A stretch of DNA of 64,000 nucleotides from Candidatus Latescibacterota bacterium (GCA_965219995.1 CBDCOX010000002.1:3104001-3168000), one strand, 5' to 3'; counted from the stretch's first letter, positions 1-64,000 are shown. The notes: a model not told the origin generated them from the letters alone. Numbers and translations are program-made.

Positions 1-215
1 ACGCTGCCTCGACGCGGCGGGCCTGAACACGAACGGAGACGACGAAAGAGACTTCGCGTCGAGGTGAGCGGTGGGTGCCACACTGGCGGAAAACTTGCCG
101 AATGTTTCTTTGGACAAATGGTGCTTGGCGGTGTATCTTTTTATGATGGGATTGTCGCTATCTTAGCCGAAAAAATCTCGGCTTCGGATCGAGAGGGTCA
201 AACGCAAAGAGAAAA

Positions 216-1322
216 GTGGAAATACGTGGAGGTGATCCCATGTGCCAGATTATGTTGGACGTGGTTGCAAACAACGAGTCGGGTGGTCACCCGACAGATG
301 AACAAGGCGCGGTACCCCTGCCCGCCGATGGCGACGTGCATCGTCGTGGCGATGTATTCATCCATTTCGATCGATCCGAAAGGTTGTATGACCATTGGCC
401 GACTCCGACCTGTATTGTCTCGGACGGTCCGTATGGACTCAGCGGATTTCCAGGGGACCTTCCAACTCCTAAGGATCTTTGCGACTGGTATCGACCTCAC
501 GTTAGTGCCTGGTCAGAACGGGCATCTCCTATAACGACGTTGTGGTTTTGGAACTCTGAAGTCGGATGGGCGACGGTCCATCCACTTCTGTTGGAATGTG
601 GTTGGGAATATCGGGCCTGCCATGTGTGGGATAAGGGCTTGGGACACGTCGCCGGTAACTCGAATACGTCGACGCTACGCAGATTTCCGGTTGTAACGGA
701 AGTTTGTGTACAGTACACAAAAAATGCCCAATTTCATAAGGGCGATCGTACGATGAACATGCAGGAATGGCTTCGACATGAGTGGAGACGATCAGGACTT
801 CCCTTCAGGCTGGCCAATGAAGCCTGTGGGGTAGTCAATGCGGCTACCCGGAAGTATCTAACGGTAGACCACATGTGGTACTATCCACCAGTTGATGCAT
901 TTGTTCGCATGTCCGATTACGTAAATGCCAAAGGAAATCAAGATGGACGACCATATTTCAGTATAGATGGCAGGCGGCCGGTCTCTGGTGATGAATGGAG
1001 ACGTATGCGGGCAAAGTTCCGATGTCCTGCGGGAGTAACGAACGTCTGGAAACATCCCCAGGTGTCTGGTTCGGAGAGAGTGAACGGAACACGAACTCGT
1101 ATGAAGTGGAAGTACAAGAGCCTTCACGGAAGTCAGAAGCCACTTAAACTCGTTGAATTGACCATTGTTTCAACAACGGATCCCCAGGATATCGTATGGG
1201 AACCATTTGGAGGATTGTGTCCTGCTGCTGTATGTTCGTGGAAACACTCCAGGAAGTGCTATAGCGCAGAAGTCCTCCCTGAATTCTACTTGGCTGCTGC
1301 TCATCGACTGGATTTTGCATAA
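216..1322 (+). CDS. Site-specific DNA methyltransferase, N4/N6 (beta-class-like)
   Basis: Catalytic-like IVSDGPY (DPPY variant) near the N-terminus; HGSQKPLKL and DIVWEPFGG (SAM-binding FxGxG variant) near the C-terminus. True start may lie downstream of 216. Confidence 0.8.
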   Translation: MEIRGGDPMCQIMLDVVANNESGGHPTDEQGAVPLPADGDVHRRGDVFIHFDRSERLYDHWPTPTCIVSDGPYGLSGFPGDLPTPKDLCDWYRPHVSAWSERASPITTLWFWNSEVGWATVHPLLLECGWEYRACHVWDKGLGHVAGNSNTSTLRRFPVVTEVCVQYTKNAQFHKGDRTMNMQEWLRHEWRRSGLPFRLANEACGVVNAATRKYLTVDHMWYYPPVDAFVRMSDYVNAKGNQDGRPYFSIDGRRPVSGDEWRRMRAKFRCPAGVTNVWKHPQVSGSERVNGTRTRMKWKYKSLHGSQKPLKLVELTIVSTTDPQDIVWEPFGGLCPAAVCSWKHSRKCYSAEVLPEFYLAAAHRLDFA

Positions 1323-2107
1323 TGGATGCCAATGCTATACCTCCTGCACCATTGCGCAATGAACCCACATCGTGGGAACATTACGATCTATGGTTGAGAG
1401 TTCAGGAGGCAATTCGGGCCGTTCCAGATAGGTTTTCAACACCAACGGTGATCGAAGGACTGCTTGTTACAGATATTTTCACGCTCAATACGCCTCTGGC
1501 AGCAACGATTGAAGAGCAAGTTGTTAAAACGCTGAACACGCTGAGACCAGTGTGGGACGTAAACGGGAAATATCAGACCTATTCGTTTGTTAGACAACCT
1601 CAGACATTTCCGGACGTAGTGCTCAGAAGGACCGATGATGGACAAACGATCCTGATGGGGATTGAACTCAAGGGTTGGTATCTTCTTGCGCGAGAAGGCG
1701 TCCCGACCTATCGATTCACAACAACGTCGGCAGCGTGCCATCCCTGGGATTTGTTGGTTGTGATGCCGTGGGTCTTATCAAACGTGCTTTCTGGTTCACC
1801 AGTGATCTTTAGCCCGTTCGTTGAGACCGCCCTATATTGCGCTCAACAACGTAACTACTATTGGCAGTATGAAAGAGCGGCCGAGTCGAATTCCACCATC
1901 CATGTTCCGGACGACGTTGGCCCATATCCGCTTAAGAGCGATCAGATATCCGACAAACCAGCGCATGACGGCGGTGGAAATTTCGGACGAATTGCAAGAT
2001 ACGGTATCATGAATGAGTATATTGAACGGATGAAGGCAACACGCATCCGAGGAGTAAGGGTGTCGGACTGGTTAAAATTCCTGGAATTGCACGCCGCGAG
2101 TAGATAA
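1322..2107 (+). CDS. Putative restriction endonuclease (PD-(D/E)xK)
   Basis: Overlaps the methylase stop (TAATG); motif FPDVVL...GIELKGW. Confidence 0.55.
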   Translation: MDANAIPPAPLRNEPTSWEHYDLWLRVQEAIRAVPDRFSTPTVIEGLLVTDIFTLNTPLAATIEEQVVKTLNTLRPVWDVNGKYQTYSFVRQPQTFPDVVLRRTDDGQTILMGIELKGWYLLAREGVPTYRFTTTSAACHPWDLLVVMPWVLSNVLSGSPVIFSPFVETALYCAQQRNYYWQYERAAESNSTIHVPDDVGPYPLKSDQISDKPAHDGGGNFGRIARYGIMNEYIERMKATRIRGVRVSDWLKFLELHAASR

Positions 2108-2360
2108 GTGCTACCTATATGGTCGTGCAGAATTTGATTAGAGAGTCTTTTGACATCCTCAGTCAACTTCCACAAGATGCCAGGAAACAGACTTCAGAAT
2201 CGTACTTTCATATAAACGATCCTGCACAGTTTTCGCCGATCTCGAATAGCCCACGAAGATTAATGAAACCCAATTTTTCGAGAAAATCAGCGAGTTGCCC
2301 ATGGCTAAGACGTACCCCTTCCTGTAAGTCCTACCGCGCGCGCCAGTCTCACCGTTAGAC

Positions 2361-5300
2361 TTATCGCGAATTCGATTCTTCCCCACTGACATCGAAAACA
2401 ACGACGGATATCCTTCGAGCTTCCTCATCGGAAAGCGTGGCTTCCAATCCTGCCCGAAGCTCACCGGGAGTACCTGGACGCGTCCCCGACGGGTCTGGCT
2501 GTGTGTCCTCTTCACCGAACCAGAAAACCAGGTAAATTCCCTGTCCGGCGGCAGCGGGTTCTCGTGTGTATTTGGCAATCAACTGGGTCCGTATCGCGTT
2601 CCAAAGATCGGGGTGGTTGTTCTTCTTGATCTCCACAGGCACGTTTAAGCCATCGTAGTTGACCCGAATGTCCGATCGCTTGTCGTTTGCGTAACGACCC
2701 TCTGGATGGGCGTCAATTTGTAGAGGAGACAGTTTGTATTTCAAATCGGAAAGCAGTGCGTCGCGGCAGAGTTCTTCATGTTTCGGTTCTCGGATCTCCT
2801 CATCAGAGGGTTTTTCCCAATATTGACGCCAGTCGGAGGTGTTTCCGTCTCGGATGTTCCGTCCGACGTCTTGTAGATGATCCGTCACGAGCGCAGCGAG
2901 GTCGGCGGCGTTGGCCGGGCTGCCGCTGTCCAGGGTCCGGCAGACTTGCTCGGGTTCCGGATGGCGATAGCTTGCGTCTCGTTGAATAACCCGTTGGGAG
3001 TCCCGCGCACGCGACAACACCATGTGCCATCGGGACAGATCCGGTTCGGCAAGAAGCCTTTCCAAAGCGTCACTTGCGTCTTTGCCGCTGGACTCAGCGA
3101 GACGTCGTATGAATGCACTAACAAGCTCAGAGCCCTCTGTTGTGGACGTGCTCCATTGGTCGTCCCTTTCGTTTTGAAACTCATATGGCCTGTAGTAGCT
3201 TCCAATAAGGCGAATGAAGACTTCCAACACCGGGATTTGGAGCTCAATATCGGAGAGTGAGAAGCCGGCGCGTGGAAACACAGAGGGGAAGAATCCCGCC
3301 AAGTATCGAATCCGAATTTCTCGACCTTGCACAAAGTCCGTTAAACGACTAACGTGCGACCGCGACGCAAGCACAACCGCTGCTGCCAACCAGTGCACGC
3401 GCTGAGTAACGTTCATGCTCGAAAGGGACAACTTCCGTTCAATCGATTTCTGAAGCGACGCTTTATCCGCATGCTGAATTGCGGCCCACAACAGATGGTC
3501 CAGCGTTTCAATCTGGGTGGCGTTACACCGCGTCGGAAATGCTCGCAAAAGCGGCAGGCTTGCCAGTCTTGCGACCTGAGCGTGTTTCGTGTCATGTGCG
3601 ATAACAAAAGGTCCGGAAACGTACTTCCTGCCTGCACGAAGATCGGAAATGACACATCTAACCATCATGTTGGCTACCAGACCCGGACGTAATTCCAGGA
3701 TTTGCTGATACCAGCTCGGACGGTTGGAACTGGCCGAACAGAAATGGAATGCCAACGCTCGCCGCATCTGGTTTTCATTGAGGTAACTGAGTTTTTCTGG
3801 TGTCGTATCTCCTATTTCAGCCATGGCCGACAGAAATGGCCAGCCGATGTGGTACACCCTGCCCTCTTCCTTAAGGGCGAGAATGTCCTCGACATCCGGT
3901 ATGTCTTCCCTTTCCACTACACCGCAAATCCCCTGACGAACTGCAGCAATCAAGTTGTGATCTCGTCCCAAGTCCTGCTTGATATCCCGGGGTCCCGAAA
4001 CACTGCTATAGTTGATCGAATCTGAGAAATATCTGGCCGCAATCTCTGTGAGCAGGGCCGGATCGGCCCGGTTCTCGCGCAGCGCAGTCTCGTTATCCCG
4101 AAGACGGTCCAACCACTCCTCCTCCTGGCGCCTCCTCCGATCGATGTACCCCTCTCCGCGCCTGTCCCGGTCTTCCACGCGATCACCTCGCGGTGCATCT
4201 CCATGACCACGTAACTGAGCAAGCCGCGTCATTAATGCCTCGTTTTTGCTCGCGTGTTTCACAAGCAATTCGATTGACAGGCCCTCGCAACCGCTCCGTT
4301 GAGAATGGCACTGCCAGGCGAGTTCCAGCAGATATTCCGCAATCTGTGGTTTCGCGCATGCCATTTCAACGGCCTCATTTAAACACCAAAGACCGAAATC
4401 CGCCGGCAGGGCGGCGCCGTAAAGGCGCTCTTGCACCTTCAGCGCGTTATATCTGAATTCGTCGGATTCGGGACATCGTTTAAGGCCCTCGACGAACACT
4501 TTCTTTAGGAGTTCGGGGCGGTCCTGAAGCCAGGACCCTATTTTGCGAAACGCGGTTTCGTCGACTTTGCGGACGCCGTGAATCTCTGAGAAACCTACGT
4601 TTAACCATCCGTAGAGTCGTTCGATATCTGCTGGCTCGTCAAGTGATAGCAGGCCACGAGCCAGCAATCTCAGCGGAAGGCGTTCGAGATGCAGGCGGCC
4701 TTCCAGTGCGGAACGCAAATCAGGAAGCCATTGCTGCATAGCATCCAGGAGTTCGACAATCTGCCGGTCCGAAGACCCTTCCGGAAGCACATGCTCCCAG
4801 AACCACCAGTACGTGCCACTTAAATCCGTTTCCCGAGTTTCGGACAGGTGTTCCCATATCTCCCCTGGAAGCACGTAACGGGGATAAAGCCGCGTCAACA
4901 GAGTTCCGAGAAGTTCATTGTCCGGATCGGATACACGACCGGCCTTTACGTCTTTTAACAGCGTCTTGAGAATTCGAACTTGGCGTTTTTCATCCTCGCA
5001 GCGAACCAATGCATCGAGTGCCAAACCATTTATGTCCGGCCAACGGGTCTCGTCACGGACGATGTCAAGCAGGAGATCCGAAAGATCCGGTCCTGGGGCG
5101 CCTTCGCGTAGAAACCGCAACACGAAATCGACGAACGTCTGTTGTTCGGTTGCGCGGCTCCGGTTTCTCAGGACGTCCCTCAGCGCGGGTTCCATATTGG
5201 GCGTGGCGAGAGGGCCGAAAGCGTCCGCGATTTCAATTGAACCAAGTCGCGACGCCTCGCGGTTAAGGGTCTTCAGGAGTTCCGTTTTCTCTTCGAGCGT

Positions 5301-6452
5301 ATATCCACTGATATCGCCGTAGAGACCGACGCCGATCGGATCACGGTCGATGAGTTCGCTTCGTGCGCTCTTTGAATGAGCGGCTAGCCAGGCGGACAGT
5401 CCCCTCAATCCAGTCACCACCGTTCCGTCCTCGCCCGTGATGAGCGAGAGGGTCCGCCGAACTGAAAGTCCGTCTTCGATCAGACGTGCGAGATATCGAG
5501 CACCAAGGAATTCGGCGACGTGCCGGTGAATCGGGGCGAAGCGGCTAAGCTCACTGAAATCTGCTTTGAAAAGTTTTGTCGAAAGCACGGACCGTAGAAT
5601 CTCTGGATTTTCATAATGAAATTCCTCCAAAGAGGGAAAGTCCGCGTCCGGATCACCGGTGGCCTGCGCGTACCCTTCTATACCAGAAATGAGCTGGACA
5701 GCGCAAAGACGCCCCACGGCGTCCAACAACTGGTTTGTATTCGCCGGCTGACTTGCAGCTATGTGTTCTACATTGTGCTCCCGAACCAGGTGCGAACAGG
5801 CTAGCTCAAAGGTTTGCAGGCGACTCTCCGGCCATTGTTCGCTACGTATTATAATGGTGACCAGCAATTTAAGGGTCAGCGGGTTCTGGAGCAGGCCGTC
5901 AATCCTCCGTTCGCTGACATTTTCCATGAAGGCTCGAGGATCTTTGATACCCTTGTTCTCCAATATCCTGACAGTTTCCGATTCCGTGAGGGGATCAAGG
6001 CGCAGGACTGTAACCATCGCGTCCGGCGAAACGGTCTCCAGGCGCTTCCAATCGTTGTTCCCCAGCCAATCTGCTTCCCGGCACGACAGCCGGAAGCGAG
6101 GTCGCCCCAGCTTTTCAAGCCGTTTGCGAAGTCTATCGAGGGGTTTGCGAACGTCTGAAACGCCAACCCGGACCTCGTCAAGCCCATCGACAAAAAGCGT
6201 CTTGCCGCGCCATTCGGGATGCTCGTTGAGAGACAGTTCAAGAAAGTCACGTGCGTCGACCTTGCAGGCTTCTTCTCCAAGGGCCTCGCATTCGGTCTCG
6301 AACGCGGTGGTCTTTCCCGAGCCTGGATCACCCAACAATACATAAGCCGGAATATCCCGAAGCTCGGCCATCGGTCGTGAATCTCTTACCTGAATCCATT
6401 TCTCGGCACCGGACGGGACGACTGTACACGTGCGTGGGACCATTGTTTTCAT
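2361..6452 (-). CDS. STAND/NACHT-like NTPase with C-terminal PD-(D/E)xK-like domain, probable defence protein
   Basis: Walker A GDPGSGKT, Walker B LFVDGLDE, sensor LSCR and NPL motif, then a long helical region and C-terminal EGRYANDKRSDIRV...PVEIKK. Confidence 0.75.
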   Translation of the reverse strand: MKTMVPRTCTVVPSGAEKWIQVRDSRPMAELRDIPAYVLLGDPGSGKTTAFETECEALGEEACKVDARDFLELSLNEHPEWRGKTLFVDGLDEVRVGVSDVRKPLDRLRKRLEKLGRPRFRLSCREADWLGNNDWKRLETVSPDAMVTVLRLDPLTESETVRILENKGIKDPRAFMENVSERRIDGLLQNPLTLKLLVTIIIRSEQWPESRLQTFELACSHLVREHNVEHIAASQPANTNQLLDAVGRLCAVQLISGIEGYAQATGDPDADFPSLEEFHYENPEILRSVLSTKLFKADFSELSRFAPIHRHVAEFLGARYLARLIEDGLSVRRTLSLITGEDGTVVTGLRGLSAWLAAHSKSARSELIDRDPIGVGLYGDISGYTLEEKTELLKTLNREASRLGSIEIADAFGPLATPNMEPALRDVLRNRSRATEQQTFVDFVLRFLREGAPGPDLSDLLLDIVRDETRWPDINGLALDALVRCEDEKRQVRILKTLLKDVKAGRVSDPDNELLGTLLTRLYPRYVLPGEIWEHLSETRETDLSGTYWWFWEHVLPEGSSDRQIVELLDAMQQWLPDLRSALEGRLHLERLPLRLLARGLLSLDEPADIERLYGWLNVGFSEIHGVRKVDETAFRKIGSWLQDRPELLKKVFVEGLKRCPESDEFRYNALKVQERLYGAALPADFGLWCLNEAVEMACAKPQIAEYLLELAWQCHSQRSGCEGLSIELLVKHASKNEALMTRLAQLRGHGDAPRGDRVEDRDRRGEGYIDRRRRQEEEWLDRLRDNETALRENRADPALLTEIAARYFSDSINYSSVSGPRDIKQDLGRDHNLIAAVRQGICGVVEREDIPDVEDILALKEEGRVYHIGWPFLSAMAEIGDTTPEKLSYLNENQMRRALAFHFCSASSNRPSWYQQILELRPGLVANMMVRCVISDLRAGRKYVSGPFVIAHDTKHAQVARLASLPLLRAFPTRCNATQIETLDHLLWAAIQHADKASLQKSIERKLSLSSMNVTQRVHWLAAAVVLASRSHVSRLTDFVQGREIRIRYLAGFFPSVFPRAGFSLSDIELQIPVLEVFIRLIGSYYRPYEFQNERDDQWSTSTTEGSELVSAFIRRLAESSGKDASDALERLLAEPDLSRWHMVLSRARDSQRVIQRDASYRHPEPEQVCRTLDSGSPANAADLAALVTDHLQDVGRNIRDGNTSDWRQYWEKPSDEEIREPKHEELCRDALLSDLKYKLSPLQIDAHPEGRYANDKRSDIRVNYDGLNVPVEIKKNNHPDLWNAIRTQLIAKYTREPAAAGQGIYLVFWFGEEDTQPDPSGTRPGTPGELRAGLEATLSDEEARRISVVVFDVSGEESNSR

Positions 6453-7702
6453 CGTTCCTCAAACCAGTGGTTTGCCGGTTTCGTCAGAAACTCACTCAGG
6501 CCGATACCGCCTTCTCCGACAAGCAGCGATCGATACGGACGAAAACGCTGATTGAATATTTCCATTCCACGAGAAGTCAGGTTCTTCATACCGCTCTTGA
6601 CCTCGATGGCAATGATGCGGGGACCGCGATGCAGGACGAAGTCGACTTCGTGGGAACCTTCCCGCCAGTAGTATAGTCGAGTGTCCGGCGTCGCGGTGTT
6701 GAACAGATGTGCGCCAACCGCGCTCTCGACAATCCGTCCCCAGAATGAGCGGTCGGCCTGTGCTTCGTTGAGTGTGTACCCCGAAGCAGCCGTCATCAGG
6801 GCGGTGTTGAGCACGTTGAGCTTTGGGCTCGAGGCTCTTCGCCGATGCATTCGGCTGGCATACTTGGGCAAGCCAGTGAGCAACCCGGCGATCGAAAGTA
6901 ACTCCAGGTACCGGGAGAGTGTCGTGGTATTTCCTGCGTCCTGAAGATGACCCAGCATTTTGGTGTACGAAAGGATTTGTCCTGAGTAGGTGGCTCCCAG
7001 TTCGAAAAGCCGTTTCAACAGGGCCGGCTTATCGACACGGGTCATGGCGAGAATGTCCCGCTCGATGTTCGGCTCAATGAGGCCCCCGAGGATGTAGTTT
7101 CGCCACCTGACGGAGTTTCGAACCAAACGTGCGGCGCCAGGATAACCGCCGAAGTAGGAATACTTACGCAAATCGAAATCGAACGCCTCGACCATTTCAG
7201 CGAACGACCAATGCCTGACGTGGATGGGCTCGAAACGGCCGGCGAGGCTTTCGCTCAAACCCGATTGCATCAGCAGGGGCGCCGAACCAAGAATCACCAC
7301 GTGCAGGGGACAGCCGTTGGCGCGATCCGCGTCCCACAGGCCCTTCACCGTGTCTGACCACTGCGGAATCTTCTGAATCTCGTCGATCGCGAGCACAAAG
7401 CCGCGTCCGAATCGTTCGGCCTCCTGTCGGGCTTCTTCCCAGTTGTTCACCAGCCACGTCGTGTCACGCACCGGTTCCAAAGGGAGGGTAGATACGACAG
7501 TATCTGGAAAAGCGCGACGTTCATTGTTATGGTGTTCGTCCACGGAGACGTAGCGACTGTCGAGGTCAATCTGCTGGAGCGCCTGGCGCACGATGGTCGT
7601 CTTGCCGGTCTGACGGGGTCCGAAGAGGGTGATGATATGATGTGGCTCCTCGCCCAATCGGTCCATGAGCGTATTCACTTGATCACGCTGGAAGTATTTC
7701 AT
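6449..7702 (-). CDS. AAA_14 family ATPase with DUF4143-type C-terminus
   Basis: GPRQTGKTT, IDEIQ, LGS, LAGR, GGYP and C-terminal EVDFV...IEVKSG; ATGA overlap with the STAND gene. Confidence 0.9.
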   Translation of the reverse strand: MKYFQRDQVNTLMDRLGEEPHHIITLFGPRQTGKTTIVRQALQQIDLDSRYVSVDEHHNNERRAFPDTVVSTLPLEPVRDTTWLVNNWEEARQEAERFGRGFVLAIDEIQKIPQWSDTVKGLWDADRANGCPLHVVILGSAPLLMQSGLSESLAGRFEPIHVRHWSFAEMVEAFDFDLRKYSYFGGYPGAARLVRNSVRWRNYILGGLIEPNIERDILAMTRVDKPALLKRLFELGATYSGQILSYTKMLGHLQDAGNTTTLSRYLELLSIAGLLTGLPKYASRMHRRRASSPKLNVLNTALMTAASGYTLNEAQADRSFWGRIVESAVGAHLFNTATPDTRLYYWREGSHEVDFVLHRGPRIIAIEVKSGMKNLTSRGMEIFNQRFRPYRSLLVGEGGIGLSEFLTKPANHWFEER

Positions 7703-7708
7703 ATCGGT

Positions 7709-7737
7709 AATTTACTCTATTGAGTAAATTTAGTCAA
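7709..7737 (-). promoter_or_regulatory. Sigma70-like promoter containing an operator-like palindrome
   Basis: Minus strand reads TTGACT-17 nt-TAAATT-6 nt-ATG; perfect inverted repeat AATTTACTC-tatt-GAGTAAATT at 7709-7730. Confidence 0.55.
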
Positions 7738-7914
7738 GAGCATAATTGCACCTGTCGCGACGGGATCTTTACCCGGGATAGGGAGGACTATTCACGCGGC
7801 TGCACACGGTACACGCGCAAAAAACGGGATGCGCGAAGGTGTGTGTTCCTTCGGGCATCCCGATTGCGTTTTTCTGCCTATGGCAGCGTGACTACGGGAA
7901 TGTGATGCGAGTCT

Positions 7915-9381
7915 TCACTTCAGCCGGCGCCGCATGGGGCGCCTGGGCGAGGGCGCGGCGGAGCGGATCTCCCGGATGAATTCGGCCGCGGCGTCGCGGT
8001 AGGTCTCGAACGGGTCCTGCAGGCTCAGATGGCTCTCGTTCTCCAGGTAGACCGAGTCCCAATCCACAATATACCGCATCCGGTTCTCCGACAGGGCCCT
8101 GATCACGTCGGACCGGCCCCGCGCCCGCGTGTCGGCGGGCGGTTCGTCTCCCGCGCGGGCGATCTGCTCCTCCGTTAAGATGCGGTGCGTCATCCCTTTG
8201 TGCTCCAGGTCCAGGTAGAACCCCCGGTTGGGATCGATATTGTGATACTCCAGGTCCAGGCTCTGGAGCCACGGATCGTTCCAATCCACGCCTTCCGACT
8301 GCACGAACATCTCCAGCATCCACTTCTTGGCCACCCAGTCCAGCCGGTCCTTCAGCTCCATCGGGTCCCGCTCAAGCGCGTCCAGGGTCTGCTCCCATTC
8401 GGCCAGCACCCAGTCCGACTCCTCGTCCATGCCCCGCAGATGGCGCTGTGCCAGATCCAGGTACCGGCGCTGGATATCCACCGCCGAGACCGGCCTGCCG
8501 TTCTTGCGCTCCAGAATCCATTTGTGGGTGGGATCCCGTGAAATCTCCTTCAACGCCCAGACCGGATCACCCAGTCCCACGTCCTGCGGAAATACCTTGA
8601 GTTCAAGCAGATTCAACACCATCGCGGTGGTTCCCACCTTCAACGCGGTGGCGTACTCCGACATATTCGAATCGCCCATCAGCAGGTGCAGCCTGCGGTA
8701 CTTGTTGTAGTCGGCCAGCGGTTCGTCGCGGGTATTGATAATTGCCCGGGAGAACTGAATCCACTGGTAGATCTCCGTGACAATGTGGTCCGCGCGTTGT
8801 GAAATCTGAAAGGCGACGGGGTCTTCGTGACCGACGTCTTCGACCTCGTCCCGGCCATAGTAATAGAAGCTGTCATCGTAGCTGCCCACACGGCCGGCGC
8901 CGCTGTAGATCTGCCGAGTTACCAGAAACGGCAGCAGCGCCGGTATCACCACCATGGAAAACGGCACGTTTCTCCGAATCAGGTAGTTCTCGTGGCAGCC
9001 GAACGTAGCGCCGGTATAATGGTCGATATTGTTTTTGAGAAACGAAGCCTCTTTCGCAAGCCCCAGGGATCGAAGCGAACGCTGCAGAATCCGTTCTCCC
9101 GCGCGGTCGGAGGCGACCAGGTCGAACAGGCTCTTGCATTCGGGCGTGGTATATTCGATATGCCCCATGTCGATATAGACCCTGCCGGAATTGAACAGAA
9201 AACCGCCGTTTCCCGGCGGTTCGTCCCGTCCCCGATAGTGGATGTCGACAATCCCCTTGCGCTCGGTGTGGAAGACATGGTCCTTTACCTTCACCGTGAT
9301 GGCATCCGGGCTGACGAAGCCCTCGTGCTCCGGCGCCATGCACCCGTATTCGGTTTCCAGACCGAAAATGCGACGTTCCAT
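7915..9381 (-). CDS. pafA: Pup/UBact-protein ligase, PafA family
   Basis: RIFGLETEYG, NGGFLFNSGRVYIDMGHIEY, TFGCHENY, INTRDEPLAD, RRLHLL. Confidence 0.88.
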   Translation of the reverse strand: MERRIFGLETEYGCMAPEHEGFVSPDAITVKVKDHVFHTERKGIVDIHYRGRDEPPGNGGFLFNSGRVYIDMGHIEYTTPECKSLFDLVASDRAGERILQRSLRSLGLAKEASFLKNNIDHYTGATFGCHENYLIRRNVPFSMVVIPALLPFLVTRQIYSGAGRVGSYDDSFYYYGRDEVEDVGHEDPVAFQISQRADHIVTEIYQWIQFSRAIINTRDEPLADYNKYRRLHLLMGDSNMSEYATALKVGTTAMVLNLLELKVFPQDVGLGDPVWALKEISRDPTHKWILERKNGRPVSAVDIQRRYLDLAQRHLRGMDEESDWVLAEWEQTLDALERDPMELKDRLDWVAKKWMLEMFVQSEGVDWNDPWLQSLDLEYHNIDPNRGFYLDLEHKGMTHRILTEEQIARAGDEPPADTRARGRSDVIRALSENRMRYIVDWDSVYLENESHLSLQDPFETYRDAAAEFIREIRSAAPSPRRPMRRRLK

Positions 9382-9419
9382 TGCGGGTCCTTACATGACT
9401 CCGAAATTCAGAAGCCGAT

Positions 9420-9455
9420 CAGGATTCACGGGATTAGCAGGATTAAACAGGATTA
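9420..9455. repeat. Short tandem CAGGATT/GGGATT 9-mer repeats
   Basis: caggattcacgggattagcaggattaaacaggatta. Confidence 0.6.
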
Positions 9456-9568
9456 GAAACCAAGAGCAGGAGGAATGTTCACTGTTCAGGGTCATTGCCC
9501 CAAGTCCGTCAGCCAGAGGAAGCGCATCGTCACTCTGACCAACCCGATGCCACAATTCAGGGATTGAT

Positions 9569-9685
9569 GCGTGGTCATTGAGCTTGTCGAAATGCCCGCG
9601 TCTTGTAAACCCTTTGGTGCGTCAGGGTGCACTGCCCGAAACCCTTCGCCGACCCTTCGACAGGCTCAGGGAGCGACTCAGGGTG
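9569..9685. repeat. REP-like hairpin family 2 (TGAGCTTGTCGAAATGCCCGC / CCCTTCGACAGGCTCAGGG)
   Basis: The same motifs recur, inverted, at 61995-62135 and 62540-62712 around the GIY-YIG gene. Confidence 0.75.
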
Positions 9686-9801
9686 GAGACACGATTTCGT
9701 GAGTTGTCTGCGTTTCGCTTGATGAACGATGCGGACAAGGCGACTCGGCGGCGGGTTCAGACATTCGGTTTTCGGAAGAGTAAACCCGGACCGTCCGGCG
9801 T

Positions 9802-10581
9802 TCAGCGATACGGCTTGATCACGGGCTGTATTTCTCTATTCCCAAGAACGCGACAGGGGCGTTTGTCCGCGCCTGACCGGTCGAAAACCACGGCCTCAAC
9901 CTCTGCCGATTCCAACGCGGCCTTCAGGATGGCCTGCAGGTCCGCCTCGCCGGCCAGCCGTTCCAACTCGGACAGCTCCTGTGGAATCTCTTCCAGGGTT
10001 CCAACGAACCGCCCAGCCGCCCAGGCCTCCAGCGCGGCTTTCAACGCGTTCCGCAGGTTGAGGCGCCCGGTTTCCGGCAAGTAGCTCCGCATCAACCCGT
10101 CCGCTTCCGGTATCTCGCCCACAACGCCGCGACCTGCGTATTTCTGAAACGCGCCGTCGTAGTCCACGGTATAAAAGACAGCGCCTTCCTCCGACACATC
10201 GAGCTCCAGCATCAGGACCCGCACGATATACGGCGACCGGAACACCTCGTCGAACGCCGTCTTGACCGCGGGACCCAGGCCGAAGTGCACGATCTGCTGC
10301 AGGTTCACGTCCTGCTCGGAGTAATTGAACCCGATCACCGACGCCAAGTCCACGGCGGACTGCCGCAGCTTCTCGATGTCGGCGGGATGCCCGAGCGCCG
10401 CCATGCCGATGCGGTCGTACACCTCGAAGATCTTCTGCTGGCCCTGTCCCAGCGTGAGGAGCAGCGCGCCGTCGCGGTACGCCAGGCCCACGACCGGGCT
10501 GCCGCCCCGGAGCTGGTCTTCGATGTAGTCCCGCCGGTTGGCAACCGCGTCGGCCCATCGATAGGGTTCGTCCAGCATCAT
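9802..10581 (-). CDS. prcA: 20S proteasome alpha subunit
   Basis: GSPVVGLAYRDGALL, KIFEVYDRIGMAALG; follows prcB. Confidence 0.9.
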   Translation of the reverse strand: MMLDEPYRWADAVANRRDYIEDQLRGGSPVVGLAYRDGALLLTLGQGQQKIFEVYDRIGMAALGHPADIEKLRQSAVDLASVIGFNYSEQDVNLQQIVHFGLGPAVKTAFDEVFRSPYIVRVLMLELDVSEEGAVFYTVDYDGAFQKYAGRGVVGEIPEADGLMRSYLPETGRLNLRNALKAALEAWAAGRFVGTLEEIPQELSELERLAGEADLQAILKAALESAEVEAVVFDRSGADKRPCRVLGNREIQPVIKPYR

Positions 10582-11396
10582 CCCTCAGCGTCTCCTGATC
10601 CGTCCGCCCGGGCGATGTACCGCTCGTGGGAGGCCCGCAGCTCCTCCTCGGTCACGGTTCGGAGTCCATCCGCCGAGATGGTTTTCACGGTGGGCAACAC
10701 CCCGGCATCCCGCTCGTACCTTCCCGTGGCCGCGTCGTATTCCGCGGCCGTATGCAGCAGGCGCAGCGCCATGCCGAGGCTCTCGCTCCGGTCCAGCTCG
10801 GCAAACGGGCGTTCGCCCCACTGGTTGTTGTAGTACATCGCGCCCCGGATGGCCGCCGCGCCCGATCCCGTGGTGGAAAAATCGGCACTTTCGAACTGCG
10901 CGCCCAGTACGTCGTAGAAAAAAATCTTCCCGCGGCTGTCCGGTCGATCGTACGTGGCGAAAATGGGGATCACCGGCCCGATGCCCTGCATGGCCATCGG
11001 CAGATTGTCGCGAATCAGAAGGGAGAGTCGCCGCAGCTTGGCCGCCAGGCTCATTTCCTGCAACTGCCGGCGCCGGTGATATTGAAAGGTATGTTCGAGG
11101 ATGCGGGCGATTTCGTACGCCATGGCCGGCGATCCGGAGATGGCCATCACCGAGAACGCGTCGATATCGATGACCTTATCGGCGCGGTCGTATAGCACGG
11201 TATGGCCGGCGGTCGCGCGGCGGTCGCCGGCAATGAGGACGCCATCCCGGTAGCGAAGGGCCAGGATGGTCGTGCCCTCGGTGGGCTGAAACGGAAGGGA
11301 CGCCGCGCCGCCCTGTGCGCTTTCCGCCAGGTCGGCGCCGGGCAGCCGGTATCCTCCGGCTTTCAACAGATCCAGAAAATCCCCACCCGCACTCAT
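10578..11396 (-). CDS. prcB: 20S proteasome beta subunit with propeptide
   Basis: EG|TTILALRYRDGVLIAGDRRAT gives the catalytic Thr1; TGSG motif; start chosen at MSAGGDF just after the ubact stop. Confidence 0.92.
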   Translation of the reverse strand: MSAGGDFLDLLKAGGYRLPGADLAESAQGGAASLPFQPTEGTTILALRYRDGVLIAGDRRATAGHTVLYDRADKVIDIDAFSVMAISGSPAMAYEIARILEHTFQYHRRRQLQEMSLAAKLRRLSLLIRDNLPMAMQGIGPVIPIFATYDRPDSRGKIFFYDVLGAQFESADFSTTGSGAAAIRGAMYYNNQWGERPFAELDRSESLGMALRLLHTAAEYDAATGRYERDAGVLPTVKTISADGLRTVTEEELRASHERYIARADGSGDAEG

Positions 11397-11400
11397 CGGC

Positions 11401-11592
11401 TCACTCGCCCGTGCGCTGGCGGTAGCGTCGCGCCTGATTCGGGTCCACGCGGCGCATTCGGCGCAGCAGGTCGCGGGTATCGGGGCGGTCAACGTCCGGT
11501 CGGGACGGTCCGTCGTTCCCGTCGTTCGGTCCCTCGTCGGGGGGGCCAGGCCTCCGGGTTCGCCGTTCCAAACTGGCAAGGTCTCTCTTCAT
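11401..11592 (-). CDS. ubact: Ubiquitin-like modifier UBact (Pup analogue)
   Basis: Disordered Pro/Asp-rich N-terminus and C-terminal LLRRMRRVDPNQARRYRQRTGE; lies between dop and prcB; GGAGG 7 nt before the second ATG. Confidence 0.9.
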   Translation of the reverse strand: MKRDLASLERRTRRPGPPDEGPNDGNDGPSRPDVDRPDTRDLLRRMRRVDPNQARRYRQRTGE

Positions 11593-11697
11593 AGCCATCT
11601 CCTCCAGGTGTCCTGTCCCGAAAATAAGTTGGCTGGATTCGGCCGTCGAGTCGCCCGGCTCGCAAGGCGCCTGCAGAGCGACGTTTCCAACGGACTG

Positions 11698-13212
11698 TCA
11701 GAGCGCGTCCAGGAACTCGTCCAGTCCATCCGAGCGATCCAGCGCTCTATTATAATACGCGACCTTCTCTCCATCAACCAGATCCTTCATATCCACGGCA
11801 CGCTGTTTTCCGTTCCGTGAGAACACGATCCGGTCCCAGTTGACCGATTTGACGTCGTGCCCGAATTTCTCCAGGCATCTGCCGCGGAAATAGGCACGGG
11901 TATCCGCGGGCGGAACGGACATCGCCTCCTCGATCCGCTCATCGTCGACGAGCCGGATCATTTTTGCCTGGTCTTCCAGCAGAAAGTAGAGCCCGGCGTC
12001 CCGGTCCACGTTGTGGTACTCGAGATCCTGGCTCTGTAGCCAGGCCAGATCGTTCGGATTGTCCCAGGAAAGTCCTTCCGCCTCGCGAAAACAATCCAGC
12101 AACCACTTCTTGCTCACCCAGTCGCAGGCGCCCACCATCGCCATGGGATCCCTTTCGAGGCCATCCAGAATCTCTTCCCACGCGTTGAGCACCCAGACCG
12201 TTTCCACGTCTCCGTCACCGAAACGCTCTCGCGCCCGCGCCAGGTACATCCGCTGGATTTCGACGGCCGGAACCAGCCGGTCGGTCTTGCGATCCAGCTC
12301 CACCATCCACTGATAACTCTGGTCGCGCGACACGTCCTTCAGTGCGGCGATCGGATCCTTCAAGGCCACGTCGGGAAGATCATCCTCTTCAACCAGCCCC
12401 ACCACCAGGGCCGTCGCGCCGACTTTCAGGGCCGTGACGTATTCCGACATGTTCGAGTCGCCGAGGATCACGTGCAGCCTGCGGTAGCGGCCGGCGTCGG
12501 CGTGGGGCTCGTCCCGCGTGTTGATGAGCGGCCGCTTGTGCATGGTGTCCACACTGGCGATCACCTCGAAGAATTCGGACCGCTGCGAGAGCTGATAGAC
12601 GGCCGCCCGGTCGCCGCGTTCCACGCCCATTTTGCCGGCACCCGCGTAAATCTGCCGCGTAACGAGAAACGGCAGCAGGCCCTTTACGATTCGCTCGAAA
12701 GGGGTCCCGCGGTCCATCAGGTAGTTCTCGTGACACCCGTAGCTGTGACCTTCGAAATCGGTGTTGTTCTTGTAGATGCGGACCGTGCCCTCGGGAAGCA
12801 TCTCCGTTCGCCTCCGGGCGCAGACGTCCACGATCCGCTCGCCGGCGCGGTCCTGCGCGACCAGCTCGAAGAGGCTGAGGCACTCGCCCGTGGCGTATTC
12901 CGGATGGGTATGGTCATTGTAAAAACGGGCGCCGTTGCGAATGATCAGATCGCTCTTCAACTCCTCGAGCGGCACCTTTCGCTGACGGTCCTTCTGAAGA
13001 TGCACCTTCTCGTCGGTATCGTTCAGCAGGGAGTCCACTTCGAACCCACGTACGTCCTTGCGGGGGTTCTCCAACTGATAGTCCCACAGGGGCGTGAAAT
13101 CACCCGTGAGATAGCAGCGGATCAACTGCATCGACTCTTCCACCACGTCGATCCGGTTCACCCCTTCGATCGTGATTCCGTATTCGGTTTCCAGGCCGAA
13201 AAGTCTATTCAT
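11698..13212 (-). CDS. dop: Depupylase/deamidase, Dop family
   Basis: FGLETEYGI, WDYQLENPRKDVRGF, NGARFYNDHTHPEY, YKNNTD...SYGCHENY. Confidence 0.88.
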   Translation of the reverse strand: MNRLFGLETEYGITIEGVNRIDVVEESMQLIRCYLTGDFTPLWDYQLENPRKDVRGFEVDSLLNDTDEKVHLQKDRQRKVPLEELKSDLIIRNGARFYNDHTHPEYATGECLSLFELVAQDRAGERIVDVCARRRTEMLPEGTVRIYKNNTDFEGHSYGCHENYLMDRGTPFERIVKGLLPFLVTRQIYAGAGKMGVERGDRAAVYQLSQRSEFFEVIASVDTMHKRPLINTRDEPHADAGRYRRLHVILGDSNMSEYVTALKVGATALVVGLVEEDDLPDVALKDPIAALKDVSRDQSYQWMVELDRKTDRLVPAVEIQRMYLARARERFGDGDVETVWVLNAWEEILDGLERDPMAMVGACDWVSKKWLLDCFREAEGLSWDNPNDLAWLQSQDLEYHNVDRDAGLYFLLEDQAKMIRLVDDERIEEAMSVPPADTRAYFRGRCLEKFGHDVKSVNWDRIVFSRNGKQRAVDMKDLVDGEKVAYYNRALDRSDGLDEFLDAL

Positions 13213-13230
13213 GAACGTTACTCAGTTCTC

Positions 13231-13543
13231 AAAAAGCGGTGAGACGTGAAAGGGAGAATTAAGAATGAAAACCTGAAAGCGGTGAGGGGGTAGACGGGAG
13301 ACGGTAGATGACGTGCTTGCACAATTGGTTCTTCTCCTATGCCTCTGGCACAATATGAAACCGGACGAAGCAAGAAAACCCGTGAGACGGTAGACGGTAG
13401 ATGAAAGCAGTGAGACGGGAGCCGTTAGACGGTAGATGACATCTTTGCCCGATTGGTTTTTCCTTTAGGCCTGCGGCAAGAGATGATACCAAACAAGCAC
13501 TGACATCATCTCACGTCTCACCTCTACCGTCTCCCCGCCTTTC
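13231..13543. repeat. Heptamer-armed modular repeat cluster (two B modules, reversed)
   Basis: gcggtgagacg.. / acggtagatgac-B-..cgtctccccgcct; fills the arc-dop intergenic space. Confidence 0.85.
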
Positions 13544-13544
13544 G

Positions 13545-15266
13545 CTATACAATCCGATTACCCCGCCGGTTCGGTTCCCGGCCGGGCCGAATCGGTGACG
13601 CCCGCACGACGTTTTCCGGATCGTAATCGAGCAGTTTCAGCCAGTCTTCCGTGTTGTCGGTGGGCGGGAAGATCTCGTTCTCGGTGTACTCGGTGTCGAC
13701 CGCCTGCAGCAGATCGTCCCCCGAGATGCCCTCTTCCTTTCCGGACGCGATGGACCGCCGGATGGCCATCTCCTTTGCGCGCCTCACGATCGACTCCATA
13801 ATCGCCCCGCTGGCCAGGTCCCCGCGCCGAAGGGTGTCCTTCCTGCCGCTTCGGAGGGTCACCTCGAGAAACCGCGTATGGTCTCGCTTCGAAAAGATCT
13901 CTTCCGCCGTGCGGGCGACGAGCGACTCCACGGCCGCGACGGAATCGCCGCCGTGCTGCTCCAGCGCCTTCCGGTCGATCGGCAGATCGGGCGTCAGGTA
14001 GATCTTGAGGATATCGAGCGCGCCATACCGGTCCGGGCGTTTCACCTTGATTTTCCGGTCGATTCGGCCCGGCCGCAGAATGGCGGGATCGATCAGGTCC
14101 GGGCGGTTGGACGCCAGAATGATCACCACGTCCTGGAGCGACTCGATGCCGTCCATTTCGGAACAGAACATCGGCACCACGGTATTCGAAATGCTGTGCG
14201 ACCGCATGGCCCGGCGCGTACCGAGAACGGATTCCGCCTCGTCGATGAACACCACCGGCAGATAACCCTCTTTCCGCTTCTCCCGCGCCCGGGAGAAAAT
14301 CTCGCGAATCTGGCGTTCGGACTCGCCCAGCCACATATTGAGGATTTCCGGCCCTTTGACGTTCATGAAACATTCCTTCAGGTTCAGACCGGCCTCCTGC
14401 TGTGCCTGCTTGACGAGGTTGTGCGCGGTTGCCTTGCCGATCAGCGTCTTGCCGCAGCCCGGCGGGCCGTACAACAGGAACCCCTTGGGGACGCTGTATC
14501 GGAACCTGGAAAACAGGTCCGGATGCAACGTGGGCATCTCGATCGTATCTTTAATGGCCTGGATGGCCTCTTCCTGGCCTCCGATCTTCTCCCAGGGCAG
14601 ATCGGGGATTTCTTCGAGGTAATAGTCTCTGGCTTCCTTTCCGGGCATGCGTTCCAGCGCCACCCGGAGGTTCGGGTCCACGCGGACCTCATCGCCCGCC
14701 TTCAGGGACGCCGCCGCCAGGTCGCTGGAGCGGGAAAGCACCGTCACCTGGCCGCCCGGTTCCTGGCCGACCCGCAGCCGGCCGTCTTCCAGCACGTCGG
14801 ATATCTTCACCACCTGGCCCGAGGATGAATAGCCCAGTTCGCCTACGATGGCGAACGCGTCGTTTACGAGTACCCTCGCGCCCACCTTCAGCGCCTCCTG
14901 GTCCAGCCGGGAATCGACGTTGGCGTAATATTCCGATCCGCCCACGCTGATGTAGGCCACGCCGTCGCGGGGGCCCTCGAGGAGCGTGCCCACGCGGTTC
15001 GCCGGCGCCGTCACCTTCTCGAGCGCGGCCTCCATCTCCACGATGGTCCGCCTCGCCTCCTCGAACGTGATTTCGTCTTCCTGAAGCTGTCTGCGGAGGT
15101 GGTAGAGCAGGGGACGCCGTTTGTCCTTTTCGTCCATCGACATCAATATCTGGTCGATGATGGACAGCGAGCGGAACGTGTGCTGCATATCCACGTAGTC
15201 CTGCAGAAAGTCGTCCGGCGACTTTCGCTGTCGATTTCCTTCGTCGGGGCGGTTAATGGCGCTCAC
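13545..15266 (-). CDS. arc: Proteasome-associated AAA ATPase (ARC/Mpa-like)
   Basis: Coiled coil and OB-like region; LLYGPPGCGKT, NVKGPEILN, VFIDEAES, SNRPDLIDPAILRPGRID. Confidence 0.9.
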   Translation of the reverse strand: MSAINRPDEGNRQRKSPDDFLQDYVDMQHTFRSLSIIDQILMSMDEKDKRRPLLYHLRRQLQEDEITFEEARRTIVEMEAALEKVTAPANRVGTLLEGPRDGVAYISVGGSEYYANVDSRLDQEALKVGARVLVNDAFAIVGELGYSSSGQVVKISDVLEDGRLRVGQEPGGQVTVLSRSSDLAAASLKAGDEVRVDPNLRVALERMPGKEARDYYLEEIPDLPWEKIGGQEEAIQAIKDTIEMPTLHPDLFSRFRYSVPKGFLLYGPPGCGKTLIGKATAHNLVKQAQQEAGLNLKECFMNVKGPEILNMWLGESERQIREIFSRAREKRKEGYLPVVFIDEAESVLGTRRAMRSHSISNTVVPMFCSEMDGIESLQDVVIILASNRPDLIDPAILRPGRIDRKIKVKRPDRYGALDILKIYLTPDLPIDRKALEQHGGDSVAAVESLVARTAEEIFSKRDHTRFLEVTLRSGRKDTLRRGDLASGAIMESIVRRAKEMAIRRSIASGKEEGISGDDLLQAVDTEYTENEIFPPTDNTEDWLKLLDYDPENVVRASPIRPGREPNRRGNRIV

Positions 15267-15304
15267 CTCCGGAATCGAAAAGGAAAAAGGAAGAATGAAG
15301 ACCT

Positions 15305-15466
15305 GAAACCGGTGAGACGGTAGACGTAAGACGGGAGATGATGTGAATGCTCTATGGTTTTTCTTGATTGCTACGATAACGGTAAATTAGCGGGCACGGT
15401 TTGTGTAGAAACACTGCTGTAAAAGTCTTCATCTACCGTCTACCGTCTCCCGTCTCCCCGCCTTTA
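15305..15466. repeat. Heptamer-armed repeat with module A
   Basis: ccggtgagacggtagacgtaagacgggagatg-A-catctaccgtctaccgtctcccgtctccccgccttta. Confidence 0.85.
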
Positions 15467-16366
15467 GTCGTCCATCTCCCGCTTGAAGGTGAACTTCATC
15501 TTGGCGCCGGGGTTCTCCACCTTGACGTTCCCCCGGATCACGGTGACGTCCATCTCTTTGAACGACAGCTTGATTTCATGTCCGATTACGATTCCGCGGC
15601 CCACGTCGACGGTCCATTTCCCCTTTCCCTCGCCCGTGCCCTCGACCATAATGGACACCGCGTTTGAAAATATCCAGCCGCGATACCGCATCTGCCGGGT
15701 CTCGTCGATGAGGGCGACCCGGCGGCCCTTCTTCTTCGCCAGTCGCTTCAATACGTAAACGCTGTTGATCTCCACCGTGCCTTTGTCCTGAAGCGCGGGG
15801 ATGGGAATCTCGTGGCGGCGCAGGCCGTTCCACGAATCTCCGGAACCGACGTCCCGCTTGGGCAGAACCGGATGTATTTCCGGCACCCAGAGCTGATGCA
15901 GATCGCTGATTGCCGCCTCCCGGCGCACTTCGTAAGACTTGAAACCGGGCTTGAACCCGATCACGTCGCCCGCCGCAGTCACGTTCCACGTAAATGTCCG
16001 GTTGTTGAACATATCGAGCAGGTACGGGAAGTTGTTCTCGCTGATCTGAACGCGGTCTTCCATGACCGTGCTCTCGGCGTTCTGAACCGTTGCCGTCACG
16101 GTTGCGGCTTCCGCCGAGATTGCAGTGACGGCTTCTCTGCTCTTCCATTTTCCGTAGGTCCGGACGTCGACGGTGCCGGACGTCTTGTCCTCGTCGATCA
16201 GGTCCGCGCGACCGCTGTAATACTCCAGCGTCCAGGAATTCTTATACAGATTCGACTGCCCCGACTTGTAGACGAACTTGAGTGCCACCTTCTCGGCAAA
16301 CGCGGATCCTCCGGGAAAGAACAGAACAGTCGAAATGAACATGCAAAGAAGACGATTCCGGCCCAT
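15464..16366 (-). CDS. Secreted hypothetical beta-rich protein
   Basis: Signal peptide ending SAFA; GGAGG RBS; GC-typical codon usage. Confidence 0.7.
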   Translation of the reverse strand: MGRNRLLCMFISTVLFFPGGSAFAEKVALKFVYKSGQSNLYKNSWTLEYYSGRADLIDEDKTSGTVDVRTYGKWKSREAVTAISAEAATVTATVQNAESTVMEDRVQISENNFPYLLDMFNNRTFTWNVTAAGDVIGFKPGFKSYEVRREAAISDLHQLWVPEIHPVLPKRDVGSGDSWNGLRRHEIPIPALQDKGTVEINSVYVLKRLAKKKGRRVALIDETRQMRYRGWIFSNAVSIMVEGTGEGKGKWTVDVGRGIVIGHEIKLSFKEMDVTVIRGNVKVENPGAKMKFTFKREMDD

Positions 16367-16753
16367 GGCTCCCTCCTGCTTCGATGGACGGTAATTAAAG
16401 GGGGACTCTGCCTACGTCAGCTGAATTGGAAGAGTTTCCGACGCAAATCGGAATCGTTAGCACCGCGAAGAATTGCGGGATCCCGATACAAAAAAAAGCC
16501 TGTGATGTGAAAAGTAACATCGAAGTACCGTGAAGTCAAGTTGAGCACAGATGCCGGTGTGACATCCGGAAGGTCCCCCGAGGTGCGCTGGAGGATGTTG
16601 ACGTCCGGGCGGCCCCGTGAAGTGAAGTTTCTCTTCACTTCGGGAAAAGGGCTTGACATGGCCGCCCGTATGGACAATGTTTACCCATATACGGTCGGCA
16701 GGAAGGTTCCTTCTTCTTCGGCATAGCGCATCATCGAGACGGGGCGCCAACAA

Positions 16754-19372
16754 ATGAGACGACTCTCAGGTTCGCTGTTCCTGTTGCTGACATTCGTTCA
16801 CCCTCTTTCCGCGCAGAGGATCGGCGAGCCGCAACCGGTCCACCTCATCGGGACGTCGACCCCTTTGACCCTCGAGTTTTCCGACCGGGACTATCTGATG
16901 ATCCTCTATTCACTGTATTCGGACGTTCCGCCCGATCTCAAGGAGAGTCCGGAGTACGGATTCTCTGTTTTCAGCCCCTCGAACGGCGCCGGTTCCACGG
17001 GCATTCCCGGTCCCGTCGCGAGGGTTTCGCCGCTGTCGATCGGCGGTCTGGAAGCGCAGCTTCGAAGACAGGAGCAGGAGCTCGCCCGCCGCGTACGGGA
17101 AACCGGCGGATACCGCCCCCCGGCGACGAAAGTCGCGCCTCAACAGGTCAGCGCCCGCCAGTTCGCGTTTCCGGCATTCGGCAACGTGCCCGATACGACC
17201 GTTACGGCGGTGCTCGTCGCGGGCAGCTTCAGGGCGAACGCGTACGTGGACGTGGCCGACACCGGCCGCGTCAGCAGGCAGCGGATCCAGGGGGACGCCG
17301 ACCTGTTCACCTTGAGGATCCATCCCGTTCTCACGTCCACGCTCGCACGGGATCCGCGTGCGGCGGACATCGGGAAGGTTATCCTGCTCTACACCCACCT
17401 GGTTGACGAAGTCGGTGACGACACCACCATGGTACGCGGGTTCTTCAACGCCGCGTCGGTCCTGCCTCCCAGCCAGGGCGGTAACGGCGACCAGCTCAAC
17501 CTGCTGTTTATCAATCCATTCAACGAACCGGAGGTCGCCGAAGCCGTGCTCGCCCACGAATTCCAACACCTCTTCAGCTTCCACCAGCACGTACTCATTC
17601 GCAACGGCCGGCCGGAAGAAGCCTGGCTCAACGAAGGGCTGTCGCACGTGTGTGAAGACCTGGTCGGCGGACACGAAGTGCACAATCGACAGATTGTCGA
17701 ACGCTTCCTCGCCGACCCGAGCCGTACGCCGTTGCGCGGGTCGGTCGAAATCCCGGGCGTCCGCGGCGCCGCCTATCTGTTTGTGCGGAGTCTCATTGAA
17801 GACTCCGGCATGGAAATCCTCACGCGCCTGGTCCAGACGAGCCATATCGGACTCCGCAACGTCAGAGAAGCCGCCGGCGACCCCATCACCGACATATACC
17901 TGAGATTTCTGTCGCGGCTGTACTTCACCGGCTCGAGGCTGAACCCCACGCTCGAATACACCGCGCCGCCTCTGGTGGACGCCACAACCGGCGCGCGCCG
18001 CTTCCCCTTTCCGGAAGAAACCCTCGTATCGTCCGGGACCCCCCCGGCGATCGGGAGCGTGCAGCCCCTTTCCGCGGCCTATATGCGGCTGTCGTACGGT
18101 GAAGACCGGTTGATATGGATCCAGACCGACGCGGAGGGCTTGCCCGGCGTGGTCCTTGTCCCGATTCTACCCGCCGACCAGGACCGAATCTCGATTCCGA
18201 CCGATTTCTTTACGGGCATCACGCTGGACGCGCCCATCGCCGGACCCCATCTGTCCTACACGCCGATTCCGATTTCCGGCGCCGTGTCCGACACGCTCAT
18301 CGCCGAACTCGAGTTCGTCCTCCTGTTATCGGATTACAGCACGGAAAACCGGTACGTCGTCCCGGTCCGGGACGAGAAATTCACACATACGTTCTTCTTC
18401 TCGCACGAACAGGCGGGCGACTACCGGCTGGAGGCGAGAACGAGACGGGCAGAACGGCAGGACAGCGAGACGGCGGGCACGTTCGGCGCCTTCACAGTCG
18501 AGGAAGGGCCGGAGACCGCGCCGATTCCCGTCGGTTACTTTACGGACATCGTCTTTTCCTCGCCGATTCCCGTCGAAGCGCGATCCGGACAGGCGATCCG
18601 ACTTTCCGGCACGGTATCCGATTCGTCCCTGACCGCGATCAAATTCAGTTTCTGGCACGAGGATATCGACAAATCGCTGCACTTCAATGCGCCGGTGACG
18701 AACGATCAATTCAGGAAAACCGTCTTCTTCACGCACGGACAAACCGGCGTTTACCAGTTTGCGATCAACCGGCAGCGGGAAAATACGAGCTATGCGCTTC
18801 CACAGGATGCCTTCAGCCCCTTTGTCGTCGTTGAGGGAGACGGGGCGGCCCTCATCCCCGTGGATTTCTTCGATGAAATCAGACTTCAGGCGCCCATGCC
18901 GATTGAATACCGGATCGGCCGGTCGGTGAGCGTCGAGGGCGCGGTATCCGATCCTTCCGCGTCCCAGATCGAGTTCGAATTCTACACGTCAGGCGGGGAC
19001 ACGCAGACTGAATCCGGCACGACCGACACCCGTTTCTTCGCGCAGGTGGTCGACGGCCGGTTCAGCATCGACATCGTCTTTTCACCCGAACAGCGGGTCT
19101 CGGACGACTATACGCTCGACGTATGGCTGTGGCGGAGCGGCGAACGTTCCAGGGGCTACCGAAGATTCGCACCGATTTCAATCATCGAGGCGCTGCCATC
19201 TCCCGACTTCAATGGCGACGGAACGGTGGGATTCGCGGATTTCATCGCGTTTGCGGAGGGGTTCGGCAAGACGGCGGCCGACGCGGACTTCGATCCCAGG
19301 TTTGACCTGGATGGGGACGCGACCGTTGGATTCGGGGATTTTGTGATCTTCTCGAGTGCCTTTGGACAGTAG
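16754..19372 (+). CDS. Secreted zinc metallopeptidase (M30-like) with repeated Ig-like modules and a C-terminal dockerin-like/EF-hand domain
   Basis: Signal peptide; LAHEFQH...WLNEGLS; three IPxxFF-started repeats; DFNGDGTVGFADF...DLDGDATVGFGDF. Confidence 0.75.
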   Translation: MRRLSGSLFLLLTFVHPLSAQRIGEPQPVHLIGTSTPLTLEFSDRDYLMILYSLYSDVPPDLKESPEYGFSVFSPSNGAGSTGIPGPVARVSPLSIGGLEAQLRRQEQELARRVRETGGYRPPATKVAPQQVSARQFAFPAFGNVPDTTVTAVLVAGSFRANAYVDVADTGRVSRQRIQGDADLFTLRIHPVLTSTLARDPRAADIGKVILLYTHLVDEVGDDTTMVRGFFNAASVLPPSQGGNGDQLNLLFINPFNEPEVAEAVLAHEFQHLFSFHQHVLIRNGRPEEAWLNEGLSHVCEDLVGGHEVHNRQIVERFLADPSRTPLRGSVEIPGVRGAAYLFVRSLIEDSGMEILTRLVQTSHIGLRNVREAAGDPITDIYLRFLSRLYFTGSRLNPTLEYTAPPLVDATTGARRFPFPEETLVSSGTPPAIGSVQPLSAAYMRLSYGEDRLIWIQTDAEGLPGVVLVPILPADQDRISIPTDFFTGITLDAPIAGPHLSYTPIPISGAVSDTLIAELEFVLLLSDYSTENRYVVPVRDEKFTHTFFFSHEQAGDYRLEARTRRAERQDSETAGTFGAFTVEEGPETAPIPVGYFTDIVFSSPIPVEARSGQAIRLSGTVSDSSLTAIKFSFWHEDIDKSLHFNAPVTNDQFRKTVFFTHGQTGVYQFAINRQRENTSYALPQDAFSPFVVVEGDGAALIPVDFFDEIRLQAPMPIEYRIGRSVSVEGAVSDPSASQIEFEFYTSGGDTQTESGTTDTRFFAQVVDGRFSIDIVFSPEQRVSDDYTLDVWLWRSGERSRGYRRFAPISIIEALPSPDFNGDGTVGFADFIAFAEGFGKTAADADFDPRFDLDGDATVGFGDFVIFSSAFGQ

Positions 19373-19375
19373 ACC

Positions 19376-19670
19376 AAGAGCGGGGAGACGTGAGACGGAA
19401 GACGGTAGATGACGTCATTGCCCGATTGGTTCTTACTCAATGCCTCTGGCAAGATGTGAAACCACGCGGGACAATAAAAAAACCGGTGAGAGGGTAGACG
19501 TGAGACGGTAGATGACGTCTTTGCCCGTTTGGTTTTTCCTTTATGCCTGCGGCAAAAAGTGAAACCGGACGCGGCGGACAATCTCTCCCGTCTTACCTCT
19601 AACGTCTCCCCGCCTTTGGGGCGCTCATGTCATCTCCCGTCTCACGTCTCCCGTCTCACCAGGGGTAGGG
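19376..19670. repeat. Heptamer-armed repeat cluster (two B modules, reversed)
   Basis: Lies between convergent genes and supplies the amidohydrolase stop codon. Confidence 0.85.
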
Positions 19671-20436
19671 GGTTGGGAGATCGGAGCATGGTGTCGGCGT
19701 TGCGCCAGGCGATGGCCTCCCTGACGTCTGCGGGCGCGTCGAGGATCTGCAGTTTCAGCAATGCGGGCGCGGGTGTGTTGAACGGCATCCCGGACCCGAA
19801 GGCCAGGCGCCCGGTCCCCCACGCCTGTGTGAGGCCCTGGATGCTGCGCTCCAGGACCGCGGTCAGGCGGGAGACGTCCACCAGGAACCGGACGTCCGGG
19901 GGAAGAATGCGCCCGGTGAAGCCGGCGCCGTTCAGAATCATCCATCGAATGTGCGGCCGCAACTGAAAAAGCCGGCGAAACGTCGCCGGCTTCAGGTCAT
20001 CCGCCATATCCCAGGGATGCCGTTGTCGCCGGTCCACAATACGCATGGGTACCTGCACGGGCCACCCCACCTCCGAAACCGCATCCAGCAGATCAAGCGA
20101 CGCCTCCGACTCCGGATCGTACCCGTGGTATTGCGGAACCAGTCGAATCCCGCACAGCTCCAGGTCCTCAACGCACCGGCGCAGGTCCTCCTCCCAGCCC
20201 GCGTAGGCCGGATTCAACGTGGCGAACGGAATCAGCCGGTCGCGGTGCCGCAGCACCTGACGGGCCAGTTCCTCGTTGGCCGAATGAGCGTCCCTGTAGA
20301 ACACCCCGTGGATTGACGCCACCACCGCCCGGTCGATGCCGCTGCGGTCCATCAGCCTCAGGAGCCCCTGCACCGTATTGTGGCGCAACCGCCGGAACGG
20401 CCAGTGCCCCACCCACGCGTTGACGTCTATGATCAT
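19642..20436 (-). CDS. Amidohydrolase_2 family protein
   Basis: MIIDVNAWVG, GIDRAVV, GIRLVPQYHGY, RLAFGSGMPF, IAWRNA. Confidence 0.8.
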   Translation of the reverse strand: MIIDVNAWVGHWPFRRLRHNTVQGLLRLMDRSGIDRAVVASIHGVFYRDAHSANEELARQVLRHRDRLIPFATLNPAYAGWEEDLRRCVEDLELCGIRLVPQYHGYDPESEASLDLLDAVSEVGWPVQVPMRIVDRRQRHPWDMADDLKPATFRRLFQLRPHIRWMILNGAGFTGRILPPDVRFLVDVSRLTAVLERSIQGLTQAWGTGRLAFGSGMPFNTPAPALLKLQILDAPADVREAIAWRNADTMLRSPNPLPLVRRET

Positions 20437-20462
20437 TTCCGTTCCCGCCGATTGTCCGCACC

Positions 20463-21509
20463 TCAGCCATACAGCTGCTGCACGAATTCCTGGTACCCGT
20501 TATACAGAAGCGTGGGCCGCACGAGCGGCTTGGACGCGTCGGTTGTGATGAACCGTTCCGTGGCCTGCGACCAGCGCGGATGCGGCACGTGCGGCTCCAC
20601 GTTGGCCAGGAACCCGTATTCCCTGGGCACGAGCTCGTTCCAGAACGTGGGCGGCTGCTCGGCCACGAACTCGATGGATACGATCGATTTCGCACTCTTG
20701 AACCCGTACTTCCACGGGATCACGAGCCGCACCGGGGCGCCGTGCTGCTTCGGCAGTTCGTGGCCGTAGATGCCCGTGGCGACGAACGTGAGCTCGTTCA
20801 TCGCTTCATCGATTCTGAGCCCCTCCTGGTAGGGCCACGGCCACTGCGGGTTGTCGAACTGACCGGGCGCCTGGTCCGGGTTGATGAACGTGTTGAACTT
20901 GACGTGGGTGGCGCCGGCCTGCGGCTCCACGGCGTCGATCAGCGCCTTCATCGGGAATCCCGTCCAGGGGATGGCCATGGACCACGCCTCGACGCAGCGC
21001 AGCCGGTAGAGCCGCTCTTCGAGCTGGAATCTGCGGTGCAGCGCGTCGTAATCCAGCGTGAGCGGATTGCCGACCAAGCCCTTGACCTCCAGCGTCCAGG
21101 GATTGATCACGAACTTTTCGGCCTTTTCGAGGACCCCGGTCTTTCCGCGGCTGAACTCGTAAAAGTTGTTGTAGCCCCCGGCGATCTCCTCATTCGTCAG
21201 GTTGCGGTCCAGTTCCGAAAATTTCGGATTCGTCTGCGCCGGGTACGCGGGCTTTATCTCTTCCTCCTCTTCCTCTTCTTCTTCCTCCTCTTCCTCTTCC
21301 TCTTCCTTGTCCGTATCCGCGTCCGTGGTGGGCGTTTCCGGCTCGAACGGCTCGAACACCCGCTCGCTCCCGCACCCCACCAGCATGCCCGCCGCACCCA
21401 CCGCGCCGGCTGTCTTCAGGAATTTTCGCCGGTCTACGTACACGTCCTCGGACGTGGCCTCGCTCTCCGGCATTTCCCATCCCCTGGGGACAATGATATT
21501 GGCCATCAT
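20463..21509 (-). CDS. msrP: Protein-methionine-sulfoxide reductase catalytic subunit MsrP (Tat lipoprotein)
   Basis: DRRKFLK Tat signal and LVGC lipobox; YNNFYEF, RLRCVEAWS, HGAPVRLVIPWKYGFKSAKSI, HPRWSQATE; 16-Glu linker. Confidence 0.92.
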   Translation of the reverse strand: MMANIIVPRGWEMPESEATSEDVYVDRRKFLKTAGAVGAAGMLVGCGSERVFEPFEPETPTTDADTDKEEEEEEEEEEEEEEEEIKPAYPAQTNPKFSELDRNLTNEEIAGGYNNFYEFSRGKTGVLEKAEKFVINPWTLEVKGLVGNPLTLDYDALHRRFQLEERLYRLRCVEAWSMAIPWTGFPMKALIDAVEPQAGATHVKFNTFINPDQAPGQFDNPQWPWPYQEGLRIDEAMNELTFVATGIYGHELPKQHGAPVRLVIPWKYGFKSAKSIVSIEFVAEQPPTFWNELVPREYGFLANVEPHVPHPRWSQATERFITTDASKPLVRPTLLYNGYQEFVQQLYG

Positions 21510-21528
21510 TTCACTCCTCGTTATGTCG

Positions 21529-22356
21529 TCAACGTTTCAGGGCGACGCCGATGAAGAAGGTGTTGCCCGCCGTGGTGTTGCATCCCGATGCGACGTGGAT
21601 CAGGTCCAGGCTCACCTCCACCGCAGGATTCACCCTGTAGATGATTCCCGGGGAAATCTTGAGGATGTTCTGGTCGCCGATGAGACCCACCTCATCCCCC
21701 GGGTCGCAGTTGCCGAACGTCCGGATCCCGGAAACGAACCCCTTGATCAGGATCCGATCGTAGGTCATCCCGGCTTCCAGCGTGTAGAACCATTCGTTGC
21801 TGAACGTTCCCCCACGCAGCCGATACCCCACCTCCCCCGTAACGTACCCCGGCAGCGGGTACAGGGACTTTCCGAGCAGGAGACGCGCGTCCCCATCGAT
21901 CTTTCTCGTGCTCAACGGTACCCGGGTGTTCTCATCCTCTTCGTACCACGTGGGGATCTTTCCGCCCGCCGCGACGGAGGCCACGAAATCCCGGTCCCAC
22001 AGGAGACGGCGCATCCGCACCTCCACGTCTCCGAACCCCCACCGCCTCTCCAGCGCCGTGCCCGTCTGGAACGTGCGCGTATCCTTCATGCTCTTATAGG
22101 GCGCCGACGCCACGAACGTGAGCCCGCCTGCGATTCCGTACTCCACATAGGCCGTACAGTTTACGTCGCGCAACCTCCCCTCCCCGTCCTTATCCACCTT
22201 GTCCCCGGCCGCGTCGATATCCTTCGTCGTATTCAGATAGCCGCCGGACAGCTTCACATAATAGCCGCCCTTCTTCTGCGTCCACGCCCCCGCGAAGGCC
22301 TGTGAGGCGATCAGCAGCAAAAGAACACAACCCCCCCCGAGGACTCGCCATCTCAT
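21529..22356 (-). CDS. Exported hypothetical protein, probable outer-membrane beta-barrel
   Basis: Signal peptide AFA-GAW; alternating aromatic strands (YVEYGI, YTLEAG, FFIGVAL). Confidence 0.6.
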   Translation of the reverse strand: MRWRVLGGGCVLLLLIASQAFAGAWTQKKGGYYVKLSGGYLNTTKDIDAAGDKVDKDGEGRLRDVNCTAYVEYGIAGGLTFVASAPYKSMKDTRTFQTGTALERRWGFGDVEVRMRRLLWDRDFVASVAAGGKIPTWYEEDENTRVPLSTRKIDGDARLLLGKSLYPLPGYVTGEVGYRLRGGTFSNEWFYTLEAGMTYDRILIKGFVSGIRTFGNCDPGDEVGLIGDQNILKISPGIIYRVNPAVEVSLDLIHVASGCNTTAGNTFFIGVALKR

Positions 22357-22528
22357 TTCAAGTTTCTCCTTCCCTCTTCCAGTATTGACCGGTGAATCCC
22401 AACCCCCTTTTCACGATCCCCTCCGTTTACTTTAACGAACAGGACCGGGTTCCGTTCCGTAGAACGTGTAATGTTCTCGCAAGAGTTTCCGTCACATTTC
22501 TCGCTCCCGCCTCGAATCGGCGGCACCC

Positions 22529-22562
22529 AAAAAAAACCGGGGCGGAGGCTGTCCCGGTTTTC
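22529..22562 (-). terminator. Intrinsic terminator
   Basis: Minus strand reads CCGGG...CCCGG followed by a T-run. Confidence 0.55.
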
Positions 22563-22588
22563 GTGGCTACGTTAGAAACTGAGTAGAT

Positions 22589-22807
22589 TCAATCCTGATA
22601 TCCGTTGTTGAGGAAAGGCGGATCTTCCTTGAACCCCTGACTCCCTTTCGCTTTCTCTTCTGAAATCCATTTCCTGATCAACTCGTCACGTTCCTTCCGG
22701 CCTTCCGCCCGGCCTTCTGCCCGGGCTTCCGTCCAGGTTGCTACACGGCCCAGACGGACTCCCCTTTTGAGGTTCCAGTGCTTAACGGCTTCTTGAATGG
22801 GGCCCAT
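22589..22807 (-). CDS. Small protein resembling the (R/L)xEG-repeat C-terminal tail of Rpn-family proteins
   Basis: RAEGRAEGRKERDELIRKW; AGGAGG RBS; 3' part duplicated in the next ORF. Confidence 0.55.
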   Translation of the reverse strand: MGPIQEAVKHWNLKRGVRLGRVATWTEARAEGRAEGRKERDELIRKWISEEKAKGSQGFKEDPPFLNNGYQD

Positions 22808-22937
22808 AGGATTTTTCGCCTCCTGCGGGAAACCGGAGATATCAGCTTCTTACCGTGTGGCTTCTGCCTGCCCACCGCGCTCCGCCTGGCGCAGGCAGGG
22901 CTGAGCAAAGCAAAGCCTGGTCAATGACCGCGTGTAT

Positions 22938-23348
22938 TCAATCCTCATATCCGTTGTTGAGGAAAGGCGGATCTTCCTTGAACCCTTGACTCCCCTTTGC
23001 TTTCTCTTCCGAAAGCCATTTCCTGATCAACTCGTCCCGTTCTTTCCGGCCTTCCTTTCGGCCTTCTTCCAGGCCTTCTTCCCGGCCGCGTCGAAGTCCC
23101 CTCTCCAGGTTCCATTTTTTGACCGATTCGTGTATGCCCAACATAAGGTCCTTCACCTCCAATAAAACGAATGAAGACGTCACTGCGAAAAGCCCAAGCG
23201 CCCCCACGTCCGCCACAATGGAAAAATTCCATTGAAATTCATAAGATCCCGTGAACCGAAGGAATACGCCGCCAATGAAGAAGACAACGAACAGAAAGGA
23301 AAATATGCCCCTATCCGTAACACTCCAAACAGACTTTCTGTGATCCAT
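22938..23348 (-). CDS. Small membrane protein with an Rpn-like EG-repeat tail
   Basis: Two hydrophobic segments, then RGREEGLEEGRKEGRKERDELIRKW. Confidence 0.55.
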   Translation of the reverse strand: MDHRKSVWSVTDRGIFSFLFVVFFIGGVFLRFTGSYEFQWNFSIVADVGALGLFAVTSSFVLLEVKDLMLGIHESVKKWNLERGLRRGREEGLEEGRKEGRKERDELIRKWLSEEKAKGSQGFKEDPPFLNNGYED

Positions 23349-23606
23349 TCGACCAATTTTCTATTTGAGACCACGAGGATAGGATCAGCAGCCGGGCCAG
23401 ATCGTTTCAGACCGGAAATAACGGTAAGCTGGAGATTCTTCGGGGCGCAATTTGTGAACCACTGGATACAATATATCCATTCCATCCCGGATCGTCAAGA
23501 GACGGGAAATGAGAAGGAAAAAGGAAGAACAAAAACCGGTTGGTCCTCGTGCGGTTTTTCCGTCGTGTCCCGACAGGGCGCCTGACGGCGGACACTGAGA
23601 AGCTAC

Positions 23607-24155
23607 TTAAAATACTTCGTCAATGTTCAACTTAAAACCGTGCAAAGTAGCCGAAGTCAACGTCTCTCCTTTACCGTAGACGTCCGCAACCACCAATCCT
23701 CGTTTACCAGGCAGCAGGGCCGTGATTGATTCTTCTTCAGTGTCCACCATCCAGTACTCTCCCACGCCGTGCCTGCCATAAAGTACCCGCTTGAATGTCG
23801 TGTCGCGTGTGGCCGTGGACGCAGAAAGGATTTCGACGATCAGGTCCGGCGCTCCCTGCACGTTTTCGGGGGTGATGATACTGCGGCGTTCGTTGGAGAC
23901 AAAGAGCAGTTCGGGTTGCACCACGTCCAGGTCCGACAACACCACGTCGAAGGGAGCGTGATAGACTCGACCCAGGTTGTTCTCAGACGCAAACTGAAAC
24001 AGTTTCGATCCCAGCAGGATGGAAACGCTCTGGTGAAGTTCCCCAGGCGCAGGCGTCATGGCCAACTCTCCGTCAAGCAGTTCATACCGCTTGTCTTCCG
24101 GTGTGTTCCGGTAGTCTTCGTAGGTAAACTTGACCGTTGGATTCGGGATCGCCAT
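23607..24155 (-). CDS. Uma2 (DUF820) family endonuclease
   Basis: FTYEDY, RYELLDGEL, HQ, APDLIVEILS, GVGEYWMVD. Confidence 0.9.
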   Translation of the reverse strand: MAIPNPTVKFTYEDYRNTPEDKRYELLDGELAMTPAPGELHQSVSILLGSKLFQFASENNLGRVYHAPFDVVLSDLDVVQPELLFVSNERRSIITPENVQGAPDLIVEILSASTATRDTTFKRVLYGRHGVGEYWMVDTEEESITALLPGKRGLVVADVYGKGETLTSATLHGFKLNIDEVF

Positions 24156-24354
24156 GGTTGCCGCCCTTTCTCCGGAGACGGTTTTCGTGCGTGACACTGG
24201 AATCAGCAACGCGGGACCTCACGTGGTCCGCACAGGTTCCTTGCCAGCTCAGGAGCCGCAACCGAAGCAACCGACGCCGGCTAACGCGTCCTCCTCTTGC
24301 CAATGACTCTATACAAAATATCCATCGCATTGCATTTCGTCAAGCCTGAACGGT

Positions 24355-24600
24355 CGAAGAAGGAAGAATTAAGAATTAAGAATGAAAACCCGAAGGCGGT
24401 GAGACGTGAGACGGTAGTTAAAGGCGGTGAGACGGGAGAGGGTAGACGGTAGACGATGACGTTACCACAGTGTTTTCACGGTAACCGTGCCTGTTTCTTT
24501 GCTGATATGGTAACAAAGAGAAAAACCGTCGGGCACTCATATCATCTCCCGTCTAACGTCTTACGTCTCACCCGGGGTAGGGGCCGGGGGTGGTTGGGAG
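24355..24600. repeat. GAATTAA repeats plus heptamer-armed repeat with module A (reversed)
   Basis: agaattaagaattaagaatg; ggcggtgagacg..; catctcccgtctaacgtcttacgtctcacc. Confidence 0.8.
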
Positions 24601-24618
24601 GGAGCTTCTGCAGCGAAC

Positions 24619-24653
24619 AAAAAACCGCCGGACGCGGGGTCCGGCGGATTTTT
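24619..24653 (-). terminator. Intrinsic terminator of the surface-protein operon
   Basis: AAAAAA-CCGCCGGAC-gcggg-GTCCGGCGG-ATTTTT. Confidence 0.8.
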
Positions 24654-24673
24654 CGTTCCATATGCGACTGCGA

Positions 24674-26152
24674 TTACTTGAGCAGCAGCATCTTCTGGGA
24701 CAGCGTGGACGTTCCGGCGTCGACCTTGGCGATGTAGACACCGCTCGCAACGCCGCGTCCCTGGTTGTCCCTGGCGTCCCACTGGATCGAGTAGCGACCC
24801 GCGGAGGTGACCTGGGAAACCAGATGCCGCACCTGCTGGCCCAGCACGTCGTAGATCACGACGGTAACCGGCCCCGCTTCGGGCAGGTCGTAGGAAATCG
24901 TGGTGCTCGGGTTGAAGGGGTTCGGATACACGTTGACCGCAAACTCCGTGGGCAACGGCATCCGGGCGCCCAGCAGCACCTCGATCACGTTCGACTGCGC
25001 GATCGAGCCGTCCAGGTCCACCTGCTCGAGCCGGTAGTACACCTTGTCCACGCCCGGCAGGTCCTTGTCTTCAAAGCTGTAATTCATCAGGGCGTCCGAG
25101 GTTCCCGCGCCCTGCACGAAGTTGCCGACCGCCTCGAAATTTTCGCCGTCCACGCTGCGGGTGATCCGCCAGCCCGCGTTGTTCGTCTGCGAGACCGTGG
25201 ACCAGTTCAAAACCACGCGGTCCGTCTGCAGCGCGCCGTCGAAGGAGGCCAGTTCGGCCGGGTTCAACTGCGTGAAGGTAAACGTTGCCGGCGCCGTATC
25301 GTCGCCGTTCACGGTGGCTTTCACGGTCACCTGCAGGCTTCCGCCCGTGACTTTCAGGACGATCTTGTCGGCCGAGACCATCATATGGTCATCGAGCTCC
25401 AACATCATCCCGTCCACGTCCAGAACGCTCAAGGAGCCGTCGCCCGTTGTGGTGACGGTGTAGGAAATGGTCGCATCGTCCGGGAGGTTGTCCAGCCCGA
25501 CGGTCACGGATGCGCTGCCGCCCATGGCGGGAATCTGAACCATATTCCCGGCCATCAGATCATCGCCCATGCCCATGATGGTAGGGCCCTTGGGCGCCTC
25601 TACCGTTATGATGGCTTCGGACACGTCCAGGCTGTCCTGCTCAAAGCTCGCCGTGCCGATGATGGCGTGCTTGGCGTAGAAGGACGCGCCGTCCGCGATA
25701 TCGGCCTTGGCCATGATCTTCACGGTGGCAAAGTAGCCATTGTCCCCGATTGTGACAGGCGTAAGCCCGCCCAGCGTGAACGAGTCGTCCTGAATGCCGC
25801 CCGCGCCGAGTACGGAAACGATGCCGTCGACACCGATGACCTGCCAAGAGTCGTCGAACATCATGTCCATATTGCTGTCGGAGAATTTGACGGTGCCGCC
25901 AATGATGGCGTTGCCGCCGCCTTCTTCAATAAACAGTTCCACTTTGATCGTGTCGCCCGCCATGGACATCGAAGGCGCGATGGTATTCACGCCCTCGTTG
26001 ACCTTGTCGTCGTTGTCTTCAACCATATTGAACACGGTATCGACCAGCAGCTTCTTGTCCTTCAGGGCGCCCGCATCGACGCCACCGACGATGACGGCCA
26101 CAAGAAAAGCGGCAACCGTAACAAAGCCCAAAATCGGTTTAACTCTATACAT
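24674..26152 (-). CDS. Secreted acidic protein with a cohesin-like domain and a FlgD-Ig/T9SS-like C-terminal domain
   Basis: Signal peptide from MYRVKP with an AAGGAG RBS; GDTIKVELFI...GGTVKF; ends YPNPFNP...SGVYIAKV...KMLLLK. Confidence 0.75.
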   Translation of the reverse strand: MYRVKPILGFVTVAAFLVAVIVGGVDAGALKDKKLLVDTVFNMVEDNDDKVNEGVNTIAPSMSMAGDTIKVELFIEEGGGNAIIGGTVKFSDSNMDMMFDDSWQVIGVDGIVSVLGAGGIQDDSFTLGGLTPVTIGDNGYFATVKIMAKADIADGASFYAKHAIIGTASFEQDSLDVSEAIITVEAPKGPTIMGMGDDLMAGNMVQIPAMGGSASVTVGLDNLPDDATISYTVTTTGDGSLSVLDVDGMMLELDDHMMVSADKIVLKVTGGSLQVTVKATVNGDDTAPATFTFTQLNPAELASFDGALQTDRVVLNWSTVSQTNNAGWRITRSVDGENFEAVGNFVQGAGTSDALMNYSFEDKDLPGVDKVYYRLEQVDLDGSIAQSNVIEVLLGARMPLPTEFAVNVYPNPFNPSTTISYDLPEAGPVTVVIYDVLGQQVRHLVSQVTSAGRYSIQWDARDNQGRGVASGVYIAKVDAGTSTLSQKMLLLK

Positions 26153-26226
26153 CTCGCCTCTCCTTCTCGGTGTGTGGTGTGTTTCGCTCCAGAATTCCAT
26201 GCTCGCTCCAGTAACGAAAACTTAAA

Positions 26227-26254
26227 TATGGGAGGCTCCCGGAGGAACCTCCCA
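26227..26254. terminator. Intergenic stem-loop (attenuating or stabilising)
   Basis: TATGGGAGG...CCTCCCATA just after the stop of the large surface-protein gene. Confidence 0.5.
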
Positions 26255-26267
26255 TACGCTTCCTGCA

Positions 26268-29200
26268 TTACTTGAGCAACATCAACCGCTTGGCATCCTG
26301 GAACTTACCGGCAACCGAGACCTGATAGAAGTAAATTCCACTCGAAACCGATACTCCGCGGTCGTCCATTCCGCTCCACTGCACCGTGTACCGTCCGGGC
26401 GCCTGGCGCTCGCGCACCAGCGTCCGAACCTCCTGGCCCAGCAGGTTGTAGATGCGAAGCACCACGTCCCCGCCTTCAGCCAGGTCGTACGGAATGTTGG
26501 TCTGCGGGTTGAACGGGTTCGGGAAGTTCTGATGCAGCGCGAACTCGGTGGGTGTGCTCTGCACGTCCAGCGCGCCCAGCGTCACCACCGGGTTCTGCAG
26601 CTTGTCGGGATCGAACACCACGCCCTGCGCGATCTCAAACCGGGCGTTGTCCTCGAACTCCCTCAGAACCTTGAACGTGAAGGTCACCAACTCACCTCCG
26701 CCGCTCACGGAACCCGACTCGACAATGGCGTTGACCACCGAGACCCGGCCCTCTTCCGGCCAGTTCTTGAACAGCGGCGTCTCGCCACCTTCGGACTGCA
26801 GGAGATCGTTGTCGGCAGGCGCGGCGCTGACGAATTCGAACTTGTCGGCGTCATACACCAGTTCCAGACCGAAGCCGTTCAACTGCCTGGCGTTGGCCAT
26901 GGAAACCGTCAACGTAACCGTCTCGCCAACCAGCACCTTGTCGCTGGTCAGTTCGAGGGTCATCTCCGTATCGGCGTTCACGCCCGGACGCTGCGGAACC
27001 ACCGCCAGCTTGCTGCCTGCCGGCACCACCGCCGTGCGGCCGAACGACGCTGCGGCCGTTACGTAGTCGGAAAAGTCCACCGTGCCGTCGTCATCGACGT
27101 CGGCCTGCGGATTGTAGTTGGCATCGCCCTTCTGGCTGTTGAAGGCTGCCGCGAAGGCGACAAAGTCTTCGAAGTCCACCTCGAGGTTTCCGCCCTGCGA
27201 CGGAAGCACCATAAGGTAGACGGGATCGCCGTTGGCGTCCACGAAGGACAGCCGGATCGCGATGTCCGCGACCGTGATCAGGTCGCTCATCGCCACGTTG
27301 TTGTCGTCATACGCGTCGATCCGGTAGACCAGCGTGGTGACGCCGTCAGGCAGGTCGTCGTCGGTGAACTGGGTGGAACCCGGGGCGAGCGAAGCAACCT
27401 TCTCGAGGTCGTCGGCAGACGTGCCTCGCTGCACCGCGTAGCCCTTCACACCCATGATTGGAATGTTATAGCCGCGATACGGAATGGAGCCTACCACGCC
27501 GTCGTTGGCCGAAGCCGTCCAGCGCAGCACCACACCGCCGGCGCCATCGCCGGAAGCGTCGGTAACCGCGGCCGGAGCGATGTTGTCAACGGCTGCAACC
27601 GGCTCCTCCGTGACCGTGCGAGCGGACGACAGGAAACTGCCCGCGTGGGCCGTCCGGATGTTCGACGGAACCGCCGCGCTGCCGATCAGTGCGCTCAGGT
27701 CCGGATTCACCGGCGCGAAGACCACACCCTTCTGATCGCCGATGAGGGACTTGACGTAGTCTTCAGGCGCGTTGAACTGATTGCTCAGCTCTTCGTCCGT
27801 CAGAAGCTCCGCCTCGGGCGCCATACCCAGCAACTGCAGCGTCTGCTGGATGCTCTCCTTCGTGAACACGCGCTTGCTGGCCGTGGTCTGCTCGGATTCG
27901 CCGGCGGCGGTGACCGCCGTCACGCCCCAATTGGTGGCTACGTTGTCGATCGCGGGAACGATCACGGTCTGCATGTCGCCTTCCGCGTCGCCCATGTTGT
28001 CACCCGCGTCCGCCTCGAAGCTGACACTCGTCCAGGCGACCCACTTCTTCACGGGCTCTTCGAGCTCGATCACGTTACCTTCGTCATCCATACCCGTGGT
28101 CGAGTCGATTTCCCGGGAAATCTGGTAGGCCGACACGGCTTCGTGCTGCGACGAGTTCGGGAAGCTGACGACCACGACACCGCCCTGGTCGCCCTCTCCG
28201 TCCGCGCCCATGTAATCCTGCACAACCACGTTCGCTACCGCGGCAGGCGCGCCCGGATCCGGTCCGTCGCCGTCTTCGGATACGATGTTGACGGTTACGG
28301 CGCCCGTGACGGCTGCTGTCTTGTCGTCATCGGTGCCCTGTGCAGCGCCGGTTGTGTATGTATCAACCGACCTGACGCTGATCGACGCCGTGCCGCCGGC
28401 GTCGCTGGCCACCGCGCCGTACGTGGACCCGTCGGTGCTGGTCACCATCTGCTGACCGGACGGCACCGAAACGGCGGCGTTGCTCGAAGCGAAGGTGAAT
28501 GCAACCGACGTGTACGTCTTCGCCCCAGCGGCATTCTCGATCTTCAAACTGGGGTTGCCGAAGGCGTCGGCCGGCGCCACGTGGACCGAAAAGGCCCCTG
28601 CGACGTTGTCCGTTGAGATCTCACCCTCGATCGCCGTAACGTTGAACTTCGAAAACTCCGCGACCTCGATGTTGATCGCCTTGGCCGCCTGCCCGCTGAT
28701 ACGCAGCGTGTAGGCGCCGGTGGACGGGTCGATACTGCCCTCGGCCGCCATCACGGTGATTCCCGTCAACGGCTTCGTCGATTTGAACTTGACGGTGCGG
28801 CTGCCCGCGTGCCAGCCGTCGCCGTCCAGAATGGCGGCCTTCGCCACCATGCCAGCGGCGGCCAACTCGGCCGGAAGCGCGAACGTGGGCGCCGGAGCCA
28901 CGCCGGTGCCGCTGAAGGTCACGCCTTCGAGCGCGCCGGCCTGAGAGCCGGAAACGATTACGGCCACTGCCGACGGCGTGTGATAGGTTACCGCCCGAAC
29001 GTCGCCGGCGGCGCTATCCTGTTCCTTTTCCATACGCGTCAGCGTTGTATCGATGACCGTCATCGCCAGCGAGACGTCTACGCCGGCAACCTGCTTCTCG
29101 TCCGGCGTCGCCGCAATCTTGAACAAATCGGCGTCCGGATTCGTAAACACGTCTTTGAACGTGAGCGTACCGCCATCCGTCACGCTGGCGTTGCTCGCGA

Positions 29201-31232
29201 GGTCGATCGCCAGAATCTCCAGATTGTACCTCTGGCGGTCGATGAAGGTGGTATCGTTTACCGGCCAACTGACCAGGCTGCCCACCGTCTCCAGCCGGGC
29301 GTTACCCGGGCCGTAGGCCTGCACGATGGTCGCTCCGCCGCCCGCCTCATGATAGCGGATGGACAGCGAATCCAACTCTTCGTTGATCTGGAAGGCCGGG
29401 TTCTTGGTGACCGGGCCGATGGTGGGCGCGTCCTCGTTGTCCGCGTCCTTGGGCGCCGTATCGTCCGAGGGGAACAGATTGGAGAGCCCCGGAGTATTCC
29501 CGTCCAGTGTGATGCCCGTGAGCCCTTTATACTCGGTCTTGTTGCCCAGGCTGTCCCAAGCGGTGATGATGATATCCCCGACCGTTCCGCCCTTGGCTTC
29601 GTACTTCCCTTTCGCGATACCCGCCACGGCGCCGGTTTCGGTGTTTACCGTCCACCACGGGGCCGTATCGGGGGTATCGTTGAGGAAGTCCACCGTGGCC
29701 ACGCCATCGCCGCCGGTGGGGTCCGCGGCCACGATCGCCGGAGTCGCCGTGTCATCCGCTGCGATGGGATTGAGCGTCAGCGTACTGTCGGCGTGCTTGA
29801 TCGTGATCTTGCTCACCCCTTCGCTGAGTTTGAACTCGAGCGGTCTCAGCCGGCGGTTGGTCTGTACCGCGGGCTCACCCGGCAACTGGGTATAAATGCC
29901 GTCAAGCGACTGCGTGATTGCCGCGGTGATCAGAGGTTTATGATTCTCCGATCCGGCCGCAATACTGTCCGGATGCGGATGATTTATCGTAATCTTGGGC
30001 GCGGTCGCGTCCCCGATAATCGGAATATCCGTGTTGGTTCCCGCCGCGGCCACAGTTGTCAGATCTGATAAAGCAGCTACGAGCGAGTCGGCGCCGCCGT
30101 GGAGGGTTCTCCAATTGGCAGCGGAGGGCCCTGTGGCATCACCGCCGACGTTACCGGCGACGTCCACGAGATAGGCGTAGAGCTCGAGACGCTCATTGTC
30201 CTTGATCTGCCCCGCGTCAATCTTATCCTCAACGCTCGGATTCGGGCTGTACAGCCTGTCCCCACGGAGCGTGACCTTTACCCGCGCGTCCTCCTCGAAA
30301 GCTTTCGCGCGCGCCGGTTCAGTTTCCAAAGCGAGGCCAGGAGGATCGGTCGTTGTATCATCCGAATCATAGCGCGCAATCGAGTCGGCGGGTACGAGAC
30401 CGACTTCGATCCTGTCCGCCCTGGCGCTCAGGATCGCGGAGGTATTCAGACCCAACACCGCTCTGAACACCTGGTCGGTGGTAATCTGGATCTCCCGGAC
30501 GTAGGGCTGCTGGTCGGTGCCTGTGAGCCCGGTGGCCGACGTATCGACCAGGACGGCTTCCAACCTGCCCAGGTCCAGATCGATTTCCGTAAATACATTT
30601 GCATGAAGCGGGCGAACGCTGTCGATGCCAAACAACCGTCCGAGACCCACGCGGCTGGCGCCGAAGCCGGCCGTGGCGGGCGTGATCTTCTTGTCGGTCA
30701 TCAGGTTGTTCAGCGCGCCACCCGGATCGGTGTCGGGTTGTGTGTCGACGACGATCTTTACCGAGTGGTTATTGTCGGTCTCAATCGCATCATCCTGTTC
30801 CACGGTAATTGAAACCGTAAACGTATCGACGCCCGAGCCCAACCCCTTGGTAACGGTAAGCTCACCGGCAGGAGTTCGTGAGGCGGCGCTGACTAGGCGC
30901 TCATCCGCGTCCGTCGTAGCATCATCGACATCCGTTTGTGTCGTGGTGTTGGGGACGGTTACAGTATAATGTGCCGCCGTCGCCGTCGCCGGATCGTCTG
31001 CGAGCGAAGAGTCCTTGACGATAATCTCGAAACCAGCGTCGAGACGCTGATCGTAACTCAGGATCCGAAAGACAATTTTGTCGCCAATTTTGGCCCACGA
31101 GTTGGCGGCAGGTTTGTCAACACGAATGAAAACACCCTGCGTGGCGGCGACTTCCTGGGCCGAGGCCACGCCAACCACTCCGAAAACCAGCAGAAACGCC
31201 AAACCAATGCTTGAAACCGTTTTTAACTGCAT
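26268..31232 (-). CDS. Large acidic surface protein (S-layer/scaffold-like) with Ig-like domains, dockerin-like, cohesin-like and FlgD-Ig/T9SS-like C-terminal domains
   Basis: Signal peptide; AAGGAGG RBS before the ATG at 31232; VDFEDF...ADVDDDGTVDFSDY; VGETVTLTVSM...FGLELVYDADKFEFVS; QNFPNPFNP...GIYFY...KRLMLLK. Confidence 0.8.
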   Translation of the reverse strand: MQLKTVSSIGLAFLLVFGVVGVASAQEVAATQGVFIRVDKPAANSWAKIGDKIVFRILSYDQRLDAGFEIIVKDSSLADDPATATAAHYTVTVPNTTTQTDVDDATTDADERLVSAASRTPAGELTVTKGLGSGVDTFTVSITVEQDDAIETDNNHSVKIVVDTQPDTDPGGALNNLMTDKKITPATAGFGASRVGLGRLFGIDSVRPLHANVFTEIDLDLGRLEAVLVDTSATGLTGTDQQPYVREIQITTDQVFRAVLGLNTSAILSARADRIEVGLVPADSIARYDSDDTTTDPPGLALETEPARAKAFEEDARVKVTLRGDRLYSPNPSVEDKIDAGQIKDNERLELYAYLVDVAGNVGGDATGPSAANWRTLHGGADSLVAALSDLTTVAAAGTNTDIPIIGDATAPKITINHPHPDSIAAGSENHKPLITAAITQSLDGIYTQLPGEPAVQTNRRLRPLEFKLSEGVSKITIKHADSTLTLNPIAADDTATPAIVAADPTGGDGVATVDFLNDTPDTAPWWTVNTETGAVAGIAKGKYEAKGGTVGDIIITAWDSLGNKTEYKGLTGITLDGNTPGLSNLFPSDDTAPKDADNEDAPTIGPVTKNPAFQINEELDSLSIRYHEAGGGATIVQAYGPGNARLETVGSLVSWPVNDTTFIDRQRYNLEILAIDLASNASVTDGGTLTFKDVFTNPDADLFKIAATPDEKQVAGVDVSLAMTVIDTTLTRMEKEQDSAAGDVRAVTYHTPSAVAVIVSGSQAGALEGVTFSGTGVAPAPTFALPAELAAAGMVAKAAILDGDGWHAGSRTVKFKSTKPLTGITVMAAEGSIDPSTGAYTLRISGQAAKAINIEVAEFSKFNVTAIEGEISTDNVAGAFSVHVAPADAFGNPSLKIENAAGAKTYTSVAFTFASSNAAVSVPSGQQMVTSTDGSTYGAVASDAGGTASISVRSVDTYTTGAAQGTDDDKTAAVTGAVTVNIVSEDGDGPDPGAPAAVANVVVQDYMGADGEGDQGGVVVVSFPNSSQHEAVSAYQISREIDSTTGMDDEGNVIELEEPVKKWVAWTSVSFEADAGDNMGDAEGDMQTVIVPAIDNVATNWGVTAVTAAGESEQTTASKRVFTKESIQQTLQLLGMAPEAELLTDEELSNQFNAPEDYVKSLIGDQKGVVFAPVNPDLSALIGSAAVPSNIRTAHAGSFLSSARTVTEEPVAAVDNIAPAAVTDASGDGAGGVVLRWTASANDGVVGSIPYRGYNIPIMGVKGYAVQRGTSADDLEKVASLAPGSTQFTDDDLPDGVTTLVYRIDAYDDNNVAMSDLITVADIAIRLSFVDANGDPVYLMVLPSQGGNLEVDFEDFVAFAAAFNSQKGDANYNPQADVDDDGTVDFSDYVTAAASFGRTAVVPAGSKLAVVPQRPGVNADTEMTLELTSDKVLVGETVTLTVSMANARQLNGFGLELVYDADKFEFVSAAPADNDLLQSEGGETPLFKNWPEEGRVSVVNAIVESGSVSGGGELVTFTFKVLREFEDNARFEIAQGVVFDPDKLQNPVVTLGALDVQSTPTEFALHQNFPNPFNPQTNIPYDLAEGGDVVLRIYNLLGQEVRTLVRERQAPGRYTVQWSGMDDRGVSVSSGIYFYQVSVAGKFQDAKRLMLLK

Positions 31233-31662
31233 TACCAACCTCCTTGTGAAACAGGACGCTTCGTAAAACCTGCGGTAAACCTCCCTTGCTGCGCCTTGAA
31301 GCCACTTCTTGAACCCCGGTATGACCCCCGGCGGGGGGTGCCGGTAATCGGAAGTGATGTGGAATTTAGCTGTAATGGCGTTCCTCCCTTCGTTTGGAAA
31401 ATTCTAAAGTTCCTGGCCTGCAACGATCTGGTGTGACTATCGACATAAGGTTGAACCTTTATAGGTGCTCGGTCCTGTTACACCTCCTTTTAAATGCACG
31501 AAAGCCACCCCCTCGTCTCCCGCCTTCAAGAGATAGCATAATTGATTCGTCATAACTGTGTGTTGAGGTTCCAACAACCCGGTTCCGATAGTCGATGAAA
31601 ACAGCCGTGAATTCGGCTGATTTCGCTGTTTACGCACGCATTATTCCGCAAACAGGTTCCTA

Positions 31663-31691
31663 AGTATACGCAACACTAAACTGGCTGTCAA
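31663..31691 (-). promoter_or_regulatory. Near-consensus sigma70 promoter for the large surface-protein gene
   Basis: TTGACA-17 nt-TATACT on the minus strand. Confidence 0.75.
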
Positions 31692-31828
31692 GTGTTTTTT
31701 GTACTTTATTCGTCACGTAAAATTCAGAACGCCGAATGGCTCCAAACCCCTGTAAATTACGGCGCTTTGGCGCCCCGTGCAACCACAATATGAAGGGCCC
31801 TGTCTATTGCGTACCACAATACCCTGTT

Positions 31829-32386
31829 TCAGCGCATCTGATGTTCGAGGCGCTGGATTTCGTCGCGCAGGCTGGCCGCCTCTTCGTACTGTTCCCGGGC
31901 CACGGCCTCCTTCAATTCCGCCTTGAGGGCGGTCACACGATCCGAGATTCCGCCTTCGACCTGCTCGACTTCCACGTCCAAAGAGGCATTGATGGGCAGC
32001 CCGGCCTCCTGGATGACCCTGTCTTCCACGTAGACCGGGGCGCCCGTGCGGAGGGCCAGAGCGAGGGCGTCGCTGGGCCGGGAGTCCACGCCGATGGTTT
32101 TGCCATCGGCATCCAGGCTGACCTCGGCGAAGAAGACGTCTTCCTTGAGCGCGTTGATGAGCACGCGTGTGACCTTGACGCCCATGCCATCCAATATAGA
32201 CCGGAGCAACTCGCAGGTGGGCGGCCGGGGGGGTTCTTCGTCGTACAGCGCCATGTAAATGGCCGTGGCTTCGAAATTCCCGATGGAGATGGGCAGGAAG
32301 ATCTGCTGCTCCCTGTCTTTCAGCCACACGAGCGGCCGGTTGGTGTTGGGTTCCACCGCCACGCCGACCACGTTCATTTCGACCAT
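31829..32386 (-). CDS. Bifunctional nuclease family protein (DUF151) with a UVR domain
   Basis: LPISIGNFEA, PPRPPT, DSRPSDALALA, EAVAREQYEEAASLRDEI. Confidence 0.9.
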   Translation of the reverse strand: MVEMNVVGVAVEPNTNRPLVWLKDREQQIFLPISIGNFEATAIYMALYDEEPPRPPTCELLRSILDGMGVKVTRVLINALKEDVFFAEVSLDADGKTIGVDSRPSDALALALRTGAPVYVEDRVIQEAGLPINASLDVEVEQVEGGISDRVTALKAELKEAVAREQYEEAASLRDEIQRLEHQMR

Positions 32387-32499
32387 TGGTTGCGCATCCT
32401 TCCCGGCGCGCACAGGGGAGGAGGATTTGCGCCGCTGGGGGAGGGCATTTTTCGCAAATACACTTACTAAACAATAATATATGGCGAAGGCTCCGGAAA

Positions 32500-33470
32500 A
32501 ATCAAGGGAAAAAGAGCGGTCAGCTATCAGCTATCAGCGGTCAGCAATCAGCCTAAAGCAAAATCAAATACAAGAATCAAATTCAGCTCACACGGAGACA
32601 CAAAGACACAAAGGGAAACAAACCAGCCATCAGCAGTCAGCGTTCAGCCGTCAGCTTGAAGCAAGAGCGAAAAACGAAAACAAGAGTCAAATTCATCTCA
32701 CACGGAGACACGGAGACACGGAGACACAAAGAAAAACAAACCAGCCATCAGTCAAAGGCGAACATCAAATTCAAAATCCCCTTTTCCCCAAATTCCCTGC
32801 CTCCGGCGGGTTCCTTTTGAAGCGACCAAAAGGAACCAAAAGTCGCCACTGGGCGTGGGGCCTGCTATATGCACAGCGCGAACTCCCTCACAGGATGCTC
32901 TCAATCCTCTGGCCTGACACCCTCTGTGGAACATCGAACCCCGTTGCTGGACGGATCTGCGCGCTCTGCTCCGGGTGCCCTCCGGTCAGGAAACGCCTAC
33001 GTAGACCGATTGGCGTCTGAATGATGAGGAAAGCCCTCTGCGATTAGCCGACAGCAGTCCGCCGATAGCCAAGATCAAAAACGAAAATCTGCTCACACAA
33101 TGACACGAAGACACAAAGAAAACCAAACCGGAAACCAGCGGTCAGCTTGAATCAAAAACCCAATGCGCTGACGCCAGCGCAATTTTATGGACGAGCGCGA
33201 AGGGCGCAGACCTATCCCCACGGCCTGCCGAGAAACCACCGGCATGCAGGGACCCTTTCCTAAAGGAAAGGGAGACGAGCGTCACGCGATAGATTCCCGC
33301 TACCCCCTTCCTTCAGGAAGGGGGTAAGGGGTAGGTCGGCGGGGGAGTGGGTGTATGTCCGCCGGCAGGCCACCTTTCAGGATTCGATGGATAAACCGCA
33401 TGAGGATCAACCCGTTTTCATTCTTAATTCTTCATTCTTCATTCTTTCCTCTCACGTCTCACCGCCTTTC
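32500..33470. repeat. Composite repeat region (TCAGC heptamers, CACGGAGA 8-mers, 184-bp element, CCCTTTCC and CCCCTTCC hairpins)
   Basis: The shared modules recur in the same order at 37635-38630. Confidence 0.75.
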
Positions 33471-36400
33471 CGCTGCCGTGCGGCCGTACGAGGCGGCGAA
33501 GGCGACGTAGTCGGCGAAGTTCACGGCGCCGTCGTCGTTCACGTCGGCCTGGGGGTTGTAGGCGGTGTCGCCCTTGCGGGTCCCGAAGGCGGCGGCGAAG
33601 GCGATGAGGTCTTCGAAGTTGACCTGGAGATCGCCGCCCTGCGACGGGAGGACGATGAGGTAGACCGGTTCGCCGCCGGCGTCCGCGAACGTCACGCGGA
33701 CGGAGACGTTCTCGACAGCGAACGGGTCGCCCGCGGTCACGTTGTTGTCGTCAACCGCGTCGATCCGGTAGACCAGCGAGGCGACGCCGCCGGGCAGGGC
33801 GTCGTCGACGAACCGCGTGGCGCCCGGCGGCAGCACGGCGATTTCCTCGAGGCTGTCGGAAGACGCGCCGCGCATCACCCGGTAGCCCTTCACGCCATAG
33901 ATGGGCAGGTTGTAGCCGCGATAGGGGATGAATCCCACCACGCCGTCATCCGCGGACGCCGTCCACCGCAGCGCGCCCGCGCCGTCGCCGGACGCGCCGG
34001 TCACCGCGGCGGGCGGAATGTTGTCGATCGCGCCGGCCGGTCCGTCGGTTTCCGTCCGGGCGGACACCCGCAGTTCGCCCGCCGCGCGATCGGTGCGGAG
34101 GTTCGCGGGAGCGGAGGCGGCGGCCACCGGCGCGCTCGCGCGGAGGTCCACCGGCGCGAACACCAGGTCCCGCCGGTCGCCGATGACGGATGCGGCGAAA
34201 TCTTCCGGCGCGTTGAACCGTTCCGCCAACTCCACTTCCGTCATGGGCGGCGAGGGTATGCCCAACGTCGCGAGGGTCAGCGCCGCGCCCTCCTTCGCGT
34301 AAACGCGCTTTCCGGCCGCTGTCCCGGCAGCGCCGGCGACGGACCTGACGCCCCACCGGGTGGCCGCGTTGTCCAGCGCGGGGACCACGGCGCGCAGCAT
34401 GCCGCCGTCCGCGACGCCGACGGTCGCCCAGTGTATCCACGAGTTCACGGGCGCTTCGCGGTGTATCTCCCGGCCGTGCCCGTCGTACCCTGCCAGCGTC
34501 GTTTCAACTTCGCGCTCGATCCGGTAGTGGATCACGGCGTCGCGCCGGACGGAGTGCGGGAAGCCGATCAGCACCATGCCGCCCTGGTCGCCGGTCCCGT
34601 CCGCGCCTTTGTAGTCCTCGACCGTGATGGAGGCGGGCGGGTCCGGGGGGCCGTTCTCGGGCGTGAAACGCACGGTCACGCTGCCCGTGAGCGCGCCGGT
34701 CACGGCATTCCCGCCCGATCCCGTCACCAGCGCCCCGTCCACCGTGCGCACGGTGATCATTGCGCTGCCGTCCAACTCCGCGGCCACGGCGCCGAAGTCC
34801 GCGCCGCCGGGCGGGACCGTCTGCACGCCCGCGGGTACCGTCACCGCGGCGTGGCTGCTTCCGAATCGGACAGCCACAGATGGGTAGTTCTCCGATGTCA
34901 CGGTATTTTCGATTTTCATGCTCGCGTTGCCGAATGCGTCGGCGGGCAGCACGCGGACCGTAAAGGCGCCGGACACGCTGCTGCCCGGTTCCGCGCCGGC
35001 CCCTGCGGACACCACGAATTGCGAGAACTCCGCGGTCTCCACGTTCACCGCCGCGTCGAGCCGGCCGCTGATGCGAATCGAATGGCTTCCGTCGACGGGG
35101 TCGATCAGGCCCTCCGCGGCCATCACGGCGGCGTTTACCAGCGGCCTGGCGGACCGGAAGCTGACGTCGCGCCGGCCCGCGCGCCATCCGTCGCCGTCCA
35201 GAATGGCCGCGCGGGCGACCATCCCGGCGGCGGCCATTTCCGCGGGCAGCGTGAAGGACGGCGCGGGCCTCACAACGATGCCGCCGAAGCTCACGCCTTC
35301 CAGCGCGCCGGCCTGGTCGCCGGAGACGATCACGGCCAGCGCCGCCTGCGCGTGATAGGTCAACGCGAGGACGCCGGCGCCCTCGGCACGTGAGAGCGTG
35401 GTATCGAGGACGGACAGGCGCATGGTGAAATCCGCGCCGGCAACCACCCTTCCGCCCTGGTCCGGCACGTTGACGATTCTGAACGCGTCGGCCTTCGGAT
35501 TCTGGAAACCCCTCGTGAACGTGAGCGCCCCGCCATCGGTCACGCTGGCGTTGCCGGCGAGGTCCACGGCCAGAATCTGCAGATCGTACCGGCTTCCATC
35601 CCAGAAGCCCGCGTTTTCCACAGGCCAGATCATCGGCTTTCCAATGGTCTCCAGCCGGCGGTTCCCCCGGCGGAAACGCTGCACGACGGCCGGGGCGCCG
35701 GCGGCGAGGTTGATATAGCGGACGGACAGCGATTCCAGCGCCTCGTCGATGGTGAAGACCGGGTCCTTGCTGGCCAGATTGACGGTGGGCTCGTCGTTGT
35801 TGTCCGGATCCCTGGGCGCGGTCGCGGCGGTGGGGAACAGATGGGAGATCACCGGCGCCTTTTCGTCGTACCAGATGCCCTCGAGGTCCAGGGCCGCCCG
35901 GTTCCCGACGCTGTCCCAGACCTCGATCGTCAGATCATTCCGGACCCCGCCCGCTCTGTCGTATTTCCAGGGAAGCGCGAGTGTGGCGGTGGAATCGTCG
36001 CCCGTGGGCGGCAGGCCTTCACCGTCGTCAACCCGGCCGGCGTCATTGACCCCACTGCCGAACCCGTGTGTGCTGTCGCCATGGGTGATCCGGATGGAGT
36101 CCGGGACTTCGCTGAGTCTGAACGTGAGCGGGTTCAACCCGCGGTTGGCCCGGACGCCCTCCGCCTCTCCGGGCAGAGGTCGAACTCCCGACAGCGTCTG
36201 CGTGACGGCCGCCGAGATCCGGTTTTCCATGCGGTCCGGACGCGGGTACACAACTGTGATCCGGGGCGGGGTCGCGTCGGCGATCCATTCCACGCCGGCG
36301 GGGTCGAAACGATCCGGAAGGCCGTACCCGGCGCTGACGGGCGACGGCGCTGGCGCGCCCATCGAGGCGGCGCCCGGGTTGCCGGCGGCATCCACGAGAA

Positions 36401-37307
36401 ACGCTTCGACCCGTACGCGCCGGTTATCGCCGAAATCGCCCGCCTCGACCTTCGCCGACGTCCGCACGCCGGCTCTGTACAGCTGTTCCCGGGCAAACGC
36501 GAAAGAGACCGGCGCCGAGGAAAACGCGGAATCCGCATCCACGACACCCGCCAGGATGCGTTCCGCGCCCGCATCCAGCACGCCGGCCGTGTTCAAACCC
36601 AGGCGGATGGTGATTCTGTCGCCGCGTCTGAACCGGACGCGCTCGATCAACCCCGCCGGCGTGGTGTCGAATCCGAGCCCGTCCGTCTCAACGGAGAAGG
36701 ATTCGAACACGTCGGCATGCACGGGACGGTTGGCATCGATGCCGAACCTCACCCCGTCGCCCACCCTGTTCGCGCCGAAGCCCGTGGACGCCGGGGTGAT
36801 CTTCGACTTCGTCATCAGGTTGTTCAACTCGTTGCCAGCCACGTCCGCGTCCGGGTCGACCACCACTTTCACCGCACGGCTGTTCTTCGACGCAAAGCGG
36901 GTCGCGCGCGGGGTTACGGTTATGGAGACCCGGAAGGTATCCACGCCGGACGCCTCGCCGTCGCCAAACGCGACACCGTCCGGAGGATGACCCGGACCGG
37001 GTACATATATATTGTAATAGACAAACCCGCGGGGAGCGGCGGACCCGCCGGCAGTAACGCCGACGTCCCTGTCGCGTACCGTTGCATCGACAACGGACAC
37101 GCGGAAGCCGCCGTCGAGGAGGCCGTCGTACGTCAGAATGCGGATTTCGATCCCGCCGTCGATCCCGGCCCACGCGTTGGCGGCGGGCCTGTCCACGCGA
37201 ATCAGAATGCCCGGCGGGTCCGCGACCTCCAGGGCATACGCCGCGCCGGAAACGCCCAGAACCAGCAAAAACGCCAGACCCGTGCCTGAAGACGTCCAAT
37301 ACCGCAT
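33459..37307 (-). CDS. Secreted paralogue of the 26268-31232 surface protein, ending at the dockerin-like domain
   Basis: Collinear blocks (NNLMT..KITP, QDYMGADG/EDYKGADG, IPYRGYN, LPSQGG, QADVNDDGAVNFADY); the stop codon lies inside a repeat arm. Confidence 0.8.
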   Translation of the reverse strand: MRYWTSSGTGLAFLLVLGVSGAAYALEVADPPGILIRVDRPAANAWAGIDGGIEIRILTYDGLLDGGFRVSVVDATVRDRDVGVTAGGSAAPRGFVYYNIYVPGPGHPPDGVAFGDGEASGVDTFRVSITVTPRATRFASKNSRAVKVVVDPDADVAGNELNNLMTKSKITPASTGFGANRVGDGVRFGIDANRPVHADVFESFSVETDGLGFDTTPAGLIERVRFRRGDRITIRLGLNTAGVLDAGAERILAGVVDADSAFSSAPVSFAFAREQLYRAGVRTSAKVEAGDFGDNRRVRVEAFLVDAAGNPGAASMGAPAPSPVSAGYGLPDRFDPAGVEWIADATPPRITVVYPRPDRMENRISAAVTQTLSGVRPLPGEAEGVRANRGLNPLTFRLSEVPDSIRITHGDSTHGFGSGVNDAGRVDDGEGLPPTGDDSTATLALPWKYDRAGGVRNDLTIEVWDSVGNRAALDLEGIWYDEKAPVISHLFPTAATAPRDPDNNDEPTVNLASKDPVFTIDEALESLSVRYINLAAGAPAVVQRFRRGNRRLETIGKPMIWPVENAGFWDGSRYDLQILAVDLAGNASVTDGGALTFTRGFQNPKADAFRIVNVPDQGGRVVAGADFTMRLSVLDTTLSRAEGAGVLALTYHAQAALAVIVSGDQAGALEGVSFGGIVVRPAPSFTLPAEMAAAGMVARAAILDGDGWRAGRRDVSFRSARPLVNAAVMAAEGLIDPVDGSHSIRISGRLDAAVNVETAEFSQFVVSAGAGAEPGSSVSGAFTVRVLPADAFGNASMKIENTVTSENYPSVAVRFGSSHAAVTVPAGVQTVPPGGADFGAVAAELDGSAMITVRTVDGALVTGSGGNAVTGALTGSVTVRFTPENGPPDPPASITVEDYKGADGTGDQGGMVLIGFPHSVRRDAVIHYRIEREVETTLAGYDGHGREIHREAPVNSWIHWATVGVADGGMLRAVVPALDNAATRWGVRSVAGAAGTAAGKRVYAKEGAALTLATLGIPSPPMTEVELAERFNAPEDFAASVIGDRRDLVFAPVDLRASAPVAAASAPANLRTDRAAGELRVSARTETDGPAGAIDNIPPAAVTGASGDGAGALRWTASADDGVVGFIPYRGYNLPIYGVKGYRVMRGASSDSLEEIAVLPPGATRFVDDALPGGVASLVYRIDAVDDNNVTAGDPFAVENVSVRVTFADAGGEPVYLIVLPSQGGDLQVNFEDLIAFAAAFGTRKGDTAYNPQADVNDDGAVNFADYVAFAASYGRTAAERR

Positions 37308-37634
37308 CGCCGGCCTCCCTTTGAGTCACCACGCGCCGATTCAACCCGGCGGGCAGGGCGGCAAAAAGCATGCCAGCGAGGCGACGAACGAGGCATGCGG
37401 CAGCGCGGACGGGCTCGAAATCGGGGATTCGGGGGACCGGCCGGCGGACCGGGTTGGCGCCGGGGATGCGGAAACGGTTGAGGAGACGGCTCAGGAAGGC
37501 GTTCGGGCGCGGAGGACGGAGAGAAACGTTGCGAGGGGTACGGACGACCGTTCAGCCGATCGAGGGAATCGAGGCGTGGGGCATCGAGCGGGGAACGGCG
37601 CGGAGGGATTGAAAAAAACGTTCACATGGGTGAA

Positions 37635-38630
37635 AGATATCAGCTATCAGCGGTCGGCGTTCAGCAAGAATCAAGGTCGAAAATCAAATTCAAAATCCCC
37701 TTTTCCCCAAATTCCCTAAAGGCGGGGAGACGGGAGAAGTGAGACGGGAGATGATATCAGTGCCTTGTGGTATTTCTTGTTGTTACGATAACGGTAGAGA
37801 AACAGGCACGGTTAGCGCGAAAACACTGTGGTGACGTTATCATCTACCGTCTACCCTCTTGCCGCATTTGCCAGGGCGTGGGGCCTGCCAAATGCATAGC
37901 GCGAACACACTCACAGGATGCACACGATCCTCTGGCCTTACACCCGCGGAGGAAGATCAAACCACGTTGCTGGACGGATCAGCGCGCTCTGCTCTGGTAG
38001 CTCTCCGGTCAGGAAATACGTTTGTAGACCGATTGGTGTCTGGATGATGAGGACAGCGGTTAGCCATCGGCTGACAGTTGACAGCTTGGAGCGAAGAGCG
38101 AACCACTCCCAGCCCCGCAGACCTCTCCCCCCGGCCCATCAAAAGCGGTGAGAGGGTAGACGTGAGACGGGAGAAGATAATCTGCGTCGATGGGACGACG
38201 ATAAGGCCAGGCGACATGACCTCGCGGATGCGCAGACCTATCCCCCTGCCTGCCGAAAAATCACCGGCAGGCAGGACCCTTTCCTAAAGGAAAGGGTATG
38301 GAGGTTCGCGTAATGGGATCCCGGGTTCCCCCTTCCTTCAGGAAGGGGGTCAGGGGGTAGGTCTCGTAAAGGCGGGGAGACGGGAGACGTAAGAGGGGAG
38401 AGATTGTTCGCCCCGTGCGGTTTCACTTCTTGCCGGCGGCATAAGGGAAAAACCAATCGGGCAAGTACGTCATCTACCGTCTACCGTCTTACGTCTCACC
38501 GATTTTATTGCCCCGTGCGGGTTCACTTTTTGCCGGAGGCATAATGGAAGACCCATTCGGGCTAGGACGTCATCTACCGTCTACCGTCTCACGTCTCACC
38601 GCTTTCCTCTACCGTCTCACCGCTTTTTGG
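37635..38630. repeat. Composite repeat region (module A, 184-bp element, two B modules)
   Basis: 37874-38057 matches 32851-33034 without indels. Confidence 0.8.
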
Positions 38631-39074
38631 TTATTCCTTGACCACCCACACCTTGACGGTTGCGCTGACTTCGGCGTGGAGGCGGATGGAGACGTCGTAG
38701 ACCCCGAGCGCGCGGATGGGTTCGTCGAGTTCGATCCAGCGGCGGTCGATTTCGAAGCCCTGCTCGGCGAGGTGTTCGGAAATGTGCTGCCCCGTGACGG
38801 ACCCGAAGATCTGGTCTTCCTTGCCCACGGCGACCGGAATCGTGCAGGATGCCTTTTCGACCTTTTTCGAGAAGGCCACGGCCTCGCGCTGGGCGCGGGT
38901 GTCCCGGGCTTCCTTCTGGCGCTTCAGTTCCTCGTAGACCTTCATGTTCCCTTTGCTGGCCACCAGGGCGAGGTTCCGGGGGATGAGGTAATTCCTGGCG
39001 TACCCGTCCTTGACGTCAACAACTGTTCCAGCCTGGCCCAAGTTGTCGAGACCTTCGGTTAAGATTACCTTCAT
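38631..39074 (-). CDS. rplI: 50S ribosomal protein L9
   Basis: MKVIL...LGQAGTVVDVKDGYARNYLIPRNLA, FGSVT. Confidence 0.97.
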   Translation of the reverse strand: MKVILTEGLDNLGQAGTVVDVKDGYARNYLIPRNLALVASKGNMKVYEELKRQKEARDTRAQREAVAFSKKVEKASCTIPVAVGKEDQIFGSVTGQHISEHLAEQGFEIDRRWIELDEPIRALGVYDVSIRLHAEVSATVKVWVVKE

Positions 39075-39109
39075 GGGGGTTCCCTTTCGTTGGGCGCGAT
39101 GGCCGAATG

Positions 39110-39660
39110 GTAAAAGGCGGGGAGACGTAAGACGGGAGACGTGAGATGATGTCACCGCGACGGCCGGATTTCGATACGGACCGGCGGAATCTATCCGCGA
39201 TACGGGCGGGACCGCTCCACCCGGCCCACTACCCCGGGTGAGACGTAAGACGGGAGATGATGACCCTTCGCCCATCGGGTATCGATACGGACTCGCGATA
39301 TCTACCTCTGATGTCGAAGGCCCTACCCCCAGCCCCCAACCCCGGGGAGACGTTAGACGGGAGACGGGAGATGATATGAGTGCCCTAAAGGCGGGGAGAC
39401 GTTAGACGTGAGAAGGGAGAGATTGTCTGCCCGTTGCGGTTTCATTTCTAGCCGGAGGCATTAAGCGAGAATCAATCGGGCAAGGATTTCCTCTACCGTC
39501 TACCCTCTCACGTCTCACCGCTTTTTTCTACCGTCTTGCGTCTTACGTCTAACGGGTTTTATTGCCCCGTGTGGTTTCACATCTTGCCAGGGGCATTAAG
39601 GTAGAATCAATTTGGCAAGGATGTCATCTACCGTCTAACGTCTACCCTCTCCCCGCTTTT
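39110..39660. repeat. Heptamer-armed repeat cluster (C, C, empty, B, B) between rpsR and rplI
   Basis: Repeated gagacg arms; modules match copies elsewhere in the window. Confidence 0.85.
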
Positions 39661-39883
39661 ATGACATACTATCCGTTGCAAAAGGCAACAGCGCGATCTG
39701 GCGGGCGCGCTTGAGGTGCCGGGTGACGTTGCGCTGGTGCCTGGCGCAGGTCCCGGAAACGCGCCGGGGGATGATCTTTCCCCTGTCCGTGACGAACCGC
39801 TGCATCAGCCGCACGTCCTTATAGTCGATGGTCAACGCCTTGTCTTCGCAGAACCTGCATACCTTTATGCTGGACCGGTTCAT
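39659..39883 (-). CDS. rpsR: 30S ribosomal protein S18 (Zn-binding form)
   Basis: CRFC...IDYKD...[17 protein letters not shown]. Confidence 0.97.
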
Positions 39884-40281
39884 TCGCCCTCCTCCTTGTC
39901 GTCGCCTTCCTCGGCGTTCTCTTCCTCGTCTTCTCCGCCTGCATCCGCTTCCGCCTCGTCCTCATCGTCCGCTTCCGGTTCTTCCTCCACCGGACTTTCG
40001 TCCACGACGACCAGGTGCCGCAGCACGGACTCGTCCAGCTTGAACATCCGGTCCACCTCGGGCAGGACCTCCGGCGGCGCCTCGAAGCGGATGAACGTGT
40101 AGTCTCCGCGCTGCTGCTTGCCAATGTCGTAGGCCAGCTTGCGCGCGCCCCAGCGGTCGACCTCCACCGAGCGGCCGCCGCCTTCGGAAACGAGGCGATC
40201 GAAACGCGCGACGAGGTCGTCCACCGCGTTATCGGGCGCCTGGGTGTTGACGATGAGTGCGAGTTCGTAACGATTCGGCAT
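39880..40281 (-). CDS. rpsF: 30S ribosomal protein S6 with an acidic tail
   Basis: [26 protein letters not shown]; GGAGG RBS. Confidence 0.95.
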
Positions 40282-40283
40282 GG

Positions 40284-40350
40284 AACCTCCCCGTGGACTG
40301 TTGGCCCGCGAGCCGCCCGACCGGGCGTTCACGAGCGGGGCGATAAGGAA
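40284..40350 (-). promoter_or_regulatory. Candidate rpsF (S6:S18) ribosomal leader hairpin
   Basis: CCCCG...CGGGGAGG stem overlapping the RBS directly upstream of rpsF. Confidence 0.35.
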
Positions 40351-40361
40351 AACTGCAATCG

Positions 40362-40845
40362 GTTAAAGGCGGTGAGACGTAAGACGTAAGACGGGAGATG
40401 ATGACCCTTCGACGATCGGATTTCGATACGGACTGACGATGTCTTCCTGCGATGCCGAAGAACCTCTCCCCGCGGCCCCCTACCCCCGGGTGAGACGGGA
40501 GACGTGAGACGGGAGATGATATCAGTGCCCTATAGTTTTTCTTGTCGTTACGATTACGGCAAATAAACAGGCACGGTTTATACGGAAACACTGCTGTAAA
40601 TGTCTTCATCTACCGTCTACCGTCTCGCGTCTAACGGGTTTTCTTGCCACGTGCGGCTTCATTTTGTGCCGAAGGCACAATGGAAGACCCAATCGGGCAA
40701 AGACGTCATCTACCGTCTACCGTCTTGCGTCTAACGGGTCTTCTTGCCGCGTGCGGCTTCATTTTGTGCCGAAGGCACAATTGAAGAACCAATCGGGCAA
40801 GGATGTCTTCTACCGTCTACCGTCTACCGTCTTGCGTCTAACGGC
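40362..40845. repeat. Heptamer-armed repeat cluster (C, A, B, B; the B copies form a 100-bp tandem)
   Basis: 40636-40710 and 40736-40810 are near-identical. Confidence 0.85.
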
Positions 40846-40889
40846 TTCGCGAAGGGTGTATAGAAAAGGCGAAAATTGCTTTCGCGAAT

Positions 40890-42902
40890 TCAATCAACCA
40901 ACAATGGAGCCAGAACCAGCGAAACGACCGACATGAGCTTGATCAGTATGTTCAGCGAGGGGCCGGAGGTGTCCTTCAGCGGATCGCCCACGGTGTCGCC
41001 AACGACCGCGGCCTTGTGCGCATCGGACCCCTTCCCGCCGAAGTGCCCCTCTTCGATATGCTTCTTGCCGTTGTCCAGCACGCCGCCGCTGTTGGCCATC
41101 ATCAGCGCCATGAGCATGCCGCTCAACAGGGCGCCGGCGAGCATGCCGCCGAGCGCTTCCTTTCCGAGGATGAACCCGACCAGCACGGGCGTGAGCACGG
41201 CAACCACCCCGGGCGGCACCATTTCCCGCAGCGCCGCAACCGTGCTGATATCCACGCAGCGGCGGGTATCGGGCTTGCCGGTGCCCTCCATCAGGCCTGG
41301 AATCTCCCGGAACTGCCGCCGGACCTCTTCCACCATCCTGAAGGCCGCCCGGCCCACCGAAGTCATCGTCTGCGCGGCCACGAGGAAGGGGATGGATCCG
41401 CCGATGAACAGGCCGATCACCACCATCGGCGAGGTCAGGTTGATCATCTCCAGCTTCACGGTGGACGCGTAGGCCGAGAACAGGGCCAGGGCCGTGAGCG
41501 CGGCCGAACCGATGGCGAAGCCCTTGCCGATGGCCGCCGTGGTGTTGCCCAGCGCGTCCAGACCGTCCGTAATCTTCCTCGTCTCCGGTCCGAGTTCCGC
41601 CATTTCCGAAATGCCGCCCGCGTTGTCGGCGATGGGACCGTACGCGTCTACCGCCATGGTGACGCCCACGGTTGCCAGCATCCCCACGGCCGCGATGCCG
41701 ATGCCGTAGAGCCCGGCGAAGTGATAGGCGAACCCGATGGCGGCGCAGATGCACAGCACGGGAAGGAAGGTGCTCTGCATGCCGATCGCCAGGCCGGAGA
41801 TGATATTGGTGGCGGGCCCGGTTTCAGAGGACCTGGCCACCCTGCTCACCGGCGCGCCGCCGGTGTAGTATTCGGTAAGCAGGCCGATCAGAATGCCGGT
41901 GAGACCGCCCAGCAGGATCGCCCAGAACACGCCTTCGGAGAGCCCCAGGCCCTCAACCGCGAAGTAGCTCCCGGCGAACATGATCCCGGCGGCCACGAAG
42001 GAAGCGTACCGGAGGGCGGCCGCGGGGCTGAAACGCTGCAGGACGGGCATGGCGAGCACGCCGATGAGCGACGCCACGAGGCCGATGGTGGCCACGACGA
42101 GCGGCAACTGCATGGCCGCCATCTTCACGTCGGCGTCGGCGTACACGGAGCTGCCGGCCAGCGTGGCGATCAGCGCGGACCCTGCCGTGGCCGCGATGGC
42201 GATGGTGGCTACGATGGAGCCCACGTAGGACTCGAAGATATCGGCGCCCATCCCGGCCACGTCGCCCACGTTGTCGCCCACGAAATCGGCGAGCGCCGCG
42301 GGGTTGCGCGGGTCATCCTCGGGAATGCCGGCTTCGACCTTGCCGACCAGATCGGCGCCCACGTCGGCGGTCTTGGTGTAGATGCCGCCGCCCACGCGCG
42401 CGAACAGCGCGATGGAACTGGCGCCCATGGCGAACCCGTTGATGATCACCGCCTGGTCGGCGTTTCCGTACAGGAGAAAGAGCACGCCCACACCCAGCAG
42501 GCCCAGGCTGGCCACCGAGAGGCCCATGACCGTACCGCCGGAAAAAGCGACGCTCAGCGCCGTCGCCTCGCCCTCCTGGTTGGCGGCGTACGCGGTGCGC
42601 ACGTTGGCCTTGGTGGCCGCTTTCATCCCGAAAAAACCGGCGCCGATCGAACAGACCGCGCCGGCCAGAAAGGCGAAGGCCGTACTGAACGGCCGGATGC
42701 CGATCGAAAGCAGGATGAATACCGCAACGATGAATATCGCCAGCACCAGGTATTCGCGTTTCAAAAACGCCATCGCGCCTTCGTGGATGGCATCCGAAAT
42801 CTCCCGCATCCGGTCCGTTCCGGCCGGTTTACGGGTGATCCGGAAATATACCAGCCCGGCGACGAGCAACCCGGCGATTCCGAATATTGGCGTCCAGAAC
42901 AT
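40890..42902 (-). CDS. hppA: Membrane-bound ion-translocating pyrophosphatase, K+-dependent type (probably Na+-pumping)
   Basis: [36 protein letters not shown] (Ala at the K+-determinant position), GDTVGDP.KDTSGP. Confidence 0.93.
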
Positions 42903-42914
42903 AGAGAAACCCCC

Positions 42915-43243
42915 AAAAGGCGGTGAGACGGGAGACGGGAGACGGGAGATGATCACCCTTCGCCCATCGGATATCGATACGGACTCGCGATATCTACCTG
43001 CGATACCGAAGGAACCCTAAAAAGCGGTGAAACGGGAGATACCGTGAGCGCCCTAAAGGCGGTGAGACGGGAGACGTGAGACGTGAGATGATATCAGTGC
43101 CCCAAAGGCGGGGAGACGTTAGAGGTAAGACGGGAGATGATATGAGTGCCCGTGCGGATTCATATCTTGCCAGAGGCATTTAGCTAGAACCAATCGGGCA
43201 CGGACGTCATCTACCGTCTCCCCTCTCCCGTCTCCCCGCCTTT
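42915..43243. repeat. Heptamer-armed repeat cluster (C, empty arms, B)
   Basis: Fills the pth-hppA intergenic space. Confidence 0.85.
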
Positions 43244-43799
43244 ATGAATTAAACCGATTCATCGCCTCGTCAATGCCGGATTCCATCCAGCATGCCGCCC
43301 CGGAGGCGGCCGCGCGGATCGCCGCGTTTACGGTGTCGCGCTCATCGTCTTCGAACGGGTTCAGGACGTGCTCGATCCGGTCCGCGCCTTCCGGCGGCGC
43401 CCCGATGCCCACCCGCAGCCGGGGAAACGCCCCGGATCCCGCGCAATCGATAATCGACGCCAGCCCGTTATGCCCCCCGTCGCTGCCGCCGCGCCGCAGC
43501 CGGATCCGGCCCAGGTCCAGGTGGACGTCGTCCACGACCACCAGGGCTTCCTCGATGCCGACTTCGAAACGATCCAGGACCTGCGCCACCGCAACGCCGC
43601 TGCGATTCATGTACGTGGTCGGCTTCACCAGCATCAGCGTCCGGTCGTCCTTCCCGATCCGGCAAAAAAAATACCAGGCGCTTTCCGACCAGGTCCCCTT
43701 CAGCCTTGACGCCAGCAGGTTCACCACCCGATAGCCCAGGTTGTGGCGGGTATGAGCGTATTCGGAACCCGGGTTGCCCAGACCCACGACAACCTTCAC
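43242..43799 (-). CDS. pth: Peptidyl-tRNA hydrolase
   Basis: GLGNPG..Y..TRHNLG, KPTTYMNRSG, GGHNGL, RLRVGIG. Confidence 0.97.
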   Translation of the reverse strand: MKVVVGLGNPGSEYAHTRHNLGYRVVNLLASRLKGTWSESAWYFFCRIGKDDRTLMLVKPTTYMNRSGVAVAQVLDRFEVGIEEALVVVDDVHLDLGRIRLRRGGSDGGHNGLASIIDCAGSGAFPRLRVGIGAPPEGADRIEHVLNPFEDDERDTVNAAIRAAASGAACWMESGIDEAMNRFNS

Positions 43800-43808
43800 G
43801 AGAACCCC

Positions 43809-44062
43809 CTAAAAACGGTGAGACGGGAGACGGGAGATGATTACCCTTCGTCCATCGGATATCGATACGGACTCGCGATATCTACCTCTGATGTCGAAGG
43901 CCCTACCCCCAACCCCGGGGAGACGGGAGACGTGAGACGGGAGATGATGTGAATGCTCTATGGTTTTTCTAGTCGCTATGATAACGGTAAATTAGTAGGC
44001 ACGGTTTTTGTGGAAACACTGCTGTAAATGTCTTCATCTACCGTCTACTTACGTCTCACCTC
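43809..44062. repeat. Heptamer-armed repeat cluster (C, A), left flank of the four-helix-bundle gene
   Basis: The C module and following arm are nearly identical to 44520-44640. Confidence 0.85.
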
Positions 44063-44094
44063 TTTCAGGTTTTTCCTCTACAGTCTTACCGAAG

Positions 44095-44454
44095 CTAAGA
44101 TGATACTCTGCTTATCAATCCTGACAGCAAACCAAACAATCGATTCATTGTTTTTATTATTGATTGAACGTCATCTTCCGAACACATTTGGAGGCTTAGT
44201 GCAATTTCAAGCTGAGTATCCAACTCAACCAACGAACTCCTGGCGATTTCCAGAAATCTTTTGCGTTCAGAACTCGAAGATCTCGCCGACCCTTCGGCAA
44301 TGTTGGACGGTATTGAGACAGCAGATCGTCGTAACTGGCCGGTTAGGCCATAAAGTTCGGCGGAGGGGAATTCAGCGGTCAGCGTATAAATCTCGTTGAC
44401 CAGATCAATGCTCTTTTTCCATACCACAAGCTTCTTGTGGCTGAGTTCCATCAT
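44095..44454 (-). CDS. Four-helix-bundle protein (23S rRNA IVP / Avd-like family)
   Basis: HKKLVVWKKSIDL..IY, FP..E.YGLTGQLRRSAVSIPSNIAEG, FLEIARSSLVELDTQL; visibly lower GC than its neighbours. Confidence 0.92.
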   Translation of the reverse strand: MMELSHKKLVVWKKSIDLVNEIYTLTAEFPSAELYGLTGQLRRSAVSIPSNIAEGSARSSSSERKRFLEIARSSLVELDTQLEIALSLQMCSEDDVQSIIKTMNRLFGLLSGLISRVSS

Positions 44455-44479
44455 CGCGTGCAAGCGCTATCGTTCCTCC

Positions 44480-44905
44480 CCGCAGCCCCCAACCCCGGGG
44501 AGACGGTAGACGTAAGACGGGAGATGATTACCCTTCGCCCATCGGATATCGATACGGACTCGCGATATCTACCTCTGATGTCGAAGGCCCTACCCCCAAC
44601 CCCGGGGAGACGGGAGACGTGAGACGGGAGATGATGTGAGTGCCTGAAGAGCGGGTAGACGTTAGACGGGAGACGGGAGATACCGTGAGTGCCCTATGGT
44701 TTTTCTTGATTGCTACGATAACGGTAAATTAGCAGGCACGGTTTGTGTAGAAACACTGCTGTAAATGTCTTCATCTACCGTCTACCCTCTTACGTCTCAC
44801 CGGTTCTATTGCCCCGTGTGGTTTCACATCTTGCCAGAGGCATTGAGTAAGAACCAATGGGGCAAGGATGTTATCTACCGTCTACCCTCTCACGTCTCAC
44901 CGCTC
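44480..44905. repeat. Heptamer-armed repeat cluster (C, empty, A, B), right flank of the four-helix-bundle gene
   Basis: Ends next to the rplY TAA. Confidence 0.85.
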
Positions 44906-45592
44906 TTATTCTTCGTCGTCCTCGTCTTCGTCCTTCTTGCCGCGTTCGATGACTTCGGGTTCCTGCATCTCTTCTTCTTCCTCGAGCACCTCTTCCTCTT
45001 CCTCTTCGACCTGAGCGATTGAAGGCGGAACCACGACAAACACGGACCGGTCGCTCTCGGTAACGATCTCCACGTCGCCGGACACGCTCAGATCGGAGAC
45101 GTGCACCGAGTCTCCGATATTCAGATGGTTCACGTCGAACCCGATGCTTTCCGGGATCTCGGCGGGCAGACACGACACCTCCACCTGGTGCAGCAACTGC
45201 TCCAGAATACCGCCTTCCGTGCGGACGCCGGCGGGAATGCCCTGGGGTTCGACGCGAACGTCCACGACGATTTTCTGGGTGAGCGAGATCCGGTAGAAGT
45301 CCGCGTGGAGGAGATGACCGCCAACGGGGTGGTGCTGCAGCTCCTTGACGATGGCGGTGTCTTCGGATTGATCCTCGCCGTTGCCCACAACCAGGGACAG
45401 AAGCGTATTCCGGCCGTGTTCGTGCAAGACCGTTGACAACGCCTTCGCATCGACCGAACAGGCGACGGACGCGCCGCGGTCGCCATAGACCACCGCGGGA
45501 ATCCTCCCGGTACGCCGGATGCGCTTGGCCTCGCCCTTTCCGGTTCCGGAGCGTACTTCGGCCTGCAAACTTACGCCGTTATTGTCAGCCAT
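44906..45592 (-). CDS. rplY: 50S ribosomal protein L25/Ctc
   Basis: GKGEAKRIRRTGRIPAVVYG, HADF, GGILEQ, LNIGDSVHVSDL; acidic tail; GGAGG RBS. Confidence 0.95.
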   Translation of the reverse strand: MADNNGVSLQAEVRSGTGKGEAKRIRRTGRIPAVVYGDRGASVACSVDAKALSTVLHEHGRNTLLSLVVGNGEDQSEDTAIVKELQHHPVGGHLLHADFYRISLTQKIVVDVRVEPQGIPAGVRTEGGILEQLLHQVEVSCLPAEIPESIGFDVNHLNIGDSVHVSDLSVSGDVEIVTESDRSVFVVVPPSIAQVEEEEEEVLEEEEEMQEPEVIERGKKDEDEDDEE

Positions 45593-45635
45593 TGACCGAT
45601 CCTCCACATTTTTTTACCAGAACTGCGGTTTTGCA

Positions 45636-45706
45636 CTGCCGGGCAGGGATTCGAACCCCGATAAACGGCTCCAAAGGCCGCTGTCTTACCCTTAGACGAC
45701 CCGGCA
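45636..45706 (-). tRNA. tRNA-Gln(TTG)
   Basis: Minus strand TGCCGGG...CCCGGCAG acceptor stem, anticodon loop CTTTGGA, GGTTCGAATCC T-arm; CCA not encoded. Confidence 0.93.
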
Positions 45707-45845
45707 TCAATAACCGGAACCCGGATGCTGCGTGCGATCAGTCCGCGAGCCATCGTTGAGGCGGCAATCGACCGGGGTCGTACGTTGTTATGACTATATA
45801 TTAATGTATAAGGAACCGCAAACGGCTCGATCCGATTCCGGACGG

Positions 45846-46718
45846 CTACGGTTCGCGCGGCCGGAACCGACACAGATAGACCCGGCGCCCGCGGCCCTGC
45901 ACCAGGCCAACCACGGCCGAAGCTTGCGAGGCCTCACGAAAAACGCCGAAGAGCGTGGATCCGCTGCCCGAAACCGAACAGGCAACCGCGCCCCGGGCGT
46001 CCAGCGCCGCAAGGATCCGCGCCACGTCGCCGGCGGCGGCTTCCACGAGGGGCAGAAAGTCGTTTTCCAGGCAGGCGAACAATCGGCCGGCGCAGATCCG
46101 GCCGGATTTTTCCGCAAAGTCCAGAAATGTACCATACGCTGCTGAATCTGTCAAGCCAATTCTCACGTTTCGATAGGCCCATGCGGTGGACACGGGGAAC
46201 CCCGGATACACCAGTACATACCAGAAATCGCCCTCCCAATCCACCGGTCGGATCCGCTCTCCGCGCCCCGTTACCACGGCCGTGCCGCCGGTGAGGAAGA
46301 ACGGGACGTCGGACCCGAGTTCCGCGGCGAGCGAGGCCAATCGCTCCGGCCCCAGACACGTTCCCCACAGCCGGTCCAGCGCGCGCAGCGCCGTGGCCGC
46401 GTTGGAACTCCCGCCGCCCAGGCCCGCGCCCGCGGGAATGTGTTTGACCAGGTCCACGCGCACCCCGTTGCGTGCGCCCGTTGCCCGGCGGAGGATTTCA
46501 ACGGCGCGGTACACGAGGTTCTCCGGCCCCGCGGGAACGTCCGGACGGTCGGCGCGGACCAGGGTTTCTCCGGGCGCGGCGGGCGTGAACACCAGCCGGT
46601 CGCACAGGTCCACCGTCTGAAGCACGGAGACGATATCGTGAAAGCCGTCCGGGCGGCGGCGCAGGATCTTCAGGCCCAGATTCAGCTTCGCGGGCGAAAT
46701 TTCAACAACGCGATCCAT
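45846..46718 (-). CDS. ispE: 4-diphosphocytidyl-2-C-methyl-D-erythritol kinase
   Basis: PAKLNLGL, KHIPAGAGLGGGSSNAA, LGSDVPFF, SGSGST. Confidence 0.96.
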   Translation of the reverse strand: MDRVVEISPAKLNLGLKILRRRPDGFHDIVSVLQTVDLCDRLVFTPAAPGETLVRADRPDVPAGPENLVYRAVEILRRATGARNGVRVDLVKHIPAGAGLGGGSSNAATALRALDRLWGTCLGPERLASLAAELGSDVPFFLTGGTAVVTGRGERIRPVDWEGDFWYVLVYPGFPVSTAWAYRNVRIGLTDSAAYGTFLDFAEKSGRICAGRLFACLENDFLPLVEAAAGDVARILAALDARGAVACSVSGSGSTLFGVFREASQASAVVGLVQGRGRRVYLCRFRPREP

Positions 46719-46728
46719 TGGGAAAACC

Positions 46729-47172
46729 CTTAAAGGCGGTGAGACGGTAGACGGGAGACGGGAGATGATGACCCTTCGCCGATCGGATGTGTCGATACGG
46801 ACTGACGATATTTTCCGGCGATAGCGAAGGACCTCTCCGCCCGGCCCCCCTCCCCTGGTGAGACGTAAGACGGGAGACGTGAGATATTGTGAGTGCCCTA
46901 AAGGCGGGTAGACGTAAGACGTGAGACGGGAGATGATATGAATGCCTGTTCGGTATCATCTCTTGCCGCAGGCAGAAAGGAAGAACCAATCGGGCAAGGA
47001 CGTCTTCTACCGTCTTGCGTCTCACGTCTCACCGCTTTCATCTACCGTCTACCGTCTTGCGTCTAACGGGTTTTATTGCCCCATGTGGTTTCACATCTTG
47101 CCAGAGGCATTGAGTAAGAACCAATGGGGCAAGGACGTCATCTACCGTCTACCCTCTTACGTCTCACCGGTT
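46729..47172. repeat. Heptamer-armed repeat cluster (C, empty, B, B)
   Basis: Lies between the ispE start and its predicted promoter. Confidence 0.85.
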
Positions 47173-47182
47173 TTTGGCGCTC

Positions 47183-47210
47183 ATGATAACCCCGGTGGTC
47201 GTTCTGTCAA
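47183..47210 (-). promoter_or_regulatory. Sigma70-like promoter for the ispE cluster
   Basis: TTGACA-16 nt-TATCAT on the minus strand. Confidence 0.55.
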
Positions 47211-47367
47211 GCGCCAAACGGCCGCGGGGCGGCGGGGGCGACGGGCCCGGGAGGCGGGGGCATCTGCCAAACTTGCAGTCCATCGTACCGGAGGACGTCC
47301 AACCGGAATTGCCGGGCGCCCGCCCCGAGTCAGGGCCCGCGCACGCCGGGGAAATCCAAGTTAGGGA

Positions 47368-47396
47368 TTGACGCCCCCGCGCAAATGTGATAAATT
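47368..47396 (+). promoter_or_regulatory. Sigma70-like promoter for the TPR gene
   Basis: TTGACG-17 nt-TAAATT with an extended TG. Confidence 0.55.
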
Positions 47397-47445
47397 GAAT
47401 GACGCTGCCGCACGGCGCCGCAAACACCCATAACCCCCATAAAAT

Positions 47446-50400
47446 ATGCAACTTTCCCGCATTTTTGCCCCAACGGCCTCCCGGCCGCGGCTGCTTTGCG
47501 GCGCGATCGTCGGGCTGTGTATCCTGCTGGCCTGGTATGCGCCCGTTGCGGGGCAGGCCGCCGAGGGCGAGAGCGAAAGCATCGAGCTCGCGCAACGGCT
47601 CTTCGACAACCGGGATTATGCCAATGCGGCGCACGAGTTCCGGCGCTTCATCGCCTCGTATCCCACGAGCCCGCGGCTTCCCTCGGCGCTTTATCAACTC
47701 GGCGAAGCCCTTTTCCTGGGAGAACAGTACAGCGACGCCGTCGATGCGTACGACGACTTCCTCGTACGCTATCCGGGACGCCTGGAAGCGGACCCGGCCC
47801 TGCGGCGAAAGGCCGAAGCCCTGGAGCGACTCTCTGAATACGCGAGAGCCGGCGCCGCCTTCCGGGACGCGCACGACCGGTTCGCCGCGGGCAAACACGC
47901 CGCCAGAAACCTCCTCGCGGCGGGGATCAACTTCCACAAAGGAAAGGACCTGGACGCCGCGGGCAAGGCGTTCGGCGCGCTGGTCGCCAATTTCCCGCAA
48001 TCCGGACTCGCCGCCGAAGCCGGGTACCGGTGGGGGCTCGTACTGCTGGACGCGGGTCGTCAGGAAGAGGCGCTGGGCCGGTTCAAGACCATATCGGATC
48101 CGGGCGCGGGTTCCAAATGGACGCCGGACGCCCTGCTCGAGATCGGAAAAACCGCCCTCGCAATGAACGACGTGAAGGAGGCGGAGGCGGCTTTCGGCAC
48201 GCTGCGCAGGGCGTATCCCAGGCATGCCGCGGCCGGCGCCTCCTACCTGGAACTGGCCGCCTGGTTCGAAGGCCGCGAGAACTGGCCGAAGGCCGCTGAA
48301 ATCTACGGCCTCGCCCGGGCCAATCTCCCGCAAAGCGAAGGCCGCAGGCAGGCGGTGCTGGGCCTGGCCGGCGCCTGGCTCGAACTGGGACGCACAGCCG
48401 AGGCGCTCGCGCTCTTCACCGAGTTCATCAACGTCTATGCGGACAGCCCCTACCTGGACCGCGCCTGGCTGGGCCTGGGACGCGCCCACGCCAACCTGAA
48501 ACAAACCCGCGAGGCCCGGAATGCGTTCCGGCGCCTCCGGGAACTCTTCCCGGAATCGGAGGCCGGCATCCAGGCGCACGCGGAGATGGGCGACGCATGG
48601 CGGGCCGCGGGCGCGCCACGAAGGGCATTGAGGGCATACCGGGCCTACGCCGATCAGGCGGAAGCGCCCGGCGCCGTCGAATCGGCCCGGCTGCGGATCG
48701 CGCGTACGTACGAACATGATCTGGGATGGCACGATCTGGCGCTGGCGGTCTACCGGGACCTGGCAAAAACTGCTCAGGCCGCGGTTGCCGGCGAGGCGCA
48801 GTTCGGCATCGCCCGTATTCTGGATCGAACCGGGCGGACGGACCGGGCCATTCGCGAATACCGGGCCTACCTGCAGAAATACAACAGGCGCGCCGGCGAG
48901 GCCGAAAATCGCATCCGCTACCTGCGGGAGTTCGGCCGCGAGGCCCCCGGCGTACCGCCTGCCGACCTGGCCGCGCTGCTCTCGAGTTTCCCGGCAATCG
49001 CGGACGATCCGCGGGCCCGATTCGTACTGGGAAAATTCCTTCACGACCGGCGGCATTACGCCCTCGCCGCCGAAACACTCGTCAAAGCGCTGTCGGGAGA
49101 ACCCCCGCCGCCGTTTGCCGCCGAGGCCGCCTGGCTTCTGGGCCGGAGCGCCCTGAAGGCGGCGCGGAAAGCGGAACTGGAAGGCAGGCGCGAGCAGGCG
49201 TCGTCCTGGCGGGAGAAGGGCCTCGCGGCGCTTGCCGAGGTCGAGACCGGGCATCCCGAAAGCGAGTTCGCGGACGACGCCGGCCTGTTGCGGATCGAAA
49301 CGGAGACCCGCCTGCCTGCCGCGCCGGACAGCGCGGCGCAGGCAGGCGAAGTCGAAACGGACACGGCGAGCGCGAGGCGGCGACTCGCGGCGTACGGCGA
49401 ATTCGCGAAGACGTACCCCGGGTCCGACCGGCTGGACCGGGCGCTGCTGGGGATGGCCGACGCGATGCGCACGCTCAGCCGGGTGGAACCCGCGTGGATC
49501 GACTCCGCCCTGACGACCTACGGCGATATCATTGACGCGTATCCGAAGCGCCCGGCGGCGGAACGGGCGGCCTACGGCATCGGACTGTGCCAGGCCCTGA
49601 AGAAAGACTACGCGGCCGCCGAGGAAACGCTGCGCGATTTCCTCTTCGCGTATCCGCAAAGCGACCTGGAGAGCCACGCCAGGTACGAGCTCGGCCGCAT
49701 CCTCCTGGAACGGGGGTTTCCCAGGAGCGCGGCGGACGACCTGGCCGAGCTTCTCGCGGGTCCGGCGTCGCCCGAGCTGGCGCGGTCCGCGCGTAACCTG
49801 CTGGCCGAGAGCTACTTTCGGGCCGAAGATTACCGTCGCGCCATCGAAATCGACACCGAACTGCTTTCTGTCGGGCCCGACGAGCCCGCGCTCCGGCGGC
49901 TCGCGCGGTCCTACGAGGCGAACGGACAGGCGGCCGAAGCCATCGAAACCTGCCAGACCCTGCTGAACGCGTATCCGAACGCGGCCGACGCCGACAGCTT
50001 CGCGTACGCCCGGGCGCGGCTGCTGGCGGACCTGGACCGGGAGCCCGAAGCCGTCGCGGCTTTCAAAGCGTTCCCCGGACAATATCCCGAGAGCCCGCTG
50101 AAGGCCAACGCGGGCATGGCCCTGGCATCCCTCCTGTTCGAAGCCGGAGAATACCGGAATGCCCTGGCGGCCATTGCGCTCATCCCCGCGGACGCGAGGG
50201 ACGCGCCGGTCGCCGCGAGCGAAGTCATCAGCCTGTTCCGCCTGAAACGCGTGCAGGACGCAAAAAAAGCAGCGGGCAGGTTCAAGAAGACCTACCCGAA
50301 CAGCCGCGAGTGGCTCGGCAGATTCAGGAACGAGGAGGGCCGGTACTATCTGAACGCCGGCAACTTCAAGAAAGCCCGTCAGATTTTCGAAGGCGTGGTC

Positions 50401-51174
50401 AGGGACCGACCCGGCGGCGAGGCCGAGGCCGAAGCCGCCTGGTATCGCGTCAGGACACTGAAAAGAGAGGGTCCGGAGGAAGCATACCGGGAAGCGCTCG
50501 CGGCCTTCGTGAAGACCCGTTCAGGCAGCAGCCGCTGGTCCGCCGCGGCCCTGGAGCTGGCCGATATCCTCTACGACGGCGGGGACTTTGAACGGGCGTC
50601 CAGAGCCTACCGGAACGTGCTCGAGGCCGGCCCGTCGCCCGAAGAAACGCCGAAGGTGCTGTCCAGGCTGATGAAGGTCCACAGGCGCCTGAAGCTGCTG
50701 GATACCGCGATCGCCTACGCCAACCGGCTCGTGCAGGAATTCCCGGGGCACCCGCTCGCGTCGGACGTCCGCATCGATATTGGAACCATGCTGCACGACA
50801 ACAAGCAATACAGGCTGGCAATCGCCCGGCTGACGCCCTTGCTGAAAAACGCCGAGGGGAACGACTGGTCGACCATCCAGTATTGGCTCGCGAAGAGCCA
50901 CTTCGGACTGCGAGACTACGAAAGCGCGAAACGGGAATACCTGAAACTTCAATATCAGTTTCAGGGCGCCCCGCAGTGGGCGGCCACCGCGCACGACGGC
51001 CTCGCCAACTGCTACGAAGCCCAGGGGAACTTCCAGGAGGCGATCCGGGAGCTCGAGTCCATCCGGCGACGGGAGGGGGCCGCCAGCGACTTCGGCCTCC
51101 AGGCCGGAAAACGCATCGAAATGCTGAAGGCTCTCCTGAACAGCAGCCGGGAATCCGCGCCGCGTGGGCCGTAA
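47446..51174 (+). CDS. Exported tetratricopeptide-repeat protein (CpoB/BamD-like repeats)
   Basis: Signal peptide; many A...F..F...YP.S...A.Y.LG helical repeats. Confidence 0.85.
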   Translation: MQLSRIFAPTASRPRLLCGAIVGLCILLAWYAPVAGQAAEGESESIELAQRLFDNRDYANAAHEFRRFIASYPTSPRLPSALYQLGEALFLGEQYSDAVDAYDDFLVRYPGRLEADPALRRKAEALERLSEYARAGAAFRDAHDRFAAGKHAARNLLAAGINFHKGKDLDAAGKAFGALVANFPQSGLAAEAGYRWGLVLLDAGRQEEALGRFKTISDPGAGSKWTPDALLEIGKTALAMNDVKEAEAAFGTLRRAYPRHAAAGASYLELAAWFEGRENWPKAAEIYGLARANLPQSEGRRQAVLGLAGAWLELGRTAEALALFTEFINVYADSPYLDRAWLGLGRAHANLKQTREARNAFRRLRELFPESEAGIQAHAEMGDAWRAAGAPRRALRAYRAYADQAEAPGAVESARLRIARTYEHDLGWHDLALAVYRDLAKTAQAAVAGEAQFGIARILDRTGRTDRAIREYRAYLQKYNRRAGEAENRIRYLREFGREAPGVPPADLAALLSSFPAIADDPRARFVLGKFLHDRRHYALAAETLVKALSGEPPPPFAAEAAWLLGRSALKAARKAELEGRREQASSWREKGLAALAEVETGHPESEFADDAGLLRIETETRLPAAPDSAAQAGEVETDTASARRRLAAYGEFAKTYPGSDRLDRALLGMADAMRTLSRVEPAWIDSALTTYGDIIDAYPKRPAAERAAYGIGLCQALKKDYAAAEETLRDFLFAYPQSDLESHARYELGRILLERGFPRSAADDLAELLAGPASPELARSARNLLAESYFRAEDYRRAIEIDTELLSVGPDEPALRRLARSYEANGQAAEAIETCQTLLNAYPNAADADSFAYARARLLADLDREPEAVAAFKAFPGQYPESPLKANAGMALASLLFEAGEYRNALAAIALIPADARDAPVAASEVISLFRLKRVQDAKKAAGRFKKTYPNSREWLGRFRNEEGRYYLNAGNFKKARQIFEGVVRDRPGGEAEAEAAWYRVRTLKREGPEEAYREALAAFVKTRSGSSRWSAAALELADILYDGGDFERASRAYRNVLEAGPSPEETPKVLSRLMKVHRRLKLLDTAIAYANRLVQEFPGHPLASDVRIDIGTMLHDNKQYRLAIARLTPLLKNAEGNDWSTIQYWLAKSHFGLRDYESAKREYLKLQYQFQGAPQWAATAHDGLANCYEAQGNFQEAIRELESIRRREGAASDFGLQAGKRIEMLKALLNSSRESAPRGP

Positions 51175-51219
51175 ACCGCCGGCGCCCGAACACGAACCCG
51201 ATTCACCCGAACGACCGCG

Positions 51220-52767
<1,548 letters not shown>

Positions 52768-53463
52768 ACAAGCGGGGAGACGTTAGACGGGAGACGGGAG
52801 ATGATCACCCTTCGCCCATCGGATATCGATACGGACTGGCGATATCTACCTGCGATACCGAAGGCCCCTCCCCGCACCCCTCGCCCCCGCAAACCTCTCC
52901 CCCCGGCCCCTCAACCCCGGGGTAGACGTAAGACGTGAGACGGGAGATACCGTGAGTGCCCTATGGTTTTTCTTGATTGCTACGATAACGGTAAAATAGC
53001 AGGCACGGTTTGTGTAGAAACACTGCTGTAAATGTCTTCATCTACCGTCTACCCTCTTACGTCTCACCGGTCTTATTGCCCGCTGTGGTTTCACTTCTTG
53101 CCGGAGGCACAAGGGTAGAACCAATTGGGCAAGGATGTCTTCTACCGTCTACCCTCTCCCGTCTCCCCGAATTTACGCAGACCTCTCCCCCCGGCCCCTC
53201 AACCCCGGGGTAGACGTAAGACGTGAGACGGGAGATACCGTGAGTGCCCTATGGTTTTTCTTGATTGCTACGATAACGGTAAAATAGCAGGCACGGTTTG
53301 TGTAGAAACACTGCTGTAAATGTCTTCATCTACCGTCTACCCTCTTACGTCTCACCGGTTTTATTGCCCGCTGTGGTTTCACTTCTTGCCGGAGGCACAA
53401 AGGTAGAACCAATCGGGCAAAGATGTCATCTGCCGTCTCACGTCTACCGTCTTACCGCTTTTT
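52768..53463. repeat. Heptamer-armed repeat cluster (C plus a 288-bp tandem duplication of A+B)
   Basis: The units starting at 52894 and 53182 are identical for about 175 nt. Confidence 0.9.
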
Positions 53464-53567
53464 CGGAACCTTTGCCCGGTCTTCAGGGTCTAACACCCGT
53501 GACACGCGAATAACAGACGAACGCATCTTCGAGCCACCCAGGAGACCTGAGAAAGGGGATTTTCCCG

Positions 53568-55034
53568 ATGTCCATCCAGACCATCCGCTACCGACAGCTG
53601 ACGCTGATCCTGGGCCTGCTCTTCGCCGCCGGCGCCTTTACATCTCCCGCGCACGCGTCCGAGGACCAGGCCATCGAGCAGCTTCGGAACCTCAACGAAG
53701 CCTTTACGAGCATTGCCAGCCGGATCACGCCCACGGTGGTCACCATCAGCACACGTGAAACCGTCAGTGACGTTTGGACCCGGGGAGTACCTGAAAACTA
53801 TCGCCGATATTTCTGGATGCCGCGTCGCGAGCAGCCGCAGGAAAGGCGGGAACGACCGGGACTCGGATCCGGCATTATCATGACGGCGGACGGCTACATT
53901 CTGACCAATCATCACGTGGCCGGCAGTGCGGATGAAATCACGGTGATCCTCAATAATAACGAGGAGTTCGAAGCCCGGCTGGTGGGTACCGACTCCCTCA
54001 CGGACGTGGCCGTCATCAAGATCGATACGAAAGGCCTCCCGGCCGCTCCCGTCGGCAACTCTGACGATATCCGGATCGGCGAGTGGGTCATGGCCGTGGG
54101 CGCCCCCCTGTCCCTGCGTTCCACCGTCACCTCCGGCATCGTGAGCGCTTTGGGCCGCAATCTGGATATCATCGCCGACCGCTCGGGGTTCGCGATCGAG
54201 GATTTCATCCAGACGGACGCCGCCATCAATCCCGGGAATTCAGGTGGCGCGTTGATCAACCTCGACGGGGAAGTCATCGGCGTCAACACCGCCATCGCGT
54301 CCAGTACCGGTCAGTTCGTCGGGTACGGCTTTGCCATTCCGATCAACCTGGCCAGGAAGGTGATGGACGACATCGTCGCCCATGGCCGCGTCCGACGGGG
54401 GTTTCTGGGCATTAATCTCAAGAGCGTCGACGCCGCGCTTGCCGACGCGTTCGGCATGGACCGGCCGCGCGGCGTACTCATCGCCGACGTTTTCCCGGAC
54501 ACACCGGCCGATGCGGCGGGACTGAAAACAGAGGACATCATCCTGAGTATAGACGGCAAAGCGGTCAATCGTCCAAACCACGTTCAAAGCCTGATTGCAC
54601 GGAAACACCCCGACGATAACGTGACATTGGAAGTCAGACGCAAGAACAGGACGATCGACGTTCAGGTTAAACTGGGCGAGAAACCGTCGCAGGTCGGCGA
54701 AATCGCATCGGCCAGGCCTGCATCCGGCCAGGCCGAGCTTCATGGGCTGCGGGTGAGCGACGTCACCCAGGAGGTCGCCGAAAGGTGGGGGCTGGAAGGA
54801 GAGACCGATGGGATTCTCGTGACGGAGGTGGCTCCCCGAAGCCGGGCCGCCAGAGCCCGCTTTGAACGGGGAGACATCATCTTCAAGATCCGCCAGGGGA
54901 ATTTCGAGCGGGAGGTGCGGTCCGTCGCCGAATTCAAGACGTCCCTGGCCAAACTCGAAAAGGGCCGCAACGCCGCCTTTTACGTACGGCGGGGAACGTA
55001 CCACCTGTTCCTGACCATGAAGATACCCGAGTAG
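53568..55034 (+). CDS. Do/DegQ (HtrA) family serine protease with two PDZ domains
   Basis: GSGII..GYILTNHHV, TDVAVIKI, IQTDAAINPGNSGGAL. Confidence 0.95.
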   Translation: MSIQTIRYRQLTLILGLLFAAGAFTSPAHASEDQAIEQLRNLNEAFTSIASRITPTVVTISTRETVSDVWTRGVPENYRRYFWMPRREQPQERRERPGLGSGIIMTADGYILTNHHVAGSADEITVILNNNEEFEARLVGTDSLTDVAVIKIDTKGLPAAPVGNSDDIRIGEWVMAVGAPLSLRSTVTSGIVSALGRNLDIIADRSGFAIEDFIQTDAAINPGNSGGALINLDGEVIGVNTAIASSTGQFVGYGFAIPINLARKVMDDIVAHGRVRRGFLGINLKSVDAALADAFGMDRPRGVLIADVFPDTPADAAGLKTEDIILSIDGKAVNRPNHVQSLIARKHPDDNVTLEVRRKNRTIDVQVKLGEKPSQVGEIASARPASGQAELHGLRVSDVTQEVAERWGLEGETDGILVTEVAPRSRAARARFERGDIIFKIRQGNFEREVRSVAEFKTSLAKLEKGRNAAFYVRRGTYHLFLTMKIPE

Positions 55035-55078
55035 GCGCCCCGCCGCGGTCCATGCCGCCAGGCGATACTCGCGAACGT

Positions 55079-55114
55079 CAAGAAGCCCGGCAGGAACGCC
55101 TGCCGGGCTTCTTT
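55079..55114 (+). terminator. Intrinsic terminator
   Basis: AAGAAGCCCGGCAGG-aacg-CCTGCCGGGCTTCTTT. Confidence 0.8.
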
Positions 55115-55124
55115 GTGAGCGATC

Positions 55125-55320
55125 AGTTAAATGCGGTGAGCGGGTAGACGTGAGACGGGAGATGATGTGATCGCCCTGTGCGGGTTCAAATCTTGCCGGA
55201 GGCATTAAGCGAGAATCAATCAGGCAAAAATGTCATCTACCGTCTTCCGTCTCACGTCTTCCCGCTTTTACGCGACCTCTCCCCCCGACCCCCTCTCCCG
55301 GGGGGAGAGGGGGAGCAAGA
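55125..55320. repeat. Heptamer-armed repeat with module B plus a CCCCTCTCCC/GGGAGAGGGG hairpin
   Basis: Matches the other copies. Confidence 0.8.
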
Positions 55321-55541
55321 CCAGGCGTAAATCAGACGTTATTGATTTCATCTCGGCCCTGACTCTCCAATACCCTTGTCCAGAGAAACCAAATCGATGA
55401 CACCGCCAGACGAATAATCCAAAAACAACCCTTGTAATTAAGGGTAGAAGCAAGGTATATTATATCGTCAGAAGATCCATTGTTGCTCTGAAGACCGATC
55501 GCCAATTACGTTTCGACAACTCTCAGCGAGGGATTCCACCA

Positions 55542-56219
55542 GTGAACCACAGTGATCCCAAATACAGAACGCTGGCTACATATCAGGTGGCTGAAGCTGC
55601 GCGCTTTCTCAGGATAAATCCGGGAACGCTCAGAGTTTGGCTTAAGGCCGAACATCTGCTGAGACCGCCTGCGGCACAGCGGACTCAGCTCTCTTTCCTG
55701 AATCTTGTTGAGGCCCACGTTCTGTCAGCGCTTCGGGGTGAATTCGGCCTCTCGATGCAGCGCATTCGGATCGCTCTGGACGAATTGCGACATCAATGGC
55801 CGGAGGTTGAGTACCCGCTGGCTACCGAGGAATTCTTCACCGATGGAAAGTATCTGCTGATCGAGAAACTCGGTCAACTGTTCAACCTGAACCGGGGTAG
55901 CCAGATTGAGGTGGGTGAACTTATCGAGGCTTACTTGAATCGCGTCGACCGGGATGAAATTGGCCCTGTGCGCCTTCATCCCTTCACTGTAGACCCGCGG
56001 CTGAACCGGCAACGGGCCAACAGACGTCACGTTTTCATCAGCCCATACGTTTCGTTCGGACGCCCGTCAATCACTGGCATTGGTGTGGCCACCGAGGTAG
56101 TTTACGACAGATTCATTGGTGGAGACACCATCAGCCAAATGTGTAAGGACTATCGTCTCACACCCGTTCAGCTTGAGGAAGTCCTAAGGTATGAGTCCGC
56201 GATCAGCCGGGCCGCCTGA
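55542..56219 (+). CDS. DUF433-containing antitoxin (VapB45-like, N-terminal HTH)
   Basis: YQVAEAARFL...TLRVW, LSFLNLVEAHV, SFGRPSI.G.GV.TE, LEEVLRYE. Confidence 0.85.
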   Translation: MNHSDPKYRTLATYQVAEAARFLRINPGTLRVWLKAEHLLRPPAAQRTQLSFLNLVEAHVLSALRGEFGLSMQRIRIALDELRHQWPEVEYPLATEEFFTDGKYLLIEKLGQLFNLNRGSQIEVGELIEAYLNRVDRDEIGPVRLHPFTVDPRLNRQRANRRHVFISPYVSFGRPSITGIGVATEVVYDRFIGGDTISQMCKDYRLTPVQLEEVLRYESAISRAA

Positions 56220-56322
56220 TTCTCCTTTGCACATATTTGTTGACCGTAACCTGTCCAGCGGGATATTAATACGAGAATTGCGCGAGGCCCGGATCACGAA
56301 AGACCTGGGCCTCGAAAGTTGA
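56191..56322 (+). pseudogene. Truncated PIN-domain toxin (VapC45-like N-terminus)
   Basis: Overlapping ORF MSPRSAGPPDSPLHIFVDRNLSSGILIRELREAR... stops after 43 aa. Confidence 0.6.
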
Positions 56323-56334
56323 GGAAACGGTGTG

Positions 56335-56894
56335 ATGGTGGGGCAGACATTCCTGTCTGCCCCTTTTTTGTACTTCCGCAGGAATGCAGACTGGGACGGT
56401 CGCTTCGACCTCTCCCCCCGACCCCCCTCCTCTGGTGAGACGTAAGACGGGAGACGTGAGAGATTGTCTGCCCGGTGCGGTTACATTTTTTGCCGGAGGC
56501 ATAAAGCGAGAATCAATCGGGCATGGACGTCATCTACCGTCTACCGTCTAACTTCTCACCGGTTTTACGCAGACCTCTCCCCCCGACCCCCTCTCCTGTG
56601 AGGAGAGGGGGAGCAAAAGGCAGCTATCGGCAATAAGCTGTCAGCATGGAGCAAACGCGTACCCATTGACGTCTGCGCCGTGATGAGGCAGGACCCTTTC
56701 CTGAAGGAAAGGGGGGTCAGAGGCGGGTAGACGTTAGACGGGAGAGATTGTCCGCCGCGTCCGGTTTCACTTCTTGCCGCAGGCATAAAGGAAGAACCAA
56801 TCGGGCAAAGGTGTCCTCTACCGTCTACCGTCTTGCGTCTCACCGCTCTCAGGTTCTTCCCTCCTCCTTCTTCCCTTTCCCGTCTTCCCGCCTT
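56335..56894. repeat. Repeat cluster: GGGCAGACATTCCTGTCTGCCC hairpin, two B modules, CCCCTCTCC and CCCTTTCC hairpins
   Basis: Direct comparison with the other copies; ends on the TAA of the next gene. Confidence 0.8.
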
Positions 56895-58651
56895 TACGGG
56901 ACCTTTTTGTTGATCTTGATAACGAAGGTTTCCGGAGTCTTTGTGACGTGCACAGCCGAGAAGCGATCCGGATAGGCCTTTATGGCCGGCAAGATATGCT
57001 TCAGTTTCTCTGTGAATATCGGGACGTTTTCCACAAGGACGTAGTCGAATTTCCCAAGCGCCTTCATCGCTTCGGCCGGATCCTCGAAGCGGGGATAGCC
57101 ATCGGCTTCCCTCCGGGACCAGAACCACACCAGGCCCGGCTTCCTGGTGGCGACGCGGCTCTGCGGGGGCGTGTTGTCCCTCATCCAGACGCTGGCCTCG
57201 TGGTAGCGTTTCCAATGTGGGGTGTTATAGCCCGGCGTCATCCGCTTCTGCCTGATGATCGCGAAATTCCCGAATAATGAAGGCAGCAGAAACAGACAGG
57301 CCAGGAATACGGGAGCATACCCGCTCAGAACGGGGCGGGTAAAGACAGGCACGAACTTCCTCAGCGGCAGAAAGCGGGCGCCGCGCGCGGCCCGACCTGC
57401 CGATTCAGGGAATAAGCCGCAGATCCGTTCCGCGGCCTTGAATATATAGAGCACGATGAACGGAAGTATCGGCAGCAGGTAACGGGAAGGCGAGCCGGGC
57501 AGGGTGAAGAGGGTCGCAACGTAACCCATCACGTACCAATCGTGGACCTCCAGGCTTCGCAGAAGCGAGAGGGGCTTACTGGCGGGAAACTTTCTCCCGA
57601 ACACGAACCCGATGCCGATCAGAATGAGAAAGAGCCAACCGAGGGGACGCCACCCCGCCGTAATCGGCAGTCTGTCCAGATATTGTCTGAAAAGCAGGAG
57701 GTACTCCAGGTTCTCCAGGTATCCGCGAGGGTTTTTCGTGAAGAAATAATAGAAGAAATTATCCCAGAAGGAGCCCGCATCGCTCTCCGGGATGTAAACC
57801 CCCGCGGAAATCTGGTTGATCATCCCGAGATAGCCCTGGGAATCGGGAAAGTTCACCTTGAGGTAGAATACCCACGGCAGGACCAGGACCGAGGCGCACG
57901 CGGCAAGAAGCACCGGTTTCCTGAATTGTCCGCGCAGAACGAGATAGATCGCAGCCGCAATCACCAGGTAGATCGATGGCGACTTGACGTGGTACGCCCA
58001 CCCCGCGGCGCCGGCCGCTGCGATCAGCCACTTCCACGAGATACCCGGACGTTCGATGTATTTCAGGATCACCCAGAGGGCGAGTAACGAGAAAGCGGGA
58101 AAGGGTATGTCGGCGGTGGCAACGTTGGAGAACTCCACGGACAGCCAGAGGGAACCGGTAATCAGCGCGATCAGAAGCGCCCGGCTGTTGTCGATGAATT
58201 CCCGGACGACCAGGAACGTGCAGAGCGGAAAGAGAAACCCTGTCAGGGCGATGGTCGCCTTGAGCGAAAATACGCTGCCCGGAAACAGTAAGGCTGCCGG
58301 CATCAGCAGGGTCTTCACGCCCAGGCCGTACTGGCTGTCCACCACGCCTCTGCCCTGAACCAGGCGCATCGCGTCCCTGATATACGCGATATTGTCGCCA
58401 ATGACATGTACCCATTCGTTGCAGGTGAGAAGATACAGGCCGGTAATCGCGGCGGTACCGATCACGGCCGAGGTCGTATACCGGCGCTCCGGAATCTGCC
58501 GGAATGCCGCCAGGCCGGCGACGCAGAGAATCACCACCATACAGGCCATCGTGGGCGCCAGGGTCGCAAGGTTGAGAAGGTGCACACACTGAAAGGCCAG
58601 CAGGACAACCAGGGAATACGGGAAAACGTAGCTGAGATATCGGGCGGTCAT
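56894..58651 (-). CDS. Polytopic membrane glycosyltransferase (GT-C, ArnT/PMT-like)
   Basis: Many TM helices; GD...Y, ADIPF, RYLLPILPF; follows the GT2 gene. Confidence 0.65.
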   Translation of the reverse strand: MTARYLSYVFPYSLVVLLAFQCVHLLNLATLAPTMACMVVILCVAGLAAFRQIPERRYTTSAVIGTAAITGLYLLTCNEWVHVIGDNIAYIRDAMRLVQGRGVVDSQYGLGVKTLLMPAALLFPGSVFSLKATIALTGFLFPLCTFLVVREFIDNSRALLIALITGSLWLSVEFSNVATADIPFPAFSLLALWVILKYIERPGISWKWLIAAAGAAGWAYHVKSPSIYLVIAAAIYLVLRGQFRKPVLLAACASVLVLPWVFYLKVNFPDSQGYLGMINQISAGVYIPESDAGSFWDNFFYYFFTKNPRGYLENLEYLLLFRQYLDRLPITAGWRPLGWLFLILIGIGFVFGRKFPASKPLSLLRSLEVHDWYVMGYVATLFTLPGSPSRYLLPILPFIVLYIFKAAERICGLFPESAGRAARGARFLPLRKFVPVFTRPVLSGYAPVFLACLFLLPSLFGNFAIIRQKRMTPGYNTPHWKRYHEASVWMRDNTPPQSRVATRKPGLVWFWSRREADGYPRFEDPAEAMKALGKFDYVLVENVPIFTEKLKHILPAIKAYPDRFSAVHVTKTPETFVIKINKKVP

Positions 58652-59376
58652 ATTCTCAAAAAGCGGTACTTGAGGAGGGTTTTGACGTTGATGAAGAAGT
58701 CGGTCCAGCGCACCTTCTTGCCGGCGCTGACGTCACGTCCCCGGTAGGTGATCGGAACGTCCACGATCCGGCAACCTCTCTTCAGGAGCTTGGCCGTGAG
58801 TTCGTGTTCCAGGTCGAAACCGTCCCGCACGAGCGGAATGTCGCGCACGATATCGGTCCGGTAGAGCTTGTACCCGGTGCACAGGTCGGTGATCCGGGAG
58901 CGAAACAGGAGATTCGTAAACCACGTGAGCAGTTTGTTCGCGATAAAGTTCGGTAGCATCATGCCCTCGATCCGTCCCAGGAAACGCGAACCGAAAACCA
59001 CGGAGATCGAAGGGTCCCGCAGAAAGGGGGCGATCAGTTCTGGGTAGTCTTCAGGCGCGTATTCCAGGTCGGCGTCCTGGATGAGGGCCCAATCGCCGGT
59101 TGCGTGTTCCAGGGCTGTGCGCACGGCCGCGCCCTTTCCCCTGTTCTGCGGGTGGCGCACCACCCTGATATCGCCGTCGTCCAGGTCCCTCAGAATCGAT
59201 CCGGTCCCGTCCGTGGAGCCGTCATCCACGACGATGATTTCCTTCCGGACGCCTTCCTGCACCGCCGCGGCCCTGACGCGGTCGATCACGGCGGCAAGGG
59301 TATTCGCCTCGTTGTATACGGGAATCATGATGGACAGCAGGGTTTCCCGCGAGGACGGTTTCGAAGTTGCGCTCAC
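58648..59376 (-). CDS. Glycosyltransferase family 2 (DPM-synthase-like)
   Basis: IPVYNE, VDDGSTDGT, NRGKGAA, IQDADLEY, GSRF; GTG start overlapping the upstream stop. Confidence 0.9.
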   Translation of the reverse strand: MSATSKPSSRETLLSIMIPVYNEANTLAAVIDRVRAAAVQEGVRKEIIVVDDGSTDGTGSILRDLDDGDIRVVRHPQNRGKGAAVRTALEHATGDWALIQDADLEYAPEDYPELIAPFLRDPSISVVFGSRFLGRIEGMMLPNFIANKLLTWFTNLLFRSRITDLCTGYKLYRTDIVRDIPLVRDGFDLEHELTAKLLKRGCRIVDVPITYRGRDVSAGKKVRWTDFFINVKTLLKYRFLRI

Positions 59377-60452
59377 GCGGCACATCCGGGCGTAACCTCC
59401 GCGACCTCGAGGCCCGTGGGATCGACCGATGCGGAAAGAAGCCCCGCGGTGGGAACGGGGGCCAGGATCTCCCGCCAGGCGACCGCGAGTTCCGAGACGG
59501 CTTCGGGGTGCGGCGCCAGCGCCCAGACGCACCCGCCGTTGCCGCTGCCCGCCGTGGCGAAACCCGCCCCGACCCCGGCGCATGCGGCCTGCAGTTTTTC
59601 ACCGAGCACGGTCATCCGGGCGGGCACAATCGCGCAGCGAATCCCGGTTTCCTCGTCCATCAGCCTGCCGGCGGCCTCCCAGTCCGTCCGTTTCAAGGCG
59701 TCCGCGAATTCGGTGGCGATTTCATTGACACGGAACCACCGGTTTCGATGCCGCCCGGCCAGGAAGTCGTCCACCTGGCGGCTGTTGACGTCATTGGAGT
59801 CGTGCGGCTTGCCGATATAGGCGACCAGCAGACGTTCGCCCAGCGCGCTGTACCGGTCCCGGGCGAGAACCGCCTCCCTGCGAAACTTTCCGGCGGTATC
59901 GCCGTAGGTCCAGCGCCACGTGTTGACCCCGCCGTACGCGGCGGCGCACTGGTCCTGCAGGCCGGTATAGGAGAATCGGAGGCCGTCTTCAATATTGTAG
60001 ACGATCTCGATGATTTCCTCCGGCGACAGTCCGGGGCCTCCATCCAGCACCCTCGCGCGGGAAAGCGCTCCGGCCAGGGCGACCGAGAGCGTGCCGGACC
60101 CGCCCACGCCGCTGCGGGGCGGGCAGCCGTAGGAGATTTCGATTTCGACGCCGCCCAGCGCGAAATGAGCCGCAATCGCGAACAGAAGCCCGAAATGGCC
60201 CGTCATGTCGGGCGCATCCGCGGGAAAGGTCTCGCGATGAAATTCGTCCACAATGCGCACGTAGCCCTGCCGGTAGGCTTTGAGGCGGATGCGGGTGCGC
60301 GCGGAGATGGCGATGTTGGTGGTGGCGGGATTCAGGCTGGCGTAGGGCAGCGCGAAACACTTGAGGTCCCACGTGCCGCCAACGTCCAGGCGGCAGGGCG
60401 CCGAAGACAGGATTTCGACGGTCTGCAGGCGGGTGCTGAGGTCCCTGGTCAT
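59373..60452 (-). CDS. GHMP sugar kinase (HddA-like)
   Basis: APCRLDVGG, PPRSGVGGSG, GLQDQCAAAYGG, GSGNGG. Confidence 0.85.
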   Translation of the reverse strand: MTRDLSTRLQTVEILSSAPCRLDVGGTWDLKCFALPYASLNPATTNIAISARTRIRLKAYRQGYVRIVDEFHRETFPADAPDMTGHFGLLFAIAAHFALGGVEIEISYGCPPRSGVGGSGTLSVALAGALSRARVLDGGPGLSPEEIIEIVYNIEDGLRFSYTGLQDQCAAAYGGVNTWRWTYGDTAGKFRREAVLARDRYSALGERLLVAYIGKPHDSNDVNSRQVDDFLAGRHRNRWFRVNEIATEFADALKRTDWEAAGRLMDEETGIRCAIVPARMTVLGEKLQAACAGVGAGFATAGSGNGGCVWALAPHPEAVSELAVAWREILAPVPTAGLLSASVDPTGLEVAEVTPGCAA

Positions 60453-60475
60453 GTGCTTTCTCGAAGCGTGTGCGT

Positions 60476-61402
60476 TCACGCGCGAGGATGAAAGGAGCGG
60501 TGGACCTCTTTCAGGTATTCCCGATCGACGTGGGTGTAAATCTGCGTTGTCGATATATCCACGTGTCCCAGCATCTCCTGCACGGCGCGGAGGTCGGCGC
60601 CGCCTTCCAGAAGATGGGTCGCGAAGGAATGACGCATGGTGTGCGGGCTGACCGTCTTCCGGATGCCGGCATCCTGCACGTAGCGCCGCAAGATCTTCCA
60701 CACGCCCATGCGGGACATGGACCCGCCCCGGAAGTTCAGGAAAATCGTGTCTCCGGACGCCGGCCGGCTCAAATCGACACGCGCGCCCGTCAGATAGCGA
60801 TTGACCCACTCCACGGCTTCCGTTCCGATGGGCACGATCCGCTCCCGGCTGCCCTTGCCGATCACGCGCACCACCTCCAGGTCGAAGAGGAGGTGCGACC
60901 GCTCCAGCCCGGTCAGCTCCGACACCCGGAGACCCGCGCCGTACAGCATTTCAAGCAATGCGCGGTCGCGCAGACCCAGAGGCGTCTCCACGTCCGGCTC
61001 GATCATCAGGCGTTCCACTTCGTAGATGTTCAGGACGGCGGGCAGTTTACGGCCCAGTTTAGGCGACTTCATATGCTCGGTGGGGTCGATTTCGATGACG
61101 CCTTCGGTCTGCAGGAACCGATGAAACATCCGGACGGCCGTCAGGTTTCGCGCCACGCTGGAAGCTTCCAGGCCGAGGTCCGCCAGCAGTTGCAACAGCG
61201 CGGACACGTCCGCCTGCGACACGTCCACGGGGGTCCTTACTCCACGCGCGTCCAGCACGGCGGCGTACCGGTCCAGGTCCCGGGCATAGGCCGATACGGT
61301 ATTTTCGGCCAACCCCTGCTCCAGGTGCACGTAGTCCATGAACCCGCGCAGCGCATCGTGCCATTCCGCCGATACGCCCCGCTCGCCCGCGTCCGTATCC
61401 AT
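60476..61402 (-). CDS. xerD: Site-specific tyrosine recombinase XerD
   Basis: GLAENTVSAYARDL, RDRALLEMLYGAGLRVSEL, SPHTMRHSFATHLL.GGADLR.VQEMLGH, TTQIYTHV. Confidence 0.95.
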   Translation of the reverse strand: MDTDAGERGVSAEWHDALRGFMDYVHLEQGLAENTVSAYARDLDRYAAVLDARGVRTPVDVSQADVSALLQLLADLGLEASSVARNLTAVRMFHRFLQTEGVIEIDPTEHMKSPKLGRKLPAVLNIYEVERLMIEPDVETPLGLRDRALLEMLYGAGLRVSELTGLERSHLLFDLEVVRVIGKGSRERIVPIGTEAVEWVNRYLTGARVDLSRPASGDTIFLNFRGGSMSRMGVWKILRRYVQDAGIRKTVSPHTMRHSFATHLLEGGADLRAVQEMLGHVDISTTQIYTHVDREYLKEVHRSFHPRA

Positions 61403-61926
61403 CACGACCGCCATTCCCGCGAACGCCGGCGTCCGCCGTTCCCTTCCAGCGCCAGCAGGGCGGCTTTCCACTCCCCGCCGTAAGCGAAACCCGTCAGCGC
61501 CCCGGACGCGCCCACGACCCGATGACACGGCACAACGATCGCGCACGGGTTCTTTCCGAGCGCGGCGCCCACCGCGCGGGCGGCCTTCGGGCGTCCGATG
61601 GCATTCGCGACGTCGCCGTAAGACCGCCGTCCACCGTACGGAATCTCCAGGGTCGCCTGCCAGACCATGCCCTGGAACGCCGTATAGCCGGAGAGGTCGG
61701 GCCGGTCGTGAAACCGCACGGGTTCGCCGGAAAAATAGCCGGCGAGCGCGTCGATGAGGCGCTGCCCCCGCTCGTCGGGGGGAGCGCCTTCCACCAGCCC
61801 GGGACAGGCGATATCGACCGGGTCGAAACGCCCCAGCCGGATCGACGCCAGCCTGCGGCCTTTCCAGGTTATCTCGACCCGACCCAGTCCCGTCTTCAGA
61901 ACCGCGGACTGGATGGTCGGTGACAT
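61402..61926 (-). CDS. ogt: Methylated-DNA--protein-cysteine methyltransferase
   Basis: FQ..VW, IPYG..SYG, ARAVG, VPCHRVV; start could instead be the GTG at 61944. Confidence 0.92.
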   Translation of the reverse strand: MSPTIQSAVLKTGLGRVEITWKGRRLASIRLGRFDPVDIACPGLVEGAPPDERGQRLIDALAGYFSGEPVRFHDRPDLSGYTAFQGMVWQATLEIPYGGRRSYGDVANAIGRPKAARAVGAALGKNPCAIVVPCHRVVGASGALTGFAYGGEWKAALLALEGNGGRRRSREWRS

Positions 61927-61994
61927 GTAGATATCGTTTTTCACCACGTCCTCCACGTTCTGTTCCCGAAATATGTCAGCATGGATCTGAGGCC

Positions 61995-62135
61995 CTGCCC
62001 TGAGCCGTTCCCTGAGCTTGTCGAAGGGCCGGCGAAGGGTCGAAGGGCCGGCGAAGGGTCGAGGGCTACTTGAGTGCGGGCATTTCGACAAGCCACTTCG
62101 GCAAGCTCAGCGCAAGCAATGACCACGCGTGGAAA
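61995..62135. repeat. REP-like hairpin family 2, left flank of the GIY-YIG gene
   Basis: ccctgagcttgtcgaaggg..., gcgggcatttcgacaagc...aatgaccacgc. Confidence 0.8.
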
Positions 62136-62149
62136 AGTTGACCAGACCG

Positions 62150-62461
62150 TCATTCCTTTTCATTCGGTCTTCCGTACTGCCGATAATTTCTCGACAACCC
62201 AGGTAATATCGCGATCTCGCCATTTATCAAAGCTTCCTTCTTCTTTCGGCTCCAACCTTGCACCTGCTTTTCTCGGTAGTGTGCCTCATCGATTCTCGGG
62301 AATCGCTGACAATACACCAGTTTGACAGGCCGATATTTACGTGTATAATTCGCCCCTTCGCCGCCATTATGCTCGGCAAGTCTCTTATGTAAGTCGTACG
62401 TACTACCTGTATAGTATCTGCCGTTAGAGCAAATCAGAATGTACATGTATGCTTCCGGCAT
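62150..62461 (-). CDS. Small GIY-YIG nuclease (UPF0213-like)
   Basis: YMYILIC...YYTGST.DL..RL.EH, GANYT, REKQVQGWSRKKKEALI; lower GC. Confidence 0.92.
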   Translation of the reverse strand: MPEAYMYILICSNGRYYTGSTYDLHKRLAEHNGGEGANYTRKYRPVKLVYCQRFPRIDEAHYREKQVQGWSRKKKEALINGEIAILPGLSRNYRQYGRPNEKE

Positions 62462-62539
62462 ACGTACGCTCGTTCCCAGAGGATCAATGGCAACGTTCTG
62501 ACCAGCTTGCTTCGGCAGGCCAACGCGAAAGGGTGTCGG

Positions 62540-62712
62540 AACGCGGGCATTTCGACAAGCTCAATGACCACGCATGGATAAGTTCAACAAACGTGATTGA
62601 CCCACGCCCGCAGCCGTTCCCTGAGCATGCGTTGCCCTGAGCCTGTCGAAGGGTCGAAGGGCCGGCGAAGGGCTACTTGAACGCGGGCATTTCGAGAAGC
62701 TCATTGTCCACG
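62540..62712. repeat. REP-like hairpin family 2, right flank of the GIY-YIG gene
   Basis: gcgggcatttcgacaagctcaatgaccacgc; ccctgagcctgtcgaaggg; supplies the uvrC stop codon. Confidence 0.8.
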
Positions 62713-64000
62713 TTTCACCACGTCCGATTCAAGTTGTTCCGCGATCTGTTCCGCGAGCCTGGGTCCGATACCCTCCACAGCCGCGAGTTCGGACGCGCCC
62801 GCCTGCCATATCTTCTTCATCGACCCGAAGTGCGTCAGCAGCGCCTTTCTCCGTGCCGGGCCCACGCCGTCGAGTTCATCCAGACGGGAAGCCAGCGTTC
62901 GTTTCTGCCTCAGCTTCCGGTGATAGGTGACCGCGAACCGGTGCGATTCATCCCGGACGGCCTGCAGCAGCTTGAGCGCGGCCGAAACCTTGGGGATGTT
63001 CTGAGGCTCCGAATGACCGGGCAGGAACACGTCCTCCAGGCGTTTCGCCAGGCCGATGACGGGCTGACTCCGAACGCCCACCTCCCGCAATGCCGCCACG
63101 GCGCTGGAAAGCTGCCCCTTCCCGCCGTCGATCAACAACAGGTCGGGAAACGCCCGCCCCTCCTCCATCAGCCGCTTGAAGCGCCGCGTCACCACCTGCC
63201 GCATCATCGCGAAATCGTCGGGTCCCTCGATGCCCGTAATCCTGAAGTGCCTGTACTCGGACTTCCGGGGCCGGCCATCCACGAAACACACCAGCGACGC
63301 CACGGGATCCGAACCCTGGAAATTCGAGATGTCCATGGCCTCGATCCGCTTCGGGGGACGCTCGAGGTGAAGGTCGCGCTGGAGCGCGGCGACGGCGGCG
63401 GGCGCCTGGGACCGCCTGTTTTCCCGCCTCAACCGGCGCTCGCTGAGCAAAAGCGCGGCATTGTTCTCGGCCATCTTCACCAGACGCGCCTTGTCGCCAC
63501 GCTGGGGCACGCGGATTTCCACAAGACCGCCGGCCCGTCCCCGCAGCCAGTCCAGTACGGTCTCGCGGGATTCGATGTCGCACGGCAGGCAGATCTCCTC
63601 GGGCACGAACGAGGCGGTCAGATAGAGCAACTGCACGAAGGAGCCGACCACCTCGGCCATGGGCGCATCGAGCACGCCGCCCAGAAAATAGTGCTGCCGT
63701 CCGATCAGCCTCCCTTCCCGGACCTCCATCACCACGCAGCAGGCTTCGTCGTCTTCCCTGGCAACCGCGATCGTATCCCAGTCCTTCAGCTCCGGCGACA
63801 CCACCTTCTGGCGACTGGTCGTCTGCTCGAGGTCCCTCAGGCGGTCCCGGTAGACCGCGGCCTCTTCGAAATGCTGCCCGGCCGCCGCCTGCTTCATGCG
63901 TTCCTTCAGCGCGGCCACGACCTGGGTGTGGCGTCCCGTAAGAAACAGCACCGCCTCCCGCACGATCTTGCGGTACTCCGCCGCCGAAATCAGCCCCTCG
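62701..64000 (-). CDS. uvrC: Excinuclease ABC subunit C (5' part outside the window)
   Basis: FEEAAVYRD, RIEAMDISN, DDFAMM, PDLLLIDGGKGQL, RDESHRFA, HhH motifs. Confidence 0.96.
   Translation of the reverse strand, partial: EGLISAAEYRKIVREAVLFLTGRHTQVVAALKERMKQAAAGQHFEEAAVYRDRLRDLEQTTSRQKVVSPELKDWDTIAVAREDDEACCVVMEVREGRLIGRQHYFLGGVLDAPMAEVVGSFVQLLYLTASFVPEEICLPCDIESRETVLDWLRGRAGGLVEIRVPQRGDKARLVKMAENNAALLLSERRLRRENRRSQAPAAVAALQRDLHLERPPKRIEAMDISNFQGSDPVASLVCFVDGRPRKSEYRHFRITGIEGPDDFAMMRQVVTRRFKRLMEEGRAFPDLLLIDGGKGQLSSAVAALREVGVRSQPVIGLAKRLEDVFLPGHSEPQNIPKVSAALKLLQAVRDESHRFAVTYHRKLRQKRTLASRLDELDGVGPARRKALLTHFGSMKKIWQAGASELAAVEGIGPRLAEQIAEQLESDVVKRGQ

Follow-up and report, generated by a model that had tools for sequence, protein, structure and literature searches.

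Heptanucleotide tandem repeats between genes are familiar from cyanobacteria (STRR), where they are described as simple repeats, and the BOX elements of Streptococcus pneumoniae (boxA-boxBn-boxC) combine a modular order with a repeatable middle unit and the capacity to fold; we know of no gene associated with BOX. Among bacterial simple repeats the heptameric kind is said to be over-represented, with slippage as the proposed cause, and in Xanthomonas the heptamer GGGAATC forms 70-75 convergent pairs on opposite strands (accessible part of PMC4692102); that part links heptamers to no gene, and the words 'intervening' and 'S23' are absent from it. In NIME arrays, dRS3 repeats alternate with 50-150-bp repeats of the RS families, and the arrays differ between relatives (accessible part of PMC1797815). 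The intervening sequences (IVS) of 23S rRNA in Coxiella and Leptospira are selfish, sporadic inserts that carry an S23p ORF and whose complementary borders form a long stem, S23p itself having no known activity or function (accessible part of PMC4990558), and Avd of diversity-generating retroelements is a relative of the S23p family (accessible part of PMC10053308). Our search of the openly accessible literature returned nothing that links PF05635 (S23p) or intervening sequences to heptamer repeats.

The window analysed here is a stretch of 64,000 nucleotides from a Candidatus Latescibacterota bacterium whose 5.4-Mb genome (G000) is closed and 98.6% complete. Between 13.2 and 56.9 kb it holds 15 intergenic clusters of heptamer arms and cargo modules A, B and C (Table 1), which are probably genus-specific, selfish, non-coding inserts of a MITE-like kind, lacking a gene and descended from an IVS-like S23p cassette that they still adjoin. 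An arm consists of 2-5 tandem NNAGA[C/T]G heptamers (14-35 nt). Runs of at least 2 units number 58 in the window (34 on the plus and 24 on the minus strand), all of them inside the clusters, and 520 in the genome (221 of 2 units, 144 of 3, 152 of 4 and 3 of 5); the 100-kb bin containing the window is the densest of the genome, with 70 arm runs. In the window the sequence AAAGGCGG is found 21 times, where 3.08 would be expected and the highest of 100 shuffles reached 8; a search of the genome_contigs set with an exact 29-mer gave no match. Models seeded with the window copies (nhmmer) matched A, B and C 8, 19 and 8 times in the window and 71, 183 and 23 times in the genome. The arms flanking A are always inverted and those flanking C always direct, and B occurs with either kind. 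Modules are co-oriented in 70 of 71 multi-module clusters genome-wide, and C precedes A, which precedes B, in 69; 134 of 167 multi-arm clusters read L+R+ and none R+L+. An earlier note, made from the sequence alone, had described about 15 intergenic clusters, some 8, 19 and 8 copies of A, B and C and a C-A-B order, and had proposed a genome-wide count by models; the clusters and the order are borne out by that count, and the copy numbers were exact.

Table 1. Heptamer clusters and neighbouring features of the window (positions counted from its first letter; L and R, left and right arms; cluster coordinates from heptamer-run scans and nhmmer module matches).
Feature	Coordinates	Strand	Content
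Cluster 1	13231..13545	-	B 13311-13382, 13439-13504 (minus); arms 13290-13310, 13383-13403, 13425-13438, 13507-13542
Cluster 2, solitary	15313..15466	+	L 15313-15340, A 15342-15429, R 15430-15466
Cluster 3	19384..19660	-	B 19412-19479, 19515-19583 (minus), with arms
Purine-rich heptamers	24340-24390		directly upstream of cluster 4
Cluster 4	24396..24572	-	A 24458-24541 (minus); arms 24400-24455, 24543-24570
Cluster 5	37718..37860	+	L, A 37755-37836, R
Cluster 6	38140..38605	+	arm 38156-38169, unrelated repeat, L 38368-38389, B 38402-38470, R, B 38500-38570, R
Cluster 7	39113..39650	+	L, C 39149-39236, L, C 39260-39345, L + 12-nt stub, L, B 39422-39487, R, R, B 39553-39624, R
Cluster 8, full grammar	40365..40845	+	L, C 40401-40486, L, A 40520-40606, R, B 40635-40706, R, B 40735-40806, R
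Cluster 9	42916..43243	+	L, C 42952-43025, 2 arm-plus-stub units, L, B 43139-43207, R
Cluster 10	43819..44060	+	L, C 43840-43917, L 43919-43946, A 43948-44033, R 44035-44060
PF05635 (23S_rRNA_IVP, "S23p") gene	44095..44463	-	Pfam E 1.5e-36; 125.2 bits (cut-off 33.8)
Cluster 11	44480..44907	+	CCGCAGCCCCCAACCCCGGGG junction, L 44499-44526, C 44527-44604, L, stub, L, A 44684-44771, R, B 44801-44871, R 44872-44907
Cluster 12	46732..47165	+	L, C 46768-46856, L, stub, L, B 46936-47003, R, R, B 47067-47138, R
Cluster 13	52776..53460	+	L, C 52804-52881, then 288-bp unit x2 (L, A, R, B, R): A 52951-53038, 53239-53326; B 53068-53138, 53356-53426; connector 53166-53209
Cluster 14, solitary	55144..55270	+	L, B 55164-55233, R
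Cluster 15	56436..56895	+	L, B 56463-56530, R, unrelated repeats, L, B 56746-56813, R, terminal CCGCCTTT 56888-56895

The 5-mer of the arms is constant; the linkers vary between adjacent units, with position-specific left and right patterns. Of the left arms, 42 of 61 beside module A and 34 of 87 beside B have GG as their innermost linker; of the right arms, 57 of 61 beside A and 68 of 88 beside B have GT. Both ends are common to A and B. Because the linkers of an element's two arms agree no better than those of randomly paired arms (0.349 vs 0.393 +/- 0.012), paired arms carry periodic mismatches; the earlier note had anticipated the free linkers, the mismatches and the polarity of the innermost linker, all of which hold. 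These patterns make it scarcely credible that the arms are heptamer microsatellites produced by polymerase slippage, since linkers differ by unit and position around a fixed 5-mer, and the near-perfect head-to-tail iteration of a 7-mer that characterises a simple, STRR-like microsatellite is absent. Slippage could appeal to the over-representation of heptameric repeats for which it has been proposed (accessible part of PMC4692102) and to perfect AGACGNN arrays in many phyla, but inverted arm pairs around conserved cargo speak against it. An assembly artefact, which the earlier note had allowed for and which we hold to be just as implausible, is contradicted by contigs of an independent DNA run (X5) that span unique genes into an arm and C at 39622-40513 (6 differences), which reaches into cluster 8, and at 44881-46880 (26 differences), which reaches into cluster 12; moreover, 11 of the 14 other species of the genus carry the arm pattern, a reversed control giving 0 matches. 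The Xanthomonas GGGAATC repeats resemble the arms as intergenic tandem 7-mers and differ in being described as simple repeats; BOX elements have unrelated sequences and no heptamer arms.

Among the clusters, between pth and rplY (L25) and on the same strand as both, lies a PF05635 gene, which the earlier note overlooked when it stated, correctly, that no transposase is adjacent. Its product has 122 aa from a TTG start, or 119 aa from an ATG at 44455 as in relatives; the sole solved structure that matches it is that of a Xanthomonas campestris protein (PDB 2gsc_A, E 9.8e-30), and to our knowledge S23p has no known catalytic motif. Its pN/pS against orthologues is 0.21-0.27, and the range over six pairs, 0.12-0.27, indicates purifying selection. 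PF05635 has 31 matches in 13 of the 15 genomes of the genus, and each of the 26 that we examined is adjoined by a short tandem array (25 under a strict period-7 count, the array at the remaining one being purine-rich); in G000 a strict period-7 array lies within 350 nt of 3 of 3 PF05635 genes, whereas 2.85% of 20,000 random segments have one so close. The type of array and the type of gene are linked: placed on the PF05635 protein tree, the six array types require 5 changes, as few as there can be (mean after shuffling 15.7, with 0 of 200 shuffles reaching so low a number), support for the AGACG clade is 100/99, and a single orthologous locus is of AGACG type in G003 and G013 and of GCTGA type in G004 and G010. 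This agreement between arm type and protein clade may be plain co-inheritance. Repeats are also found apart from their cognate gene. G010 has 51 strict AGACG arms (G004 and G008 have 0), yet no AGACG-type gene occurs among the 2 examined of its 3 PF05635 matches; G001 has A and B modules, its sole PF05635 match being of purine type; and G000 has 33 GCTGA arrays without a GCTGA-type gene. The cognate gene is therefore not needed for the elements to persist.

Comparison with the other species reveals the anatomy of a gene-bearing cassette. Module A plus its arm aligns over its full length with the reverse complement of the 3' flanks of AGACG-type genes in 4 other species (78% mean column identity), and the A model matches the sequence directly 3' of the gene in G008 (E 3.9e-8), G003 (4.7e-8) and G013 (8.5e-8), that is at 3 of 8 AGACG-type loci, with E 0.01 not reached at 4 of the 8; in the window, the A of cluster 10 lies immediately downstream of the S23p stop codon. 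A B-like hairpin stands 180-400 nt upstream of the gene at 4 of the 8 loci. In G006, outer inverted AGACG arms close a 723-nt stem-loop around B-like hairpin, leader, gene and tail, a fold found as both MFE and centroid structure (z -2.7, 20 shuffles); the arms of the G008 cassette are direct, not inverted. The G000 copy has a right arm on one side of the gene and a left arm on the other; no single inverted pair encloses the gene. The grammar described in the earlier note is real and has no match in Rfam, but it is no longer nameless, being tied to the PF05635 gene with A homologous to that gene's 3' flank, and the modules that the note took for interchangeable cargo are better read as parts of a parent cassette (A its left end or tail, B its right-end hairpin) altered by deletions and duplications.

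The likeness to MITEs is that short non-coding copies keep both ends of a longer, gene-bearing parent, A being the 3' flank of the S23p cassette and a two-armed parent occurring in G006, and that several families have common ends; the differences are that this parent encodes no transposase and that neighbouring modules share single arms. With the rRNA IVS the cassette shares a PF05635 ORF within the insert and complementary borders as a stem (in G006 and, judged by eye, in other phyla at 9 of the 10 loci examined). It differs in that the inserts lie between protein-coding genes, that the stems consist of tandem heptamers and that ~280 gene-less copies are present in one genome. All element copies are intergenic, with none in a 23S or 16S rRNA helix; the 23S gene of G000 has ~780 extra nt and shows neither period-7 arrays nor a PF05635 match.

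On this evidence, a complete cassette consists of a left AGACG arm, a tail of ~90 nt, a small PF05635 gene that is antisense to the arm and encodes S23p, an Avd-like four-helix bundle, then the leader of that gene, a B-type hairpin and an inverted right arm. Loss of the gene would yield L-A-R and L-A-R-B-R elements, in which A is the tail, and L-B-R elements would have kept only the hairpin end, B being the hairpin near the right end; from such a derivation it would follow that the C-A-B order copies the order of parts in the parent. Arrays may grow by duplication or unequal exchange between arms and also when new elements enter the first 12 nt of those already in place, which would keep every left arm to one side and every right arm to the other. 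The elements would be tolerated inside operons because their arms fold the insert in the transcript into a long mismatched stem, as in rRNA IVS, which RNase III cleaves; by analogy this stem too might be cut by RNase III, for which the genome has one gene. The arms may be what the movement machinery, or S23p, recognises.

Orthologous sites and near-identical copies record the spread of the elements. The site of cluster 2 (15290-15480) is a 67-nt spacer in 5 species and contains A, B (2 species) or other repeats in 8, the filled and empty states that the earlier note had suggested comparing; at the orthologue of the cluster 3 site G001 has a different repeat. A counterpart at least 98% identical lies more than 5 kb away for 17 of 62 copies of A, 19 of 180 copies of B and 4 of 22 copies of C, and an A-R-B composite has been copied 1.5 Mb away (95% over 249 nt). 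At orthologous sites the spacer is replaced rather than simply interrupted. No target-site duplication was seen at the flanks of near-identical copies or between filled and empty sites, the sites compared including no exact empty one.

Family searches of G000 found no enzyme that moves the elements. RAYT (PF01797, Y1) had 0 matches, the control search matching 6 of 14 genomes, and TnpB (OrfB), IS110, rve and reverse transcriptase had 0 each. Because the genome has no Y1/RAYT transposase, the repeats are not the REP/REPIN-like system that the earlier note proposed; the likeness to REP, BIME and REPIN is in clustered extragenic hairpins and a mosaic grammar, the difference in the lack of RAYT, of a preference for gene 3' ends and of replichore bias. 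Nor did a described MITE or REP family with a known transposase emerge, a possibility that the note had raised: the IS630-like (4 intact copies) and IS4-like (5-6 copies) elements were ruled out as parents, their inverted ends being unrelated to AGACG arms, and no transposase-encoding autonomous element in G000 shares its terminal inverted repeats with the clusters. We consider it unlikely that the elements are ordinary MITEs whose transposase, of DDE or another type, has been lost, has gone unrecognised or comes from elsewhere, with the S23p gene only a further passenger between arms. That account would fit the lack of a known function for S23p (accessible part of PMC4990558), the abundance of elements in G010 and G001 with no AGACG-type gene among their examined PF05635 matches, and the common ends of A and B, a pattern known from MITE families that depend on a single enzyme. 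Against it, beyond the unrelated IS ends and the missing Y1, OrfB, IS110 and rve matches, G000 has no long AGACG-armed element (5 L...R pairs lie 250-6000 nt apart and 0 enclose a whole gene), viral contigs have 0 matches to the arm pattern, and no gene other than PF05635 was found with such arms, either in this genus or in the 5 genomes from other phyla. Two further candidates were rejected: a Uma2 nuclease beside cluster 4 as a partner, its copy numbers not tracking arm counts (4 copies in G004 and 3 in G008, both with 0 strict arms), and the small contig C1 (9.6 kb) as a plasmid or phage carrier, as it has no arms.

The position of the elements shows little regard for the genes around them. 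Element and gene strands are the same or opposite in 46 and 60 cases for B, 20 and 22 for A and 3 and 10 for C, so that orientation is independent of gene strand, as the earlier note had claimed, and the contexts (98 tandem, 37 convergent, 36 divergent) equal the background (2051, 679, 679). Replichore bias, sought as a sign of single-strand transposition, is absent for A (p 0.61) and B (p 0.06). Extragenic inverted doublets that fold as hairpins are present; crude ORF calls, which cover 90% of the genome, include 24-35% of module bases. These neutral contexts and the lack of strand or replichore bias count against host-selected intergenic elements of REP, BIME or NIME type, serving as binding sites, mRNA stabilisers or terminators, or recombination substrates, as do the lack of covariation, the many species in which sites are empty and the fact that A and B were found in one subclade of the genus only (6 genomes with A and 5 with B among 53 from the order). 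We regard host selection as quite improbable, even though one B copy, the second of cluster 1, is retained at the orthologous site in three species (also in G002 and G014), and similarity between near-identical copies often stops within arms, as arm exchange would produce. The layout also recalls NIME arrays (accessible part of PMC1797815), a likeness of layout only, in which a short conserved repeat alternates with members of repeat families; here AGACG heptamers take the place of the dRS3 motif ATTCCCN8GGGAAT, the arms are oriented with one left-to-right switch per cluster, and there are three main cargo families rather than the more than 100 in that account of NIME.

A and B elements fold as long hairpins on either strand (z -4.8 to -6.6; -4.8 for cluster 2, and -6.6 on the plus and -6.2 on the minus strand for cluster 14), which bears out the folding proposed in the earlier note and would suit structured non-coding RNA genes. 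Selection on a folded RNA, the other part of that proposal, finds no support: on the fold of the consensus the paired fraction does not exceed that of permutations (0.842 vs 0.840 for B), slid controls show more double changes than A, B and C do, and the covariation that the note had suggested looking for is absent from all three modules. With no Rfam match at gathering score nor at E up to 1, strands that fold alike and 183 copies of B without an orientation rule, we think it very improbable that the modules are RNA genes. Three metatranscriptome runs contain small shares; their contigs hold repeat copies, mostly end at clusters and show neither transcription nor processing.

Beyond the genus, genomes of other phyla picked for AGACG arrays contain PF05635 in 5 of 5 cases, against 1 of 14 control genomes. 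By eye, short tandem arrays lie beside the gene at 10 of 10 such loci and are inverted at 9, with a strict period-7 array at 7, 8-mers at 2 and an irregular one at 1. The strand of B in distant species is ambiguous because B is nearly palindromic. A universal match between protein clade and heptamer core fails across phyla, a GAAGACG-flanked protein sharing 32% identity with the window protein and 38-39% with proteins of other types, and the idea of one heptamer per subunit of an S23p pentamer, hinted at by arms of at most 5 units here, is weakened because PF05635-flanking arrays in other phyla reach 8-9 units. It is a tentative and rather doubtful extension of our reading of the clusters that tandem-heptamer PF05635 cassettes form a widespread, transposase-free mobile class, in which a ring-shaped S23p pentamer would read the tandem 7-mers in the arms of its own cassette, whether in DNA or in RNA, and would drive or license the spread of these arms. 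The rRNA IVS, and the heptanucleotide repeats that have long lacked an explanation in many bacteria, would on this view be footprints of the one class.

The clusters join three things that are usually described separately, the S23p rRNA IVS, intergenic heptanucleotide repeats and mosaic repeats of MITE or NIME kind, and they offer a case of parent and offspring within one closed genome. One gene-bearing AGACG cassette together with its ~280 gene-less copies provides defined DNA or RNA partners with which S23p can be tested.

The heptamer-armed repeats are a real and well-defined family. The window contains 21 copies of AAAGGCGG, where 3.08 would be expected, and every one of the 58 runs of at least two NNAGA[CT]G heptamers lies within 15 intergenic clusters; nhmmer models of the fixed-length cargo modules A, B and C, built from window copies, recover 8, 19 and 8 copies there, as the earlier note had described. 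With the same seeds the genome-wide counts are 71, 183 and 23, and the 5.43-Mb genome holds 520 heptamer runs of 2 to 5 units each, the densest 100-kb bin being that of the window (70 runs). A 7-nt period stands out in this genome: loci in which one 5-mer recurs three times number 335 at 7-nt spacing (227 with AGACG, 33 with GCTGA), against 87, 20, 143, 18 and 19 at spacings of 6, 8, 9, 10 and 11. On the chromosome, elements cluster at ~2.3-5.1 Mb, around the cumulative GC skew minimum (~3.9 Mb), and are scarce near the maximum (~0.9 Mb).

The elements follow a grammar of their own. Tandem-heptamer arms are always inverted around A, direct around C and of either kind around B; the C-A-B order reported earlier is kept in 69 of 71 multi-module clusters, and modules are co-oriented in 70. 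Left (L) arms are followed by right (R) arms in 134 of 167 multi-arm clusters, the others having a single arm kind (25) or more than one switch (8), and a divergent layout occurs in none. The polar innermost linker likewise stands, being mostly GG on L and GT on R in A and B elements alike, and the first 12 nt after the L arm, ATRTSAKTGCCC, are common to A and B. Linkers of an element's two arms match no better than those of random pairs (0.349 versus 0.393 +/- 0.012), so that the stem mismatches are periodic and uncompensated. A 288-bp unit present in two tandem copies shows array growth by duplication. Its connector module, starting CCGAATTTACGCAGACCTCTCCCCCCGGCCCC, is akin to the GGCCGGGGGGAGAGGTCTGCG repeat, a spacer filler in sister species.

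A function as folded RNA or single-stranded DNA had been suggested. A and B elements do form stable folds whichever strand is taken (z -4.8 to -6.6), and C with direct arms folds poorly (z +0.7 and +1.5). A covariation check of all three modules found no support for selection on a folded RNA: B has no covariation (paired fraction 0.842 versus 0.840 in permutations) and fewer double changes than slid controls, with like results for A and C. An Rfam search returned no match even at E up to 1, and RNA-library contigs yielded nothing firm on the elements. Elements occupy tandem, convergent and divergent gene pairs in background proportions; their orientation is independent of gene strand, as the earlier note held, and shows no dependence on replichore.

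Occupancy of orthologous sites differs among species. Within the genus, 11 of 14 further species carry the arm pattern, and 5 of 16 species in a genus of the sister family carry it weakly; its reversed control matches nowhere. A and B are found in 6 and 5 of 53 genomes from the order, all within one genus. (Among named relatives, the nearest carry the label Candidatus Latescibacterota, and some sister MAGs that of Gemmatimonadota.) One window site holds A in the genome under study, B in two species, other repeats in five and a 67-nt spacer in five; further orthologous sites vary likewise, with one B common to three species. Distances of more than 5 kb separate copies at least 98% identical for 17 of 62 A, 19 of 180 B and 4 of 22 C; composites are copied as whole units, and the similarity of near-identical copies often ends within the arms. 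No target duplication was seen in the flanks of near-identical copies or between filled and empty sites, among which there was no exact empty site.

The family does not qualify as REP-RAYT, the genome having no Y1/RAYT gene, nor any OrfB, IS110, rve or RVT_1. Its two insertion sequence families, IS4-like and IS630-like, have ends unrelated to the element arms, and no gene in this genome is enclosed by AGACG arms. In behaviour the family resembles MITE/NIME-type mosaic repeats.

The association that does place the elements is with S23p, the PF05635 (23S_rRNA_IVP) protein, which has 31 matches across 13 of 15 genomes in the genus. The window's S23p protein matches PDB 2gsc (E 9.8e-30, five chains), a ring-shaped homopentamer according to PMC4990558, and pN/pS is 0.12-0.27 in six pairs. 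Short tandem arrays adjoin all 26 PF05635 genes whose flanks were read, with AGACG (8), GCTGA (5), GGTCAGT (1), AATTC (4), purine-rich (6) or longer (2) units, and these types change on the protein tree the minimum 5 times (shuffled mean 15.7). At one orthologous locus two species have an AGACG-type cassette and two others a GCTGA-type one, so gene and arms travel together. A strict period-7 array lies within 350 nt of 3 of 3 S23p genes in the genome under study, against 2.85% of random segments; in several genomes arms persist without the cognate gene. This genome also has 33 GCTGA arrays and purine-rich and GAATTAA-type arrays, kinds that flank other PF05635 subfamilies; those in the window adjoin AGACG arms and also occupy the proteasomal ATPase gene leader.

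The arrangement recurs in other phyla. The strict arm pattern itself matches many unrelated genomes, mostly as perfect AGACGNN microsatellites, and PF05635 is carried by 5 of 5 AGACG-array genomes versus 1 of 14 controls. Judged by eye, short tandem arrays adjoin the gene at 10 of 10 examined loci and are inverted at 9 (strict period-7 marked at 7, 8-mers at 2, irregular at 1); in a Rubritalea genome the GAAGACG array matched by the pattern directly follows a PF05635 gene, the two arrays there not being inverted. Like-core proteins of different phyla are no closer to one another than to other-core proteins.

Features of the window and chromosome. Coordinates are of the window unless prefixed G000:C2 (chromosome of the genome under study).
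Feature	Position	Strand	Remark
S23p gene	44095-44463	-	between pth and rplY, same strand as both
PF05635 match	44122-44436	-	reading frame passed over in the earlier note
288-bp unit, two tandem copies	52922-53454		L, A, R, B, R, connector
Connector module	53166-53209, 56555-56600		between R arm and next L arm
Site of differing occupancy	15290-15480		
Other-family heptamer arrays	15270-15310, 24340-24390, 13250-13270		
Pup ligase and proteasomal AAA ATPase genes	11698-15266		
Long reading frames	33459-37307, 16754-19372, 24590-26275		1282, 872 and 561 aa; no Pfam match
Longer A-like variants	G000:C2:680445, 1816751, 2196111, 2334093, 3316752, 3436635, 5148181		
23S rRNA gene	G000:C2:450013-453721		3709 nt versus 2925-position model, ~780 nt extra

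Module A, and probably B, can be traced to the cassette, that is, arms, S23p gene and flanks. The A model matches directly 3' of the AGACG-type gene's stop codon at 3 of 8 loci, with E about 4e-8 to 9e-8 (in sister species G008, G003 and G013), and the L arm and A together can be aligned from end to end to four reverse-complemented gene tails, columns averaging 78% identity. At 4 of 8 loci there is also a B-like hairpin, 180-400 nt upstream of the gene. In another species, G006, a 723-nt unit is predicted to fold such that paired outer inverted arms would enclose hairpin, leader, gene and tail; read in element orientation it runs L arm, A, gene, B, R arm, with parts arranged and oriented as in this genome's gene-less composites (AB in 20 clusters, ABB in 8). 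C was absent from the cassettes examined in other species. Seven longer A-like variants, with an L arm and A-like start, 150-280 nt of shared sequence and no R arm close by, may be decayed cassettes; tblastn with S23p proteins found nothing there at E 0.01.

The genome's 23S rRNA gene has no heptamer arrays in a period-7 scan and no PF05635 match, and an RNase III gene is present. S23p may have a role for the elements. Of the earlier reading as a REP/REPIN-like family without a named match, the distinct grammar survives, while the elements can be assigned to S23p cassettes: they are best filed as a new form of the intervening-sequence-like cassettes that bear S23p, gene-less derivatives included.
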